NCBI GenBank assembly: GCA_965207445.1
Contig: CBDBLX010000002.1
Location: 2,071,849-2,135,848, forward strand
Source of the DNA: Nitrosopumilus sp.
Lineage (GTDB): Archaea > Thermoproteota > Nitrososphaeria > Nitrososphaerales > Nitrosopumilaceae
Length of the DNA: 64,000 nucleotides
Direction: 5' to 3'
The stretch's first letter is position 1; each line of letters opens with the position of its first letter. The translations under genes and the position numbers were made by a program. The notes beneath the pieces were generated by a model. It was given only the letters and a program-made list of their open reading frames with translations. It was not told where the DNA came from and searched no databases. Shown piece by piece: positions 1-64,000 of this stretch.

Positions 1-303
1 CTTTACTGTAATTTTAAGGGATATTAGCCCTGCTACAGCAGAGAGTGTAGCGCCAACTGCAAAAGCAATACCATTTGATACCTCCAAAAACGCACCTATG
101 ATAACAGAGAGTGCAATCGCCACAGGTATGATAATCATCATCTCTCGTTTTAAAAAGGCAGCAGCACCTACACGTACTGCATCAGATATTTCCATCATCT
201 GCTTTGTTCCAGCTGGTTGCTTTGAGATCCAGCCTACCAATATACCTGCAATTATAAACGAAGCCGCACCGGCTGCAAACGGCAGGATCTCAACTAATTC
301 CAT
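1..303 (-). CDS. hppA: Membrane-bound proton/sodium-translocating pyrophosphatase, N-terminal part (runs off the left edge)
   Basis: Not in the ORF track. Manual translation gives MELVEILPFAAGAASFIIAGILVGWISKQPAGTKQMMEISDAVRVGAAAFLKREM..., matching the HppA N-terminal pattern (TM helix, then G-x-x-x-M-x-E-I-S-x-A-V-x-x-G-A-x-A-F-L-x-R-E). Confidence 0.85.
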   Translation of the reverse strand, partial: MELVEILPFAAGAASFIIAGILVGWISKQPAGTKQMMEISDAVRVGAAAFLKREMMIIIPVAIALSVIIGAFLEVSNGIAFAVGATLSAVAGLISLKITVK

Positions 304-630
304 ATATGGCGGACTGCCTGAACGTGTAAATATAAATCAAAAAAATACCAAGTGTGATCAACAAAAAACCCTAATCAAACCCAATTTATCGTACTTTTGA
401 ACATTGTCAGAGATATTGTATGATATATAACCATTAAACTTTTTAAAAACAGAAATTGATTGTGAATCTAATCAATATGCAGAAATGTCAATAAAAACAA
501 AGTATTAGATGGGTTATCTCAATGATGGGAAAACAGATACGTTTTACACACAGTATAAATGATCATTCAATTATTTTAAATGATTATAATTTATCTGTCA
601 AATTTGGTTGATGCTTGTCACGTTTTGAAA

Positions 631-1023
631 TTATTTTTGTGCATTCTTTTTTGAGTTACGTTTCTTGTAAGGTGCAAAACGTGCACCACGCAGTCCACGT
701 CTAACAAGTGAATTGAATCGTTTTCCATGAGACATGTAAGGAAATCTCATATGTATGAGTTCATGTACTATTGTATTCTCAAGTACCTTTTCATTTGGTA
801 TCTTTCGTACGTTTATGAAAATTGTATTATGTTGCATATACGCAACACCATAATACTTGTAAGCAGATGTACGTCTGCCTGCTGTCATATGACGTGGAGC
901 ATCTAACACTTGACGAGTGGTTAAAAGTACGTGTGGCTCTGCAATTGAAAAACGTGCAGAGTAAATACCAACTTTTTCCAAGATTGATAAACGTAGTTCC
1001 GGCCCATACTTCATAATATACAA
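631..1023 (-). CDS. Small zinc metallopeptidase-like protein (SprT/DUF45-like)
   Basis: HEXXH motif (VHELIH) followed by SHGKRF. The start may be at 1014. Confidence 0.65.
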   Translation of the reverse strand: MYIMKYGPELRLSILEKVGIYSARFSIAEPHVLLTTRQVLDAPRHMTAGRRTSAYKYYGVAYMQHNTIFINVRKIPNEKVLENTIVHELIHMRFPYMSHGKRFNSLVRRGLRGARFAPYKKRNSKKNAQK

Positions 1024-1041
1024 TTACAAAATTAGAATATA

Positions 1042-1087
1042 TGACATGTGTACGTCACATGTGTACGTCACATGTGTACGTCACATA
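1042..1087. repeat. 13-bp tandem repeat (ACATGTGTACGTC) x~3.5
   Basis: Read directly from the sequence. Confidence 0.9.
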
Positions 1088-1150
1088 TGTTAACTCATAA
1101 TTTATTCAAATCAATGGGTATAGGATCAGACATAGGTGTTTAATCACCAT

Positions 1151-1693
1151 TCATACAGCCACCGTCTCATCATCCCTTCCCATTACATCAAGAATATCTT
1201 TTGTTTTATTTCTAACTTTGTCATTGATCACAGTTACTACTAGTCCTTGATTTGGTTGTCCATACAAGACCACAGAGTTTTCAGGAGCATATACACAAAC
1301 AGGGATCACAAGCAGGTCCTCCTCACCATCCACATGTATCCGAATAGGTGGCTCACTTGAGAATGCGTGGCATATTGCAGATATACTTTCAGTTGTTATC
1401 TCTGCAGGGGGGTTTGTAACTTTGATTATCATAGGTACACGATCATCACATCCAACATTATGTGTAAAATCAGGGTATGGTCGTTTTTGGCGCTTCTCAA
1501 GACCATCGACTATCTGTAAAGATGGAACAATTCCAAATTTGATCATGTTTTCAGTACTACGATCACCTACGGTAATTACATAAGAGTTACCAGGAATCAT
1601 CGTTTCAATACGTTCTCGTGTGAGCATATTATCAGGTATTAGTATACCCAAAGGAGTCTTCAATCGATTTCTGTATGATTCAGGTAACTTCAC
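1151..1693 (-). CDS. GTP-dependent dephospho-CoA kinase (DUF359 family)
   Basis: Motifs ITVGD, NPPAEIT, VDGEEDLL and LYGQPNQG. Confidence 0.85.
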   Translation of the reverse strand: MKLPESYRNRLKTPLGILIPDNMLTRERIETMIPGNSYVITVGDRSTENMIKFGIVPSLQIVDGLEKRQKRPYPDFTHNVGCDDRVPMIIKVTNPPAEITTESISAICHAFSSEPPIRIHVDGEEDLLVIPVCVYAPENSVVLYGQPNQGLVVTVINDKVRNKTKDILDVMGRDDETVAV

Positions 1694-1705
1694 ACAAAAC
1701 TCGCC

Positions 1706-2899
1706 TTATTGTGCACTTTGTGTATTTGTAGATTCAATAGATTGAGGGACATTATCAGTAGAATTGCCAGTTGGGGATAAAGGTTTTTGATCAGTAGAGT
1801 TGCCAGTAGAATTGTCAGTGTTTGTATCATTACCAGATGAATCTTGTTGCAATTTTGCAGCAAGTATGCTACACTGTGCAGCAATGTTTCGCGCAGCACT
1901 CTGAAAAGCAGTCCCACTAGGCGAATCAGGTCCCGTGATCATTATAGGTTTGCCTAGGTCAGAGCCAGACATTATTCCAGAGTTGAGAGGTATCTCGCCT
2001 AAAAATGGTATGTTAAATTGTTCGCTTATCTTTTTAGCACCACCGTCACCAAATATATTGTATTTATGATCACAATTTGGACATACAAAGTGACTCATAT
2101 TCTCAACAACACCAAGAATCGGTACGTTGAGTTTTTCAAACATTCCAATTGCCTTTACTGCTACATTACTTGCCACATTTTGAGGAGTGGTAATTACAAG
2201 TATTCCAGTAATAGGAATTGTTTGTGCAAGCGTAAGTGGAATGTCACCAGTCCCGGGCGGAAGATCAACTATAAGGTAATCCAGGTCAGACCAGTTCGTG
2301 TCGACTAGAAACTGTTTCAGAATACCAGATATTATAGGGCCACGATATATGGCAGCTTGATGAGACTGTTCTGCAAAAAATCCAAATGATACAACCTTGA
2401 TGCCGTTTGATTCTGCAGGTTGTAATTTGTTATTGTCAACTTCCATGTATCCATCTTTCATTCCAAGCATTAACGGAATACTTGGTCCATAAATGTCAGC
2501 ATCAAGTAATCCCACACTGGCTCCTGTTTGGCGCAAGGCAAGTGCCAAATTCAATGATACAGTTGACTTGCCCACACCGCCTTTGCCACTTGCAACGCCA
2601 ATGATATTTTTGACAGTTGCCATGGATGCATCATCATCAAGTGAGCGCCCCTCCATTACTTTTGCAGTCACATTAAGATCAAAATTTTTTAAATCATCCA
2701 ATTCGCCTATGACTTTACGTACATCTTCTTCAATCTCAGCATTAAATGGGCAAGCAGGAGTAGTAAGCTCTAGTGTGAATTTTAGATTGTCATCTACTAG
2801 TTCGATGTCTTTTATCATGCCCATCGATACGATATCTTTTTTGAGGTCAGGATCTATTACAGTTGCAAGCTTGCTTATAACTTGATCTACACCAACCAT
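1706..2899 (-). CDS. Mrp/NBP35 (ApbC) Fe-S cluster carrier ATPase with N-terminal DUF59 domain and low-complexity C-terminal tail
   Basis: Motifs LELTTPACP, SGKGGVGKST, DADIYGPS, DLPPGTGD and ENMSHFVCPNC. Confidence 0.92.
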   Translation of the reverse strand: MVGVDQVISKLATVIDPDLKKDIVSMGMIKDIELVDDNLKFTLELTTPACPFNAEIEEDVRKVIGELDDLKNFDLNVTAKVMEGRSLDDDASMATVKNIIGVASGKGGVGKSTVSLNLALALRQTGASVGLLDADIYGPSIPLMLGMKDGYMEVDNNKLQPAESNGIKVVSFGFFAEQSHQAAIYRGPIISGILKQFLVDTNWSDLDYLIVDLPPGTGDIPLTLAQTIPITGILVITTPQNVASNVAVKAIGMFEKLNVPILGVVENMSHFVCPNCDHKYNIFGDGGAKKISEQFNIPFLGEIPLNSGIMSGSDLGKPIMITGPDSPSGTAFQSAARNIAAQCSILAAKLQQDSSGNDTNTDNSTGNSTDQKPLSPTGNSTDNVPQSIESTNTQSAQ

Positions 2900-3157
2900 T
2901 AATTGAAAAACTGCTTTTCTATATTTATAGTCTACAAACCAAAGAATTCATCAGGTATTATCACAAACAACTACAAACATATCGCGTTTTGTTTTAATAT
3001 ACACAACTATTCACTAAATACTACTCTTCACCGCACGCACAAACAACAAAAACATGTAGATGAGACAATTATGCTCACATATAATGAAGGAGATACACAA
3101 ATATTGAAAAATGCAACAAACAAAGATTCATAAATTAATTCTAAAGAGCAAAGTCAG

Positions 3158-3796
3158 TTGTTTTCAATCTCAACCTTGGCAGATGTTGTCAGGATTCCAC
3201 CCGATCAGTTCGGAACTACGCTCCGAAAAGCTGCTATGAGTATACTAAAGGAAAAATACGAGAGTATGATTAATTCTGAGCTAGGGTACATAATCATGAT
3301 ACTAGATGCCAAAGTCGATGAGATGGGAAAGATGGTAGCAGGTGACGGGGGTACGTTTCACAGAGTAAATTTCAAGGCACTTACATTTTATCCAAAGTTG
3401 CAAGAGATCGTTTACGGCGAGATTGTAGATATTACAGATTTTGGTGCATTTGTTAGAATAGGACCTACGGATGCATTGTTGCACCTGTCACAGGTTATGG
3501 ATGACTATTTGAAGAGTGATGTCAAATCTGGAATGATCATTGCAAATCAGAGTGGTAGGACACTCAAAGTAGGTTCTGCACTACGTGCAAGAATTACAGC
3601 AGTGTCACTAGGCAAATCAGCTACAATGGGTAAAATCGGTATAACATGCAGACAGCCATTTTTGGGCACCGATGAGTGGATTGCAGAAGAAATTAAAAAA
3701 ATAGAGGGCGGTAATGAAAAAAGTGATGGGCAAAAAAGCAACAGTGGTGAGAAAAATGCAGGTAAAAAGACAAAGGATGGCGGAGGTAAAAAATAA
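3158..3796 (+). CDS. rpoE1: DNA-directed RNA polymerase subunit Rpo7 (E')
   Basis: GDGGTFH and S1 domain (TDFGAFVRIGPTDALLHLSQV); paired with spt4. Confidence 0.95.
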   Translation: MFSISTLADVVRIPPDQFGTTLRKAAMSILKEKYESMINSELGYIIMILDAKVDEMGKMVAGDGGTFHRVNFKALTFYPKLQEIVYGEIVDITDFGAFVRIGPTDALLHLSQVMDDYLKSDVKSGMIIANQSGRTLKVGSALRARITAVSLGKSATMGKIGITCRQPFLGTDEWIAEEIKKIEGGNEKSDGQKSNSGEKNAGKKTKDGGGKK

Positions 3797-3984
3797 TGGC
3801 AAGGGAGATGGCATGCCGCAAGTGCAAGTTTGTCACCACCGCAAAATTATGCCCAGTTTGTAAATCATCTGACCTAACTCCAGACTGGAATGGCATAGTA
3901 CTAGTAGTAGATCCATCCAACTCAGAAATCTCAAAAACGCTAGGAATAACACAAAAAGGCAAGTACGCAATCAAAGTCGTGTGA
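3796..3984 (+). CDS. spt4: Transcription elongation factor Spt4 (RpoE2)
   Basis: CRKC...CPVC zinc ribbon and GKYAIKV C-terminus. The last codon and stop lie inside a MITE terminal repeat. Confidence 0.95.
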   Translation: MAREMACRKCKFVTTAKLCPVCKSSDLTPDWNGIVLVVDPSNSEISKTLGITQKGKYAIKVV

Positions 3985-4127
3985 GCCAAGCTCCATGACA
4001 GGTATGATCATTCAAAAATAACTCCTAGCCAAATGTAGCGCATACACAATATTCAATATGTAGATAGAGATGTGACCAAATACAAGTATGTGATTTTATT
4101 ATTGCATCCACAGAGCTTGGTTCACAC
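3979..4127. mobile_element. MITE family B, copy 1 (149 bp)
   Basis: Terminal inverted repeats GTGTGAGCCAAGCTC / GAGCTTGGTTCACAC (14/15). Exact 8-bp flanking direct repeat TCAAAGTC (3971-3978, 4128-4135). A homologous copy lies at 15759-15906. Confidence 0.9.
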
Positions 4128-4159
4128 TCAAAGTCACATGACCACCATGATTGCAAAAA

Positions 4160-4292
4160 TAATAATAATATCATATTAATAACAACCACAATATCATATT
4201 AATAACAACCACAATATCATATTAATAATAATATCATATTAATAATAATAATAATATCATATTAATAACAATCATAATATCATATTAATAAT
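4160..4292. repeat. Degenerate AT-rich tandem repeat (core AATATCATATTAATAA) x~6
   Basis: Read directly from the sequence. Confidence 0.85.
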
Positions 4293-4378
4293 AAATTCAC
4301 ATCTTCATTTAACTATATCTGTATAATTATATTTGAAATTAATAATGAGTGTCAAAGGTGTAATTAACTCAACATGAT

Positions 4379-4957
4379 TCACAAATTCCATCTAGTTACA
4401 AAGTCAAATCCTTCCAACGGGCCTGGAAACTCCAACATATGGTAATGCTTGCGAATTATTTTCTCAGGTACACGTTCTTTGCCAGTTCTTTTACGATTCC
4501 ACACAAATGCCTGCTTAAAGTTGTAAAATGACACTGCATGTATAGATGCATTATACAAACGAGCAAGTCGTATGTATGGCCAGCGCACCTCTTGTGTAAG
4601 ATTTGTATCATCAATCACTACATTTCTGCCAGATTTGAGTATATCAGATATCTGAATATACTCTACTTGTCGACTATTGCTGTTCTGAGTGGTGCTCAAT
4701 TGTGCGTCATGTGTGGTACATGCAGGATTTTTTGGCATAGTACTATACGTTAGACCAAGACATAACGGGTTTTCTTGATCATATCTTTCTTTTAATTTGT
4801 GTCGGGTGAATCCATTCATACACATACGATTTATGTCAAGTGACACATGAACATAATCATAGAGCATATTTTTAGCATATGTTGTTTTTCCACACCCAGG
4901 TATGCCAATCAGCATAACTACATCTGCATGTAGTTGAGTAAGTTTGGAGGCCTGCAT
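4379..4957 (-). CDS. P-loop kinase of the AAA_33 / polynucleotide-kinase-like family
   Basis: GIPGCGKTT Walker A, VVIDDTNL...R, RxxR lid (RKRTGKERVPEKII) and EGFD end. The start is uncertain (4957 or 4996). Confidence 0.75.
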   Translation of the reverse strand: MQASKLTQLHADVVMLIGIPGCGKTTYAKNMLYDYVHVSLDINRMCMNGFTRHKLKERYDQENPLCLGLTYSTMPKNPACTTHDAQLSTTQNSNSRQVEYIQISDILKSGRNVVIDDTNLTQEVRWPYIRLARLYNASIHAVSFYNFKQAFVWNRKRTGKERVPEKIIRKHYHMLEFPGPLEGFDFVTRWNL

Positions 4958-5057
4958 GTGGTATCTGTAATGTGTTGTTAAAAAAATATTATGCAAGAAA
5001 TTAAAAATAACCAGAATGCATTATTATAATTTAATCACATATTTAATAAATTGTGAC

Positions 5058-5138
5058 GTAACCGCTCAACCCCTGTGCCTGCACTAGAAGTTAGGCGATG
5101 AATCTGTGTCTAAACTTGAGAATGAGTTGAACGGTTAC
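5058..5138 (-). mobile_element. MITE family A (81 bp), copy with intact target-site duplication
   Basis: Terminal inverted repeats GTAACCGCTCAAC / GTTGAACGGTTAC. Exact 9-bp direct repeat AATTGTGAC on both flanks (5049-5057, 5139-5147). Reverse orientation relative to the 21824 copy. Confidence 0.92.
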
Positions 5139-5339
5139 AATTGTGACATCATATTTGTCTTGTAGAATCATTCAAGTATTCAAATATGTTTATTAATACT
5201 TATTACTTGTATTAAAAATATTATTATTTTATTTGTAATTGTTATGTTGTTTAAATTATAACATGCAATATTATTATAATTAAGTATTATAATTGATAAT
5301 TAGCATCACTAAAATATTTGATAAAACATCAATAATACA

Positions 5340-6230
5340 GTGAGTGAAATAACACCTCAGATCAAAGAAGAACTAGAGAGATTCTTAAAAGAAGATATTG
5401 GAAAAGGCGATATTACAAGTGCACTACTCCCAAATGGTACAATTACAGCAGAAATAATTACAAAAGAAGATACAATAATTGCAGGTGTAACATATGCAAG
5501 AACTATGTTTGAATTACAAAATTGTGAATCCAAAATACTAAAGTCAGATGGTGTAAAGGCACACAAAGGAGACACCATTATGAGAATTAGTGGAAAACCA
5601 CAAAACGTACTAGCATGTGAGAGAACTGCTCTAAATTTGCTATCAAGAATGAGCGGTATTGCTACTGCAACAGCAGAGATCGTAAACAGGACATCAACAT
5701 CAACAAGAAAAATTGCAAAACTTTATGCTACAAGAAAGACAGCTCCCGGCTTGCGCATATTTGACAAAATTGCAGTAGAGATCGGAGGCGCAAAAAGGCA
5801 CAGAATGAGATTGGATGAATCAATAATGATAAAAGACAATCATATTGCAACAGTATGTACTCTAGATTCAAGATCTCCAAAACACACAACGAGTAGCGCA
5901 ATACAACATCTAATTAAAAAAGCAAAACAAAAGTACAAAGAAATAGAAGTTGAAGTAGAGAGTTCAACAGATGCCATAATAGCAGCGCGCGCAGGTGCAA
6001 CCACAATAATGATAGATAACTTATCACCCTTTGGTGTCATAGAAACAGTAAGGTTACTCAAAAAAGAGGGATTGCGAGATAGTATAACAATAGAGGCATC
6101 AGGCAAGATAACCAAAAAAAATATTGGAAAATATATGAAAAGTGGTGTAGATAGAATATCAATGGGTTCCATTACAAACTCTGTTAAAGGGGTTGATCTC
6201 AGCTTGGAGGTCATACAAGAGTCAAGTTGA
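5340..6230 (+). CDS. nadC: Nicotinate-nucleotide pyrophosphorylase (quinolinate phosphoribosyltransferase)
   Basis: Motifs EDIGKGDITS, TRKTAPGLR, HRMRLDESIMIKDNH and EVEVES; clustered with nadA and nadX. Confidence 0.95.
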   Translation: MSEITPQIKEELERFLKEDIGKGDITSALLPNGTITAEIITKEDTIIAGVTYARTMFELQNCESKILKSDGVKAHKGDTIMRISGKPQNVLACERTALNLLSRMSGIATATAEIVNRTSTSTRKIAKLYATRKTAPGLRIFDKIAVEIGGAKRHRMRLDESIMIKDNHIATVCTLDSRSPKHTTSSAIQHLIKKAKQKYKEIEVEVESSTDAIIAARAGATTIMIDNLSPFGVIETVRLLKKEGLRDSITIEASGKITKKNIGKYMKSGVDRISMGSITNSVKGVDLSLEVIQESS

Positions 6231-6623
6231 CTCCAAGTTCTCAAGTAACTCCTGTGCATCATTATTTTCTGGATCAATTTCTTGAATCTTTTTACACGAT
6301 AAAATGGCCTGGTGTTTCTGGCCTAATATGATATGAGATCTGGCCTTTAACAATAACGCTTCTGTATCATATGAGCCAATCTCGAGTGCTTTGTCCAAAT
6401 ATGAAAGAGCAGGTTTGTATTTTTTGTGCATATAATATATGGCACCCATAGTAAAAAGTAGATCATGGTTATGATCACCTATTTTACTCACATATTCGGC
6501 ACCACAGCGTAATGCCTTGTCATACTTTTTGTCCTTTACATAGGCCTTGAACTCTTTTAAGAGTTTACCACCCATCCCTTTTGTTTTACTCTTGTTGCCT
6601 CGATTAGAAAAAAGTCCAGTCAT
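6222..6623 (-). CDS. Small tetratricopeptide-repeat protein
   Basis: TPR-like helices (YKPALSYLDKALEI; EIDPENNDA). Confidence 0.75.
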   Translation of the reverse strand: MTGLFSNRGNKSKTKGMGGKLLKEFKAYVKDKKYDKALRCGAEYVSKIGDHNHDLLFTMGAIYYMHKKYKPALSYLDKALEIGSYDTEALLLKARSHIILGQKHQAILSCKKIQEIDPENNDAQELLENLEST

Positions 6624-6628
6624 TAAGA

Positions 6629-7600
6629 TCAGCCAATACGCAACATGCGCTCAATTGCAAGACGTGCCTTGTTTGCGATATGTGAAGGTACCGTCACAAC
6701 ACTACGATCATTGACAAGTGAGTCATATACCTTTTCAAGTGTAATCATTTTCATATATTGACACTCTGCTTTTTCTGATACAGGTATAAACTCTTTGTTA
6801 GGGTTCTGGTTTTGCATACGATACAGAATGCCAGTCTCAGTTGCGACAACAAATGTCTTGGCAGATGACTTTTTCACATGATTGAGCATGCCTTCAGTGG
6901 ATAGTATGGAAACATTTCTGTCGCCAAATCCACCAGTCGCAGAATCATATAACATAGGAGTTGTACAGCTGCACTCTGGATGTATAACAAACTCTGCATT
7001 TTGTAAAGAGTCGAGTTTTTCATTAACATCCTGAGGCGTGATTCCTGCGTGAACGTGACACTCACCGGCCCATATACGCATATTTTTACGTCCTGTCATT
7101 TTGGCAACATAAGAGCCAAGAAACATGTCAGGAAGAAACAACACCTCTTTATGATCAGGGATAGACTCTACTACCTTTACAGCATTAGATGATGTGCAAC
7201 AGTAATCAAGCTCAGATTTAATCTCAGCAGTTGTGTTAACATAACCGACACATATTGCATCAGGGTGAGATGCTTTCCAGTCACGAAGTTCCTGCACGGT
7301 AATTGAATCAGACAGAGAACATCCAGCATTTAGTTCTGGAATTAAGACTCTTTTGTCAGGGCTTATGATTGCAGCAGTCTCTGCCATAAAGTGAACACCA
7401 CAAAAGAGAATTGTCTTTTGGTCAACAGTAGCAGCTTGACGCGATAATCCAAGTGAGTCACCTATGTAATCTGCCACATCTTGCACATCCGGGATTTGAT
7501 AGTTGTGTGCAAGTATGACAACATCTTTTTCCTTTTTAAGACGTAAGATGTTTTCTTTAAAATCATCAACTCTTATTTGTGTCTGTTCTTGTTTTGACAT
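6629..7600 (-). CDS. nadA: Quinolinate synthase
   Basis: Motifs ILAHNYQ, GDSLGLS, FCGVHFMAE, AGCSL, ECHVH and HPEC. Start set at ATG 7600. Confidence 0.97.
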   Translation of the reverse strand: MSKQEQTQIRVDDFKENILRLKKEKDVVILAHNYQIPDVQDVADYIGDSLGLSRQAATVDQKTILFCGVHFMAETAAIISPDKRVLIPELNAGCSLSDSITVQELRDWKASHPDAICVGYVNTTAEIKSELDYCCTSSNAVKVVESIPDHKEVLFLPDMFLGSYVAKMTGRKNMRIWAGECHVHAGITPQDVNEKLDSLQNAEFVIHPECSCTTPMLYDSATGGFGDRNVSILSTEGMLNHVKKSSAKTFVVATETGILYRMQNQNPNKEFIPVSEKAECQYMKMITLEKVYDSLVNDRSVVTVPSHIANKARLAIERMLRIG

Positions 7601-7934
7601 TCTAATAGAAATGACAAATATAATTGATTTAAAGCGTTTCAAGTAGACTATAATTGTGACTAAAACTGTATGTATGCGGCAATATTTGCCATAATATTAA
7701 ACTAGGAATAATTACAAACATATTCTAAATATATCGAGAATTATATGAAATGATCTTAAAGTAAATAGAAGAGTACAATAAAACATTAAATTAATAATTA
7801 TGTATGATTATATACATCAGGGTCCATTTGAATCAAATATCAAAAATATACTATACCACAAGGTTACAATGTTTCTTGTCAAGATTAATTATGTTTAATT
7901 GAATAATTATGTTTTAGTAATTATGTTTTAGTAA

Positions 7935-8762
7935 TTATATTTGAACAGGACTAAAATTTCCACTAGGTGAACAATATCTGCGCAACGTATTGATTGCAGA
8001 GAGAGTTGCAAGTATACTTGTTTTTGGATTGTCTGGAGATACAACATTTTCAATCTCAAATGACATCTTGCCAAACTTACCCTTGGCCTCTATTTTATGA
8101 GTATTTGTTGTAGTGTTTGAATCAGCTATTATTCGAACAATTGTTTTGTCACCCCCAATACCTGAGAGTGCGAGTGTTGCTGCAACATTGACATTTGCAG
8201 GGAATAATGAGACAGCCTTAGTAGCAGGTCCCTCAAACAATACCATAGATGATGCAATGTTATCAATATCAATATCACGTGTATCAAAAAATGGAGCTCC
8301 ACGTAGTGAGTTTGGGTGCTTTGTGGTAGTGATGTGTACAGAGTCCAATTCATCACGGATTGCCTGTATACCATCAAGTCCTGCAATAGCACCAGATGGA
8401 ATCAAAACAATAGTCTGAAATTCTTTTGATGCCTCCAAAAGTACATTATGTATTGATTCATCAAGTAATGCACCAACAGATAAAATCATTAAATCTTTTT
8501 TGTTCTGTATTATTGCCAATGCAGAATCTCGAAGGGCTGACTGAGATGCAGCTTCTACTATAATATCAACGCGACTCGTAAACAGTAGATTGGGGTTTGT
8601 CATTATCTGAGGTTTTGATTCTAATTTAGATGCCAATAAATTTGCAGCATCAGGTGATGCATCATATATGTGAGTTAATTTGGCATCTATACTAGTAGTG
8701 TCGATTGCACGTGCAATAGTAGTACCAATAGTTCCACAACCAAGCAAGCCTATTCTCTTCAA
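7935..8762 (-). CDS. nadX: L-aspartate dehydrogenase
   Basis: Motifs GCGTIG, VEAASQ, PSGAIAGLD, FPANVNVAA and NPKTS. Probable TTG start at 8762. Confidence 0.93.
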   Translation of the reverse strand: MKRIGLLGCGTIGTTIARAIDTTSIDAKLTHIYDASPDAANLLASKLESKPQIMTNPNLLFTSRVDIIVEAASQSALRDSALAIIQNKKDLMILSVGALLDESIHNVLLEASKEFQTIVLIPSGAIAGLDGIQAIRDELDSVHITTTKHPNSLRGAPFFDTRDIDIDNIASSMVLFEGPATKAVSLFPANVNVAATLALSGIGGDKTIVRIIADSNTTTNTHKIEAKGKFGKMSFEIENVVSPDNPKTSILATLSAINTLRRYCSPSGNFSPVQI

Positions 8763-8861
8763 CACAAGACATAGTAGTTCAATGTTAATTAAATTTAAGG
8801 TTGAGTTCATTTATGCAATACAGACTAATCTTTTTATGACAATCTGACATATGGAATTCAC

Positions 8862-10259
8862 ATGAATAGAATCAACATGATATGTGTAATTGCATGCAGT
8901 GTTATGTTGGTACCAAGTATTATGATTATATATGATATGAATAACAATGTACATTACACAAAAAATGCATTTGCACAAATAGAACCAGATTCACCAAAAA
9001 AACAAGTAGAGTTAGGTGTTATGCCTGAAAATATAATATGTAAAAAAGAGCATGTGCTTGCGATCAGAGTAAATGGTGCGGCTATGTGTGTCACAGTAAA
9101 TACAGCAGAGATACTAGCTGATAGAGGCATTATAGACAGAATCATAGGCCATACAGCAAAATATGAAGATGAGAATGCAAAAAAGAATACCACATCCATA
9201 GAGTTACAAGATAAAATCAATGACATGGACACGAATCAAGGAAATCAGACAATTGTATCAAACTCGACTAGTGCAATGGCAAACACAAATGCAAGCGCAA
9301 CAGCATCAAATACAGATGCAACAAACATGGCAAACTCGACTAGTGCAATGGCAAACACAAATGCAAGCGCAACAGCATCAAATACAGATGCAACAAACAT
9401 GGCAAACTCGACTAGTGCAATGGCAAACACAAATGCAAGCGCAACAGCATCAAATACAGATGCAACAAACATGGCAAACTCGACTAGTGCAATGGCAAAC
9501 ACAAATGCAAGCGCAACAGCATCAAATTCACAAAAAGACAAGTCCAATCCAAGCAGCGTCACTACGATACCAGCATCCACCATGTCAGTTGTGAACTTTT
9601 ATGTCACAGATCACGATCTAAACATAGCTCGAAATGCACCAGAAACAATCTCAACAAAAGGATTATTGGAATTTACTATAAACGGAATACCCATTGAAGG
9701 GCCAAAAACTATGACAGAAACAGGACCCAATACAGGACAATTCTATGTAAAGTTGGAACTTCCTGCCACTATCAATGGCAGACCATTAAATCAAAATGAC
9801 ATAGTAGACATTACATATCTAGACAAATCAGATTATTCTGGAGAGCCACATACGGTCAGAAAGTCATTTACGCTCTCAAGCACATATGCACAACTTCAAA
9901 CACAAGGAGACGGCGGAAAACGAATCGGTCACGAGTTTAGACTTGTAATACATGAACCAGATGCAAACAGAGACTCACAAGAAGAAGACAGAATACCTTT
10001 GAATAGATTTGAGTTTGAAAGTAAAGGTAACATAAAGGTCACACTTGATCATCATGCATTTGATGCAAACAAGAGTCACATGGTAGAGACAGGTCCCAAT
10101 ACAGGAATATTTGATGTTACAATAAAGATACCACGTCAGATAGATGGTAAGATCATTAACATAGGTGACTGGTACAAGATCATATACAATGATTATACAA
10201 CACCATCAGGCACTTCAGAAGAGATAATTTTAAGAGGAAAGATAGGACTGTCATCCTGA
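8862..10259 (+). CDS. Exported / surface-layer-like protein with internal 24-aa Asn/Ser/Thr/Ala repeat
   Basis: N-terminal hydrophobic segment. Two ETGPNTG motifs and D-x-D-x-N motifs resemble thaumarchaeal S-layer-type domains. Confidence 0.7.
   Translation: MNRINMICVIACSVMLVPSIMIIYDMNNNVHYTKNAFAQIEPDSPKKQVELGVMPENIICKKEHVLAIRVNGAAMCVTVNTAEILADRGIIDRIIGHTAKYEDENAKKNTTSIELQDKINDMDTNQGNQTIVSNSTSAMANTNASATASNTDATNMANSTSAMANTNASATASNTDATNMANSTSAMANTNASATASNTDATNMANSTSAMANTNASATASNSQKDKSNPSSVTTIPASTMSVVNFYVTDHDLNIARNAPETISTKGLLEFTINGIPIEGPKTMTETGPNTGQFYVKLELPATINGRPLNQNDIVDITYLDKSDYSGEPHTVRKSFTLSSTYAQLQTQGDGGKRIGHEFRLVIHEPDANRDSQEEDRIPLNRFEFESKGNIKVTLDHHAFDANKSHMVETGPNTGIFDVTIKIPRQIDGKIINIGDWYKIIYNDYTTPSGTSEEIILRGKIGLSS
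9259..9527 (+). repeat. 72-bp perfect coding tandem repeat x~3.7 (NSTSAMANTNASATASNTDATNMA)
   Basis: Units start 72 bp apart (9261, 9333, 9405, 9477). Confidence 0.95.
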
Positions 10260-10383
10260 TCTCATGCCATGTTATGTGTCACATGTAACAAATTCAGAAT
10301 GTAATTGTTCGATTACTGTATCTTAGTCCACTTATTCTGTAAAGGTACACAATGACGCAGGATGATTGTTTGCTTACTATATC

Positions 10384-10860
10384 TTAGGTCACTGTTACAG
10401 TACCAACCATCCATGGATGAACTATACAAAAGTACTCAAAATACCCAGCATCTTCAAACGTATACTCAAATTCATCGCCAGCAATAACAAGACCAGAGTC
10501 AAATAGGTCAGCTATTCCACCATTAGGACTTCCACTTGTCACTGTATGTGCAGCATTATCATCAACGACCCATGTTACAGTAGTGCCACTAGGTATTGTC
10601 AATGCAGGGGGCAAATAGCATGCATCATCTACTTCACATCCAGGTACAGATGTTCCTTCAGGAATTGATATTATCGGTGAAATATCAACTGGTTCTGTTG
10701 TAGTTTCAAGTGTGACTTGAGGTTCAGAGTCCGGTACAACATCAACTGTTTGTACATAGTCACCGATCACATCGTCAGGTGACATTACAATAAACCCAAG
10801 TGATATTGCAACTAGTATGCCAACTGCTACAATAACACCATAAGAAAAGTTCAACATCAT
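10384..10860 (-). CDS. Membrane-anchored blue (type 1) copper protein, plastocyanin/azurin family
   Basis: HTVTSG and YFCIVHPWM copper ligands; N-terminal TM helix. Confidence 0.92.
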   Translation of the reverse strand: MMLNFSYGVIVAVGILVAISLGFIVMSPDDVIGDYVQTVDVVPDSEPQVTLETTTEPVDISPIISIPEGTSVPGCEVDDACYLPPALTIPSGTTVTWVVDDNAAHTVTSGSPNGGIADLFDSGLVIAGDEFEYTFEDAGYFEYFCIVHPWMVGTVTVT

Positions 10861-11345
10861 CCTCCAGTAAGTTTTGCAAATTTTTCATTCTTGCAAAGTG
10901 TCTCCATAAAATGTATGTTTGATAGCGCCACAATTGCAGAGTCTACAACAGGCTTATCAGGATCAGTTAATGCTTTTGTAAGTACATCTTTTGCATCACT
11001 AGAGCCAACCACACCAAGTGCAATGGCAGCCTCGTGTCGGACAAAAAGGCTAGGATCATTAAGAGTTGCATCTTCCAAAGGTGCAATCGAGCTCGAATAG
11101 CACATCTGACCTAGTGAGAATGCAGCCTCGTGTCGGACAAGTTCATTTTCATCATATTTTAATACACGTGCAATGTGTTTGACCTTGTCCTCACCACCAA
11201 AATCTACAAGTATACAGGTAGCCCTTGTTCTAATAACATAGTCAGGATGATCAAGTAATTTTACAAAGTATTCAGTATCATGAGACTCATATTTTGACTC
11301 CATCTCTGAGAAAAGAGCCATCCGATCGTCGGTTACTACTTGCAA
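10857..11345 (-). CDS. HEAT/PBS-lyase repeat protein
   Basis: Repeated VRHEAA..LG motifs. Probable TTG start at 11345. Confidence 0.85.
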   Translation of the reverse strand: MQVVTDDRMALFSEMESKYESHDTEYFVKLLDHPDYVIRTRATCILVDFGGEDKVKHIARVLKYDENELVRHEAAFSLGQMCYSSSIAPLEDATLNDPSLFVRHEAAIALGVVGSSDAKDVLTKALTDPDKPVVDSAIVALSNIHFMETLCKNEKFAKLTGG

Positions 11346-11547
11346 TTTGTATTGAATATGTATACGGCCTATATTAGTTGTACTTGAGCAACCATATTTT
11401 GAGCAATACTTTACGCGTTTTACCAAAAAACAAAATTCGGTTCTCTGGCTATTACTCTATTAGTGAAAGAAATGCTCTTTAAAACTTCCATATGTACACT
11501 CACACTCAAGTAATAGATATTTAACGCAATAATATCAGAGAATCGTC

Positions 11548-12213
11548 ATGAGTAGTGTTGTAATAGGGCAAAAAGCACCAAATTTTGCTACATCAGAATG
11601 GATTCAAGGGATTCCCACCAATTTTGATCAAGAAGGAGATCACATCGTACTAGTAGAGGTGTTTCAAGTGAATTGTCCAGGTTGTTTTATGCATGCAATA
11701 CCAGAAGCCATTCAAATTTACCAAAAATATGTCAATGATGGAGTAAAAGTGATAGGACTAGCAACGGCTTTTGAGGATTTTGAGTTAAACACAACAGAAA
11801 ATCTCAGAATGCTTGCAGAGACAGGTGAGGTTGTAGGAGAGACCAAAAAGGCGCTTGCAGCATACGGTCAACTAGAACAGGGAACCAAATACATATACAA
11901 AATACCATTCCCACTTGCCATGGATAATTTGATAAAAAATGAAAAAGAACCAGATCATGAACAGATCATGCAGGTGATACGACCTCAGATTCCCAACTTT
12001 GAGTCAGAACCATTAGAATATCAAAAACAAATAATACAACGAGTGAAAGATTATCTGAGTACAAAAAAATACTACGCAGAAACTTTTGAAAAGTTTATGT
12101 TGCGTGGAACACCATCTACAATACTAGTAGATAGAAAAGGAATACTACGTCACGTCTCATTTGGTCAATCAGGTCATTTAGATGGCATGATAAGAAAACT
12201 ATTAGACGAATAA
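11548..12213 (+). CDS. Redoxin / TlpA-like thiol-disulfide oxidoreductase
   Basis: Motifs GQKAPNF, FQVNCPGC and GTPSTILVDRKG. Confidence 0.85.
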   Translation: MSSVVIGQKAPNFATSEWIQGIPTNFDQEGDHIVLVEVFQVNCPGCFMHAIPEAIQIYQKYVNDGVKVIGLATAFEDFELNTTENLRMLAETGEVVGETKKALAAYGQLEQGTKYIYKIPFPLAMDNLIKNEKEPDHEQIMQVIRPQIPNFESEPLEYQKQIIQRVKDYLSTKKYYAETFEKFMLRGTPSTILVDRKGILRHVSFGQSGHLDGMIRKLLDE

Positions 12214-12216
12214 CAA

Positions 12217-12300
12217 CTATGTATACACAGCAAACAAGACCACTGATAGAGCCACGACAATTACAAATCCCCCAACCAGTGCAATTTTTGCAGCATCCAT
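12217..12300 (-). CDS. Putative 27-aa single-pass membrane peptide
   Basis: MDAAKIALVGGFVIVVALSVVLFAVYT*. Below the ORF-track cutoff, with a TATA-like element about 25-30 bp upstream. Confidence 0.55.
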   Translation of the reverse strand: MDAAKIALVGGFVIVVALSVVLFAVYT

Positions 12301-12486
12301 TAGCAAGTATATCTAAATTCCAATTATAGTCTTTTGTTAATGTGTTGAATATTCATTTTAAAAATAGATTTAGTCAACAGTATAATACAACAATTGTATA
12401 AAAAAATAATTTTTGGGCATAATATAAATACAAACATAATATCAAAATAAATATTTAGTATATTATTTAATATATTATTTAATATA

Positions 12487-13560
12487 TTATCTAATACATG
12501 ATCTAAACAAAATCATCAAAACAGCTATTGGTGCCACTATGTACATACCAATGTTGAGTGCAATCACAGACACACCAAAAGTCAAGATATCCACCTCTGA
12601 TCCGGCCTGTGCGTTATGCATTATTCCAAGCGAGAGTAGCATTGGTCCAAGATAGAATCGTGTTATATCCTGAAGCATCACATTTTCGCGCTGATAGTCT
12701 GCAACAAATGGACTAAATGTATAGTATATTGAATTAAACTCATTTAAAAATACGCGCCCAGATTCAGTGCTTGCAATCTTTGTATCACGTATCTCTCGGA
12801 GTTGTTGTATGTGGTGACTAAATTCAGAGCCAAATGCTGCAGTTGCAACAAGACATCCTCCTCCGTTGCCACTATCACTCACAGCACTATCACTCACAGC
12901 ACTATCACTCACAGCACCATGTTCATTATTATCATCCATACTATCATCTATACCATCATTAGACCCATTTACATCATCATCATCACCATCATCATTATTA
13001 TTGTTAATAATATGATCAGGTAAAATATAATCAGAAGAAGGAGCAGGAGTATATACACTCACATCTGTTTTTGTTCCAATTATGTCAATGATATACCCAT
13101 CACGTAGAGTCGGTTCAACATCATCTGAAAACCGCAATACTAAAAATGAAACTTCATTAGTTGATCTCACAACAGGGTCATGTAGTACATCATCTACATA
13201 TAGAGTAATGTCACCGGATAAGAGATTTACAGGAATTATAATTTCTGCAATATTTTTGGACAAGCCAGGACTCGTATTCAACGTTAGTCGTTTATTATCA
13301 ACATCAAAAGAGTGATCCAAGATATCAAAACTAGATGTTATCATGACCTCATAAGTACCAGTATCAGTAGGTATGTTGATTCGATTTATCAATCCCGTTG
13401 CATCAGACAATGATTGTGCATACACAGAGTTAATTTCAACAGTAGGTATTGCAACAACAACAACAACAAATAGACTTGATAAAAACAAAAGTGTCCAAAA
13501 GTATACAAAACGACGACGCTGTAACATAAAATATCCATTAGACATATTCATACAAAACAA
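12487..13560 (-). CDS. Secreted protein with C-terminal CFI-box-CTERM domain and Asp/Asn-rich linker
   Basis: GGGCLVATAAFGSE...QQLREIRD...FNSIYYTFSP plus C-terminal TM. The start is uncertain. Confidence 0.85.
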   Translation of the reverse strand: MFCMNMSNGYFMLQRRRFVYFWTLLFLSSLFVVVVVAIPTVEINSVYAQSLSDATGLINRINIPTDTGTYEVMITSSFDILDHSFDVDNKRLTLNTSPGLSKNIAEIIIPVNLLSGDITLYVDDVLHDPVVRSTNEVSFLVLRFSDDVEPTLRDGYIIDIIGTKTDVSVYTPAPSSDYILPDHIINNNNDDGDDDDVNGSNDGIDDSMDDNNEHGAVSDSAVSDSAVSDSGNGGGCLVATAAFGSEFSHHIQQLREIRDTKIASTESGRVFLNEFNSIYYTFSPFVADYQRENVMLQDITRFYLGPMLLSLGIMHNAQAGSEVDILTFGVSVIALNIGMYIVAPIAVLMILFRSCIR

Positions 13561-13585
13561 ACTATAATACAGTAAACATAATTAC

Positions 13586-14044
13586 TTATGCAACAGTTGC
13601 AAACACACGTCGATTCAGTTCTCTGTCACGTGCAATTCTAGGATGCATTGGGTCTGCAAGTATTACCTCAAACCAATAATGCATACCATCTTTATAGATG
13701 AAATATGATCCTAACAAACGCATGTTTGGATATCGCTCCAATACTCTACGCTCAGCTACAATCTTCATACTGTCATCGGCCTTGATTCTAGTCACACCGA
13801 GGTGTTTTGGACGTCTACCACCTCTTGGTCTCTGTTTGCGCATACCACCCGTACCAACACGCATACGAATAACAACAATTCCTTGTTTCGCCTTGTATCC
13901 TAGTCGACGTGCTCTTTGAATTCGACTAGGTTTATCAATACGTGTAATTGCATTTTGTTTACGCCAAATCACAACACGTTGACGTAGTTCAGGTGCATTT
14001 TCACGCCATAGACGTACCCATGTTTTGTCCTGATAGGAAGGCAT
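13586..14044 (-). CDS. rpl15e: 50S ribosomal protein L15e
   Basis: Motifs RARRLGYKAKQG, RRPKHLG and WFEVILADP. Confidence 0.97.
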   Translation of the reverse strand: MPSYQDKTWVRLWRENAPELRQRVVIWRKQNAITRIDKPSRIQRARRLGYKAKQGIVVIRMRVGTGGMRKQRPRGGRRPKHLGVTRIKADDSMKIVAERRVLERYPNMRLLGSYFIYKDGMHYWFEVILADPMHPRIARDRELNRRVFATVA

Positions 14045-14356
14045 ATGATACTTGTACTAAAATCCCCTTAATAATTGATTTCTGTCACAAATTTGAAACT
14101 GTTAATGAGTAAACATCCATCATGAGAGTGTCACATGGCTATGCAAATCCATCTTGATGGAGAACATACTTGTGTCATTGATGAGAGGTAATGTCATAAT
14201 TTAGTCAAATTTTTAATGCGCACTCCAAAAACTATTTTGTTATTTACACCAAATTCACAATGCTACTGCATAATATTTATATATATACATATACAAATAT
14301 AAAAATTAATAGAGATTGGTAGTTAATTTCTCAAATGTAAGATCATTTTATATAAA

Positions 14357-15118
14357 ATGCAACTGTTAAAAGACTCAATTTTAATTGAGGCACACATATC
14401 AAGACGTATGGGAGACTATGGAGTACAAACACTTGTGTTAGTTTTTACTCTTATGAGTATAGTTACAATTGTACTTGTAGTTCCTACACAAACTACACAT
14501 GCTGAAGATGCGCCAAGCATAAAGATAACAATTGCAAAATCAACATACCAATACTGTGAAAAACTTTCGTATGTAGTATCAGTTTCTGAGGTAACTGGTC
14601 AAATAGCAATTGCACATATCATAGATCAAAATCAAAAGAGTAGTCAAGCAATTCCCATTCCAATTGAAATGTTAGAAAATGAGATTAATGCCCCATTTCC
14701 ATTTGAGAGGGCAATATTTCCAACAGGTACATATACAATTAACATGACGTACGCAGGAGCACAGTCAACTGCAAGCTTTGATCTAGTTGATAATGACAAT
14801 ATTTGCATTCCTGCTCAAATTAAACAGATAGCATCAGTATGGGTAACAGGAACAGTTTCAGATGGATTTGTAATCGATGCAATTAAAAAATCAGTAGATC
14901 CCAAACTAATAGAGGTGCCATTTGATGTTGATCAAGACAACATATACAACATATCCATACCTCAATGGGTAAAAATAGTCACTTATTGGTGGATTATAGA
15001 TGATGTGACAGACGACGAGATAGCAAATGTGTTTGACTATTTGATAAAGACCAAAATCATAAATGCCAATGAAGTTGAAAAGGAAAATATGCAATCAAGC
15101 CAGAACGACGATACGTGA
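14357..15118 (+). CDS. Secreted hypothetical protein with thaumarchaeal IP-x-W-x-K...WW C-terminal motif
   Basis: Signal-like segment and IPQWVKIVTYWW...DDEIANVFDYLI. The start is probably ATG 14408. Confidence 0.7.
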   Translation: MQLLKDSILIEAHISRRMGDYGVQTLVLVFTLMSIVTIVLVVPTQTTHAEDAPSIKITIAKSTYQYCEKLSYVVSVSEVTGQIAIAHIIDQNQKSSQAIPIPIEMLENEINAPFPFERAIFPTGTYTINMTYAGAQSTASFDLVDNDNICIPAQIKQIASVWVTGTVSDGFVIDAIKKSVDPKLIEVPFDVDQDNIYNISIPQWVKIVTYWWIIDDVTDDEIANVFDYLIKTKIINANEVEKENMQSSQNDDT

Positions 15119-15127
15119 CATAGATAC

Positions 15128-15652
15128 GTGACTAGTATGGACAAGTATACAATAATTACAATAATTGCAATAATTGCAATAATCACACCATTTGCAATAT
15201 CAGCTGTAAACATAATTGGAGCAGAACAATTACAATATAGATGGGATTCACCCGGAATGTTTTCATTTTTTAAACTGTCGACAGATGGTAAACTAGAATT
15301 TTGTAACACAATACCATTTTGGACAAATTTTGATGAATTCAAAGTTATAATGTACTATCGAGGGGAAGTAGTTGGAACATACACAGTAGAATCATTTACT
15401 ATAAATCCAAGCTCAGCGAGTGTGCAAAACGGCGTATTTACATCAGAACACATAGCAAGAGCACATAGTATGGCAATGACAATTGACCATGGAATCAATA
15501 GTGGCGAGTTTAGAATAGATGAAAGACAGTTCATAATACAAACAATGATATCAACACCCATACTTGGATTAGTACCATATGATGTGACGACTCAGATGTC
15601 AGGATCAGAGTTCAATGACAAGATGAATGCTGTAAACCTGTATTGTAATTGA
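15128..15652 (+). CDS. Conserved membrane-anchored hypothetical protein
   Basis: N-terminal TM helix; co-oriented with and adjacent to the upstream gene. Confidence 0.7.
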   Translation: MTSMDKYTIITIIAIIAIITPFAISAVNIIGAEQLQYRWDSPGMFSFFKLSTDGKLEFCNTIPFWTNFDEFKVIMYYRGEVVGTYTVESFTINPSSASVQNGVFTSEHIARAHSMAMTIDHGINSGEFRIDERQFIIQTMISTPILGLVPYDVTTQMSGSEFNDKMNAVNLYCN

Positions 15653-15758
15653 TAGTTTGTAAAATTTTGATAGGTATCTAAAAAGAAGTGTAAATGTGTA
15701 AATGATAATTATGCCCAAAATTAATCTTAAAATTATGACTAAATTGTGATCAATTTTT

Positions 15759-15906
15759 GTGTGAATCAATCTCTTTGGACACAATAATGAAATCACATAC
15801 TTGTGTTTGGTCACATCCCCGTCTACATGTCGAGTATTGTGCATGCGATACATTTGGCTAGTAGTTATTTTGAATGATTATATCAGTCATGGATCTTGGT
15901 TCACAT
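15759..15906. mobile_element. MITE family B, copy 2 (148 bp, opposite orientation, diverged)
   Basis: Colinear with the reverse complement of 3979-4127 along its full length. Ends GTGTGAATCAATCTC / GATCTTGGTTCACAT, flanked by AATTTTT on both sides. Confidence 0.85.
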
Positions 15907-16001
15907 AATTTTTCTATTTATAATCAAATTGTAATTACTTTGAGGTAATTAAAGCAGATAAATTAAAACTATTTAATAAAAGCAAATTTTGAATATTGGA
16001 A

Positions 16002-17213
16002 TTACAGTGACGTCTTCGGTGACGATTTTCGCCTATTTGCACGATGCATCAACGCCAATATAACACCCACAAAACCAGCAATTACAAAACCAGCAATTAC
16101 ACCCGTTACAAGTTCACGTCCAGACACCTTTGCAGTGCTAGCAGCAGGTATTGTTTCAGGTTCATCATCATTTACAACAGATGTTGAGTCAGATAATTCA
16201 AGTACACAGGTGTCATCTACTAGAACAGTTCCAGGACCGCACTTTGATGTGTCAGTAGGAGCATCAGATTCAAGTATACAGGTGTCATCTACTAGAACAG
16301 TTCCAGGACCGCACTTTGATGTGTCAGTAGGAGCATCAGATTCAAGTATACAGGTGTCATCTACTAGAACAGTTCCAGGACCGCACTTTGATGTGTCAAA
16401 TGGTTGAACGGCAATAATATCAAATGTAGGCAAATCTTCATCAGAATTATCAACAGTATCAAGATCAGGTATTGGGATTGTATCAGGAGAGATCTCATCA
16501 GACACAAAATTATTTTCTGTAAAAGTATCATCTATTATGTCTTCTGTCAGGGTATCATCTACAACAGTATCATCTATTATGTCTTCTGTCAGGGTATCAT
16601 CTACAACAGTATCATCTACAACAGTATCATCTACAACAGTATCATCTACATCGTCAATAGTAGTTTCTTTGGCAACAAATATTTCAACAGTCTCAATACC
16701 TACAGGTAATTCTGAAATTATCAAATTTCTTTGAGATATTTCAAAATTTTCATGAAAATCTGTCTCTGTAAGAATTTGAAAGTCAGCATTAATATCAAAT
16801 ATGGGATCAAACACCATATCTGAGAGTAAAATTTCTAATCGTGTATCTGCGGTAACAGCATCATCATCAAAGCTCACAGAAAGTTCAAGAAATGGAAATG
16901 TTCCCAATGTAGCAGTAGTGATAGCCATTTGGGAGCCTTCGTACTCTAATAATGGAGGAACTTCCACAGATGCATCATAATCATCATCAGAATAGCCTAG
17001 AGGTACAGTTGTAGCATAAACAGGAACAGAGATCAACAAGGTTGTGGCAACAATACACACAGACACAATAACAAAAACAGATAAGATATTATTCATAGCA
17101 TCAAACATAGACACACGTGGACATTTAGATATAGTAAAATTCAATACATAATTGGCGTCATTACATACTGTTAAAAGTATTGAAAAACACACAGAATTAT
17201 CGTATATAATCAT
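16002..17213 (-). CDS. Acidic cell-surface protein with DDTVV and CGPGTVLVDDTC repeats and C-terminal membrane anchor
   Basis: Signal-like N-terminus, repeats, C-terminal TM and basic tail. The start is probably downstream of 17213. Confidence 0.75.
   Translation of the reverse strand: MIIYDNSVCFSILLTVCNDANYVLNFTISKCPRVSMFDAMNNILSVFVIVSVCIVATTLLISVPVYATTVPLGYSDDDYDASVEVPPLLEYEGSQMAITTATLGTFPFLELSVSFDDDAVTADTRLEILLSDMVFDPIFDINADFQILTETDFHENFEISQRNLIISELPVGIETVEIFVAKETTIDDVDDTVVDDTVVDDTVVDDTLTEDIIDDTVVDDTLTEDIIDDTFTENNFVSDEISPDTIPIPDLDTVDNSDEDLPTFDIIAVQPFDTSKCGPGTVLVDDTCILESDAPTDTSKCGPGTVLVDDTCILESDAPTDTSKCGPGTVLVDDTCVLELSDSTSVVNDDEPETIPAASTAKVSGRELVTGVIAGFVIAGFVGVILALMHRANRRKSSPKTSL
16197..16398 (-). 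repeat. 72-bp coding tandem repeat x~2.8 (DTSKCGPGTVLVDDTCILESDAPT)
   Basis: Units at 16197, 16269 and 16341. Confidence 0.93.
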
Positions 17214-17259
17214 TCAATATAATCATTCACAAGATCGCATATCTAGACTCAGATTTGAT

Positions 17260-17465
17260 GTAACGCGTCACCTCCCTCCTCTTCCTCCTCACTAGTAATA
17301 TCTCAAATTACGCCATATCATAATACCTCGAACAGTGTTATCGACACGTATAATTCCTGTTAGATGTGTTTTTCTACAGATGATACATATGTGCACTAAG
17401 ATATATTCGTGTTAGTGTGACCTTATTTAGGCACAGTGCGGCGGCGGTGGGAGGTGACATGTTAC
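17260..17465. mobile_element. Putative MITE family C (206 bp, GTAA...TTAC ends)
   Basis: Inverted termini GTAACGCGTCACCTCCC / GGGAGGTGACATGTTAC (15/17). Non-coding interior, no target duplication seen, single copy in the window. Confidence 0.6.
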
Positions 17466-17600
17466 GAAAGAAATTTTTATCACGTCTAAATTTTTGTTCT
17501 AAAATTACGACTGAATAATAATTGTTTGGTTTTTCTCAAATTCAGACATAAATTTTATCAGTTATCATCTTGCACATGTACATAATATTGACGATTGCCA

Positions 17601-18533
17601 TCATATGACACCACGTAAAATCTGAATTATTTTTTCACCAATTACATTTGCAGCAAGCAACTGTGCTTCTTTTGTCTGTGCTCCAATATGAGGAGTCATT
17701 ATGACATTGTCGAGTTTTGTAAATTGGTTTCCAATAGCAGGTTCCTTTTCAAACACGTCTAGTCCAGCACCACCAAGACCACCATTCACAAGAGCATCAT
17801 ATAACGCATCTTCATCCACTACGCCACCGCGCGATGCGTTCAACAGTATAGCAGTATCTTTCATCAATGAGATCTTTTGTGCATCTATCATATGATATGT
17901 CGAATCAAGTAATGGTACATGCAGTGACACATAATCAGAACTCTTCAAAAGTGTATCAAGATCAGCCTTTATCAATCCCACGTCTTTGACAAAGTCATCA
18001 TCAATTGGAACAACATCATATCCGATAATATTCATATTCAGTGCACGTGCAATCCTACCGAGTCGCTTGCCAATATTACCTAGTCCTATAATTCCAAGGT
18101 ATTTGCCACGCAGTTCAGTTCCCTTTAACTCCTTTTTGATCCATTGGTCGTTTCTAATTGAGCGATCTGCTCTAGCAGTATGCCGTGCAAGTGACAACAT
18201 CATGCCAAGAATCATCTCGGCCACGGCATTTATCGCACCTTCAACTGCATTTATTACACGAATGTTTTTCTCCTTTGCAGCATCTTGATCAATGTTATCA
18301 AGCCCAACTCCTACGCGTGCAATAACCTTACAATGTGTAGCACGCGCGATCATTTCACGTGTGATTCTAGTTCTGCTTCGAACAATAACTATACTGAATT
18401 GAGATATACATTCTAGTATTTGATCCGGGGTAATATCAGGCTCATAAGAGACTTTTAGTCCATTATCAATCAATATCTTGTTTAATACAGAATCCACTTC
18501 ATCACAGATCAACACAGATTCATCAAATGCCAT
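17601..18533 (-). CDS. D-isomer-specific 2-hydroxyacid dehydrogenase (D-3-phosphoglycerate dehydrogenase-like)
   Basis: Motifs RVGVGLDNID, GLGNIG, NASRGGVVDE and TPHIGAQT. Confidence 0.9.
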   Translation of the reverse strand: MAFDESVLICDEVDSVLNKILIDNGLKVSYEPDITPDQILECISQFSIVIVRSRTRITREMIARATHCKVIARVGVGLDNIDQDAAKEKNIRVINAVEGAINAVAEMILGMMLSLARHTARADRSIRNDQWIKKELKGTELRGKYLGIIGLGNIGKRLGRIARALNMNIIGYDVVPIDDDFVKDVGLIKADLDTLLKSSDYVSLHVPLLDSTYHMIDAQKISLMKDTAILLNASRGGVVDEDALYDALVNGGLGGAGLDVFEKEPAIGNQFTKLDNVIMTPHIGAQTKEAQLLAANVIGEKIIQILRGVI

Positions 18534-18646
18534 AATCTTGTTATCAATTGATAAAATATAACTTGTGTTGTAAGTTATTTGAGCTCAAAATATACATTAT
18601 AATAATTACATTCAAAAAAAGAGTCACATAATAAACAAGTAAACAC

Positions 18647-18698
18647 TAGTCACATAAACCAGTCACATAAACCAGTCACATAAACCAGTCACATAAAC
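18647..18698. repeat. 13-bp tandem repeat (AGTCACATAAACC) x~4
   Basis: Read directly from the sequence; downstream of nirK. Confidence 0.9.
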
Positions 18699-18741
18699 AA
18701 TTAACCATACCAACAAAAAAATAGAAAAAGGATTGTAAAGA

Positions 18742-20151
18742 TTAGGAAGTAAGTATCTCTGCTACTTGGGGAATTACTTCCCAAAGAGCAACATAGTCAC
18801 CAGACTCTTGCATCTCTGCTACAACTTCATCAGTATACAGTCCATGTATATTGACAGCTGGGTGTGCAATACTGTTCATTCCCATTGGAGGAACAGCGCT
18901 ACTTGGATTACCCAATGCATATGCATATGATGGAACTGGTTCTGGAAGTATGCCCTTCTCCACTAGTGTGGGGTTCAAATTGAACGGATCACCTGCTACA
19001 AATACAGTAGCAGCACCTGAGAAGATTGCTGCATAGTCATGATTGACTGCAGCATACACTCCTGGTTCATCAAACACCAAGTCAACAATCATACCTTGTG
19101 ATCCACCTAGAGACCATGTCTCTGTTGCGGCAGATTGAACTCTATTACCCTGTGTGATTCTGTCGAGGATCTCTCCTACAATGTGGAAGAAGACAGGCTC
19201 ATTACCCTGATTCTCTACAAAGATTCGCACATGTTGATCATTCTCCACAAAGAGCAACTGTGATTGGTATTGTTTAAGATCAATTCCATTCCAAGGCTGT
19301 GCTACAAAGATGTTCTTGTTCGTATCACCATTCACAAGTAGGTTGTGTGCCATATTTGGAACATATCCAAACTGAAAGCCATTTACAACAGTACCAGTGT
19401 TTTGATGCTTGAACATTGCAGATTGATCAAAGTTACCATCAGATGTGAGGTAAAGTTGATTGTACTGAAGTTGGAACTCTAGTGCGTCAGCATCGTAAAA
19501 CTTGCGATCGATCTCGCCACTGCCACTGGTCTTTTCAACCATCAATTTTTTGTAGCCGTTTGCAGGATCAACAATTGCAATACCATACATGCCAGAGAGC
19601 ACGTGTTGGTCCATTGCTGCAAGCTTTATACCAGAACAGTGATATTTGAACATACCAGCAGACTCAGCAATAAAGCAATATTGGCTGGTCTCACCTGGGT
19701 TTATGGATTCAAATGCTGCAGCTGTAATCTGAGATGCATGCATGTCGTTGCCATGTGCAACAGGTTCATCATCAGGAATTGTAAGTGTCATCTTGATCAC
19801 GTCGCCTTGTAGAACCCTAATTGTAGGTCCAGGTACCATACCATTGAATGTCATGGCATGATATGTCTTGCCACCCATTATTGGGAGCTCGACACTTTCA
19901 GCAGTTAGATCAAAGTTGTGAACTGTTCTTCCCGATGACTCCAGTACACCGCAGTCAGTCACTGCAAACGCCTCTGGCATTACCAATTGTAATCCGCCCA
20001 TTTGATGAATTTGTTCCACCATATCAGCGTCCAATTGTGCAATGTTAAGAGATTGTCCAGTTTGTGTCTGTGTGTATGTACTTCCGAATAAGGTAGCTCC
20101 CATAACTGCTACTGCTGCAACAGTAAAGAGCATACTAATTCGTTTATTCAT
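18742..20151 (-). CDS. nirK: Copper-containing nitrite reductase, AOA type
   Basis: Copper-ligand motifs HGNDMHAS, KYHCSG...DQHVLSGM, FFHIVGEILD and VNHDY; signal peptide. Confidence 0.93.
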   Translation of the reverse strand: MNKRISMLFTVAAVAVMGATLFGSTYTQTQTGQSLNIAQLDADMVEQIHQMGGLQLVMPEAFAVTDCGVLESSGRTVHNFDLTAESVELPIMGGKTYHAMTFNGMVPGPTIRVLQGDVIKMTLTIPDDEPVAHGNDMHASQITAAAFESINPGETSQYCFIAESAGMFKYHCSGIKLAAMDQHVLSGMYGIAIVDPANGYKKLMVEKTSGSGEIDRKFYDADALEFQLQYNQLYLTSDGNFDQSAMFKHQNTGTVVNGFQFGYVPNMAHNLLVNGDTNKNIFVAQPWNGIDLKQYQSQLLFVENDQHVRIFVENQGNEPVFFHIVGEILDRITQGNRVQSAATETWSLGGSQGMIVDLVFDEPGVYAAVNHDYAAIFSGAATVFVAGDPFNLNPTLVEKGILPEPVPSYAYALGNPSSAVPPMGMNSIAHPAVNIHGLYTDEVVAEMQESGDYVALWEVIPQVAEILTS

Positions 20152-20357
20152 TAAGCGCCGTATTTGACACACGTATATATATGAATAGTGGTACAGATAC
20201 CAAACATTAAAATGTACATATATTTATTCACTCCCACATAAAATAGACACCAGTCCATTGAAAACTAGAACATGAGAATCATCAAAATGAAAAATGACAA
20301 AACACAAAATACCAATTATTAAAAGAATTGAAATATACCCAAAACGCATGATAATTA

Positions 20358-21734
20358 ATGAAAAAAAAGAGATACAGGTTTGATCAAGATTCACTAGGAA
20401 AAGTAAAGATACCACACGATGCATACTATGGGGCATTTACCGGAAGAGCCATAAAACAATACAACGTCACAGGGCGATACGCCCACCCATATTTAATAAA
20501 ATCATTTGTTATGATAAAAAGATCATCTGCGGTGGCAAATCAAAAAGCAAAGGCGATAGACAGATCAAAAGCAAAGGCGATAATATCTGCATGTGATTTG
20601 ATACTTGCGGGAAAACATACAAATCAGTTTGTAGTAGATATGATAAACTCTGGTGCAGGAACAGCATTTAATATGAATACAAATGAAGTAATAGCCAATG
20701 TCGCATTACAACACGTTCTCAAAAAGAAAAAAGGAGAGTACGAACATTTACATCCAAATGATCATGTTAATATGTCTCAATCAAGCAACGACACGTATCC
20801 GACTGCAATGCACATGTCAATATTGATGAATCTCAATGATGCAATACCTGTAATTAAAGACATGGTAAGGTCAATAAATACAAAAGCAGCAGAGTTCTCC
20901 AAATTTAAAAAGATAGGAAGAACACATCTCATGGATGCACTTCCAGTCACATTAGGCGGCGAGTTTGCAGCACATGCAACTGCAATAAACAGCACAATCA
21001 ATTCACTAGAGTTTGCAAAAAAAGGACTGTATGCAGTAGCATTGGGAGGCACAGCAGTTGGGACAGGTGCCAACACACCAAAAGGATACCGTAAGATAGC
21101 AATTACAGAATTGAGTAAAATATCAAACCTACCATTAAAACCAGAAAAAGATATGCAATATGGATTGCAGAGTAGAGCAGCAGTAACAGCAACGTCAAGT
21201 GCGCTACGCAATATGGCACTTGAGATCGGACGACTCGCAAATGATATTAGGCTGATGGCATCAGGTCCGGTAGCTGGACTAGCAGAGATTGGGATACCAG
21301 CAGTGCATGCAGGCTCATCGATCATGCCAGGCAAGGTAAACCCATCACTTGCAGAGTGTATGAACATGACATGTTTTGCCATAATAGGAAACGATGCCAC
21401 AGTATCATATGCTTCTCATGCAGGACAGTTTGAGCTAAATGTAATGTTGCCAGGAATGCTAAATGCAGTGCTAGAATCCACAGATATGATCAAGCGATTT
21501 GCCCCCATATTTACTAGAAATCTTATAGACGGATTAAAAGCAAACAAAGAGAAACTAAGTGAATATATAGAGAACAGTCCTGTTATCGTAACATTGCTTG
21601 CTCCAAAGATCGGATACTTGCGCGCAGCAGAACTCTACAAAGAGTCACTGAACACAGGTAGGACAATCAGAGATCTTGCAGTATCAAAAAATGTTGTGAC
21701 GAATACAGAGCTAGACATGTTGCTCAAAGAATAA
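20358..21734 (+). CDS. Class II fumarase / aspartate ammonia-lyase family protein
   Basis: Motifs HPNDHVNMSQSSND, GRTHLMDA and GSSIMPGKVNP. Confidence 0.92.
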   Translation: MKKKRYRFDQDSLGKVKIPHDAYYGAFTGRAIKQYNVTGRYAHPYLIKSFVMIKRSSAVANQKAKAIDRSKAKAIISACDLILAGKHTNQFVVDMINSGAGTAFNMNTNEVIANVALQHVLKKKKGEYEHLHPNDHVNMSQSSNDTYPTAMHMSILMNLNDAIPVIKDMVRSINTKAAEFSKFKKIGRTHLMDALPVTLGGEFAAHATAINSTINSLEFAKKGLYAVALGGTAVGTGANTPKGYRKIAITELSKISNLPLKPEKDMQYGLQSRAAVTATSSALRNMALEIGRLANDIRLMASGPVAGLAEIGIPAVHAGSSIMPGKVNPSLAECMNMTCFAIIGNDATVSYASHAGQFELNVMLPGMLNAVLESTDMIKRFAPIFTRNLIDGLKANKEKLSEYIENSPVIVTLLAPKIGYLRAAELYKESLNTGRTIRDLAVSKNVVTNTELDMLLKE

Positions 21735-21823
21735 CTTTGTAAATAAAATAATAAAAATTATGCCAAATACAGGTTAAGAGTGTGTTGCATACGTCACATT
21801 TTGATAAACTGTACCTAGTGACA

Positions 21824-21904
21824 GTAACCGTTCAACCCCTTCCCAAATTTAGGCACAAATTCACCGCCTAACGTCTGGCGCAGGTACGGGAGTTGAACGT
21901 TTAC
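21824..21904 (+). mobile_element. MITE family A copy (81 bp)
   Basis: GTAACCGTTCAAC...GTTGAACGTTTAC with the conserved interior CCAAATTTAGGCACAAATTCACCGCCTAACGTCTGGCGCAGG. Confidence 0.9.
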
Positions 21905-21970
21905 ACTTGAACTATCTACATCACTAATAATAGCAACGACAGATATAAGCCACACAAAACAAGATGATAT

Positions 21971-23272
21971 ATGGCAAAGATATTTGTAGAAGCATACGGA
22001 TGCTCTGCAAGTTTTGCAGACTCTGAGATGATAACAGGGATGATACAAAATGGTGGACACACCATTATTACAGATAGTGAAGAGCAATCAGACCTCAACT
22101 TGATAGTCACGTGCTCTGTAAAAGATGCAACAGCAAAGAGAATGACACATCGCATAAAAAAACTTGGAGCAGCAAAAGAGCCACTAATAGTGGCAGGGTG
22201 TTTACCAAAAGCAGAGCCGGACACTGTAGAGAGATTTGCAGGTAAAACAGCAAGTATGATGGGACCAGGCGCCATAAGCCAAACCTTGCAAATTGTAGAA
22301 TCAACCCTTCGAGGAGAAACGATAATAGAACTAGAGGACAACGCAGAGCCAAAAGTTGGACTGCCAAAAGTCAGGCTCAATCCAGTTGTTGGTATAATAG
22401 AGATAGCAAGTGGGTGCATGAGCGAATGTACGTTTTGTCAGACAAAACTTGCAAAGGGGGGATTGACAAGTTATCGGCCAGGTGACATTATCAGGCAAGC
22501 CAGAACAGAGATAGCAGATGGTTGCAAAGAAATTTGGTTGACATCGACTGATAATGGATGTTATGGACTAGACATTGGAACAGATCTACCAGAGCTTGTT
22601 GATTCAGTATCAGATGCAATACCAAACGGTTGTATGATCAGAGTAGGTATGATGAACCCAATGTACATGCCAAGAATTAGAGACAGGTTGTTAGAGTCAT
22701 TACAATCAGATAAAGTATTTGAGTTTCTACACATACCTGTTCAGAGTGGTAGCAATCGCATACTACACGAGATGGCAAGAGGGCACACTGCAGAGACATT
22801 CAAAAGGATAGTAAAGGACGCGCGTGAGTTAATGCCAAATATCACAATATCAACTGATATCATAGTAGGTTTCCCATCAGAGACAGACTCAGAATTCAAT
22901 GAGACTGTCAAATTACTTGATGAGACAAAACCCAATATTGTAAATCTCTCCAAATATAGTGCTCGTCCAGGTACAGATGCAGCAGTAAGAGTAGACCAAA
23001 TTTCACCATTACAGATAAAACAGCGTAGTAGTATGATAACAGACCAAATCTCAGAGTTATCATACAATGCAAACAGTAAATGGATGGGCTGGGAAGGTAC
23101 AGTACTGCTTGATGAAAAAACAGAGTCAGGAATAAAGGGTAGAAATTACGCATACAAGCCAATATACATAAAGAGTGATACACCAGATACGCCAAGTTTA
23201 GGTGCAAGATGTAACGTATCAATTGTTGATACGCACAGAAACTATCTAACAGGTGTAATTATAGCAAAATAG
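21971..23272 (+). CDS. tRNA t6A37 methylthiotransferase (MiaB-like, archaeal e-MtaB type)
   Basis: UPF0004 N-terminus (YGCSAS, TCSVK, AGC), radical SAM CMSECTFC and TRAM C-terminus. Confidence 0.9.
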   Translation: MAKIFVEAYGCSASFADSEMITGMIQNGGHTIITDSEEQSDLNLIVTCSVKDATAKRMTHRIKKLGAAKEPLIVAGCLPKAEPDTVERFAGKTASMMGPGAISQTLQIVESTLRGETIIELEDNAEPKVGLPKVRLNPVVGIIEIASGCMSECTFCQTKLAKGGLTSYRPGDIIRQARTEIADGCKEIWLTSTDNGCYGLDIGTDLPELVDSVSDAIPNGCMIRVGMMNPMYMPRIRDRLLESLQSDKVFEFLHIPVQSGSNRILHEMARGHTAETFKRIVKDARELMPNITISTDIIVGFPSETDSEFNETVKLLDETKPNIVNLSKYSARPGTDAAVRVDQISPLQIKQRSSMITDQISELSYNANSKWMGWEGTVLLDEKTESGIKGRNYAYKPIYIKSDTPDTPSLGARCNVSIVDTHRNYLTGVIIAK

Positions 23273-23365
23273 AGTTAGTTGACATCATGCAAATGATCTT
23301 GTATTAGTTTAACATTATAAATTGACATTACAGTTGAAAAATCACTAAAAGTTTTTTAACAAAGT

Positions 23366-24382
23366 ATGAGACACATATTAGAGATGACACTTGAAATCAG
23401 AAAACCAATCCTAGCAATAGGATTAGGTGGTGCAGGTTCTAAACTTGCAACAAAGGCAAGCAATCTACTCAACTGTGATCATATGTTGATCAGTAATGAT
23501 GTAGAGGACCTGAAAACGTCATCACAGCACAACAAGGTAATCAAAGTCGACACAGGCGCAGTGATAAACCCCACCATAAATCTAGTAAGGGCAGCTACAT
23601 ACAGTAAGATCGACCAAATAAGAGAACACGTGTCAGGATATCAAACAGTATTTCTGTTTGGCAACTTGGCAGGCAAAGTAGGATGTGCTATTGCGCCGAT
23701 AATATCAGAGGTATGCAAAGCAGAAGAATCAAAGATGATATCATTTGCAATCATGCCATTTGGTTATGAAAAATCTCAACTGTTTGCAGCAGGTGTTGCT
23801 CTAAGACGACTCAGGGAATCATCTACAAGTACCATAGTACTTGACAATGACTCTATACTAGAGAGCAATCCAGACTTGACTCCAAAAGAGTGCTATGGTA
23901 TAGCAGATACTGCTATACTGTATGTGTTAAGTTCTATTGAAAAATCAGACCTCGAGTCAAGTGACAACATTTTGGTTGCAAGCAGAGACAGGGAAATGCT
24001 AGAAGTGTCACTACGAGATGCATTAAAGACCATGTATGGAAGTACAAATCCAGAGTCCATAAAACACTCGATTCTGTACGTGGTAAATGGTGAGAACATA
24101 CCAACAGGTATGCTAAATACAACTACCAAACTCCTCAAAGGTGCACTTGCAACAAAAAGTGCCAAATTTGGGAAAATGACATCACATGCAACCGCAGACA
24201 CAAAAGTAGTATCTACAACAACAGATAGATCCAGAATAGTAATGCTATCTACTGTACAAGACATGTCAAAGTTTGAAAGGTATGATCCACTTGGAGCAAT
24301 ACCAGAAGACAAAATGCTAGATTGGACAGAACCAGAGTGTAGTATTGATTGCCAACTTGCAGACTTGTATCAATTAGAATGA
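23366..24382 (+). CDS. ftsZ: Divergent thaumarchaeal FtsZ/tubulin-family protein
   Basis: Motifs IGLGGAGSK, IMPFGYEK and IVLDND; the canonical GGGTG loop is degenerate. Confidence 0.8.
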   Translation: MRHILEMTLEIRKPILAIGLGGAGSKLATKASNLLNCDHMLISNDVEDLKTSSQHNKVIKVDTGAVINPTINLVRAATYSKIDQIREHVSGYQTVFLFGNLAGKVGCAIAPIISEVCKAEESKMISFAIMPFGYEKSQLFAAGVALRRLRESSTSTIVLDNDSILESNPDLTPKECYGIADTAILYVLSSIEKSDLESSDNILVASRDREMLEVSLRDALKTMYGSTNPESIKHSILYVVNGENIPTGMLNTTTKLLKGALATKSAKFGKMTSHATADTKVVSTTTDRSRIVMLSTVQDMSKFERYDPLGAIPEDKMLDWTEPECSIDCQLADLYQLE

Positions 24383-24709
24383 CTGGTGCAATTCTTTCTT
24401 ATTTTTATTTTATTTTATTTTATTTTTATGATTATCATATACACACGCATATTTTATATAAAGATCATATAGATAATTTTTATTGTCTTGTAAAAGATGG
24501 AAAATATAAAGATTGTTTGTAGATACCATCTAAATAGCCAAATTTATTGTAACAAAATTCTTTGAATATGCATGCATATATATAAGATCATTTATGTTTA
24601 TCAGAATAAAAAACAAAAACAGTCGCGAGTATAGAATAAAAAATATATAATCATTATTTACACATAGTAATTATCAATATGAATACGTATGATTTGACAG
24701 ATAGAATAG

Positions 24710-25564
24710 TTATGATTCTTTGTTAGGTGATTCAGATGTGTCACTTGAATTGTCAGTGGTATCTGTAGTAGTGGTATCTGTAGTAGTGGTATCTGTAGTA
24801 GTGGTATCTGTAGTAGTGGTATCTGTAGTAGTGGTATCTGTAGTAGTGGTATCTGTAGTAGTGGTATCTGTAGTAGTGGTATCTGTAGTAGTGGTATCAT
24901 CAGATGTATCTAGATGATCATCTGATTTAGCATCAGATGCAGATGGCTCAGAGATTGTCTTTGAGACATCATCACCATCATCATTAGTATCAAAGTCCAA
25001 AGATGAATCACTTACATTATGAGTATCACGATAAGATTCAAGTGATGTATCAATATTTGCAGTATTATTAGATGATGCATCATCACGTTTGTCATCAACA
25101 CCAAGACCAATGTCATCAAAGTCAGCATCAATCTCTTTTTTATCAGAGAGTTCATCAATGGGTTCTGGAAGAGTTGGGGCGGTGCTAGTGGCGGCAGCAG
25201 TAGCAGCAGCAGTAGTAGTGGTAGTGGTAGTATCTATTGCCGCCGTTGCAAGGTCGTCATCTATCTTTGGCACATTTAAGTTATCAGTAGGCAATGATTC
25301 TACAGGTATTTCGTATTTTGATACAAGAATGTCACCTGTATCCGTTTTATACATACGAACTCTGATCTTTCGAGGAGGGCGTCTTGCTCCCCTGGCCCAA
25401 ATCTGTTGTGCTAAATCTTCATCAATTTTGATACTTTGAGTTCTCATGTGACGTCGTGCAAACTCACGAATCATGTTAAGCGCACGAACTGATCTGTGTT
25501 GTGATTGTGACAATAATACTTTGCCCAAGTTTATCGTGTAAACACGCTCAAGTTCTTCGGACAT
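24710..25564 (-). CDS. rpl31e: 50S ribosomal protein L31e with ~195-aa acidic low-complexity C-terminal extension
   Basis: ERVYTINL...IWARGARRPPRKIRV core; directly downstream of rpl39e. Confidence 0.93.
   Translation of the reverse strand: MSEELERVYTINLGKVLLSQSQHRSVRALNMIREFARRHMRTQSIKIDEDLAQQIWARGARRPPRKIRVRMYKTDTGDILVSKYEIPVESLPTDNLNVPKIDDDLATAAIDTTTTTTTAAATAAATSTAPTLPEPIDELSDKKEIDADFDDIGLGVDDKRDDASSNNTANIDTSLESYRDTHNVSDSSLDFDTNDDGDDVSKTISEPSASDAKSDDHLDTSDDTTTTDTTTTDTTTTDTTTTDTTTTDTTTTDTTTTDTTTTDTTTTDTTDNSSDTSESPNKES
24755..24898 (-). repeat. 15-bp perfect coding tandem repeat x~9.6 (DTTTT)
   Basis: Unit AGTGGTATCTGTAGT on the + strand. Confidence 0.97.
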
Positions 25565-25723
25565 TTATCCTACCTCCACATCAGTTGAGCGCCACGGTCT
25601 ACGTTTTGGGTTTGTGCGCACACCCCTTTTGGTTCTTAGAATAATCCACGCAGGTACAGGTGAAGCCTGTTTTGTCTTTTTCATCAGACGTATCTTACGA
25701 GGCGTGGATTTGCGTGCTGCCAT
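25565..25723 (-). CDS. rpl39e: 50S ribosomal protein L39e
   Basis: Not in the ORF track. Manual translation: MAARKSTPRKIRLMKKTKQASPVPAWIILRTKRGVRTNPKRRPWRSTDVEVG*. Confidence 0.95.
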   Translation of the reverse strand: MAARKSTPRKIRLMKKTKQASPVPAWIILRTKRGVRTNPKRRPWRSTDVEVG

Positions 25724-25901
25724 GAGTCATCAAATCTTCAAGTTCTTTTTAAATGAATCTAACTTTCAAAATTCATGCAAAATATGAAACATTTTACTTG
25801 TTCAAAGTCAAATCTAAAAAAATCAACAACAGACCAAATACCAATTCACGCAAAAAGACTCAAAATATAACTTGAATACATATAATTTTGTAACAAAATA
25901 T

Positions 25902-26606
25902 TCATAGTTGTTTTCCACCCAAAATATCATGAATCTGCTTTAGTATACGAGCAGAAGCGCCCCATATCTTTTGACCTCTTGTATTGCTATGCTCAAAGGT
26001 GTACATGTCAGGTGTTGCATCGTGCGCGGGGTCCGTATCTTGTGAAATAGTATCAAGCAGTATATCAAGTGGTATCTCCAATATCGACTCAACCTCAGTA
26101 TTTGGAGTCATTGTAGGCCTCTTAGACAGTGTGGCTACAAATGGCACAATAAGAAAGCCAGAGTTGCGAGTTCTCACTGGACAGAGTCTACTAATTACTT
26201 GTTCACGTTTTAGTTCTAGTCCTAACTCTTCATGAGTCTCACGCAATGCAGTATGCAAAAGGTCAGTATCAGTTGACTCAACCTTTCCTCCAGGAAAAGC
26301 AATCTCACCTGCATGTATATTCATATTAACTGACTTTACAGTCATTATTACAATAGGTCGCATATGAGACATGCTCAAAGGTGGTGACGCCGTGTAGTTT
26401 GAAAACTCAAGTTGATCTTGATTGTGTTGTAATCCATAAACTATAACTAAAACAGCAGCACGTTTGTGGGGCAGATTAGCATCAACATTGCAATCATTAG
26501 AATTACAAATATGATCATAAGATATAGTATCATTACACGAGAATTGAGACAGCACAAAATGTGTCTTGTCTAGTGATAGTACATGTGAGAACAATCCCAT
26601 ATTCAA
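25902..26606 (-). CDS. Nudix hydrolase, CoA pyrophosphatase-like
   Basis: AAVLV, HAGEIAFPGG...TALRETHEELG Nudix box and IWGASARIL. The start is uncertain. Confidence 0.88.
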   Translation of the reverse strand: MNMGLFSHVLSLDKTHFVLSQFSCNDTISYDHICNSNDCNVDANLPHKRAAVLVIVYGLQHNQDQLEFSNYTASPPLSMSHMRPIVIMTVKSVNMNIHAGEIAFPGGKVESTDTDLLHTALRETHEELGLELKREQVISRLCPVRTRNSGFLIVPFVATLSKRPTMTPNTEVESILEIPLDILLDTISQDTDPAHDATPDMYTFEHSNTRGQKIWGASARILKQIHDILGGKQL

Positions 26607-26637
26607 AGATTTTAACAGGGAATAAAAGAGTCATACT

Positions 26638-27381
26638 ATGGGCAACATAAGATACGAGTACAATCCACCAAAAGTCCAACCCAATACAGATATCAACACA
26701 ACAGTTACAATAGGAATGGAGCGTTTAATTACAATTGCACCAAAATGCGATGCAATACACATCACAGAAAATGTGCTAGGATTTGAGCGAGTATCCCCTA
26801 TAACAATGGGAGTAAAACTCAAAGAGATCTTACCACAAACATCAGTGACAGTAAGTCTTAGAGTCAGAGACAAGACAGAGAGTGAAATATCGGTATTTGT
26901 AGATCAGTGCATTGATGCCAAGTTTGATGGAGTATTGATCTTGATGGGGGATCCATCACGCGATGGAAGACCCGATACTGGTCAAATACCAAGTACCGTC
27001 ACAGAGAATCTAAAGGAATGTGGTATAAACTCAAAGATTGAATTGTACATGTCAATATCAAATGAGCCAAGCGCTACACAGATTCAAAAAAAGATAATGG
27101 TGCAGCCAAACGGCTTTTTTACCCAAGTTGTTCAGAGTGCACAACAAGTAAAGAATTTGACAAAATACATGTATGGATTAAGAATCATACCAGTTGTGTT
27201 ATTACCGTCCCAAAAGAACAAAAAATCTGCTGAATTTTTAAACCTGGATATGGATACATATGCAGATAATTTTTATGAATTTGTAAAAGAGGTGTACGGC
27301 ATTACAGAGGATATTTTAATCACATCACCAAATGATTTTGCAGCAGCAAATGAATTTTTCTCTAGTTCAAAATTATACTAG
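26638..27381 (+). CDS. Methylenetetrahydrofolate reductase-like protein
   Basis: Motifs YEYNPPK, IHITEN, LRVRD, LILMGDP and FFTQ. Confidence 0.75.
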   Translation: MGNIRYEYNPPKVQPNTDINTTVTIGMERLITIAPKCDAIHITENVLGFERVSPITMGVKLKEILPQTSVTVSLRVRDKTESEISVFVDQCIDAKFDGVLILMGDPSRDGRPDTGQIPSTVTENLKECGINSKIELYMSISNEPSATQIQKKIMVQPNGFFTQVVQSAQQVKNLTKYMYGLRIIPVVLLPSQKNKKSAEFLNLDMDTYADNFYEFVKEVYGITEDILITSPNDFAAANEFFSSSKLY

Positions 27382-27495
27382 AAAAAAATGACAAACCATC
27401 AAGACAGGATTTTGTAGTTTTATACAAGACGCACATCAACTATGAATAGCATTATTCAAGTCTACACATATTTACACCCATGCAACAACAAAGAC

Positions 27496-28542
27496 TCAAT
27501 TCGGCCCATTCACATCAACACTTTCAATACTAGTCTCATAAAACAGATCAGAGAGATCATAGCTACCTCTGCCCATGTAGCCTAATGCGTCAGCCCGTTG
27601 TGCAAACTCGTATACAGTATCCTCTAATAGATCAGTTGTGACCTCAGTGTTGTGCACAGACACATAAACAATATCAGGATCCAATTTTTGGCCAAAATGC
27701 CCATATAAAAAATTATTAAATGACGTACTTGTCATATTTGCATCAGAATTTATGAGTTGTTCTACATTATAGTGAGCAAGTAACAATCCATGTAAGATAT
27801 CAGGATTCGCATCTGTATAATCAGTGTTTGCAATTAATAGTACAGTTGCAAACTGACCGTTTGGCCACAACTCTTCTTCATAAAACAGACGAATTCCATC
27901 ATATTGTTCCACTAGTATGGTTGCCCATGGCTCTGAAACCCAAGCGCCATCTATCTCACCTTTGAGAAACAGAGTCACAATATCGGGGTTTGGGATATTA
28001 TACACGGTGACTGTACCGCCTTTTTCAGTAGTTTGTAGTCCGAGTGTGCTCAAATAGTGACGTAGCGATACATCCTGTGTATTTCCAATTTGAGGAACGC
28101 CAATCTTTTTGTGTGCAAAATCAAAACTAGAAGAAAAAACATCAGGATGTACTACAAAACTAGTCCCACCACTTGCAGCACCAGATAGCACACGTATCTG
28201 GCCATCCTTTGAGTTGAGAAATGCGTTTATCGCAGGACCAGGTCCCACATATGCAATGTCAACTGAACCGGCAAACATAGACTCTACTACCTGGGGCCCA
28301 CTATCAAACACAAGGGGTTTGATCTGCACATCAGATGGCATAAAATCTTGAAATATTCCACGTTCTACACCTATTATTGGTATTGCATGACCTACTACAG
28401 GAAAGTATCCAAGTCGTACCGTCTTTGAATAATTCTCTGTTGTATCATCAACATTATCAACTACAAACAATGTCGCAATTATCACAACAGTTGTAGCCAC
28501 ACCAGCTGCTACACCATATGCTACACCAATACGCTTTTGCAT
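27496..28542 (-). CDS. ABC transporter substrate-binding protein, SsuA/NrtA (sulfonate/nitrate) family
   Basis: Motifs VRLGYFP, YVGPGPAIN, PQIGNTQDVSLR and EPWAT. Confidence 0.87.
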   Translation of the reverse strand: MQKRIGVAYGVAAGVATTVVIIATLFVVDNVDDTTENYSKTVRLGYFPVVGHAIPIIGVERGIFQDFMPSDVQIKPLVFDSGPQVVESMFAGSVDIAYVGPGPAINAFLNSKDGQIRVLSGAASGGTSFVVHPDVFSSSFDFAHKKIGVPQIGNTQDVSLRHYLSTLGLQTTEKGGTVTVYNIPNPDIVTLFLKGEIDGAWVSEPWATILVEQYDGIRLFYEEELWPNGQFATVLLIANTDYTDANPDILHGLLLAHYNVEQLINSDANMTSTSFNNFLYGHFGQKLDPDIVYVSVHNTEVTTDLLEDTVYEFAQRADALGYMGRGSYDLSDLFYETSIESVDVNGPN

Positions 28543-28746
28543 AAAGTGGCAATATAATCAAAGTTTAAAAAATGAACGTATTTTAGCTCAAGCTCAATAT
28601 GTCCACTAACAGGCACTAATTTAGATCAAATGATAAATATAATTTTTATAATCATATACAAATTAACATTACTCGATATAAATAACACTCGCAAAATCAA
28701 ACACCACATCATAAAAGATAAATTCAAACTATATAGACAATTAACA

Positions 28747-29946
28747 ATGTCAAAAAAAGGCATACTTGCATTTTCAGGTGGGCTTGATACATCAGTAGTC
28801 GTCAAATACCTCCAAGAAGAGCACGAACTAGACGTCATTACCGTAACAGTAGATGTAGGTCAAAACGATAACAAAAAAGAGATTGCAGCAAAAGCAAAGA
28901 GTTTGGGCGTTAGACGTCACTATAACATTGATGCAAAAACAGAGTTTGTCAATGATTATGTATTTCCAGCAATAAAAGCAAATGCCATGTATCAAGACAA
29001 GTACTGTCTTGCAACGGCACTAGCAAGACCACTCATTGCACAAAAAGTCTTAGAGATAGCAAAAAAAGAGAATGTCGTAGCGCTAGCACACGGATGCACA
29101 GGCAAGGGAAATGACCAAGTAAGATTTGATCTCACATTAAGGGCAGGATCAGACTTGCCAATTATAGCACCCATTAGAGAGAAGAATCTTGATAGAACAG
29201 CAGAATTGGAATTTGCAAGAATGCGAGGAATCAAAATTGATACTGTTGCAAGAAAGTATAGTATTGATCAGAATTTGTGGGGACGAGCAATAGAAGGCGG
29301 TGACATTGAGGATCCATACAAAGAACCGCCAGAGGATGCATTCACATGGGTAAATACAAAGAATACACCAGATACACCCACATATATTGAGATTGAATTT
29401 GAGCAGGGCATCCCCACCAAAGTGGATGGAAGGAAAATGAGTTCACAAAAAATAATTAATTATTTGAATACAAAGGCAGGTAAAACAGGTGTCGGAATAG
29501 TGGATCATATAGAGGATCGTACAGTGGGTTTAAAATCACGAGAGGTGTACGAAACTCCTGCTGCATTATGTGTAATAGAAGCACATTCAGATCTTGAGAA
29601 AATGGTACACACAGGCAGAACAGGCAGATTCAAAAAAGTTGTTGATACAGAGTGGGCATATTTAGCATATGCAGGACTATGGCATGACCCACTCAAAAAA
29701 TGCCTAGATAAATTCATAGAAGCATCTCAGGTGCCAGTGACTGGTACTGTTCGCCTCAAGCTATACAAGGGCAGTCTCAGGGTAGTGGGACGCAAATCAG
29801 ATAACTCACTTTATGATCGTACAGAGTCCACATATGGTGAAGACTCTACTTTTGACCAAAGAATGTCAATAGGCTTTGTCAATATGTGGGGAATGCAGCT
29901 TACAGAAGCTAATAAATTACAAGAAAAGAGGGCAAAAAAATCATGA
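28747..29946 (+). CDS. argG: Argininosuccinate synthase
   Basis: Motifs LAFSGGLDTS, HGCTGKGNDQVRF and KSREVYE. Start set at ATG 28747. Confidence 0.97.
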   Translation: MSKKGILAFSGGLDTSVVVKYLQEEHELDVITVTVDVGQNDNKKEIAAKAKSLGVRRHYNIDAKTEFVNDYVFPAIKANAMYQDKYCLATALARPLIAQKVLEIAKKENVVALAHGCTGKGNDQVRFDLTLRAGSDLPIIAPIREKNLDRTAELEFARMRGIKIDTVARKYSIDQNLWGRAIEGGDIEDPYKEPPEDAFTWVNTKNTPDTPTYIEIEFEQGIPTKVDGRKMSSQKIINYLNTKAGKTGVGIVDHIEDRTVGLKSREVYETPAALCVIEAHSDLEKMVHTGRTGRFKKVVDTEWAYLAYAGLWHDPLKKCLDKFIEASQVPVTGTVRLKLYKGSLRVVGRKSDNSLYDRTESTYGEDSTFDQRMSIGFVNMWGMQLTEANKLQEKRAKKS

Positions 29947-30119
29947 CTAGTAGTAATTGTGCAGAATGTGACGCAGTACTTGACATACCAGATGATGCCG
30001 AAATAGGTGAGATCATATCATGTCCTGAATGCGGAGCAGACTATGAAATTGCAGGAAGAGACGAGACGAGTGTCAAGTTAAAGCAGGCAGAGACTGTGGG
30101 TGAAGACTGGGGAGAGTAA
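29943..30119 (+). CDS. lysW: Amino-group carrier protein LysW/ArgW, copy 1
   Basis: Not in the ORF track. Translation MTSSNCAECD...CPECGADYE...AETVGEDWGE* has the canonical C-terminus. Confidence 0.95.
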   Translation: MTSSNCAECDAVLDIPDDAEIGEIISCPECGADYEIAGRDETSVKLKQAETVGEDWGE

Positions 30120-30122
30120 GCA

Positions 30123-31019
30123 ATGACGAAGCTTTGCATCGTCTTTGATCGACTCAGGTCAGAAGAAAAGATGCTCAAAAGTGAAGCAGAGTCACTCGGA
30201 TGCCAGATATCCCTGCTAGATGCAAAGACTGCGCACCTAGACACAGACACGAAACTCGACGAGTTGATCTCAGGTGATGTGACACTTGAGAGATGCATAA
30301 GTTACTTTAGGGGACTGCACATGACAGCGGCACTCGAATCAATGAACATGCCTGTGATAAACTCGTATGATGTTGCCAGTGTATGTGGAAACAAGATGAT
30401 AATGACACTCAGACTTAAGAATGCCAGAGTTGCAACCCCAAAGACGTATTTTGCATTCTCATCAGATACGGTTAAAGATGTAGTTGAGAGTGCCAAATAC
30501 CCACTTGTGATAAAGCCGGTCATAGGGAGTTGGGGAAGAGGTGTCGTACCCATATATGATGAAGATACGCTCATGGCAATACTAGAGGCAAGAACAGTCA
30601 CCGATGGTCCATTTGATCGCATATTTTATCTGCAAGAGATCATCAATAGTTCAGGGCATCTGAGGGGTGAGCAAAAGCGCCGTGACATTAGAGTTATCAT
30701 GGTAGGTGATGAGCCGATATCTGCAATGTACAGAGACGCAGCAGGTGGATTTAGGGCAAATGTGGCAGTTGGTGGCGAGCCGAAGCCATGTGAGATAACA
30801 CCACAGATGGCAGAATTGGCAATAGCAGCATCAAAAGCAGTTGGTGGGGGTATACTAGGAGTAGACATGATGGAGAAGAGTAATGACAATCAAGATGGAG
30901 ACGAGTTAATAGTGCACGAGGTCAACAATACAGTAGAGTTTAAAGGAATCTCAAAAGTGTCACAAAAAAACATACCAAAAGCAATGATACAGTATGCCAT
31001 AGATGTGGCAAGACGATAA
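30123..31019 (+). CDS. argX: LysW ligase (ATP-grasp), probably glutamate-specific ArgX by gene context
   Basis: Motifs KPVIGSWGRG, RDIRV and HEVNNTVEF; lies between argG-lysW and argC. Confidence 0.85.
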   Translation: MTKLCIVFDRLRSEEKMLKSEAESLGCQISLLDAKTAHLDTDTKLDELISGDVTLERCISYFRGLHMTAALESMNMPVINSYDVASVCGNKMIMTLRLKNARVATPKTYFAFSSDTVKDVVESAKYPLVIKPVIGSWGRGVVPIYDEDTLMAILEARTVTDGPFDRIFYLQEIINSSGHLRGEQKRRDIRVIMVGDEPISAMYRDAAGGFRANVAVGGEPKPCEITPQMAELAIAASKAVGGGILGVDMMEKSNDNQDGDELIVHEVNNTVEFKGISKVSQKNIPKAMIQYAIDVARR

Positions 31020-31091
31020 GCACACTTACAATCGAGTAACTAAAAGTAAAAAATATGCAGGACATAAATTATAGCGCAGAATTGCAGATGT

Positions 31092-32141
31092 ATGGTAAGA
31101 GTAGGTGTAATTGGTGCATCAGGATATGTGGGTGGCGAGACACTCAGGCTACTTGTAACACACCCAAAAGCAGAGATTGCAATGGTGACATCAAGACAGC
31201 ACGTGGGTCAATATCTTCACAGAATACAACCAAGTCTCAAAGGATTCACCGATCTGACATTCTCAGAGATGGATTATGACAAGGTATCTGACAAGTGTGA
31301 TCTAGTATTTACAGCAGTTCCACACGGAACGGCAACTGAGATAGTAAAGGCACTATATGACAGAGGTATAAAGATAATTGACTTGAGTGCAGATTATAGG
31401 CTGCACAATCAAGAAGGGTATGATAAATGGTATGGATGGGAACACTCACATCCAGATTATTTGGCAAAATCAGTATATGGTGTACCAGAGCTTCATAGAG
31501 ATGCCATCAAAGGTGCACAACTAGTCTCATGTCCAGGATGTATGGCAGTCACATCAATGCTTGCACTAGCGCCGCTTGTTAAAAATGATATTATAGATAC
31601 AGATCATATAGTAGTAGACTCTAAGATAGGCTCATCAGGTGCAGGGTCAGGTTCTGGAACTGCGCATGCTATGAGGGCAGGCGTCATCAGACCATACAAG
31701 CCTGCAAAGCATAGACATACAGGTGAGATTGAACAAGAGTTGAGTGAGATTGCAGGAAAAAAGATCAGAGTTTCAATGTCTCCACATGCAGTTGATGTGG
31801 TCAGAGGCATACTGTGTACAAATCACACATTTATGAAAAAAGACATTGATGAAAAAGAGTTATGGAAAGTATACAGGACAGCATATGGTGATGAAAAGTT
31901 TGTCAGACTCATTCGTGACAAAAAGGGATTGTACAAGTTCCCTGATCCAAAGTTTTTGGTAGGCTCTAACTTTTGTGACGTTGGATTTGACATTGATGAG
32001 GACAACAAGCGACTAGTTGCTTTATCAGCATCAGATAATCTGATGAAAGGTGCAGCAGGTTCTGCCATACAAAACATGAATGTAATGTGTGGTTTTGAGG
32101 AAGCAGAAGGGTTATTGCACACACCATTGACACCAGTATAA
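31092..32141 (+). CDS. argC: [LysW]-aminoadipyl/glutamyl-phosphate reductase (ArgC/LysY)
   Basis: Motifs GASGYVGGE, DLSADYRL, SCPGC and DNLMKGAAG. Confidence 0.96.
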   Translation: MVRVGVIGASGYVGGETLRLLVTHPKAEIAMVTSRQHVGQYLHRIQPSLKGFTDLTFSEMDYDKVSDKCDLVFTAVPHGTATEIVKALYDRGIKIIDLSADYRLHNQEGYDKWYGWEHSHPDYLAKSVYGVPELHRDAIKGAQLVSCPGCMAVTSMLALAPLVKNDIIDTDHIVVDSKIGSSGAGSGSGTAHAMRAGVIRPYKPAKHRHTGEIEQELSEIAGKKIRVSMSPHAVDVVRGILCTNHTFMKKDIDEKELWKVYRTAYGDEKFVRLIRDKKGLYKFPDPKFLVGSNFCDVGFDIDEDNKRLVALSASDNLMKGAAGSAIQNMNVMCGFEEAEGLLHTPLTPV

Positions 32142-32240
32142 GCGGTAATACCTTTCTAGAAAGAGCATAAACAATTCCAAATAATGCGCCAGTAGATGTG
32201 CCTAAAATTACACCAGCCAATACCTGCCCACCTTTTGCCA
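32142..32240 (-). pseudogene. 99-bp duplicated internal fragment of cbtA
   Basis: Matches 34097-34196 except for one substitution and one 1-nt deletion. Confidence 0.93.
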
Positions 32241-32327
32241 ATGTAAACTGCAGCACAGAACTTGCAGATACAAGTTACATTACAGTTTCAATATCATATT
32301 GCAAAAATCTACAGCTTGATCGAGTAT

Positions 32328-32726
32328 CTACAACTGTACCGTATTTGTAAGGTTAGATGTCAGACGCGCACTATGCCATGCGCTTGCAACCACATATGCA
32401 CAACTTGTACCAAGTATGATGACTGTAATGTTTGTAAAAGGAGCATGTACAACACCCATAGATATCATTACAAAAAAGGTACTTGAAACCATTGCAACAG
32501 TTATCAAGGATGCATGCATTTTTGTGCGAATACCTGTATGTCCATATACTATTACAACAAAGCATAGCAATATAGGCAGTGCACATAATGACCAAAGTCC
32601 AATGTCAATTGGCACAGAGTAAAGCATAGGTATGACAGATACAATTGACGCACCTGCAAACATATATCCAAGCAAAGTTTTTATCATGTCCCCAACCCCG
32701 AAATAAAATTCATTATCATATCCCAA
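32328..32726 (-). CDS. Hypothetical multi-pass membrane protein (accessory)
   Basis: About four hydrophobic segments; no recognisable family. The start is uncertain. Confidence 0.5.
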   Translation of the reverse strand: MGYDNEFYFGVGDMIKTLLGYMFAGASIVSVIPMLYSVPIDIGLWSLCALPILLCFVVIVYGHTGIRTKMHASLITVAMVSSTFFVMISMGVVHAPFTNITVIILGTSCAYVVASAWHSARLTSNLTNTVQL

Positions 32727-32804
32727 TTTTCACGAATCCATGTTAATCCTTGCCGGCTAACAAAATGCCAAGTATTTCAAGCAATCTTTCTTTGGACATA
32801 AAAT

Positions 32805-32969
32805 TCACTCATCTGGCAATGACTCTACTCTTGACTTTAAACCACTTAATTCTTCAAGATAGTTATTCATTGCGCTCACGTTATCATCAGTTGGACCCCC
32901 ACTTAGAGAGCGCATCTTTGAAAGTATGACGCCTACTTCTGACGTAAGAGATTCTTCCGTATCACTCAT
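32805..32969 (-). CDS. Short hypothetical ORF (54 aa), possibly a truncated remnant
   Basis: MSDTEESLTSEVGVILSKMRSLSGGPTDDNVSAMNNYLEELSGLKSRVESLPDE*, with a TATA-like element upstream. Confidence 0.35.
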   Translation of the reverse strand: MSDTEESLTSEVGVILSKMRSLSGGPTDDNVSAMNNYLEELSGLKSRVESLPDE

Positions 32970-33046
32970 GTGTATTGTATACATATTTCATATATAAGTA
33001 ATTAGATTCGAGGATTATTTGAAAACTCGATTGATGGAACTGTAGT

Positions 33047-33100
33047 TGGTTTTTGAGGAAGCAGAATGGTTGTTGCACACACCGTTGACACCGGTATAAG
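33047..33100 (+). repeat. Diverged second copy of the argC 3' end (att-like direct repeat)
   Basis: Matches 32090-32142 with 4 substitutions and 1 extra T, and includes the stop codon. Confidence 0.9.
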
Positions 33101-33374
33101 GTTAGATTGTATAGTGTGTTTCAAAGTACTAAGAAACAATTTATACATACATATGCAATCATACTCTTTCTAAAAGACAGATTTTCACATTTATCTTTGT
33201 GACGCTTTTCTTCAAAAAAGCACAATCTAACTCTGCATTAAATACTAGTCTGTATAGTAATTAATTCACTTTGTATAGTATATTGTGTTAAGTTTTAGAT
33301 TTTCATAAAGATAATTAAATATTCATATATTTTTATTTGGTTTGATGATATCTTGTTTATTGTTTCTAGTTATG

Positions 33375-33425
33375 TACTCAAAATCACACTCAAAATCACA
33401 CTCAAAATTATACTCAAAATCACAC
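33375..33425. repeat. 12-bp tandem repeat (ACTCAAAATCAC) x~4
   Basis: Read directly from the sequence. Confidence 0.85.
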
Positions 33426-33650
33426 ATAACACCATTACACATCTTACAAATTACTGTGGTCAAAAATTACAACTATTTTACCATGAGACTTTGTAGTATG
33501 TTTGAAATCGGCGCACCCCACCCATTTACATCAAGAAACACGTATCATACGCCCAATTTATTATAAAATAAAAATGAAAAGTATATACTAATCACATACA
33601 TTTTTACTATAAAGACAAATAGATGAAATAATCACAGGATATAGAATTTA

Positions 33651-34391
33651 TCATCTTGGAGTGTTGTCTATTGACTTGCCATCAGATTCAAGTCTAAACT
33701 TTTGCCAAAGTGCACCCATGACAAAGGCAAGGGTTATCCAAAATATCGTAACTGCAATAACTGACATTACCCTGAATCCGTTGACCAAATCCATCGGGGC
33801 CGTAACTTCGTCGGGGTTTGGTGGCATTAGTGCAAACACACATACAATAAATACTGCATAGCCAGCAAATGCTACAAACTTTTTGCCCTTTGCCAATCTC
33901 TTATAAAGTTGATAAAATCCTACGACCCCAAATCCAGAGATTGCAATAAATGATAGATACAAAATTGCACGCAGTACTACAGTTTCACCATCTCCAACTG
34001 TTGGAGGGTTTGCAGGATATTTCAAAAACGGAATGATGTAAATTGAAAACCACATTACAGTAGCCAACACAAACGCCTTTTTCATGTCACTTCCTTGCGG
34101 CAATACCTTTCTAGAAAGAGCATAAACAATTCCAAATAATGCGCCAGTAGATGTGCCTAAAATTACACCAGCCAATACCTGCCCACCTTTTTGCCAGTCT
34201 CTGTAAGTTGTGTACTCTACCCAGAACTCTGGTGTGTCTTTCTCCTCACCAGATGCAAACAAATTTTGATTCTCTATTCCAATTGCCTCATCCAAATACG
34301 GCTCAACAATTACAAGATTTGCCATTCCATGAACGGTTCCAGCAAATGCACCAGATATCAAAACTATTGTAAGAAAAAGAGCGGTCTTCAT
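33651..34391 (-). CDS. cbtA: Putative cobalt transporter subunit CbtA
   Basis: Multi-TM protein with IPFLKYPANPPTVGD; downstream of His-rich cbtB. Confidence 0.9.
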   Translation of the reverse strand: MKTALFLTIVLISGAFAGTVHGMANLVIVEPYLDEAIGIENQNLFASGEEKDTPEFWVEYTTYRDWQKGGQVLAGVILGTSTGALFGIVYALSRKVLPQGSDMKKAFVLATVMWFSIYIIPFLKYPANPPTVGDGETVVLRAILYLSFIAISGFGVVGFYQLYKRLAKGKKFVAFAGYAVFIVCVFALMPPNPDEVTAPMDLVNGFRVMSVIAVTIFWITLAFVMGALWQKFRLESDGKSIDNTPR

Positions 34392-34409
34392 ATTATATCA
34401 CTTTGTAGT

Positions 34410-34628
34410 TTAATGACATGGAAAGCCTGCAGCATGTCTCATATCATGTGTCAATTCGTGAATGTAGAGATCTTCAAATGCCTGTTCTCCAAATGCAATA
34501 CTAAAGATGTGTCCTTGATCATACCCTACAACAAACAAACCAAACGCAAAGACAAACGCCAAGATTACGATTGCAAAAATTGGAATAGGTCTATCTGTTG
34601 TTGTAACTTGTGTTGGTGATGTTGACAT
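34410..34628 (-). CDS. cbtB: Putative cobalt transporter subunit CbtB
   Basis: One TM helix and the C-terminal HELTHDMRHAAGFPCH motif. Confidence 0.93.
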   Translation of the reverse strand: MSTSPTQVTTTDRPIPIFAIVILAFVFAFGLFVVGYDQGHIFSIAFGEQAFEDLYIHELTHDMRHAAGFPCH

Positions 34629-34660
34629 ATAATCCAGAAAAAATGCCTTGTTATTAAACC

Positions 34661-34679
34661 ATTGGACGTCTCATCCAAT
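34661..34679. promoter_or_regulatory. Candidate operator palindrome ATTGGA-N7-TCCAAT between divergent TATA-like boxes
   Basis: Perfect 6-bp inverted repeat just upstream of the cbtB TATA-like element (34651-34658). Confidence 0.5.
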
Positions 34680-34731
34680 TTATATAGCTGACACATTAGA
34701 TAATTTGGCAAATTATCCTCATACATATACA

Positions 34732-34811
34732 GGTACAGTTCAACCTCTTCCCAAATTTAGGCACAAATTTACCGCCTAACGTCTGGCGCAGGTACGGGGT
34801 TGAACGGTTAC
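34732..34811 (+). mobile_element. MITE family A copy (80 bp)
   Basis: Interior nearly identical to the 21824 copy; right end GTTGAACGGTTAC; left end degenerate. Confidence 0.88.
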
Positions 34812-34902
34812 ATGGCATCAAGGCCAGTAAGTTATATCGTATAAAAAACAGACAGATTATTCAATACGTTATATATATAGTAAAATAAGCAATTAAGAGC
34901 AA

Positions 34903-35544
34903 ATGCACAATCAGATCAAAATTCTACAAAGTATTATTACAAAAAAGAGATCTAACAAGATCTTAACATTTAGTGCACCACATGTTTTTTTGGCATTAGA
35001 GTTGTTATCAGGACAAAAGTACACAAGTAGAAAGACACTTTGCAAAGAGTTGCACATAGGTGAAGGTGCTACGAGAACATTAGTATCACACCTAAAACAA
35101 TCCGGACTTGCAGATTCAATCAGGGCAGGAACATATCTTACACAAAAAGGAGTACGTTTTGCAAAGAAATTCTTCGAGGTCATTCCGTCTCAATGTACAT
35201 TCAATCTATGTCATATTGCAAAGGCCAAATACAATCACGGAGTTCTTTTAAGAGATTATGCAACATATGTTAAAAGTGGAATAGACCAGCGCGACTATGC
35301 AATATTATATGGAGCAAAAGGCGCAACTACACTATCCTTTGAAAACAATCGATTTGTCTTTGTCGGAGAGACAAAGGATTGTCTAAGAGATGATCCAAAA
35401 ACAAAAAACATTCTACTAGAAAATCTAAAACCTCAAGAAAACGATCTCATCATAATCGGATCATCTGATGAAAAGTTTGTTGCAAAGATATCTGCAATAA
35501 ACTCTGTGTTATGTACACTAATGTCTCATGAAAAACATCATTAG
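34903..35544 (+). CDS. Winged-HTH transcriptional regulator (DUF4443-like), divergent from cbtBA
   Basis: SRKTLCKELHIGEGATRTL HTH and GIDQRDYAILYGAKGATTL C-terminal domain. Confidence 0.78.
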   Translation: MHNQIKILQSIITKKRSNKILTFSAPHVFLALELLSGQKYTSRKTLCKELHIGEGATRTLVSHLKQSGLADSIRAGTYLTQKGVRFAKKFFEVIPSQCTFNLCHIAKAKYNHGVLLRDYATYVKSGIDQRDYAILYGAKGATTLSFENNRFVFVGETKDCLRDDPKTKNILLENLKPQENDLIIIGSSDEKFVAKISAINSVLCTLMSHEKHH

Positions 35545-35924
35545 AGTTACATATTTTTAATCTAGTCTATCCACTTTGGCAACAAGATGGAACTAAATAA
35601 TCATATAGATTAGTAGATCTAAACATATTATTAATTAACATATACGTATCATACAAACAGGCAGGATGTAAAAGGCCAGGATACAAAAGGTCATTTTATT
35701 GTCAAATTATAAATAATCATATTTATGTGAAGGTATTGGTATAACGCTGTGTAAACACAGAAAAGCTGGCAACAGTATCAGTGTAAAAAAGCAGGTAAAA
35801 GAATTACTAGTTAAAATATGATTTCTGTATTTCACCCCAATTACATAGGTGAACAGTACAAATAAAACAAAACAAAACAATACAATACATATCATTATTA
35901 TTGAGAATATAGACACAATGGATA

Positions 35925-36725
35925 ATGATTACCATAAAAATAGGCGGAAGTGTGGTAGATGAGATGCATCCATCAGTAATACAAGATCTCAAAAAAGTGG
36001 CACGTTATGAGAGTGTGATTATAGTGCATGGTGGCGGTAAGTCGGTAACAGAGATGTCTCAAAAGATGGGAAAAGAGCCTAGATTTGTCACGTCGCCTAG
36101 TGGCATCAAGAGTAGATATACAGACAAGGAGACAGCAGAGATATTTACAATGGTGATGTCAGGAAAAATAAACAAGGAAATAGTTCGACTCTTACAAGAA
36201 AACGGCATAAACGCAGTAGGATTATCAGGTGTAGATGCGTGTCTGATAAGGGCAAAACGTAAACAAAAATTAATCATAATAAATGATAAAGGTCGCAAGC
36301 AGATAATTGATGGTGGATACACAGGAAAGATAACAGAAGTAAATTCAGGATTTATCAAGAATCTACTTGGGCAAGGAATCATTCCAGTAATATCGCCTGT
36401 TGCAATAAGTGAAGAGTATGATATGCTCAATGTGGATGGGGACAGGGCGGCTGCAAATGTTGCAGGTGCGACAAGGTGTGACAAGGTACTGTTTGTCACA
36501 AATGTCGATGGACTAGTATTAGATGACAAGCTCGTAACAAAAATCTCAAAACAAGATGCAGAAAAAGCAATGCCAAGTATAGGTCCAGGTATGGAAAAAA
36601 AGATATTGGCATCCACAGAAGCAATTGAGATGGGTGTGCATACTGCATTGATTGCAAATGGAAAACGAGAAAACCCAATATCAATGGCAATAGCAGAGAA
36701 TAATTGTACTGTAATTAGGGAATGA
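35925..36725 (+). CDS. argB: [LysW]-aminoadipate/glutamate kinase (ArgB/LysZ)
   Basis: Motifs IKIGGS, VHGGG, NVDGDRAA and GMEKK. Confidence 0.95.
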   Translation: MITIKIGGSVVDEMHPSVIQDLKKVARYESVIIVHGGGKSVTEMSQKMGKEPRFVTSPSGIKSRYTDKETAEIFTMVMSGKINKEIVRLLQENGINAVGLSGVDACLIRAKRKQKLIIINDKGRKQIIDGGYTGKITEVNSGFIKNLLGQGIIPVISPVAISEEYDMLNVDGDRAAANVAGATRCDKVLFVTNVDGLVLDDKLVTKISKQDAEKAMPSIGPGMEKKILASTEAIEMGVHTALIANGKRENPISMAIAENNCTVIRE

Positions 36726-38035
36726 GTAAGATGTCTGATCATAGTAATGGTAATAACAACAATAATAGTAACGACAATAATAGTAACGACAATAGCAATA
36801 GAAATGACGGCAATAGTAAGGGTAACAACAACAACATAACAAACAAAGAAGACATTTACATGGGAAAGCTCTATCAGAGATTTCCCGTCACAGTAGAGCG
36901 TGGCGAGGGCGCACACATTTGGGATGTAAACAAGAATCAATATATCGACTGCATGGCAGGATATGGAGTTGCACTAGTAGGCCACCACAACAAGCGAGTC
37001 AATGATGCGATCATAAACCAACTCGACAAGATAATTACAGTACATAGTTCGTTGTACAACCAGACTCGAGAAAGATTTTTGGAAAAATTGATCAGTCTAG
37101 CTCCAAAAAACTTGGATCAGGTACACCTGAACAACAGTGGTGCAGAAGCAATAGAGGCTGCAATGAAATTTGCAAAAAAATACACTGGACGCAAAAAGAT
37201 GGTAGCTATGAAGGGCTCGTATCATGGCAAGTCACTTGGCGCCCTGTCAATCACGTTTGGTCCCAAATATAGAAAACCATTTGAGCCGCTTATACAAGGA
37301 GCAGAGTTTACAACGTTCGGTGACACCCAAGCACTATATGATACAGTAGATAAAGATACAGCATTTGTAATAATTGAACCTGTTCAAGGCGAGAGTGGGA
37401 TAAATGTTGCACCACCGGACTTTTTACAAAAAGCCAGAAACATATGTGACGAGTTTGGGGCATTGTTGATATTCGATGAGATCCAAGCAGGGCTTGGTAG
37501 AACAGGCAAACTGTGGGCATCAGAGCACTGGGGTGTTGCACCTGACATATTATGTCTTGCAAAGGGAATTGCAGGGGGTGTTCCGATGGGAGCTACAATA
37601 ACAAAATCAGAGATACTAGGTACAATGTCAAAGGGCGAGCACTCATCCACATTTGGCGGTAACCCACTATCGTGTGCAGCAGGAACTGCGACACTAGATG
37701 CACTCACACAAGATGGACTCGTAGAGAATGCAGATATAGTTGGACGAATATTTGCAGATGGCTTGCAAAAACTAAAAGAGAAACATCCAAAAATGATCAG
37801 AGACGTTCGCGGTATGGGATTAATGATTGGAGTAGAGTTAAAGTTTGAGGTTAGAGGTATACTTGAGCGATTAATCAATAGAGGAGTGTTAATGCTATAC
37901 TCTGGGCGAAACATACTTCGAGTGCTCCCACCGCTTGTAATATCAAAAGAGCAGGCATCGACAGTTTTAAGCACACTAGATGTTGTATTGGAAGAAGAGT
38001 TAAAGGCAAGACAAGGAGGCATCAATACACAATGA
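36722..38035 (+). CDS. argD: [LysW]-semialdehyde aminotransferase (ArgD/LysJ) with Asn-rich N-terminal insert
   Basis: Motifs NSGAEAIEAA, DEIQAGLGRTG, AKGIAGG and STFGGNP. Confidence 0.94.
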   Translation: MSKMSDHSNGNNNNNSNDNNSNDNSNRNDGNSKGNNNNITNKEDIYMGKLYQRFPVTVERGEGAHIWDVNKNQYIDCMAGYGVALVGHHNKRVNDAIINQLDKIITVHSSLYNQTRERFLEKLISLAPKNLDQVHLNNSGAEAIEAAMKFAKKYTGRKKMVAMKGSYHGKSLGALSITFGPKYRKPFEPLIQGAEFTTFGDTQALYDTVDKDTAFVIIEPVQGESGINVAPPDFLQKARNICDEFGALLIFDEIQAGLGRTGKLWASEHWGVAPDILCLAKGIAGGVPMGATITKSEILGTMSKGEHSSTFGGNPLSCAAGTATLDALTQDGLVENADIVGRIFADGLQKLKEKHPKMIRDVRGMGLMIGVELKFEVRGILERLINRGVLMLYSGRNILRVLPPLVISKEQASTVLSTLDVVLEEELKARQGGINTQ

Positions 38036-38457
38036 CACAGGTAAGAGACAAGACAGATGAGCAGATAATAAAGATGCTAAAGGAAAACTCACGTGTGCCA
38101 TTTGTTGATATTGGAAAGAAGATAGGCATCTCAGAGTCTGCGATCAGAAGGCGAGTAAAGAATTTACTTGATGGTAAGATAATCTCAAAATTTACAGTAG
38201 AGATGGGTGAGTCAGATCAGACAAGTGCCATTGTTTTTGTATCCACTGACTCGTCAATTGACACATCAAAGATATCTGCTAAATTATCAAAGATCGACGA
38301 GGTCAAAGTGGTATATGAAATTACAGGTCAATACGATATTGCAACTGTCATCAGTGCATTAAATATGAGTGACATCAATGCTGCAATTGACACGCTCAGA
38401 AAGATCAGTGGTGTTACGGATACGAATACGATAATAATACTCAAAAAAGTTACATGA
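38032..38457 (+). CDS. lysM: Lrp/AsnC-family regulator (LysM type)
   Basis: N-terminal HTH (ISESAIRRRV) and ITGQYD RAM domain; inside the lys/arg cluster. Confidence 0.85.
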   Translation: MTQVRDKTDEQIIKMLKENSRVPFVDIGKKIGISESAIRRRVKNLLDGKIISKFTVEMGESDQTSAIVFVSTDSSIDTSKISAKLSKIDEVKVVYEITGQYDIATVISALNMSDINAAIDTLRKISGVTDTNTIIILKKVT

Positions 38458-38555
38458 TCGATATTCGTACACTTTTTTCATATATGTGTCGAATATCATA
38501 AATAAACATCATAGAATCATCGAATAATGTACGATTATGCTTATATTTTCCTATT

Positions 38556-39902
38556 GTGGATAATTCACATATGGGAACAAGAAAAAATAAAAGCAAAGAC
38601 TCGCATAGATATGCAAAAAAAAGTACACGTGTGCGTCGTACACAGGCAACAACAACTACTACTACCACCGCCACCGCAACACACAACAATAAACCAAAAC
38701 ACGATGATGCAAACATTCATGCATACGCATACAATACACTAGGACTCAAAAACAGAATTCTAAACGGTAACACAGAAAAAGACAGTAGAAAGATACGCAT
38801 ACTAGACAGCACACTAAGGGAAGGAGAACAACACCCAGGAGTCACCTTTACAAACAAACAGAGAATTCAGATAGCATGGATGCTAGACTATTTTGGAGTT
38901 GACCAAATAGAGATATCACCAGTAATATCAAAAGATCACAAGGAAGCTACAAAGACCATAATAAAACAGGACTTGCAGGCAGATATAGTAGCTCACGGAA
39001 GGGCAATTAGAGAGGATATTGATACGGCAATTGACTGCAAGGCAAAATGGTGTGCTGCTTATTTAGGAATATCAGATGTGCATCTCAAAGACAAACTTCG
39101 AATAACACGTAAAGAGGCAATTAGACGTGCAGTAGACACGGTTGAATACGCAAAAGAGCACGGACTGCACATTAGATTTACAGTAGAGGATGGTAGTAGA
39201 GCCGATCCGGAGTTTCTTATATCACTGTGCAAGCAGATACAAGATGTAAAAGTTGACCGCATTAGTTTACCTGACACAGTCGGAGTGATGCATCCAGCAG
39301 GAATGTATGAGTTTGTCAAGGCAGTCAAAGCAGAGATCAATGTGCCACTTGATGTACATGTGCACAATGACATGGGACTAGCAGTAGCAAATGCAATATC
39401 AGCATGCGATGCAGGAGTAGATCAGATACACACAACAATAGATGGTATAGGTGAGAGGACAGGCATACCACCACTAGCAGAGGTTTCAGTTGTGTTGACA
39501 TACTTGTACCAATCAAACAATGACTTTAGACTAGACATGCTACAGGACCTCTCAAGGATGATCGAAGAGTATACAAAGATACCACCATACGACTCAAAAC
39601 CAATAGTAGGTACATCAGCATACAAACACAAGGCAGGAACACATCTTGCGGCCATATTACGCAATCCTACTGCGTATGAGCCAATACCTCCAAGGACTGT
39701 AGGAAATAAAAGAAGAATAGTGTTCGGGGAATTGGCAGGAAAGACAGGAGCTGCGTATTTAATGTCACTTTTAGGGTTGGGAAATGATGAAGAGCAAGCA
39801 AAACATATGGCAAGTGGATTAAAAGAGCTTAGAATGGGAGATTTAATTGATCTGCCATTGAGTGACAACCTTGAGAGAAAGATGACAGAATTAAAGGATT
39901 AA
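38556..39902 (+). CDS. Homocitrate synthase (LeuA family) with low-complexity N-terminal extension
   Basis: Motifs LDSTLREGEQ, LPDTVG, HVHND, GIGERTG and HKAGTH; lysine-cluster context. The start is uncertain. Confidence 0.88.
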   Translation: MDNSHMGTRKNKSKDSHRYAKKSTRVRRTQATTTTTTTATATHNNKPKHDDANIHAYAYNTLGLKNRILNGNTEKDSRKIRILDSTLREGEQHPGVTFTNKQRIQIAWMLDYFGVDQIEISPVISKDHKEATKTIIKQDLQADIVAHGRAIREDIDTAIDCKAKWCAAYLGISDVHLKDKLRITRKEAIRRAVDTVEYAKEHGLHIRFTVEDGSRADPEFLISLCKQIQDVKVDRISLPDTVGVMHPAGMYEFVKAVKAEINVPLDVHVHNDMGLAVANAISACDAGVDQIHTTIDGIGERTGIPPLAEVSVVLTYLYQSNNDFRLDMLQDLSRMIEEYTKIPPYDSKPIVGTSAYKHKAGTHLAAILRNPTAYEPIPPRTVGNKRRIVFGELAGKTGAAYLMSLLGLGNDEEQAKHMASGLKELRMGDLIDLPLSDNLERKMTELKD

Positions 39903-40009
39903 AATGAGTGTACGATGAATAACTATATTTTATCAAAAATTAACGTATTATATGGTCCATAAAACAATTGATCGCAACCATGATAAACATGTGATAGAGA
40001 GTGTAAGAT

Positions 40010-40177
40010 ATGGCAAATTGTGAGGAATGCGATGCAGAGATTCCCATTCCAGCCGACACGTTAGAAGGTGAGATTGTGACATGCCCCGAATGCGGTGCAA
40101 GCTTTGAGATAAAGGCTGGAGCAAATGGTTTTGAGCTCAGGCCAGCCCAAACAGTCGGCGAGGATTGGGGGCAGTGA
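40010..40177 (+). CDS. lysW: Amino-group carrier protein LysW, copy 2 (ends EDWGQ)
   Basis: Not in the ORF track. Manual translation: MANCEECDAEIPIPADTLEGEIVTCPECGASFEIKAGANGFELRPAQTVGEDWGQ*. Confidence 0.93.
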   Translation: MANCEECDAEIPIPADTLEGEIVTCPECGASFEIKAGANGFELRPAQTVGEDWGQ

Positions 40178-41082
40178 ATCCTGACGTTACTGTTCTTTAT
40201 GATACTATCCGATGGGAAGAAAAAGCCCTATTGGAAGCAAGTAAGAGAGCAGGCATAAATGTACGCATGTTAGACTGCAAAGACTTGGCATTGGGGTTAG
40301 GTAAGGGAGATAATGTCATAGATCATAATAATAATAATAATAATAAACATCAAAATGCAGACCAAACAGAATATGGAATAGTCCTACAAAGATGCGTCAG
40401 TTATTATAGGAATCTACACTCCACTGCTGCACTTGAAGGACTCGGTATTAAAGTGATCAACTGTCTGCAAACAGGTATCTTGGCAGGCAACAAACTATTT
40501 ACACACATGTTATTACAAAAAGCAAATGTACCAACACCAGATGCCACAATAGCATTCTCAAAAGACGCTGCACTAAAACATCTCAAAGAGTCCGGACTGC
40601 CTGCAGTAATCAAACCGACTGTAGGTAGTTGGGGACGACTAGTCTCCAAGCTTACCAATATGGATGCAGCAGAAGGCATCATAGAAGGAAGAGAAGCAAT
40701 GTATCCAATACACCATACACATTATCTAGAAGAATTTGTTAAAAGACCACCAAGAGATATCAGGGCAATAATGGTAGGAGATGAAATCGTAGCTGCTATT
40801 TACAGAACATCAGAAAGAGGAAACTGGAAGACCAATACGGCTCTTGGGGGAAGAGCAGACCCATGTGAGGTGACAGCAGAGATGGAAGAAATATGCATAA
40901 AAGCAAAAAATGCTGTATATGGCGATATAGTTGGAGTGGATCTTATGGAGGATGAATCAAGAGGTTTGGTAGTACATGAGATTAACAACACAACTGAATA
41001 CAAAAACACAGTCAGAGTTTGTAATGTGGACATACCAAAGATCATGCTAGAGTTTGCAGTAAAGAGATCTAATAGAGGGTGA
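40174..41082 (+). CDS. lysX: Alpha-aminoadipate--LysW ligase (ATP-grasp)
   Basis: Motifs YDTIRWEEK, KPTVGSWGRL and HEINNTTEY. The GTG start overlaps the lysW stop. Confidence 0.9.
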   Translation: MNPDVTVLYDTIRWEEKALLEASKRAGINVRMLDCKDLALGLGKGDNVIDHNNNNNNKHQNADQTEYGIVLQRCVSYYRNLHSTAALEGLGIKVINCLQTGILAGNKLFTHMLLQKANVPTPDATIAFSKDAALKHLKESGLPAVIKPTVGSWGRLVSKLTNMDAAEGIIEGREAMYPIHHTHYLEEFVKRPPRDIRAIMVGDEIVAAIYRTSERGNWKTNTALGGRADPCEVTAEMEEICIKAKNAVYGDIVGVDLMEDESRGLVVHEINNTTEYKNTVRVCNVDIPKIMLEFAVKRSNRG

Positions 41083-42302
41083 GAGTCTTGAGTAAAGAAG
41101 AGTCGTTGTCAGGTATGCAAGCAGATGATACGCAGTCAGATGATATGCAATCATCAAACGCCCAATCAACTGATCCAGTATCAAGATATGAGACAAAAAT
41201 GCTCAAAAAGGCACTCGAATTGTATACACTATCAAAACACGAGGGTCCAATGGCAGAATTTCTAACAGAAAAATGCAAAGAACTTGGATTTACAGACATT
41301 CGCATAGACGACGTTGGAAATGTAATAGCAAAGAAAGGAAATGGCGCCCCCAACATTATGTTGTGTGGGCATATGGATGTGGTACCAGGTAAGATACAAG
41401 TGCGAATAGAAGGAGATTATTTGTACGGGCGTGGTGCATCAGATGCAAAGGCTCCATTGATGGCAATGCTCTTTACAGCAGCAGCAATACCCAAAGACCA
41501 AGGAACTGTAACGTTTGTAGGTGCCATAGATGAGGAAGGAAACGCAACAGGAATCAAAAATCTTGTCAAAGAGAAGATGGATATTGATTATGCTATATTT
41601 GGTGAGCCAAGTGGCACAAAACAGGTCACTATAGCATACAAGGGAAGACTAGCAATAAACCTCAGAGTAAGATCTAAAGATAGTTCACATGCAAGCGCTC
41701 CATGGCTATCAAAAAATGCAATTACCGAATCCATGGCATTTGCAACAAGACTAAAAGAAGAGTTGGAAGGAAACCAATCAGAAGAAGAAGAGCGTAAAAG
41801 TAAGATTATAACAGCAACTGTAACTATGATTAGGGGAGGGACAAGCCACAACGTCACACCTTCAGAGTGCGAGACTACATTTGATATTAGAATACCCGTG
41901 GGTAGTAGTTGTAAGGAGACAGAGCAGAGAGTCGCAACACTAGTACAAGAGGCAGGAAAACAGCTCGGAGTTGATCCATTTTATTCCATACTAGATGAGA
42001 CAGAACCATTTGAAGCCCCACATAACTCTCCACTTGTCAGAGCATTCACATTAAGTGGATTAAAGACTGATGGCGAACGTCCACGACTAGTACGAAAGAC
42101 AGGTACAGGGGACATGAACGTACTAGGATATGAATGGAAGATACCAGTAGTCACGTATGGTCCCGGAGACCCACACGAAGCGCACACAAAAGATGAAAAA
42201 GTGTCAATTAAAGAATACCTAAAAGGAATAGAGATTCTCAAAGAGACATTAAAGCAATTAAAGATGCTCCATGACAAAAAAATTGCAAGAGCTGTGGCAT
42301 AA
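41079..42302 (+). CDS. lysK: [LysW]-lysine/ornithine hydrolase (M20 family, LysK/ArgE)
   Basis: Motifs CGHMDVV, GRGASDAK, DEEG, GTGDMN and YGPGD..AHT. Confidence 0.92.
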   Translation: MRVLSKEESLSGMQADDTQSDDMQSSNAQSTDPVSRYETKMLKKALELYTLSKHEGPMAEFLTEKCKELGFTDIRIDDVGNVIAKKGNGAPNIMLCGHMDVVPGKIQVRIEGDYLYGRGASDAKAPLMAMLFTAAAIPKDQGTVTFVGAIDEEGNATGIKNLVKEKMDIDYAIFGEPSGTKQVTIAYKGRLAINLRVRSKDSSHASAPWLSKNAITESMAFATRLKEELEGNQSEEEERKSKIITATVTMIRGGTSHNVTPSECETTFDIRIPVGSSCKETEQRVATLVQEAGKQLGVDPFYSILDETEPFEAPHNSPLVRAFTLSGLKTDGERPRLVRKTGTGDMNVLGYEWKIPVVTYGPGDPHEAHTKDEKVSIKEYLKGIEILKETLKQLKMLHDKKIARAVA

Positions 42303-43444
42303 TGCTCTGTTTTGTAGGAATGGGAATATCAGGCACAGAATCAATGACTAAGAGTGGAATTGCTGCAATCTGTGACGCAGATATAGTATACTATGAACAG
42401 TTTACAAGTCCATCTCCACTTGCAAATACAACAGCAGCGATACAGAGCCATACAAAAGGAGCAGTAAAAGACGCAAAACGATGGATGGTTGAAGATGGTA
42501 CTGTAATACTCAAAGATGCCACAAACAAAAATGTTGTGCTGTTATCATATGGAGATCCACTAGTAGCTACAACGCATACAGAGTTGTTATGTAGAGCGAT
42601 CAAATCAGGTATAAAGGCTAGTGTAATTCATGCATCGTCAGGCCCCACGGCAGTGATCGGAGAGTGTGGACTGCATCACTACAAAGTAGGTAAGATGGCA
42701 ACGGTTATGAGAGATATAAAATCTATGACTACACCATACTATACAATATACAAAAATGCAATAGAGCAATGTCACACACTGTTATTACTAGAGTATGATT
42801 ATAAAGGAACAGAGAGCAGAGACGACGGCAAAAGTTTCTTTTTAGAGCCCGCGGATGCTTTGAGTGGATTATTAAAGGTAGAAGAGGGGCAAAAAAGAAA
42901 TGTAATATCAAATGATACATACGCAATAATTGCATCAAGAGTCGGTATGGTAAATGAGCAGCGGCAAGAGCAACGGCAGCAGCAACACATAACAGCAGGA
43001 AAAATATCAAGTCTTATATCAAAACGAGACTTTGGAGAACCACCACATAGCATAGTTATACCAGGAAATCTTCACTTTACAGAATCAGATGCAATCACCA
43101 CACTAGCAGAGTGTATAGATAAACCACCACAATCTCAAAGTGCTGCAAAAGACAACCCCAATACACCTCAACGTATATCAAGTCAGATGATCTCAAAGTA
43201 TGCGCCCATGATCAGAAGATCCATCAAAGATGTTTCTGATCATTGTAAGGATGACAAAATAATGCAAAATATTCTCGAGAATGCAGAGTTGTATGTAAGT
43301 GATGCAGAAGATTTCATAAAAAAAGAAGGGCACGAAGACGTAGCTGTTCTAAGTGTCGGATATGCAGACGGACTAGTAGATGCACTCCGAATCTTAAGAG
43401 GGCTTAACACAGGAGACACTGTAAAGAAAAAACCTTCACTTTAA
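42302..43444 (+). CDS. dph5: Diphthine synthase with C-terminal DUF357-like domain
   Basis: Motifs GDPLVATTH, GLHHYKVG, HTLLLL, FGEPPHS and LHFTE; C-terminal YADGLVDALR. Confidence 0.9.
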   Translation: MLCFVGMGISGTESMTKSGIAAICDADIVYYEQFTSPSPLANTTAAIQSHTKGAVKDAKRWMVEDGTVILKDATNKNVVLLSYGDPLVATTHTELLCRAIKSGIKASVIHASSGPTAVIGECGLHHYKVGKMATVMRDIKSMTTPYYTIYKNAIEQCHTLLLLEYDYKGTESRDDGKSFFLEPADALSGLLKVEEGQKRNVISNDTYAIIASRVGMVNEQRQEQRQQQHITAGKISSLISKRDFGEPPHSIVIPGNLHFTESDAITTLAECIDKPPQSQSAAKDNPNTPQRISSQMISKYAPMIRRSIKDVSDHCKDDKIMQNILENAELYVSDAEDFIKKEGHEDVAVLSVGYADGLVDALRILRGLNTGDTVKKKPSL

Positions 43445-43495
43445 AGCGCAATAATGAAAACATCAAGAGAAACTTGCACATAACACGAAAAGATC

Positions 43496-43572
43496 GTAAC
43501 CGTTCAATTCCCGTGCTTGTACTAGACGTTAAGCAGTTAATCTGCATCTGAATTTGGCAAGGGGCCGAATAC
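43496..43572 (-). mobile_element. MITE family A copy, diverged, one end eroded
   Basis: Begins GTAACCGTTCAATTCCCGTGCTTGTACTAGACGTTAAG and is colinear with the 5058 copy. Confidence 0.75.
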
Positions 43573-43694
43573 ACGATAACCTCGTTCTTCCTCTTTCTGC
43601 ATGGTTCTTTAATCAAAATATTTCATATGTTATTTCTCATACAAAAAAACATTATAAGATTGAGATTTGACACATTAATTAATCATTTAAATGT

Positions 43695-44765
43695 TCATTT
43701 ATAACAGTCAACAGGAATAATATCAATATCAACTGCAGACCCATCAGATATAGATGCAGCCTCACGCAAACACACATTTGATATTAGCTCTATTATAGAA
43801 TCATTATGATGAGTTCTCTCAAGTACTATAAGTGCACATAATATACCTGTATCATTTTTTGACATAAAGTCTGTTTTGATATTAGGATTATTGATGTGAT
43901 TTTGATGTTCAATGTTATTAGAATTATAAATTTCCCTCTCTTCTCCATCAGACATACGCTTTGTAATTGAGTGTTCTTTGAGTTGAGTTTGTGGTTGTTG
44001 CGATGGTTGCGATGGTTGTTGCAATGGTTGTGGTTGCCGAACCTGTGCAAAATCATTTACACGTAATATTGCTGGAAAACACTTTGCCCATCCATATGTG
44101 CGCTGCCCATCTGAAAAACTCTTGATCATAATTCCAGTGCGCTCAGACTTTAACCTGCGCACAATCTCCTTGTACTCACGGCGTTGAAGTTGGACATTAA
44201 GTGTTCCAGGAAATGGTACATAACCTATTTTGGATCGAAACTGCTCGGTATATCCATCAAGTGCCATATAGTATGCGCCCTCACCCATTCCAGACATCAA
44301 AACACCACTTAATGATACAGGTGTAAAATTATCAGAATCTGCAAAACTCACACTCCTTTGTAATATGTCAGTTATGCTTTTAATAGAATCGAGTCCATGT
44401 TCTGTGACACGAACAGACATGCTTCGACCAAAAGTAGATGCCACACGTTCAATCAATCCATTTTGCTCAAGATCAGTCAGATATCTAGATGCTGACTGTT
44501 GTGACTTTTTTATATTGTTGCCCAACTCAGCAGTAGTTATATCAATATAGTTATGACGTGCTCCTTTTGAGAGTAGATACGCAAGTGTAAGTATATGGTA
44601 CATATGTAACTGTTCTATGATGTTAGAATAAATAGAATCAGCCATGCTTTTTTTAATTTTAGATTCGGCAACATCATAAACAGAGTCACTATTAGATTTC
44701 GTGTTGTTGTGGTTATGGTTGTTGTTTTTATTAGTAGCAGAGTATGTTGGTTTTTTTTCACTCAA
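43695..44765 (-). CDS. ribK: CTP-dependent riboflavin kinase with N-terminal HTH, carrying large low-complexity inserts
   Basis: SQQSASRYL HTH, SGMGEGAYY, PFPGTLN and ERTHH..IIELIS. Confidence 0.9.
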   Translation of the reverse strand: MSEKKPTYSATNKNNNHNHNNTKSNSDSVYDVAESKIKKSMADSIYSNIIEQLHMYHILTLAYLLSKGARHNYIDITTAELGNNIKKSQQSASRYLTDLEQNGLIERVASTFGRSMSVRVTEHGLDSIKSITDILQRSVSFADSDNFTPVSLSGVLMSGMGEGAYYMALDGYTEQFRSKIGYVPFPGTLNVQLQRREYKEIVRRLKSERTGIMIKSFSDGQRTYGWAKCFPAILRVNDFAQVRQPQPLQQPSQPSQQPQTQLKEHSITKRMSDGEEREIYNSNNIEHQNHINNPNIKTDFMSKNDTGILCALIVLERTHHNDSIIELISNVCLREAASISDGSAVDIDIIPVDCYK

Positions 44766-45904
44766 GATATTCCAAGCTCATTAAAGGTACGCAGTTCAAG
44801 TCCTTCTGTGTTTGAGAGCTTTGCAACTCTATGTCCAACAATATACTGAACACCAGCTTTGCGTGCAGCATCAAGTAGTCGCTGTGTAATTATCCCATCT
44901 AACAACAAGTGAACAATGTTTGTTTGTGTAGATAGTTTGTTAATAATCTCACTTATCGGCACTTTGAATACAGACTCTTCATTAGAGTCAAGTCCTACTG
45001 CTTCAAGAGTCTCGTTTATATCTTTATGAACACGTTCTGCTATAACAGCAAGTGGTTTGTCAGATACATTTTTTAGAGTCGATGGTTGGATCTCTGCTTT
45101 TATCTCTTCGGCAACTGGCCTCAAGATATCATCTATTCTCTGAGGGGTCATCTCTTCTACTTCGATATCTGGGTCAGCACGAAGTTCATAGTCCACTTGA
45201 ACAAGTGACTTTAACTCTTTTAATATAAAGCCGCCTGCTCTGTCACCATCAAGAAATGCTACCACAATCTTCTTTGAAGAGCACAATTCTTTGATGGAAG
45301 CGTCTATCTTTGCCCCTTCAATTGCAATTGCATTATCATATCCGGCACGTAAAAGATTGATGACATCGGCTCGTCCTTCTACTAAAATAATCCATTCAGA
45401 TGAAACTAGTCCAGAACTACAAGTGAGATTTGAAGGACCATATGTAGTGAGCTGAGCTTGGTCACCGTGATGAACGTCATTTATCATACTCTCGCCTTCA
45501 CTAATGGTCTTTGTAGCCCAGCGCTGTTTGATCTCTTTTGCACGCTTAACAATCTCATCTTTTTTAGCAGCTCGTATATCATCAATTGAGACTAGTTTGA
45601 ATGAAGTATCAAATGGTCCCACCTTGTCAATAGTCTCAATGGATGCTGCAATCAATGCACAGACATCAATATCAGTACTCATTGGTAGAATTACATCACC
45701 AGTTGTAGAATTTGATGTATTTGTAGCATTTACCTCAATACGACCTACTTTGGATGCACGTTGTAGTTCGTTGAGATTCATCTCAGGACCCATCAAACCT
45801 TCGGTCTGCCCGAAGATTGCCCCAATTATATCGGGTCGTTCAACGAGACCATCAACTTCGAAGGAAAGCTTAACGTGATACTTGACAATTCCTGATTGAG
45901 GCAT
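44762..45904 (-). CDS. dnaG: Archaeal DnaG-type primase / exosome-associated protein
   Basis: Motifs GAIFGQTEGL, TOPRIM VEGRADV...DGDRAG and DGIITQRL. Confidence 0.96.
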   Translation of the reverse strand: MPQSGIVKYHVKLSFEVDGLVERPDIIGAIFGQTEGLMGPEMNLNELQRASKVGRIEVNATNTSNSTTGDVILPMSTDIDVCALIAASIETIDKVGPFDTSFKLVSIDDIRAAKKDEIVKRAKEIKQRWATKTISEGESMINDVHHGDQAQLTTYGPSNLTCSSGLVSSEWIILVEGRADVINLLRAGYDNAIAIEGAKIDASIKELCSSKKIVVAFLDGDRAGGFILKELKSLVQVDYELRADPDIEVEEMTPQRIDDILRPVAEEIKAEIQPSTLKNVSDKPLAVIAERVHKDINETLEAVGLDSNEESVFKVPISEIINKLSTQTNIVHLLLDGIITQRLLDAARKAGVQYIVGHRVAKLSNTEGLELRTFNELGIS

Positions 45905-46123
45905 ACAACACTCATCTCCTTTAATATCATACTGTTGCCTCTTTGAATCTGTATAATAAGTTTATTGAAATTGGATAATATGACTAAATATTTATGATAA
46001 ATATGATTTAACTTTGTATATTTGGGATGTTTGTTCATGCCAAAGCATACAAGAGTAACAAAAACAGCACAGATAATAAAAAAGATTACACACAAAATGT
46101 GTGCAAAGGTCAGAGACTATTGA

Positions 46124-46474
46124 TTATCCAGTCTCAAACGAGTGTCCACAAGAACATGACTTTGTGACGTTTGGATTGTTGATCTTAAATCCTGAACCCA
46201 TGAGGCTCTCGATATAGTCAACATTTGCGCCTTTAAGGTGATCTATACTGTAGTTATCTACAAGCAGTTTCACGCCGCCTTCTTCCATAACGAGGTCATC
46301 TTCTTCAGGCGTTTTTTCAAAACCCATTCCATAGGATAGGCCAGAACAACCACCACCCTGTACATATACGCGAAGATACTCTGGTGATTCTGCTTCCTCC
46401 TTCATGAACTCTTTGATCTTTTCAGCCGCTTTTGGAGTTACTGTTACCACCTTTTGCGTTTGTTCAGTTGCCAT
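46124..46474 (-). CDS. A-type Fe-S cluster carrier (HesB/IscA/ErpA family)
   Basis: Motifs GGGCSGLSY and NPNVTKSCSCGHSF. Start set at ATG 46474. Confidence 0.94.
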   Translation of the reverse strand: MATEQTQKVVTVTPKAAEKIKEFMKEEAESPEYLRVYVQGGGCSGLSYGMGFEKTPEEDDLVMEEGGVKLLVDNYSIDHLKGANVDYIESLMGSGFKINNPNVTKSCSCGHSFETG

Positions 46475-46673
46475 ACAATAATACATATGATAAATTATAA
46501 TAAGCTTTTGAAGTTGCAAATATTCGCATCTGACCCACAATTTACCATATATGTAGCCATATACATAGATCTAAAAATATAGAGATACAGATTTTAGAAA
46601 AATATTCAAATCATTTACACATGCTACAACATATTATAAAAATTAGAAAAAAGAGTAGAGGGGTTTATTGTTA

Positions 46674-47438
46674 TTATTTTTTTGACTTGTTAACAAACGC
46701 AGTCATTCTTGCTTCTCTATCAGGATGAGTAAAGCAGTTGCGCCACGCCAAGAGTTCAATTGAGAGTCCAGTGTCCAAATCTGCGTTTCGACCTTTGTTG
46801 ATTGCAACCTTTGACATACGTACTCCCATCTCAGAATTTGCAGCAATTTGTAGAGCCATCTTTTGTGTCGCTTCTTGCAAATCAGCAAGTGCAACTACCT
46901 CATTTACAAGGCCGATCTCACGTGCAACATCTGCCTTTATCATCTTGCCAGTATACACTAACTCTTTTGCTTTTGCCACTCCGACAATTCTCATTAGACG
47001 TTGTGTGCCACCCCAACCGGGTGGAATCCCTATCGTGACCTCTGGCTGTCCTAGTTTTGCAGTATCTGCTGCAATACGTATATCACAAGACATTGCAAGC
47101 TCACATCCACCACCAAGTGCAAATCCATTGATAGCTGCAATTGTGGGTTGACGTACAAGTTCCACAGTCGACGTTACAAGCTGTCCGAGTGTGGCATACT
47201 CTACTGACTCATCAGCAGATATCTTTGACATGTATTCAATATCTGCACCAGCAGAAAATGCTCTATCGCCCTCACCTGTCAATATAACGACCTTGATTGC
47301 ATCGTCACGATGTATCTCAGTGAACACAGAGATCAGTTCTTTGGCAACATCAGTATTCATGGCATTGAGTTTGTCAGGTCTGTTTATCTTGACAGTACAG
47401 ATGCCTTGTTCTGATGTAGATTTTGTGACTAGTGTCAT
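46674..47438 (-). CDS. Enoyl-CoA hydratase; probable 3-hydroxypropionyl-CoA dehydratase/crotonyl-CoA hydratase of the 3HP/4HB cycle
   Basis: Motifs [17 protein letters not shown] and [17 protein letters not shown]. The specific role is inferred from AOA synteny with the CoA synthetase. Confidence 0.88.
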
Positions 47439-47639
47439 TGTATGCGCAACTTTAGACCCACCTTAAATGTCATCGTTTTTAGAATCTGTTACATAACAAA
47501 TATACAATTTAAGAGTTGATTGTGTTGTCTTGTATTGTATTGTATTGTATGTACGATTATACGCAAAATGTAGCATAATAACACATCTGCAAATTTGGAA
47601 TCATCACTAGACAAACAAAAAACGTTTTCAAATCACAAT

Positions 47640-50381
47640 TTATGCATCCGACCTACATTTTTTACAACAAGTATGAATCTTGAGCAAACCATGTCTCTTT
47701 TCAAGTCCAAACTCTTTTATCGCCTCTACAATTAGATTAGTTTTAATCCCACATATGTGACAATATTGATTATATTTTTTCTCTCTTGTGAGTCTTATAA
47801 CATCCTCAAGTTTTGTCTGCACGTTATCGCCGGCATATATCGTCGACGAGTACCAAAGCCCATATCGTTCCTCACGATTTACAGCATCTACCCACAAGCA
47901 TAACGCATCTTTTTTGGCCTTGTCGACATCATCTTCTTTGCCTTTACCTTCTAGCACAAGTGTGACTCCAGTATCTAAATGAGCTATAAAATCAGGTCTG
48001 TATGTCCGCTCTGTATTATCTGGATGCACATAAGGAACTGCAAATCCTGACATATCTGATTTGGCCCACGATATTACATTTGAATTTCTGTCAAGTTCTT
48101 TTCCAATTGTGAGTTCTAGATCAGAGTCCGCCGTCATTATGTTGAGATGGGTCTTTTTTGGTTTGAGACGTTTTGATTTTGTAGTAAATTTACTGCCTGA
48201 CATGTCAGTTGAATCAATTCCAACAATGATTGCCTTTGGTTTGGATTTCGGATCTGATTTTACAACACTGGAAAAAATATCGCGTCCGATGTCATCACGA
48301 TAAGCCACAAGCATTTTAATTAATCCATTTTCATCAAGACGAGTCTTTACATATTTGGAGATATACCTTTTTACAATCGCAAGCATATCGATTGTACTCT
48401 GTAGAGGATTCTCATTATAAGGATTGGATTCTATCCATGGGGATGACTCTAAACGACGCATGTTTCCAATAACATCTTGTAGTATTCCATATGTGATAGT
48501 TTGGAGTCGTAGTTGTGGAGTAATTGTAGTATCTGTGGCTTTTACCCAACCATCTACAAGTGGTCCCAGATTCACAGATGTGGTAGGGGTGTGTTCAAAT
48601 TGTGTTAATTTGATATTATTCCAATTAATTTTGGTACGTATAGTTATTAGACTCTGTATCTTTGTGACTATGGGCCATCCGATACGGTGTTTTGGTCGTG
48701 TTGCATGTATTTCAACAGGAGGTTTTGAAGGTCCATTTATACCGCCGTTATTTGGTTCCATCTCAGATAATATGCCAGCAAATGGAACACCTAAAACACA
48801 AACACCTTCGGACTCAAACAACCCGTCACTGTTCAGATCATAACTTGTACGTCGCAGGCCACGTCCTACCACCTGTTCGCACAACAACTGGGACTTGAAT
48901 GCGCGTAACCCCATGATATGAGTCACTGTTTTTGCATCCCATCCTTCAGTCAACATATCTACAGATACTATATTACACACATCTTTACCAGAACTGTTAG
49001 GTTTTCCAACTGAAGATACCATATCTCGAAGATCTCGTCGACCACCCTCACTGTTGATGGCTTTGATTGCCTCATTGTCGATATGTAAGAGTGACTCTGG
49101 TTTTACAAGGTCGACATTTAATAGAAACTTGCCTTTCTTAATGTGATCTACGACAAGCTTTGCATGTTTTGTGCTATTGCATATAGTGATCATTACAGGA
49201 GGTGTGGAGCGTGCAGACCATTTTTTATTTACATTCAACCAATCAGTTCCAAGTATTTGATATGCATCTTTGATTATATTTGGTATTGATCCTTTTTTTA
49301 GAGATGCGCTCACATCTTCATGCCGATATAGATGATAAAACCGATCGCCATGGCGTGGCGTATATGGAGTCTTGACAAGTCCGGATTCTATTGCATCTGC
49401 AAGTGAGAAATCAGAGATTATCCATTTGAACATATCATCATAAGTAGCACTCTTACCTGTTGGCACAAACGGCGTAGCAGAAAAATCATGACATTGCATT
49501 ATTGTACACGCCTCATGTATGAGATCAAGACCCGACATCCATGTGCCCGCTCTTTCAGCTTCATTAGAATCCACATCAGTAGTAGTGTATTCTGATGATC
49601 TCCATGCATGATGTCCCTCATCATTTATGACAAGAACATTAGAAGTATTTCTTCCAAGTATGGATGCCGCAAATGATCTAGCTCCTTGTACTCCAAGCTT
49701 TGCCACACTTGTAGGTTTTGATCTCTTTGGTTTTAGTTGATGAAAGTTGGTTATGACAATGTGGGAGCTTCCCATCTTACTTGTATATCCTGCAGGAACA
49801 AGATCAAACTTTTCATATACATTGTCGCGATTACCAGGATATAGATCTTGGAGTCTATCCTTTACAGTCAGATTTGGTGTGACTACAAGTATATTCTTTG
49901 TATATTTTTTACCAGTGTTGAGAACCTGCCATACGATCAGCATACCCATGACAATAGTTTTTCCAGTACCTGTCGCCATCTTTGTGCAGTATCTAATAAA
50001 TGCACTACTATCTCCGGTTATGAATTTGTCAATAATGTTTGGATGCTCTGATGCATATATGATAGTCTCAATGGCCTCTAATTGACAAAAAAACAATCTA
50101 GACTCGTCACGATATCTCCAGTGTCGTAGTAATTGTTTGGTTGTTTCAGTTGAACCTGCATAATTTGATTCTCGCCATTTATCTACATATGGACGAATTT
50201 TATTGACGCTGTCAATTGAATTGTGTATTCCATACTTTCCATCCTCGGACATACTCTGGTATCCAGATGGCCTGCGACCATGGGTTTTACAATACATGTC
50301 ACGCTCTGAATCGTATTGATAATATTCTATAGGCATCTCATATGGATTGCATATAATCAGTTTGTCAATACCCTTTACCAT
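47640..50381 (-). CDS. res: Type III restriction enzyme Res subunit
   Basis: KMATGTGKT Walker A, NDEGHH, MLTEGWD, EQVVGRGLRR and C-terminal PD-(D/E)XK (YRPDFI...LEGKG); overlaps the mod stop. Confidence 0.92.
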   Translation of the reverse strand: MVKGIDKLIICNPYEMPIEYYQYDSERDMYCKTHGRRPSGYQSMSEDGKYGIHNSIDSVNKIRPYVDKWRESNYAGSTETTKQLLRHWRYRDESRLFFCQLEAIETIIYASEHPNIIDKFITGDSSAFIRYCTKMATGTGKTIVMGMLIVWQVLNTGKKYTKNILVVTPNLTVKDRLQDLYPGNRDNVYEKFDLVPAGYTSKMGSSHIVITNFHQLKPKRSKPTSVAKLGVQGARSFAASILGRNTSNVLVINDEGHHAWRSSEYTTTDVDSNEAERAGTWMSGLDLIHEACTIMQCHDFSATPFVPTGKSATYDDMFKWIISDFSLADAIESGLVKTPYTPRHGDRFYHLYRHEDVSASLKKGSIPNIIKDAYQILGTDWLNVNKKWSARSTPPVMITICNSTKHAKLVVDHIKKGKFLLNVDLVKPESLLHIDNEAIKAINSEGGRRDLRDMVSSVGKPNSSGKDVCNIVSVDMLTEGWDAKTVTHIMGLRAFKSQLLCEQVVGRGLRRTSYDLNSDGLFESEGVCVLGVPFAGILSEMEPNNGGINGPSKPPVEIHATRPKHRIGWPIVTKIQSLITIRTKINWNNIKLTQFEHTPTTSVNLGPLVDGWVKATDTTITPQLRLQTITYGILQDVIGNMRRLESSPWIESNPYNENPLQSTIDMLAIVKRYISKYVKTRLDENGLIKMLVAYRDDIGRDIFSSVVKSDPKSKPKAIIVGIDSTDMSGSKFTTKSKRLKPKKTHLNIMTADSDLELTIGKELDRNSNVISWAKSDMSGFAVPYVHPDNTERTYRPDFIAHLDTGVTLVLEGKGKEDDVDKAKKDALCLWVDAVNREERYGLWYSSTIYAGDNVQTKLEDVIRLTREKKYNQYCHICGIKTNLIVEAIKEFGLEKRHGLLKIHTCCKKCRSDA

Positions 50382-52756
50382 TTTGCAAGGCCTCTGACAG
50401 TCAGTGATTCGTTTCCACTTGTATCAATTATCTTAACTGCAATTCTTTTGTGGTGTCCCATCTCAAATGGAATTGATGTTGTATCTGAATACTTTTCCAA
50501 AAGTTCGGAATCAATCTCACTTCGTAGTGTATCCTTTAGATTTTTCCAGAGATTTGGCCTAGTTGGAAAGAACAGTTGCTTTACACGTAATGTTCTACCA
50601 TCATAGTCAGTATCAAGCATCCACATTGCAATGTTGTCTGCAGTGCCCGGCACTACCTTGTCTTGAATCGGATCATAATAGTCATATCCCCTAATTTTGA
50701 CCACATAATTTTTGCCTTTTTTTGATATTTCAACATCAGGCTCACCTACCATGTTAAAAGGCTGATCTGTACTCTGAGTCTTTAACTCTGATACAAGTAC
50801 ATCATTATTTATTAAAACAGTCTGTGCTCCTGTCGTCTTGTCTATAGTACTTTTTGCTACAGGATCAAATGCCATGGCAAAGAATAACACTTTATCAGTC
50901 TTGGATATCTCTACAAGAACCTGATCCACTTGATGTTTCCCCATGGGTCCGTGATCTGGGCCAAATGATATGGCCGTTTTCTGATCGCCGTTGTAAGCAT
51001 ACGCATGTATGGGCGAAGTGTTGTCAGAATTTTTCTCAATCTTGTCAAATCTCATAGGAGTAGTTTTAGTTGTAATGCCAGAGGTCGCAAGTGATGACAG
51101 TAAGTTGTCCCTTACTGGCACAACATTATTCTCATTGTGGATGACTGGTGAGGGTATGGACTCGACTGTAAACGGACCCGTAACACGGCTACGATTATCT
51201 TCAGTTTTTGGCTTGTCATATCTGACTATTGGTGTTTCTGATTCGTCTGATGATAATGATTTTGCAGTTAATCGCACTTGAGTCTCATATTGAAAACCAG
51301 CATCAACTCCCGCATCATTGTTAACGAGTTTGTACCATGGATATGTTGCAGTTTGTAATCTACAACGTATTGTTGCCAATGATATACGTGATGTGTCACA
51401 TGTTATCCAACGCCGTCCCCATTGTTCTGCTACATGTGCAGTAACACCTGATCCTCCGGTAATATCCATGACAAGATCTCCCACATCAGATGCCATCAGC
51501 ATGCAGTTTTGAACAACAATAGATTTGGTTTCGACTACGTAATTTTTACTGCTTAATTGTGTTCCTTCCCATATATTCAAAAATAGTTGGGGAGAATCTT
51601 CTGGATATTCAATACGATATACTCTACTTACGCCAAAATAAACTCGATTTTGATTATAAAGTACATCCAAAGCATCATGTCCTAGTCGCCATTGAGAACC
51701 TGCAGGAATAGAGTATGTCTTGCCGTTTGGGAATGTATGAGGTTTGGATCTGTCCGTGGTTGATTCCCCCTGAGAATCAAGATGAATTGTACTACACCGA
51801 CGCGAACCTTTTGGAAGATTTCCGTCTTTGGGTGCTGTAATAATGGAGCCATTTTTTAGATGAATCTGTTTGTGTGTATTTTGTATAGACTTATCAGTTC
51901 TATCCTGCCAAAGTCTATTGAATTTTACATTTTCTTTATTTTTAGCATACCACAGTATGTAATCATAAGGATTTGGTCTATCGCCTACGCCGCCGCCACC
52001 TTTTGTTCTGAATAGAATTTGCCACATAAAATTTTCAGGACCAAACACTTCATCAAGCAAGAGACGAACCAAATGTTGATTTTTAGTGGATATCTGGACG
52101 AATATTGAACCAGTGTCTGCGAGTAATTCTCTGGCAAGGGTTAATCTTTTTCGCACCATAGCCAGATACGAATGAATACCCATGCTCCAAGAGTCTCGAA
52201 ACGCCTTGATTGGTTCTGGACGTTTCTCAATATTATGTACATCATCCTTTACATGTGTATCAAATATTTGTGATTGGAAATTACTATTATATTTGATACC
52301 ATATGGAGGATCAAAATAAAACATTTGGAGGCGGCCTGCCATGTTCTCTTTTTCCAACAACGATGTCATCACCAAAAGAGAATCTCCTGCAATTATGCGA
52401 TTAGTCCATCCATCTTCATGTTCATAAAATTCTACGGCTTCATTGTGTGGTCTAGTGTTTCCAAAAAAATCATCAAGTGTTGATTTTTTTGCTATAACGG
52501 GATCAAGAATAGCAGAAGGATGTACAGATTCATGCACATGCAATGGGACTACATCAACATCAATCTTGTCAGTTTCATCACGACCATTGAAAAGAAGAAT
52601 TGGCGAGTCATGGGGATCAATTTCTGGATAGTATGTCTTTTTGGATGGACGTATGTTATCTTTGACAAGCCCAATGGATGGATTGTTTTTGCGTCGCTCA
52701 TGTTTGTGCTGATAGTCACCAACAGTGACTTTTGAGTGGCTTTTTGATCGCCTCAA
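50375..52756 (-). CDS. mod: Type III restriction-modification methyltransferase (Mod)
   Basis: GDSLLVM, DPPY motif IV, then DITGGSGVTA motif I (beta order), and IAVKIID..GNE C-terminus. Confidence 0.92.
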   Translation of the reverse strand: MRRSKSHSKVTVGDYQHKHERRKNNPSIGLVKDNIRPSKKTYYPEIDPHDSPILLFNGRDETDKIDVDVVPLHVHESVHPSAILDPVIAKKSTLDDFFGNTRPHNEAVEFYEHEDGWTNRIIAGDSLLVMTSLLEKENMAGRLQMFYFDPPYGIKYNSNFQSQIFDTHVKDDVHNIEKRPEPIKAFRDSWSMGIHSYLAMVRKRLTLARELLADTGSIFVQISTKNQHLVRLLLDEVFGPENFMWQILFRTKGGGGVGDRPNPYDYILWYAKNKENVKFNRLWQDRTDKSIQNTHKQIHLKNGSIITAPKDGNLPKGSRRCSTIHLDSQGESTTDRSKPHTFPNGKTYSIPAGSQWRLGHDALDVLYNQNRVYFGVSRVYRIEYPEDSPQLFLNIWEGTQLSSKNYVVETKSIVVQNCMLMASDVGDLVMDITGGSGVTAHVAEQWGRRWITCDTSRISLATIRCRLQTATYPWYKLVNNDAGVDAGFQYETQVRLTAKSLSSDESETPIVRYDKPKTEDNRSRVTGPFTVESIPSPVIHNENNVVPVRDNLLSSLATSGITTKTTPMRFDKIEKNSDNTSPIHAYAYNGDQKTAISFGPDHGPMGKHQVDQVLVEISKTDKVLFFAMAFDPVAKSTIDKTTGAQTVLINNDVLVSELKTQSTDQPFNMVGEPDVEISKKGKNYVVKIRGYDYYDPIQDKVVPGTADNIAMWMLDTDYDGRTLRVKQLFFPTRPNLWKNLKDTLRSEIDSELLEKYSDTTSIPFEMGHHKRIAVKIIDTSGNESLTVRGLAKW

Positions 52757-52840
52757 AGGAGTCCCCTCCTGATCTTATATGTTGACGGTCCTAGATAAAT
52801 GCCGGATTTTTTGGTTGTCTCCTCAGAGGCTCTTCTCCTA

Positions 52841-52893
52841 TAGTAGGTAAGTAGTAGGTAAGTAGTAGGTAAGTAGTAGGTAAGTAGTAGGTA
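52841..52893. repeat. 11-bp tandem repeat (TAGTAGGTAAG) x~4.8 upstream of mod
   Basis: Read directly from the sequence. Confidence 0.93.
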
Positions 52894-52956
52894 GAATATG
52901 CTTCATATCACAGGATTTTTTTACACTAACATCTAAACTTTTGCAGATAGCCTGCA

Positions 52957-53037
52957 GTAACCGTTCAACTCCTTCCCAAATTTAGACACAGATTCATCTC
53001 CTAACGTCTGGCGCAGGCACAGTAGTTGAACTGTTAC
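52957..53037 (+). mobile_element. MITE family A copy (81 bp) with near-perfect 9-bp target duplication
   Basis: Terminal repeats GTAACCGTTCAAC / GTTGAACTGTTAC; flanks TAGCCTGCA / TAGCCTTCA. Confidence 0.9.
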
Positions 53038-53112
53038 TAGCCTTCAACCCCTTCCAAAATTTAGGCATAGATTCGCCACCTAACTTCTGCAGACGCAGGG
53101 TTGAACGGTTAC
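53038..53112 (+). mobile_element. MITE family A copy, left end disrupted by the adjacent copy
   Basis: TTCAACCCCTTCCAAAATTTAGGCATAGATTCGCCACCTAAC...GTTGAACGGTTAC. Confidence 0.85.
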
Positions 53113-53380
53113 GTCTCGTAAGCACAAAACCTATGCACGACACACCACGATATGGTGTTAAATTAAGAGTAAGTCTGTTTTTTATCGTGAATGATATACA
53201 AAATTTCAATAAAGTAAATTCACATTTGTATCAAAATCATATTAAATAACATCAATGACACATTAACAAGCATTATATCTTTACAACAATTGTAAATTGA
53301 ATTTATGCAACAGATTTTTTGTCACCCCGCAGATGCAAAAAAAAAATAATTATGAGGATATATTAGATTGTAAATTACAT

Positions 53381-55561
53381 TTATGCAACAGACTTTTTGC
53401 CACGTCCACCTTTGGTACCAGTAGTTATCTTTCCCCACTGTGCCAATGCAGATGCAGCCGCAACCCAGTCTCGAAGATCACTATATACAGGTACACCTCT
53501 TTCTTCAATACTTTTGCTGACCTTGTTTGTAAACGGCCCGCCGTTTGCACCAACCAAAAGTGGTTTTACCTTCTTTTTTGAAAATGCGGCCAAATAGTCG
53601 ATTATAACCTCATCAAGTGGGTCGTCTTGGAACACAAACCAAGGCATTACAATATCCACATTATCATCATCCATGAACGTCTTTATGACAAACTTATAGT
53701 CCTCTGCACTAGCCCCTCCCGTAACATCCACTGGGTTTCCTTTGCCAATTACATATGTTGGAGGAAAGTGTTTTACCATTTTTGCAGCAGAGTCAGAACT
53801 GACATTTGCAAGTTTCAATCCCAAGCGCTCAAAATGATCAATTGCACCAATCATCGGACCAGCACCATTACTAGTCATTGCAGAACCATTTCCCCTAGCA
53901 GGTGGTTGCCATGACAGAGCCTTTGTGACTGCCACTAACTCTTGGTAACTGTCAACTGATATGATGCCTGCCTGTTTGAATGCACCCATTATTATTGCAT
54001 TGGAGCCACCAAGTGAACCAGTATGAGATGCGGCTTGTTTTGCACCCATTTCAGTTCTTCCTGATTTCCATATTACAATGGGCTTGCCTTTCTCTTTCAT
54101 AACTCGTTTTGCAGTGTTGATGAACTTGCGTCCATCTCCAAAACCTTCAACATATAGAGATATGACTTTGGTCTGAGAATCATCTGCCAAATACCATATC
54201 ATATCAGCCTCATCAACATCAGAACGATTACCATAACTTATCATCTTTGAGAGTCCAAACGAGTCAGCAGACTCTAAAAAGCTGATCCCCATAGTACCGC
54301 TCTGAGACAATAATGCAACATTGCCACGTCTAGCGCGCACCATTCTCTCTTGTCCTTGAAACGCACAATCAAGCCTGTTTGCTGCATTGAACATTCCAAT
54401 GCAATTTGGTCCAATAATACGAATCTTGTGCTTTGTAGATAGTCGCTTTACCTCTGCCTCATATTCGGCTCTCTGTCCACCAAGTTCCTTGCCTCCGCCA
54501 GATACGATAACCACGCTACGCACACCTTTTTTGGCGCAATCCTCTAGTACAGGTGGAATAATTGAGAGATCAACTGATATCACAACCAAGTCTACTTTGC
54601 CAGGTATATCTGCAACTGATGGATAACACTTGCGCCCAAATATCTTATCGGCCTTTGGGTTGATTGGATATACTTTACCTTTGTAATCATAATTTGCCAG
54701 ACTGTCAAGTATAGAGTTTCCTATCTTACCTTTTGTTGTAGAGGCGCCCACAAGCGCAACTGACTTTGGCGTAAAGAATTTTTCCATATCACTACTATTT
54801 GGCTTTGTCTTTGAGATAGAGTTTGCATTGACATTATCATTTAAAATTATCTTTGCATCTACCACATAGTGAGATACAGAATTAGATTTTGGGTATACCA
54901 CAACAGGGTTAAAGTCAATACTGTTAATGTAATCTGCATGATCAATACCAAGCTTGCCTATCTTGACAAGTGTATCTGCAACTGCATTGACATCTACAGG
55001 CTCTGCACCTCTAAATCCTTGTAATAGTGCTGCACCGCGCAGCTCTGCAAGCATTGACTTTGCATCAGATTTAGTAATTGGTAGCATTCTAAATGCCACA
55101 TCCTTCATTATCTCAGTCATAATTCCACCAAGTCCCACCATAATAACGGGACCAAATTGTGGATCGTTTTGGATTCCAACAATAAGTTCTACACCTTTTG
55201 GAACCATCTTTTCAAGCAGCATGCCTTTGAGTGTGACGTCTTTTTTCTTTGACAGTCTTTTGTACATGTCATCAAACGTCTTTTTAACATCACTTGTATT
55301 TTCAACTCCAACCTTGACACCTCCAACATCAGTCTTGTGTAGTATCTGAGGTGAGACTACCTTCATTACAAGTGGAAAGCCTATGCGTTTTGCTTTCTTG
55401 ACAGCATCAGATGCAGATGTTGCAATAGCGTATGGTGGAACGCTTATTCCATACGTTTTAAGAATAGACTTTGAAGTCTCCTCTGTGATTACATTATCAG
55501 AAGACTGCATTATTTGATCAAAGATTTTGCGTACATCACCTTGATCGTTTTTAACTGCCAT
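53381..55561 (-). CDS. ADP-forming acyl-CoA synthetase; probable 3-hydroxypropionyl-CoA synthetase of the 3HP/4HB cycle
   Basis: N-terminal ATP-grasp ([13 protein letters not shown]) fused to CoA-binding domain ([20 protein letters not shown]). Substrate inferred from AOA gene context. Confidence 0.88.
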
Positions 55562-56038
55562 TTACTAGGGGCGAAGATATTCTGTATATTAACTATTCAC
55601 AGAAGATAACAAGAGATTAAATTTTCATGAAATATTGAAATATGATTATATTTTTTGTGAAATTCATTAGTCTGAACCAACCATCCTGATTGATATATTC
55701 ATTTAAAATTTGAATATGAATAAGTAAAATTAATTTAGATTTTGAGGTTTTGTAATGATTATATTTTTCATATTTAAATTAATCTATTTAAATTATTGGA
55801 AATAAAAAATAATCTAAGAATAGTTTCAAGAAACGTTTATGCATACAAAATACATACTCAAAGTAGGACGCCTCTTTCCCTATCAAAAAACGCGAGTTGT
55901 AATTCGTTATAATATAATCATATATATTTAACAATGTGTTATACATCCCTTCAATCACATATCATCAAAATAATCTAATAATATAGCAAATGCATTAAAT
56001 TGATCAATTTTTTGCAAGCCAAAATTGTATTTTGTTTT

Positions 56039-57313
56039 CTAAGGCCAGATACCTTTTTGCTCAAAGGCATCTATTACACGTTGCACTGCAAGAACCATTG
56101 TGGCTTTTCTCATGTCAATTTTATGATCAGTTGATAGTACGTATGAGTCTTTGAATCCTTTTGTAATCTTTTCCTCCATCTTTTGAGCAACTTCATCAAA
56201 TGACCAGTAATAACCCATGTTGTTTTGTACCCACTCCAAATAGGATATACATACGCCACCAGAATTTGCCAATATATCAGGAATTACCAGTATCTTTTTC
56301 TTGTACAGTATGGGATCAGCAGCTGGCAATGTAGGTCCATTTGCAGCCTCTCCAATAATTTTACACTTTATCTTTCTTGCAATCTTAACGTTAATCTGAT
56401 TCTCCAAGGCACCAGGTACGAGTATATCACATTCAGTTGTTAGCAACTCTTCAGTTGTGATGCTTTTACTTTTAGGAAACTTGACGACACTCCCAGTCTT
56501 CTTTTTGTGTGCTAATACGCTGTGAATTTTTGTATCTTTTGGTAAAAGTACACTGCCTTTTGAATCACTTACTGCAATTATTTTTGCACCCATATCCTCA
56601 AGATATTCGCCTGCATGTGTAGAGGCATTTCCAAACCCTTGTAACACAACAGTTGCGCCTTGAAGGCTTAGTCCCAGTACACCGGCGGCCTCTCTTACAG
56701 TATAAGCAGTTCCAAGTCCAGTTGCAACATCTCTTGCAAGGGAACCACCCATGACAATAGGTTTACCTGTAATTACACCTGGCGTGTACTTGTTCTCATT
56801 TAGTTTGTTAAAGGTGTCCATAATTTGAGTCATCTCTCTGCCAGTTGTGTATACGTCTGGTGCAGGTATGTCTTTTTGAGGGCCAATGATTTCAGAAATT
56901 TGGTATGCAAATCCACGTGTCAGTCGTTCTAACTCACCATCACTAAGACCCTCAGTCTTTGGGTTTACAAATATGCCACCTTTACCACCTCCAAGTGGAA
57001 CATCAACGATTGCACACTTCCATGTCATCCATGACGAGAGCGCCATGACCTCACGCTCCATATACTCAACACCACCGGTAGGATTAAAGTATCGAATACC
57101 GCCTTTGTAGGGCCCACGATCATTGTTATGTTGGCTTCTAAATCCAGTGAATATACGAATCTTACCATTGTCCATTCTTACAGGAATTTTAACACGCATA
57201 ATGCGATTCGGCGTTGCAAGATAGTCACGCAACCCATCATCTTTAATGCCTAATATGTCACATGCATCATGCACTTGTTTAGTTGCATTTGCAAAAGGGT
57301 CATGTAGAGACAA
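56039..57313 (-). CDS. gdhA: Glutamate dehydrogenase
   Basis: Motifs GPYKGGIR, GGGKGG, DIPAPDV, QGFGN, EAANGP and ANSGGV..SYLEWVQN. Confidence 0.95.
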   Translation of the reverse strand: MSLHDPFANATKQVHDACDILGIKDDGLRDYLATPNRIMRVKIPVRMDNGKIRIFTGFRSQHNNDRGPYKGGIRYFNPTGGVEYMEREVMALSSWMTWKCAIVDVPLGGGKGGIFVNPKTEGLSDGELERLTRGFAYQISEIIGPQKDIPAPDVYTTGREMTQIMDTFNKLNENKYTPGVITGKPIVMGGSLARDVATGLGTAYTVREAAGVLGLSLQGATVVLQGFGNASTHAGEYLEDMGAKIIAVSDSKGSVLLPKDTKIHSVLAHKKKTGSVVKFPKSKSITTEELLTTECDILVPGALENQINVKIARKIKCKIIGEAANGPTLPAADPILYKKKILVIPDILANSGGVCISYLEWVQNNMGYYWSFDEVAQKMEEKITKGFKDSYVLSTDHKIDMRKATMVLAVQRVIDAFEQKGIWP

Positions 57314-57362
57314 GTAATTAAATACTAAAGGCTCAATGTTATATAGTTTGCTTTTTAAAACT

Positions 57363-57443
57363 GTAATTGTTCAACGCCTTTCCAAATTTAGGCACAAATT
57401 CACCACCTAGTATCTAGCGCAGACACTAGGACTGAACGGTTAC
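57363..57443 (+). mobile_element. MITE family A copy (81 bp), 50 bp upstream of gdhA
   Basis: GTAATTGTTCAAC...CCAAATTTAGGCACAAATTCACCACCTA...ACTGAACGGTTAC. Confidence 0.85.
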
Positions 57444-58051
57444 TCTCTAGTACAAATTTAATTTGCGGCAGTTGTTTACGCCTCCATCCTTCCTCTCCCC
57501 TCCCATCTAACACACACCTCTTCTGAGCAGATACAATCTAGGCATAATAACACATACAATAAATCGGTTTGAGAGTGGAGTAAATGTACAGTATGATGTG
57601 ATATTTGTAAACTCATTATAACAGAATTTAATCAAAAAATACTAATCAAATACGAACAAATCAGACAGAACATTTGATGAGTATAGTGTGTGTATGTATG
57701 TCAGAGACATACGCGCTACACGGCAGAACAGATATCATACACTTGTCTCCAATAAAGTCACAATTGAGATGTATGAATCAAATGAACTACTATGGAGATA
57801 TCAACAATCCCAGATACACTACAAAGCACCACGCCAATTGATGTGAATCCATTAGTGAAAATAGTAAATAATCATACAAATTTCATATACGCAATAGACA
57901 ATTTATTTGCAAATGAATGTTGCCAATTCCTAATATTTGACATTTGATTTTGTATAAACAAATATGCCAGATCATATTCATCAAACACTACAACAAGATC
58001 ATATTCATTAAATATTGTAATGACATCAAGTCATCATAACATTAAAGTATT

Positions 58052-58468
58052 TTACAAATAGACTTTTTTTCTGTTCTTTTTTGAAATATTGCGAGAGAGT
58101 TGGTCTATTGCTGCATCAAGTGTAGCAAGGTTTGTCTCTAACAGATCAGAGATTCTATACAATACACCATATTGAGCATCATCACCAATAGTTGATACCA
58201 TACTGTTATGCATCAACATATTCATATGGTGTTTTACTGCTTTGTAATCTAATCCAAGTTCTATTGCGAGTTGATTGTTATTTTGTGGTTGTTCTAGTAG
58301 TTTCATTATAATGCGCAAACGTGTAATTCCACCCCGAGTTCCTGCAAATATGTAAAATAGAAGTTTTTTTGTATGCTTGTCAGTCTTACGCTGTGTAGAA
58401 TTCAGAGTATTCATATGACGTAGGGTCCGCTGAAACTCATCTAATAATAACAACTGTTGATCTGCCAT
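58052..58468 (-). CDS. ArsR-family winged-HTH regulator
   Basis: Motifs LLFYIFAGTRGG..R..I, NQLA..LGLDYKAVKHH and YG..Y. Confidence 0.85.
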   Translation of the reverse strand: MADQQLLLLDEFQRTLRHMNTLNSTQRKTDKHTKKLLFYIFAGTRGGITRLRIIMKLLEQPQNNNQLAIELGLDYKAVKHHMNMLMHNSMVSTIGDDAQYGVLYRISDLLETNLATLDAAIDQLSRNISKKNRKKVYL

Positions 58469-58960
58469 ACAATACAACGCATATAGGTTGCTTAAAACGT
58501 TATATCCAATTTCAAATTCTTATGTATATACACACATACAAAGCACAATAGAAATTCGAGCACACATCCAATTCAAATTTGAGGTTTACAATACATCAAA
58601 ATCCGCGTACACAACAAACCATCTTTTGAGTGTTAAATGGTGAGAGGTCTTGTCACAAAAAAACAAAAAAACAAAAAAACAAAAATTTAATGTACCAAAA
58701 ATCGAGTATTCCACAAAATGTAATACATACTATGAGTTTGTTCTTTTCATAGTAGCATAATTAATTATCCAAACTGCTTTGTTTATGATATTTATAATCA
58801 TATAGTCGATATACACAGTAATAATATATAAATATATAAAAATATATAGTTGAACCTAGAGTTAATAATTTAGTTATAATAAACATAAGATCATTTAGAT
58901 CTACAAATTAATTGACCACGTATAAACCCTTAAATTGACTTTGAAGGGACTCAGTATATC

Positions 58961-59683
58961 ATGATGGCATCACGTAACTATGACATGACATCTACAATGT
59001 ACTCACCGGATGGTCGAATCTATCAAGTAGAGTATGCAATTGAGACTGTAAAGAGAGGGACACTTGCAATTGGAGTATGCACAAAAGAAGGAGTCATAAT
59101 TGCAGTAGAGGAAAAACCAAGAACACTTCAGACAAAGAATGTGACACAAAAGATATTCCAAGTTGACAAACATATTGGCGTTGCAGCAGCAGGGTATATT
59201 CCAGATGCAAGAGTAGAGGTGGATAATGCAAGATTATTTTCTCAAGGCACTAGAATGACATATGATGAACCAGTTGAAGTATCTACTGTTGCAAAGCATT
59301 TAGCAGATCATGCACATCAATTTACCCAATATGGCGGAGTGCGTCCAAATGGAGTGTCCATGATTATCGGTGGAATAGATCAAAAAGGAGATTCTATTTA
59401 CGTAATTGACCCAAGTGGGGCATACATGCAATATATGGCAGTATCAATAGGGGCAGGCTCAGATGATGTAAATGGGTTTCTTGAGAAAAACTACAAACCA
59501 GATATGAATATTGAAGACGGAATAAAGCTTGCAATCAGTGCCATTAATCTAAAGGTAGAGAAAAAAGATGAAATTCTACATATAAAAATGGCAAAAATAT
59601 CCAAAGACAAACAAGAGTTTGAAAAGTTATCAGACAAGACATTGCAAGATCTCGCAAACAATATGCCAGAGTTTACCACTTGA
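58961..59683 (+). CDS. psmA: Proteasome subunit alpha
   Basis: YDMTSTMYSPDGRIYQVEYA signature and QFTQYGGVRP. Confidence 0.96.
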   Translation: MMASRNYDMTSTMYSPDGRIYQVEYAIETVKRGTLAIGVCTKEGVIIAVEEKPRTLQTKNVTQKIFQVDKHIGVAAAGYIPDARVEVDNARLFSQGTRMTYDEPVEVSTVAKHLADHAHQFTQYGGVRPNGVSMIIGGIDQKGDSIYVIDPSGAYMQYMAVSIGAGSDDVNGFLEKNYKPDMNIEDGIKLAISAINLKVEKKDEILHIKMAKISKDKQEFEKLSDKTLQDLANNMPEFTT

Positions 59684-59710
59684 GAGAATGTCAAAACAGA
59701 TGAATCAACA

Positions 59711-60484
59711 GTGGACACTAAAAAAGACGATAATAGCAAGAATAGAGGGAATAATCGAAAAGACAGAAATCAAAACGACGGCACACCAGAAGGATTAGGT
59801 AGTAGTTATTGGTCAAAAGTCATTGTAGTATTACAAGATATAATACCAGTGTATGACAAAGTAAATCGCATAATATCATTAGGTAAAGATGCCAAACACA
59901 GAAAGCGCGGAATATCAAAGAGGGTACTGCCAGGCAATCATATACTTGATGCAGGTTCTGGTTTTGGTAACATGTCAAAAACTGCATCAGAGATAACAGA
60001 CAATAAAATAACAATAACTTTGTACGATCCACTTGTTGCAATGCTAAAGAACACAGGAGTATTATTTACAAACAAACCCGACTCTACGTGCGGGGTCTTT
60101 GAGCATATGCCATTTAATAATAACGTATTTGATGCAGTATTATGCGGCTATTCATTGAGAGATGCAATAGATCTTAGAGATGCCATATCAGAGATGCATC
60201 GAGTTCTAAAAGATGGAGGAAGGTTAGTTATAGTAGATCTTGGCAAACCAGATAACACAATTATACGTACAGGGGTCTCATTTTACCTTAAATGTATTCT
60301 GCCCATATTGGCTCTTTGTGCAGGAGGTAAACTTGGATTAAAGTTTGGCACATTGCACGGGACATTTCAAAGATGGCCACAAAATGCAAAGCTAAAAGAT
60401 ATTCTTCTGGAAAAATTTGAGCGAGTAGAGTTTGAAAAAGATTTGATGGGAGGTGCAATAGTGGTTGCAGCATTTAAACGATAA
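59711..60484 (+). CDS. UbiE/MenG-like class I SAM-dependent methyltransferase
   Basis: Motifs YDKVNRIISLG, LDAGSGFG and EMHRVLKDGGR. Confidence 0.85.
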   Translation: MDTKKDDNSKNRGNNRKDRNQNDGTPEGLGSSYWSKVIVVLQDIIPVYDKVNRIISLGKDAKHRKRGISKRVLPGNHILDAGSGFGNMSKTASEITDNKITITLYDPLVAMLKNTGVLFTNKPDSTCGVFEHMPFNNNVFDAVLCGYSLRDAIDLRDAISEMHRVLKDGGRLVIVDLGKPDNTIIRTGVSFYLKCILPILALCAGGKLGLKFGTLHGTFQRWPQNAKLKDILLEKFERVEFEKDLMGGAIVVAAFKR

Positions 60485-60713
60485 AGATAGGACAAAAAAG
60501 TAGGTATGTGATAAAGTTGGTAGTATCATTATACTATGATCATTATTATTAGTATTAGATATGGTTGGTGTGATCGTTACTAGTAACAGTATCACCATCA
60601 TCACGATCATCAGTACGATTATCATCCGCATAATTTTGATCATTATTTTGATTGACAGATACAAGTTACAATATTATCAATTGTTAAGAGATCATAAATT
60701 ACCGACATTAAAC

Positions 60714-60789
60714 GTAACTGTTCAATTTTTTTAAATCTAGAAACATATGTTACCGCATATACGGTTTGTATAGATACAAGAACAGTAAT
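60714..60789 (+). mobile_element. MITE family A relic, heavily eroded
   Basis: GTAACTGTTCAA...AAATCTAGAAACATA..TACCGC...GAACAGTAAT; similar length and landmarks to the other copies. Confidence 0.5.
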
Positions 60790-60853
60790 CTCTATCAAAT
60801 AACTATAATGGCATTAAGTTTAATTTCAGTTTAGAGTATATGGTGTTACAGTA

Positions 60854-61261
60854 ATGTACGGATATGAACTGAATATAGGTGGAAGTGAGTGGATAATTAT
60901 AATATTTGTTGCACTAGTGCTAATACTTGGAACAGGTAGACTGCCAGGGGCGGCAAGAAAGATAGGCAAAGCTGTAAATGAATATAATAAGGCAAAGAGT
61001 GGCATTGAGGAGCATGTGAAGAATGCACAAGAGATCTCAAATAACATTCCAAAAATATCAGGCCCCGTTGAATCACAAAGAGAAAAACTAGATACCATTG
61101 CACGATCAATTGGAGTAAACCCAGAGAACAAAAGTGACGAGGATTTACAAGACATAATAACAAAAAAGATGCAAAATGAAAATTCACACAATAATAGTCA
61201 CGACAATAGTAATCAAGACAACAATCAAAATAATGATCAAAATATGGTAGATAAAAAATGA
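60854..61261 (+). CDS. tatA: Twin-arginine translocase TatA/TatE with Asn-rich tail
   Basis: IGGSEWIIIIFVALVLILGTGRLPGAARKIGKAVNEY. Confidence 0.9.
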   Translation: MYGYELNIGGSEWIIIIFVALVLILGTGRLPGAARKIGKAVNEYNKAKSGIEEHVKNAQEISNNIPKISGPVESQREKLDTIARSIGVNPENKSDEDLQDIITKKMQNENSHNNSHDNSNQDNNQNNDQNMVDKK

Positions 61262-61276
61262 GATTTCAAGAACAAC

Positions 61277-61350
61277 ATATTAGCAAATCAACAGTATATT
61301 AGCAAATCAACAGTATATTAGCAAATCAACAGTATATTAGCAAATCAACA
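61277..61350. repeat. 19-bp tandem repeat (ATATTAGCAAATCAACAGT) x~4
   Basis: Read directly from the sequence; between convergent genes. Confidence 0.92.
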
Positions 61351-61405
61351 ACATATACATAAAATAATATGCATTAAAGTGTAATATAACAAAGTATAAA
61401 CATAG

Positions 61406-62176
61406 TCAATCAATCAGATATTGATTTTTATCGAGTCTTGTTTTGGCAAATGTAAAATATTCAGGCACAATCTCAAATCCAATATATTGACGTTCTTCAG
61501 ATTTTGCAACAACTGCAACTTGTCCTGAACCAAGAAAAGGATCCATAACAACATCACCTTTTTTACTAGAGTAAGCCAATATTTTTTTAATTATTTCAGA
61601 AGGTAATTTTGTGGGGGTCTTTTGAGAGCCTTTCCAATACTCTCGTTTGATATTCCATACATCTTCTTTGTCTTGATAGTGTAAACTACGACCATCTATA
61701 GTACGTGCATCTTTTGAAAATCTAGCGTATGGATAAAATGGACGCTTTGAATCGTCTTTGCATACAAACAAACAATTGTAATGAGACGAGACAAATTTAC
61801 GCGTAGTGACTACACCAAACTGATATTTCCATATTATCTGATTTACAAGTGTAAAGTTAATATCGCGTATAGCATTTAATATATCAACGAGATTATTCCA
61901 CCCAGAAAATATATACATCGAACCAGATTCTTTTAATACATCATATGCCAATCTCATCCAATCTAGGGTAAATTTGTAATAATCCTTACTTGTAATCTCA
62001 TTATAACCCTCAAGAACATTAGATTGTGTTCGATTATAGTTACTTTTCTTTGCACCAAAGTCAATGGCAAATGGAGGATCGGTAATTATAAGATCTATTG
62101 AAGATTTTTCAACAGATTTCATGCCAATTCGGCAGTCCATATTGTATATACAATTAAAATCAAATGTAGAGGACAT
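61406..62176 (-). CDS. Orphan N4/N6 DNA methyltransferase (beta class)
   Basis: TDPPF motif IV followed by DPFLGSG motif I; no adjacent nuclease. Confidence 0.9.
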   Translation of the reverse strand: MSSTFDFNCIYNMDCRIGMKSVEKSSIDLIITDPPFAIDFGAKKSNYNRTQSNVLEGYNEITSKDYYKFTLDWMRLAYDVLKESGSMYIFSGWNNLVDILNAIRDINFTLVNQIIWKYQFGVVTTRKFVSSHYNCLFVCKDDSKRPFYPYARFSKDARTIDGRSLHYQDKEDVWNIKREYWKGSQKTPTKLPSEIIKKILAYSSKKGDVVMDPFLGSGQVAVVAKSEERQYIGFEIVPEYFTFAKTRLDKNQYLID

Positions 62177-62522
62177 TATACGACGTCATTTACATTATTA
62201 ATAACTTAACCTAGTGTGTTGTATAATTCGATGCATATCATGTAAGACGACACCGTTGCAATATGACTCAGTAGGCTTGGAGGCACGGCCCGCTTATGGC
62301 TTGTTGTAGGCGTGACTTGACACACCCGCGGGCATCATATCTTGAGGCAAACAATATTCCTGTTCATTTTACAGAGTATTTGAGTGGCTCCGAATCACGT
62401 AACAACTAGGTTGCATGGCTCATCACATGGCCACGACCCAGAGGAGTATAAATTTATGAATTATGCAACACGTTATCCCCGACCAATTACATGTTTATAA
62501 CAAAACAGGAATCATATCAAGT

Positions 62523-64000
62523 ATGAGTCAGATTCACGATGTCCTGATGTTGAAAACATTTGGCGCGCACGTGCAAACGCACCAAAGTGAATCGGTGAAA
62601 ATGGATTTGAATGACAAGACAGTCATACGAGGGGTCACCCTTATGGTGTCCCAGAAATTTGAGGAGGCAGTCAAATGCTGCAGGCATGTATTGGAAAGAG
62701 AACCCTACAACATCCCGGCACTGATGATCACAGGAATGGCGCTGGCTGGAATGGAACGATTCTCAGATGCCGTATGGCACTATGACCGCATACTGGATTC
62801 AGAGCCGAGCAACATAGGTGCGATCATAATGAAGGGAATTATACTGGCCGCCGCAGGTAATCGTGAAGAAGGAATTCGGTACTGCGAGCGCGCACTAGAA
62901 TTAGAACCAAACAATGCTCTGGTACTGACATCCAAAGGAATGGTGCTGGGAATGATGGAAAGGTACGAGGACGCCCTCAAATGCCTAGATGTGGCATCTG
63001 AGGCAGATCCGGACAGCATACTAATAAAATTCATCAAGGGGACAGTGCTGGCGAGCGCGGACAAGCACAAAGAAGCAATCAAGTATCTTGAAGACGTATT
63101 GAAAGCGGAACCAGATATGGCACCGGCGCGTTTGATCAAAGGCATCATACTTGCAAACGAGAATATGAACGACGAGGTACTGGGCTGTTTTGACAAAATA
63201 TTGGAATCAGATCCAGGCAATGCATGGGCACTGGAAGAAAAGGGAATCATATTGCAAGGCCTACGTAGATATGACGAGGCGATCAGATGCTTTGACGGAC
63301 TAACGGCAACGGATCTCAGTGGACGCGCGCTAGTCGCAAAGGGAAGAATATTGGCGAAACTTGAAAAGCATGAGGAAGCAGTATGGAACTTTGACCGGGC
63401 ACTAAAATTTGAGTCTAGCAACGTGTCTGCACTTGACGGCAAGGCGCAAGAACTTGCGGCATTACAAAGGTTTGAGGAGGCAGACAGATGTTTGGATACC
63501 GCGCTACAGGTGAGTCCAAACGACCGACTGAAGAGGAATAGGAATACGATAGGCGCGCGCATGCGGGACTACAACCGGAGGGTGGACCGTCAGTACGAAC
63601 TGGAGGTGAGTCCAGACGATGCAGACGGGTGGACGCAAAAGGGAAAAGGACTTGCAGATCTTGGTAAATACCAAGCAGCCGTCAAATGCTATGAATCGGC
63701 GCTGAAGATCAGTCCCGACGATGCGGGAGCGCTGATGGGCATAGGGGTCGCATTGGTCAGGCTGGGCATGTACGAGAAAGCCGTAGAATGTTATGACAAA
63801 GTACTAGAAACAAGACCGAATGATGAATCGGCCATACGGAATCGCGACAACGTACTCTCCGACATGAAGAGATACATCTACCTGAATTCGAACGGTGACG
63901 ACTTGGAAGAGACGTTTGACGAGCTCGGTGTGGCAATTGAGTATCATACGAATCGAGAAGAGCCCACTAGGCACAGTAGTGTGGAGGGCATGATAAAAGA
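62523..64000 (+). CDS. Large tetratricopeptide-repeat protein (runs off the right edge)
   Basis: Not in the ORF track. The frame is open from ATG 62523 to the window end, with about a dozen ~34-aa TPR units (e.g. WTQKGKGLADLGKYQAAVKCYESALKISPDDA). Confidence 0.9.
   Translation, partial: MSQIHDVLMLKTFGAHVQTHQSESVKMDLNDKTVIRGVTLMVSQKFEEAVKCCRHVLEREPYNIPALMITGMALAGMERFSDAVWHYDRILDSEPSNIGAIIMKGIILAAAGNREEGIRYCERALELEPNNALVLTSKGMVLGMMERYEDALKCLDVASEADPDSILIKFIKGTVLASADKHKEAIKYLEDVLKAEPDMAPARLIKGIILANENMNDEVLGCFDKILESDPGNAWALEEKGIILQGLRRYDEAIRCFDGLTATDLSGRALVAKGRILAKLEKHEEAVWNFDRALKFESSNVSALDGKAQELAALQRFEEADRCLDTALQVSPNDRLKRNRNTIGARMRDYNRRVDRQYELEVSPDDADGWTQKGKGLADLGKYQAAVKCYESALKISPDDAGALMGIGVALVRLGMYEKAVECYDKVLETRPNDESAIRNRDNVLSDMKRYIYLNSNGDDLEETFDELGVAIEYHTNREEPTRHSSVEGMIK

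Follow-up and report, generated by a model that had tools for sequence, protein, structure and literature searches.

Results

The rpo7–spt4 locus

The stretch analysed here (the window) comprises 64,000 nucleotides of a Nitrosopumilus sp. genome. On its forward strand, the stop codon of rpo7 (rpoE1; 3158–3796), which encodes RNA polymerase subunit E′ (PF03876 and PF00575, with TIGR00448 above its cut-off), overlaps the start of spt4 (3796–3984; PF06093, NF041664). The latter encodes a 62-aa protein ending in IKVV, and its last codon and stop lie within a 149-bp MITE (3979–4127, forward strand) that is 89.9% identical to its family consensus and 87.9% identical to the nearest copy. The element is bordered by 15-bp terminal inverted repeats (3979–3993 on the forward and 4113–4127 on the reverse strand; 14 of 15 bases complementary) and flanked by an exact 8-bp target duplication, TCAAAGTC, the left copy of which (3971–3978, forward strand) is coding, while the right copy occupies 4128–4135 on the same strand. 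Directly behind it stands ACA TGA (4136–4141, forward strand), the displaced ancestral threonine codon and stop. With the element in place, the spt4 frame ends in YAIKVV, the final GTG (3979–3981) and TGA (3982–3984) being supplied by the element's left terminus; without the element and one duplicate, it ends in YAIKVT. An earlier, sequence-only reading of this locus had described the 149-bp insertion with its inverted ends and duplication, the ancestral KVT end, and the replacement of the last codon and stop by the GTGTGA terminus, and all of this, coordinates included, was verified. It had also held that either orientation would deliver GTG–TGA; indeed, the stop at bases 4–6 is kept in 165 of the 180 family ends.

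The region downstream of spt4 is unusual as well. In 26 of 33 relative loci nadC lies close behind spt4, at roughly 20–250 bases, whereas here it begins 1.35 kb away (5340–6230, forward strand). The interval holds an AT-rich array of about six units of 23/17 bp (4160–4294, unstranded), whose 15-bp core is not present elsewhere in the genome, an AAA_33 P-loop kinase-like gene identified by its domain match (4379–4996, reverse strand; convergent on spt4), and an 81-bp MITE of a second family. The AAA_33 gene was found in none of 33 relative spt4 loci. The 4160–4996 segment thus consists of a single-copy AAA_33 gene followed, on that gene's strand, by the unique AT-rich array, inserted between spt4 and nadC. 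No same-direction gene directly follows the element, a circumstance that may have made the insertion cheaper. Elsewhere in the window (8862–10259), a 465-aa secreted-looking protein carries a tandem Ala/Asn/Thr/Ser repeat of about 24 residues.

Support for the junctions

The left junction is bridged by a Logan contig (X1, 2900–4030) and the right junction by Logan contigs X1 and X4 (4008–4196), in each case with no differences; these contigs come from the best-matching sample. X1 and X4 represent one sample, perhaps the assembly's own source, and do not count as independent support. Among the Logan contigs over the site, none joins the flanks without the element, that is, none carries an empty spt4 allele. 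X5, labelled a sponge metagenome and stemming from another study, covers 3473–3906 with six differences and ends before the junction, while holding family copies in other flanks; X6 covers 208 bases only and has no bearing on the junction. In the window, the end motif matches four times against 0.20 expected.

Because contigs bridge both junctions, an assembly slip at the spt4 element is excluded. That a high-copy repeat was mis-assembled into a chimeric junction, or that the 8-bp match arose by chance, is accordingly an extremely improbable reading, and largely refuted. What speaks for it is that a matching duplication is absent in 66 of the 90 family copies, as mis-joins could produce, and that the assembly contains a second haplotype; it has to contend, however, with contigs that span both junctions without differences and with an exact duplication that is followed, at spt4, by the ancestral ACA codon and stop.

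Spt4 C-termini in relatives

Among 22 same-genus spt4 loci, 21 end in IKVT, all with ACA for the threonine, the exception being G008 with IKVV; four further same-genus loci, which include the closest genomes by two other proteins, all end in IKVT. The alignment proposed earlier therefore returns KVT in 25 of 26 same-genus loci. In seven loci from other families, the last residue is T or S. A pattern search that did not cover TAG stops retrieved KYAIKVV followed by a stop in 6 of 150 genus genomes, and in these six relatives spt4 is intact, the downstream DNA is ordinary and the element is absent. The sequence-only reading had regarded such element-free KVV relatives as grounds for its rejection: they do exist, yet the insertion stands, since the displaced ACA TGA and the duplication remain. 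The relatives' spt4 ends identify the displaced ACA as the ancestral codon and show that Spt4 can naturally end in valine, and the claim that the one-residue change is tolerated is borne out by the same six genomes. Alignments with solved Pyrococcus Spt4 chains do not extend to the last residue of Spt4.

A profile search of 39 relative spt4 loci did not find the element, nor was it found in 150 genus genomes when up to five candidates were scored per genome.

The 149-bp family

BLAST and profile searches of the genome gave 124 matches, of which 90 are full-length; they represent 89 dispersed loci, one copy on contig C1 being allelic to a copy on contig C2. A second copy in the window lies at 15759–15906 on the reverse strand. 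The family has no coding capacity: whichever of the six frames is used for entry, its consensus reaches a stop within 1–34 codons. Of the 90 copies, 24 carry an 8-bp duplication with at most one mismatch, 16 of them exact, whereas shuffles average 0.94 such copies and never exceed 5. Other duplication lengths give no signal, and no exact duplications of 5, 6 or 9–12 bp were found among the 90 copies. The flanks are AT-rich on both sides, with or without a surviving duplication; the spt4 target fits this preference poorly, at the 15th percentile of observed flanks. The anatomy is that of a MITE: the element is short, has terminal inverted repeats and a fixed duplication length, occurs in dispersed copies and shares its ends with a resident IS.

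Contig C1 represents a second haplotype that matches the first 120 kb of C2 at about 98.6% identity; it carries two family copies. At C2:37787-37934 the copy is flanked by an exact duplication and has a twin of 99.3% identity; its allelic site on C1 consists of a single target without an element. Since this copy is absent from C1, where the target is single, the family must have moved recently. The spt4 copy has no close twin and, judged by its divergence, is probably older. Only 19 of 87 inner branches are well supported in a tree of the 90 copies (149 columns), in which the three copies that supply stops to host genes do not group together and which does not allow the spt4 insertion to be dated. 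Most departures from the consensus are G>A (577) or C>T (470), and family-wide the ends are scarcely better preserved than the interior (12.5% versus 15.0% mismatch).

Comparison of C1 with C2:1-120000 further revealed presence/absence differences of elements, as well as a 20.8-kb difference with 81-bp MITE ends at its borders. For two unmatched copies, C2:1128611 and C2:1576177, the flanks cross-match as if by a 448-kb inversion, a weak signal of which, by a rough estimate, about two would be expected by chance.

A candidate mobilising element

Two long elements, C2:1264815-1266654 (1840 bp) and C2:652719-654915, have the same ends as the MITE; each contains one long ORF and is flanked by an exact 8-bp duplication. 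The right end of the MITE consensus is identical to the IS end over its first 11 bases, and similarity extends about 45–60 bases inward. In C2:1264815-1266654 the ORF is a single 547-codon frame, and the 540-aa protein matches PF03050 (DDE_Tnp_IS66) with 94.6 bits against a cut-off of 23.1 (E 9e-27); with NF033517 it scores 173.2 bits, just under the cut-off of 180 (E 8.8e-51), with no rival family. The two intact transposases differ in length by 119 aa, the second being longer; the difference lies close to the N-terminus, in a run of perfect 7-residue (21-bp) repeats. Canonical IS66 elements have a GTAA terminus; the ends of the partner begin with GTGC and GTGT, and GTAA is absent. Of 150 genus genomes, 35 contain related transposases, with a best identity of 36–37%; one such element, in G156, resembles the partner in its ends and is flanked by an exact 8-bp duplication.

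The sequence-only reading had named no mobiliser. Shared ends, an equal duplication length and the polymorphism between haplotypes lead us to infer that the MITE is likely moved in trans by the resident single-ORF transposase of the IS66 family. The sequence features point to an IS66-type partner, possibly of the ISBst12 group, which the single ORF and the 8-bp repeat would fit.

Related MITEs and element pairs

The second family, represented behind spt4 by the copy at 5058–5138 (forward strand), is 81 bp long, has GTAACC ends and is flanked there by a 9-bp duplication (5049–5057 and 5139–5147). Other copies in the window start at 21824, 34732, 52957 and 57363; among the 123 full-length copies, an exact duplication measures 9 bp in 22 and 8 bp in four. 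A 70-bp MITE with GTGTGA ends (C2:878988-879057 and nine more; 10 copies, 92–100% identity) shows an exact 8-bp duplication in half of its copies (5/10), and is likely a younger family using the same IS66-type transposase.

Copies of the 149-bp MITE also occur as neighbours less than 10 kb apart, and an exact outer 8-bp duplication bounds 3 of 30 such pairs. An inverted pair (C2:178385-181001) encloses a 750-aa protein with a PsbP-like match, a second pair (C2:840725-843455) has an exact outer 8-bp duplication, and a third (C2:2255053-2257328) encloses an AAA_14/DUF4143 ATPase split into two ORFs. No empty site for the C2:178385-181001 pair was found in the contigs placed on the locus. From their sequence layout, the bounded pairs may be composite transposons or products of later integrations into a first copy, the latter having been described for a haloarchaeal MITE (PMC7002104).

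Element ends and gene ends

Both consensus ends read Val–stop in frame 0, and the other frames stop after 6–34 codons. A scan of all 180 ends identified 37 ORFs of at least 40 codons running into an element. In three of the 90 copies, Val–stop falls at or near the end of the orthologue: spt4, a 218-aa conserved protein and a methyltransferase. The methyltransferase, on C1, ends at the same position as a 60%-identical orthologue; the 218-aa protein is one residue longer than four relatives, and its closest relatives have longer tails. In neither of these two cases is the element copy flanked by a duplication.

We compared these counts with a null model weighted by target preference and comprising intergenic DNA and the last codons of 2389 called genes, the calls coming from our own Markov model, which missed spt4. 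Under this model, 0.46 in-frame copies are expected if no more than one codon is lost and 0.70 if two are, against the three observed. The probability is 0.37–0.50 for at least one copy, the lower value being the chance that at least one of the 90 lands in frame within a last codon, 0.012–0.034 for three, and 0.08–0.16 for two when the index case is left out. The enrichment at stop codons that the sequence-only reading proposed to look for is hence weak without the case that suggested it. When frame is ignored, 1.4–2.2 copies are expected versus 3–4 seen. Distances of 176 ends from the 3′ side of a gene match those of random intergenic placement (3 seen versus 1.7 at 1–15 bp, 6 versus 7.0 at 16–50 bp, 16 versus 17.0 at 51–150 bp), in a comparison resting on a first gene set that called an antisense frame over the 218-aa gene.

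A widened scan of all GTGTGA ends and the GTAACC family gave 38 rows, from which nine were dropped (seven motif matches within genes judged by eye to be chance, one haplotype duplicate and one stop-less end) and to which one was added from the 180-end scan, leaving 30. Of these coding-like ORFs, 16 enter the element in the built-in-stop frame (P 0.019, post hoc), some of them being plain truncations, for example of an Eco57I-type gene. Among the genes closed in this manner are hemA (L072:401-1810), whose stop comes from an IS-end remnant within a long, low-complexity Asp/Thr-rich tail, and a radB-like gene (L091:401-1246), whose stop is provided by an 81-bp MITE near its usual end; each is present in 105 of 105 relatives.

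These observations bear on the possibility that the transposase favours the 3′ ends of genes, for instance by coupling to transcription or termination complexes, and that the element has evolved its built-in stop so as to land there without harm. The surplus of copies at natural ends, the frame bias in 16 of 30 ORFs and the closure by element ends of two genes present in all 105 relatives would all agree with such targeting. Nevertheless, we hold it to be quite unlikely: gene-end distances follow random placement, the any-frame expectation is near the number seen, the methyltransferase and 218-aa junctions lack duplications and may reflect later deletions, and the 218-aa protein is shorter than its closest relatives. 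The frame bias fits a survival filter and would also fit mild targeting; combined with little overall excess, it suggests the pattern expected from purifying selection.

Fold of the element

The element region folds at −37.1 kcal/mol (z −1.80), a value equalled or bettered in 13 of 200 shuffles, and in the centroid fold hardly anything remains except the 15-bp stem formed by the ends, so the hairpin that the sequence-only reading expected in the 3′ region comes down to the pairing of the termini. In RNA, each of the 15 end pairs is possible, the single change from the consensus giving a G–U pair, and the spt4 stop lies within the 5′ arm of the stem. The spt4 copy folds less stably than the consensus (−35.7 versus −44.1 kcal/mol). 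A U-rich tract is present at 4094. An Rfam search gave no match at E 0.1, and a scan with sigma-70 promoter and hairpin-terminator models, which do not suit archaea, gave no terminator.

One could suppose that selection has kept the element as a new 3′ element which protects or terminates the rpo7–spt4 mRNA or shields it from the convergent AAA_33 gene. The complete set of end pairs, the U-rich tract, the rebuilt region behind spt4 and the lack of an empty allele in the contigs would be in keeping with this, as would the finding that bacterial MITE hairpins change the stability of upstream mRNAs (PMC2229807). We nonetheless regard such a role as unlikely, given that the fold is unexceptional and weaker than that of the consensus, that the interior has decayed by about 10%, that Rfam gives no match, and that a translating ribosome would be expected to open a stem whose 5′ arm contains the stop codon.

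Discussion

Taken together, our analyses make it probable that a non-autonomous MITE, likely mobilised in trans by an IS66-type element, inserted behind the next-to-last codon of spt4 and likely persisted there because its end is read as a tolerated valine followed by a stop. The transposase would cut an AT-rich 8-bp target and duplicate it; most insertions within genes would be purged, and in-frame landings at the last one or two codons would pass the filter by virtue of both ends beginning with GTG–TGA. The spt4 copy would since have decayed like other copies. Because AT-rich targeting and a survival filter suffice, neither stop-codon targeting nor a regulatory gain is needed, and the insertion is likely a neutral, harmless accident rather than an adaptation. 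Some points sit less comfortably with this explanation, namely the three Val–stop copies against 0.46–0.70 expected, the 16 of 30 ORFs in the built-in-stop frame, the NF033517 score under its cut-off, the poor fit of the spt4 target, and the reliance on gene calls from a model that missed spt4. A bolder proposal is that the stop within the first six bases of both ends of this archaeon's IS66-type elements is a safe-landing device that rewrote the ends of core genes (spt4, hemA and the radB-like gene) and added hairpins to the mRNAs of these genes, with MITE pairs carrying whole genes as composite transposons; we consider it unlikely.

If the insertion is the accident that we favour, the spt4 event is a clean example of transposon survival in an essential gene, and no more. 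Ammonia-oxidising archaea have few genetic tools. The family, as a still polymorphic IS66-type MITE system with an intact transposase in such an archaeon, is a candidate transposon tool, and the 66 of 90 copies without a matched duplication imply that it is likely a driver of genome rearrangement. Should end-targeting or a 3′ role prove true, it would bear on the origin of archaeal terminators and 3′ UTRs; should the safe-landing proposal prove true, the family would exemplify MITE-driven rewiring of 3′ ends and gene traffic, for which we found no archaeal description in the literature searched. That search, which lay outside the main archaeal-IS and IS66 reviews, ISfinder and supplements, found no published description of the 149-bp family either, and this IS66-type MITE family is apparently unlisted.

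Repeats that supply stop codons have a precedent in the GTAG-tagged REP sequences, in which the repeat end provides the stop codon of the upstream gene (PMC3733652), as it does here. However, REPs are short palindromes that often lie on stops, whereas the present element has terminal repeats and a target duplication, 3 of 90 copies supply a stop at or near a natural gene end, and distances to gene ends match the null expectation.

The partner resembles the ISBst12 group of IS66, which is characterized by a single ORF and an 8-bp direct repeat (PMC12898284). Members such as ISDge4 share with it one ORF, a DDE_Tnp_IS66 domain, a weak zf-IS66 match, the 8-bp repeat and ends starting with GT. The ends of ISDge4 begin with GTGA and GTAA (PMC12898284), so the GTAA motif is not strict. 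The partner differs from ISDge4 in its GTG(T/C)GA ends and in its 540-aa protein with a variable N-terminal heptad-repeat stretch, and from the IS66 family at large in that the protein falls just under the NCBI IS66 cut-off, its best relative in the genus being 36–37% identical.

Known bacterial and archaeal MITEs include Correia, ERIC, RUP, YPAL and RPE (PMC2229807), MITEAba12 (PMC6382973) and the haloarchaeal MITEHsal (PMC7002104). Archaeal MITEs are thus established (PMC7002104), and MITEs fused to gene ends, altering upstream mRNAs or supplying stops, are already known in bacteria; MITEAba12, for instance, has stops in all six frames and terminates a gene 31 bases into the element (PMC6382973). 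Such elements have in common with ours a length below 200 bp, the lack of a protein, inverted ends shared with an IS, a target duplication, AT-rich sites and fusions to gene 3′ ends. What differs is that the partner here is of the IS66 type with an 8-bp duplication rather than a TA-targeting IS630 type; that each end has the stop as its second codon, which leaves the length of the host protein unchanged; and that the host gene encodes a core archaeal transcription factor.

Follow-up and report, generated by a model that had tools for sequence, protein, structure and literature searches.

Among archaeal miniature transposons (MITEs), the SM1-SM4 families of Sulfolobus solfataricus are present in 25-44 copies (PMC10969869). 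The 81-bp repeat described here resembles them: it is short and non-coding, possesses terminal inverted repeats, is flanked by duplications, lies between genes and would be moved by a transposase acting in trans. It differs in that this one family numbers about 180 copies, in its ammonia-oxidising host, in its IS66 partner, and in that two thirds of the copies appear as junctions without a duplication. The main text of the same review contains neither the word 'IS66' nor 'deletion'. A search of the openly accessible literature found no paper on an IS66-partnered MITE in an ammonia-oxidising archaeon; the supplement of PMC11602168 could include the family. The ISBst12 group of IS66 is characterised by a single ORF, and ISDge4 has a GTAAC-type end and an 8-bp repeat (PMC12898284). 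The present repeat shares with this group the GTAA(C) termini, a single-ORF partner (PF03050/NF033517) and duplications of 8-9 bp; unlike the insertion sequences of the group it has no ORF, and its duplication is mostly 9 bp whereas ISDge4, ISPpa5 and ISPpa7 show 8 bp. In Acinetobacter, class 1 integrons lie between MITEs (PMC10969869). Here also cargo is enclosed by two MITE-type ends and flanked by an outer duplication, but one partner is a full MITE and the other a bare end or a different family end. Adjacent deletion is textbook behaviour of DDE insertion sequences. The junctions described below are alike in lying exactly at the element end with one target copy lost, and unlike in that the deletion is read, for an 81-bp non-autonomous element, from genome scars alone.

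The 81-bp family and its probable IS66 partners

The window, a stretch of 64,000 nucleotides, contains eight copies, all of which had been listed in the initial annotation and all of which proved genuine. An nhmmer search recovered seven of them, each with an E-value of 1e-11 or lower, and its reversed-genome control gave no match at E<=1. The eroded eighth copy falls below the HMM threshold, yet it can be aligned end to end with a score equalled by none of 2000 shuffles preserving the terminal repeat. The proposed features of the copies, namely occurrence in both orientations, a TTAGGC-N11-GCCTAA inverted repeat in the best copies, and target duplications that are exact at the 5058 copy (AATTGTGAC, 9 bp) and 8/9 at the 52957 copy, were all seen again. 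The copies and the island discussed later are as follows.

5058..5138, minus strand: full 81-bp MITE, exact 9-bp duplication (5049-5057 / 5139-5147), between a divergent AAA_33-domain gene and nadC
21824..21904, plus strand: near-majority copy with 2 differences, duplication absent (2/9), between a fumarase-family gene and a tRNA methylthiotransferase gene
34732..34811, plus strand: 80-bp copy, left terminal repeat damaged, without duplication
43496..43569, minus strand: decayed copy with one end gone, between the dph5 and riboflavin kinase genes, which converge
47533..53116, unstranded: type III restriction-modification island (res 47640-50381, mod 50375-52756)
52947..53112, plus strand: older copy, split by the 52957 copy into a stub (52947-52956) and the rest (53038-53112)
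52957..53037, plus strand: nested copy, 8/9 duplication of the terminal repeat of its host copy
57363..57443, plus strand: full copy, duplication absent (3/9), upstream of gdhA
60714..60789, plus strand: eroded copy, upstream of tatA

A tandem arrangement of the 52957 and 53038 copies was rejected; the former sits within the left-hand terminal repeat of the older element, 9 bp of which it duplicated on insertion, and the outer ends of that older copy show no target duplication. Among the gene labels, nadC, tRNA methylthiotransferase, cbtA, mod/res, gdhA and tatA stood, but the "kinase" matches AAA_33 only. At the 21824 site the fumarase-family and tRNA methylthiotransferase genes almost abut in 4/5 congeners, and the cbtA/DUF4443 block containing the 34732 copy is absent at the syntenic place in both congeners covered. 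The window had been described as a high-density stretch, a view which did not hold, as 64 kb of this genome carry 4.4 copies on average (P(>=7)=0.16, P(>=8)=0.08).

Genome-wide, 181 loci were counted at E<=1e-3 and none in the reversed control, giving a family of about 180 loci, 128 of them full-length, with one locus roughly every 14 kb on average. The largest count for all MITE families in one archaeal survey is 251 (PMC11602168). Length ranges from 76 to 89 bp with the mode at 81, below the 500-bp limit for a MITE and leaving no transposase coding capacity, and the terminal inverted repeats of 13-16 bp are the least diverged portion. Mean divergence is 11%, and the long activity suggested for the family is supported. 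No identical pair was present among 127 full-length copies, nearest neighbours differing by 1-16 positions; transposition is read from sequence, and current mobility is only putative.

An exact 9-bp duplication flanks 25 of the 128 full-length copies and an exact 8-bp duplication four more, while flank lengths of 5-7 and 10-12 gave no exact duplication at any of them. The target sites have no clear consensus. Three exact-duplication copies lie inside repeats which resume right after the 8-9 duplicated bases, so the other copies of these repeats represent empty-site paralogues. In the sequencing reads (4 runs, one sample), no MITE empty site was found among the joints listed for window positions 42400-61200, bar an island-sized skip. 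The 81-bp repeat is a genuine miniature transposon.

The earlier proposal of a non-autonomous IS66-type element is supported by the duplications, by the empty-site paralogues and by a matching single-ORF IS66, which was found intact in the genome. This partner is a 2.13-kb element with one ORF and no accessory genes, scoring above the cut-off of both PF03050 and NF033517. Its lineage has five full copies, all with a 9-bp duplication and four with an ORF of 548-553 aa; one of them is present in haplotype C1, its site being empty in the co-existing haplotype C2. Its ends are identical to the MITE terminal repeat at 12/13 and 11/13 positions, and an intact IS66 with near-identical ends and 9-bp duplications marks the repeat as an IS66-family MITE. 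A broken IS66 lineage at C2:1189820-1191918 has ends 13/13 identical to the MITE, and its copies are 85-92% alike, comparable to the mean divergence of the MITE. Three other IS66 families with intact ends make 8-bp duplications and match only 8-10/13 terminal bases. Beyond the terminal repeat, the subterminal alignment of the MITE with either IS66, both being candidate parents, is weak (uncorrected p 0.02-0.48). It is likely that the MITE was moved in trans by a resident IS66 enzyme, and the partner is putatively placed in the ISBst12 group by its single ORF, not by a tree.

Full-length copies without target duplication

Target duplication is lacking in 85 of the 128 full-length copies. Of the 83 such copies on C2, 26 cut a multi-copy repeat internally, and the other 57 have no multi-copy flank shown as cut. 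The cut repeat resumes cleanly in 0/26 of these, compared to 3/3 exact-duplication copies (Fisher p=2.7e-4). The offset of the cut from the terminal repeat has its mode at 0, in 23 ends, and both MITE ends are used equally at junctions (16:16). Among the 11 copies whose flanks match at 8/9, one was also scored as cut without resumption. Deletion size was readable in two of the 26 cut repeats, being 120 nt in one and about 525 nt or more in the other. This pattern suggests that most copies sit at cut junctions and that two thirds of the full-length copies are rearrangement marks, a feature overlooked in the initial annotation.

Four of 86 copies bound a composite unit with an outer duplication, against none in six shifted controls. 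The cargo, of 3.4 kb, 0.96 kb and 8.5 kb, encodes an unknown protein of 970 aa and a HAD hydrolase and also includes IS fragments. When partner ends were sought anywhere in C2, 2/172 were obtained where about one is expected, and both are composite units. Synteny was compared with one congener, G063, on the basis of 1034 reciprocal best hits between crudely called ORFs. Conserved genes were not lost in excess in this comparison (8/37 duplication-less intervals vs 7/23). Synteny breaks were more frequent in duplication-less intervals (37/74 vs 5/28), an excess which MITE-free intervals of like length equal and which is thus confounded by interval length.

The reading we favour, and hold to be probable, is that of an IS66-amplified 81-bp MITE whose ends are used again, either to excise neighbouring DNA or to carry it along. 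Transposition inserts the MITE with a 9-bp, sometimes 8-bp, duplication. The transposase would bind the GTAACCGTTCAAC-CCC ends; the now-broken lineage with 13/13 ends was probably the source of most copies, and the intact lineage with 12/13 and 11/13 ends could still mobilise them. The junctions observed would arise when one MITE end becomes linked to a fresh target close by, an adjacent deletion which removes one duplicated flank along with the intervening DNA. More rarely, an end may pair with a distant family end and move cargo as a composite unit. Selection would then retain only junctions sparing conserved genes, so that surviving scars are found in IS debris and accessory islands. No host function for the MITE is needed to account for the pattern.

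CRISPR-Cas and restriction-modification loci at MITE ends

One surviving scar would be the MITE copy at C1:79587-79667, which stands in place of C2:61088-81863. The latter is a 20.8-kb type I-G CRISPR-Cas locus containing Cas7g/56g/3g/8g/1g and 122 repeats. Homology between the haplotypes restarts exactly at the right terminal repeat of the MITE. Among the contigs listed, the junction was reached from the left side only, 28 nt into the MITE, in 4/4 runs, and none bridged the MITE.

At the left junction the MITE end and another IS end, which C2 retains, are identical over 11 bp, so microhomology repair also fits. More generally, the copies without duplication may be hybrids of the same MITE produced by homologous recombination or microhomology repair with no transposase step, which would likewise put junctions exactly at ends. 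We judge this explanation unlikely. The left-right linkage of copies is kept (rho 0.30 vs 0.18), undiminished in those without duplication, and a chimerism test gave no sign of hybrids. Exchanged flanks were absent as well, none of the 85 full copies without duplication sharing a swapped flank exactly at 9 or 8 bp. The 120-nt deletion would require two insertions at most 120 nt apart, against the mean spacing of the family.

The type III restriction-modification island of the window terminates 4 nt beyond the MITE pair at 52947..53112, is missing from 3/3 congeners, and its flanks form a 7/9 direct repeat (47527-47535 / 53113-53121). The island and its MITE pair are skipped by a minor contig in 2/4 runs, showing a minor population which lacks both. 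A bolder idea is that MITE ends serve as portable cut-and-carry sites switching defence islands in and out within the population, one haplotype having lost its type I-G locus at a MITE end, and a single MITE end having either brought in the type III island or taken it out. This is a speculative proposal, and we regard it as doubtful.

Gene context, age and nature of the repeat

Since the window copies mostly lie upstream of genes, the initial annotation had considered regulatory exaptation, and recruitment as a regulatory or structured-RNA unit has some features in its favour. Intergenic position was found for 169/172 loci, and divergent gaps are slightly enriched (58 vs about 45, p=0.025). 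Folding of the complete element is good (z about -3), and divergence is somewhat lower in the hairpin stem than at other internal positions (G/C 0.13 vs 0.21). However, about 89% intergenic placement is usual for archaeal MITEs (PMC11602168). A gene start borders 145 of the 169 intergenic copies (86%) against 79% expected by length, which is near chance, and neither a start-versus-end bias (49:38, p=0.28) nor an orientation bias relative to genes (43/87) was detected. Shuffled sequences fold as well as the core (z -0.19), so the folding stems from the terminal repeats. Over 6 stem pairs in 77 copies only 3 double changes were seen, giving no covariation in the hairpin, and decay is mostly C>T and G>A. 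An Rfam scan of the window gave no match, a simple pattern search found no TATA-like motif, and a sigma-70 scan, with a model ill-suited to an archaeon, gave nothing above chance. Among 60 genomes of relatives one weak 21-nt match was obtained, and the terminal pattern was found in 0/150 congeners, in no metagenome contig and in no viral contig. In the genome contig collection it occurs at one locus, in genome G175, which has 2 MITE copies, both lacking the hairpin, and only short or broken IS66 matches. The exaptation proposal is thus unsupported, and a regulatory or RNA role appears quite improbable.

Direct-repeat conservation is known to wane with time (PMC10969869), and the duplications could have been eroded by age, with the copies being passive and marking nothing. 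Copies with a duplication differ at 8.70 positions per 81 (n=27) and those without at 8.68 (n=50), and this equal divergence argues that age is not the cause of the absent duplications. In addition, flank-match scores are bimodal rather than graded, duplication is absent from 22 of the 39 copies scoring highest, and none of the 26 cut repeats resumes. Erosion by age is therefore largely refuted and very improbable. The initial annotation held that a lack of duplications, with no empty sites in relatives, would favour a REP-like or ncRNA repeat, here taken as one whose spread needs no DDE transposase; the lack of duplication was indeed found in the majority of copies, but the 29 exact duplications, a resident IS66 agreeing in its ends and in the length of its duplication, and above all the three empty-site paralogues refute this reading, whose probability is close to nil.

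The copy number of this MITE is high for an archaeon, and its missing duplications record secondary rearrangements rather than age. With a candidate transposase still intact and two haplotypes present side by side, the poorly characterised IS66 mechanism, together with adjacent deletions, becomes testable. The MITE offers a route to population-level CRISPR-Cas loss and, if its ends do switch defence islands, the standing variation in defence against viruses would be driven by a non-coding element of 81 bp.

Transposition and distribution of the 81-bp repeat

All eight copies of the 81-bp repeat described for the window in the initial annotation are present. A profile built from five of them recovered 7/8; the eroded copy at 60714-60789 fell under the HMM threshold, yet it could be aligned end to end, with a score reached by 0/2000 shuffles in which the terminal repeat was retained. 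For genome-wide counting with a model, as had been suggested, the profile was rebuilt using every 81-nt copy; at E<=1e-3 it matched 181 loci, of which 179 lie on the main contig (C2), and zero loci in the reversed genome used as control. The window is not enriched as had been claimed, since the genome average is 4.4 copies per 64 kb (P(>=7)=0.16).

The full-length set comprised 128 copies, one entry representing the same site in both contigs. An exact 9-bp target duplication was found in 25 of these and an exact 8-bp duplication in 4, while 11 showed an 8/9 match, 3 a 7/9 match and 85 none. Flank lengths of 5-7 and 10-12 bp gave zero exact matches in this set. Three exact-duplication copies sit within multi-copy repeats which resume after the 8-9 duplicated bases and whose sister copies continue MITE-free. 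These duplications and paralogous empty sites bear out the earlier claim, and the MITE is a transposed element. The 52957 copy is nested in the 53038 copy, within its left terminal repeat, and the sequence duplicated around 52957 (8/9 match) is therefore that terminal repeat. Terminal-repeat-like motifs were observed within 20 nt of an end in 6/128 full copies, compared with 0.65% of random pairs, suggesting that some copies inserted into, or next to, ends of their own family. At G000:C2:55825-56356 (G000 is this genome), a ~580-bp segment occurs twice with nested MITEs clustered in between. In the second contig, C1, the segment is single and uninterrupted.

The terminal pattern was absent from 150 congeners searched. 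Another Nitrosopumilaceae genome, G175, possesses two diverged relatives of 81-82 bp, one with an 8-bp duplication. Sulfolobus MITE families have 25-44 copies (PMC10969869), and the top archaeal count is given as 251, with about 89% of archaeal MITEs intergenic (PMC11602168); 'Nitroso' and 'IS66' do not occur in the main text of the latter. A literature search for an IS66 MITE in ammonia oxidisers found no paper. The host is probably itself an ammonia-oxidising archaeon, judged from a 3-hydroxypropionate-CoA ligase match (score 1299.9, cut-off 1300) along with archaeal proteasome genes and gdhA.

Other repeats were also observed. A second family of ~118 bp (window 4015-4132 and 15754-15871) has roughly 100 blastn matches genome-wide, and one copy interrupts the broken IS66 at C2:1189820 (see below). 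A third, AT-rich repeat of ~140 bp (window 55667-55811) has about 21 other matches; the region upstream of another IS66 lineage is matched as well. Tandem repeats at window 9187-9530 and 16196-16411 have a 72-bp period, which is the CRISPR repeat-plus-spacer period; tandem periods peak genome-wide at 71-74, to which the CRISPR array itself contributes part.

Resident IS66 elements

The genome contains 46 PF03050 matches. A candidate for the IS66 partner with matching ends sought in the initial annotation was found, an intact, single-ORF family of 2.13 kb. Its ends agree with the MITE at 12/13 and 11/13 bases, exact 9-bp duplications flank 5/5 full copies, and its ORF, above the NF033517 cut-off, is 548-553 aa in 4/5 copies. 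Single-ORF IS66 elements are placed in the ISBst12 group (PMC12898284). One copy of the intact family is present in C1 and its site is empty in C2. Another copy (L019, G000:C2:74679-76828), with an ORF shortened to 408 aa, has inserted into one of the CRISPR repeats in the type I-G array and is flanked by a 9-bp duplication. A related but broken lineage has ends identical to the MITE (13/13). Its copies are 85-92% alike, similar to the MITE divergence (mean 8.7 differences in 81). Three further IS66 families have 8-bp duplications and match the MITE at 8-10 of 13 end bases; 8-bp repeats are on record for two IS66 elements (PMC3281130). The broken lineage was probably behind most of the MITE spread, and the intact lineage may still act on the MITE. 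All 127 copies compared differ from one another, therefore there was no very recent burst. In every testable respect the family is a MITE, and its ends and duplication length are common to the resident IS66.

Genomic position and the internal stem

Gene neighbourhood was analyzed at 172 loci using crude gene calls, and 169/172 were intergenic. A gene start adjoins 86% of intergenic copies against 79% expected by length; copies are mildly over-represented in divergent gaps (p=0.025), and neither start-versus-end nor orientation bias was found. Placement upstream of gene starts, noted in the initial annotation for the window, is genome-wide near the intergenic expectation. Double changes across the 6 pairs of the internal stem were counted in 77 copies; there were 3, and the stem does not covary. 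Its decay is chiefly C>T and G>A, and it is not preserved in the G175 relatives. The core minus terminal repeats folds like shuffles (z -0.19), and Rfam gave zero matches. On this sequence evidence, the suggested regulatory exaptation finds no support.

Copies without target duplications

On C2, 26/83 duplication-less copies interrupt a multi-copy repeat where most sister copies run on. Clean resumption beyond the MITE was seen in 0/26; two resume past a gap, of 120 nt and of about 525 nt or more. The cut offset from the terminal repeat has a mode of 0 (23 ends). One of the 11 copies with an 8/9 match was likewise scored as cut without resumption. Age does not explain the missing duplications, as divergence is equal in both classes and 22/39 best-scoring copies have none. 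No swapped flanks were found between full copies, cut ends are distributed 16:16 on both sides and left-right linkage is intact in duplication-less copies, all of which argue against recombinant hybrids and for transposase-made adjacent deletion. Adjacent deletion is a known IS behaviour.

An outer 8-9-bp duplication shared with a distant family end was observed in 4/86 copies and in none of six shifted controls.

Units bounded by a MITE and a distant family end, with outer 8-9-bp duplication
98 bp
961 bp
3.4 kb
8.5 kb

The 8.5-kb unit (L037, G000:C2:1601832-1610328) runs from family end to MITE with an 8-bp outer duplication and contains a 970-aa protein without Pfam match, a HAD hydrolase and a DDE_Tnp_1 transposase. 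MITE-flanked cargo is on record (PMC10969869).

In comparison with the congener G063, synteny breaks occur in 37/74 duplication-less and 5/28 duplication-bearing intervals (p=0.003), and they are about as frequent in MITE-free intervals of equal length as in duplication-less ones. Conserved-gene loss shows no excess in duplication-less intervals (8/37 versus 7/23). The genes flanking the 21824 copy are adjacent in 5/5 congeners, therefore any DNA loss there was small. At window 32142-35900, a cbtA / DUF4443 block separates argC from a LysW-type kinase gene. The two genes are close neighbours in the congeners G063 and G152; 95 bp are duplicated at the block edge (32142-32236 / 34097-34191).

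The type III restriction-modification island (window 47533-53116) is missing from a minor contig (2/4 runs) which joins 47532 to 53117 without the restriction-modification genes or the 52957/53038 pair. As 3/3 congeners lack the island too, the minor contig may preserve the ancestral empty site. The island is flanked by a 7/9 direct repeat and one edge lies 4 nt past a MITE terminal repeat; a MITE role in its presence or absence is unproven because the left edge has no terminal repeat.

C1 (121 kb) is a second haplotype of the end and start of C2. Over most blocks it is 98-99% identical to the start of C2, and several IS elements occur in one of the two contigs and not in the other. Some of the 5.5% contamination estimate may be due to C1. 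A single MITE, C1:79587-79667, stands in place of C2:61088-81863, the type I-G CRISPR-Cas locus, which contains 122 repeats. Homology restarts exactly at the right end of this MITE; on the left, C2 retains 11 identical bases, part of another repeated element's end. In 4/4 runs, all from one sample, contigs cover the left flank and the adjoining 28 nt of the MITE, and none among the contigs listed for the four runs bridges it. One scar showing the 72-bp period of the array is common to both contigs. On the basis of this scar, and with such scars read as Cas1 misintegrations, the CRISPR-Cas locus is more likely to have been lost in C1 than gained in C2.
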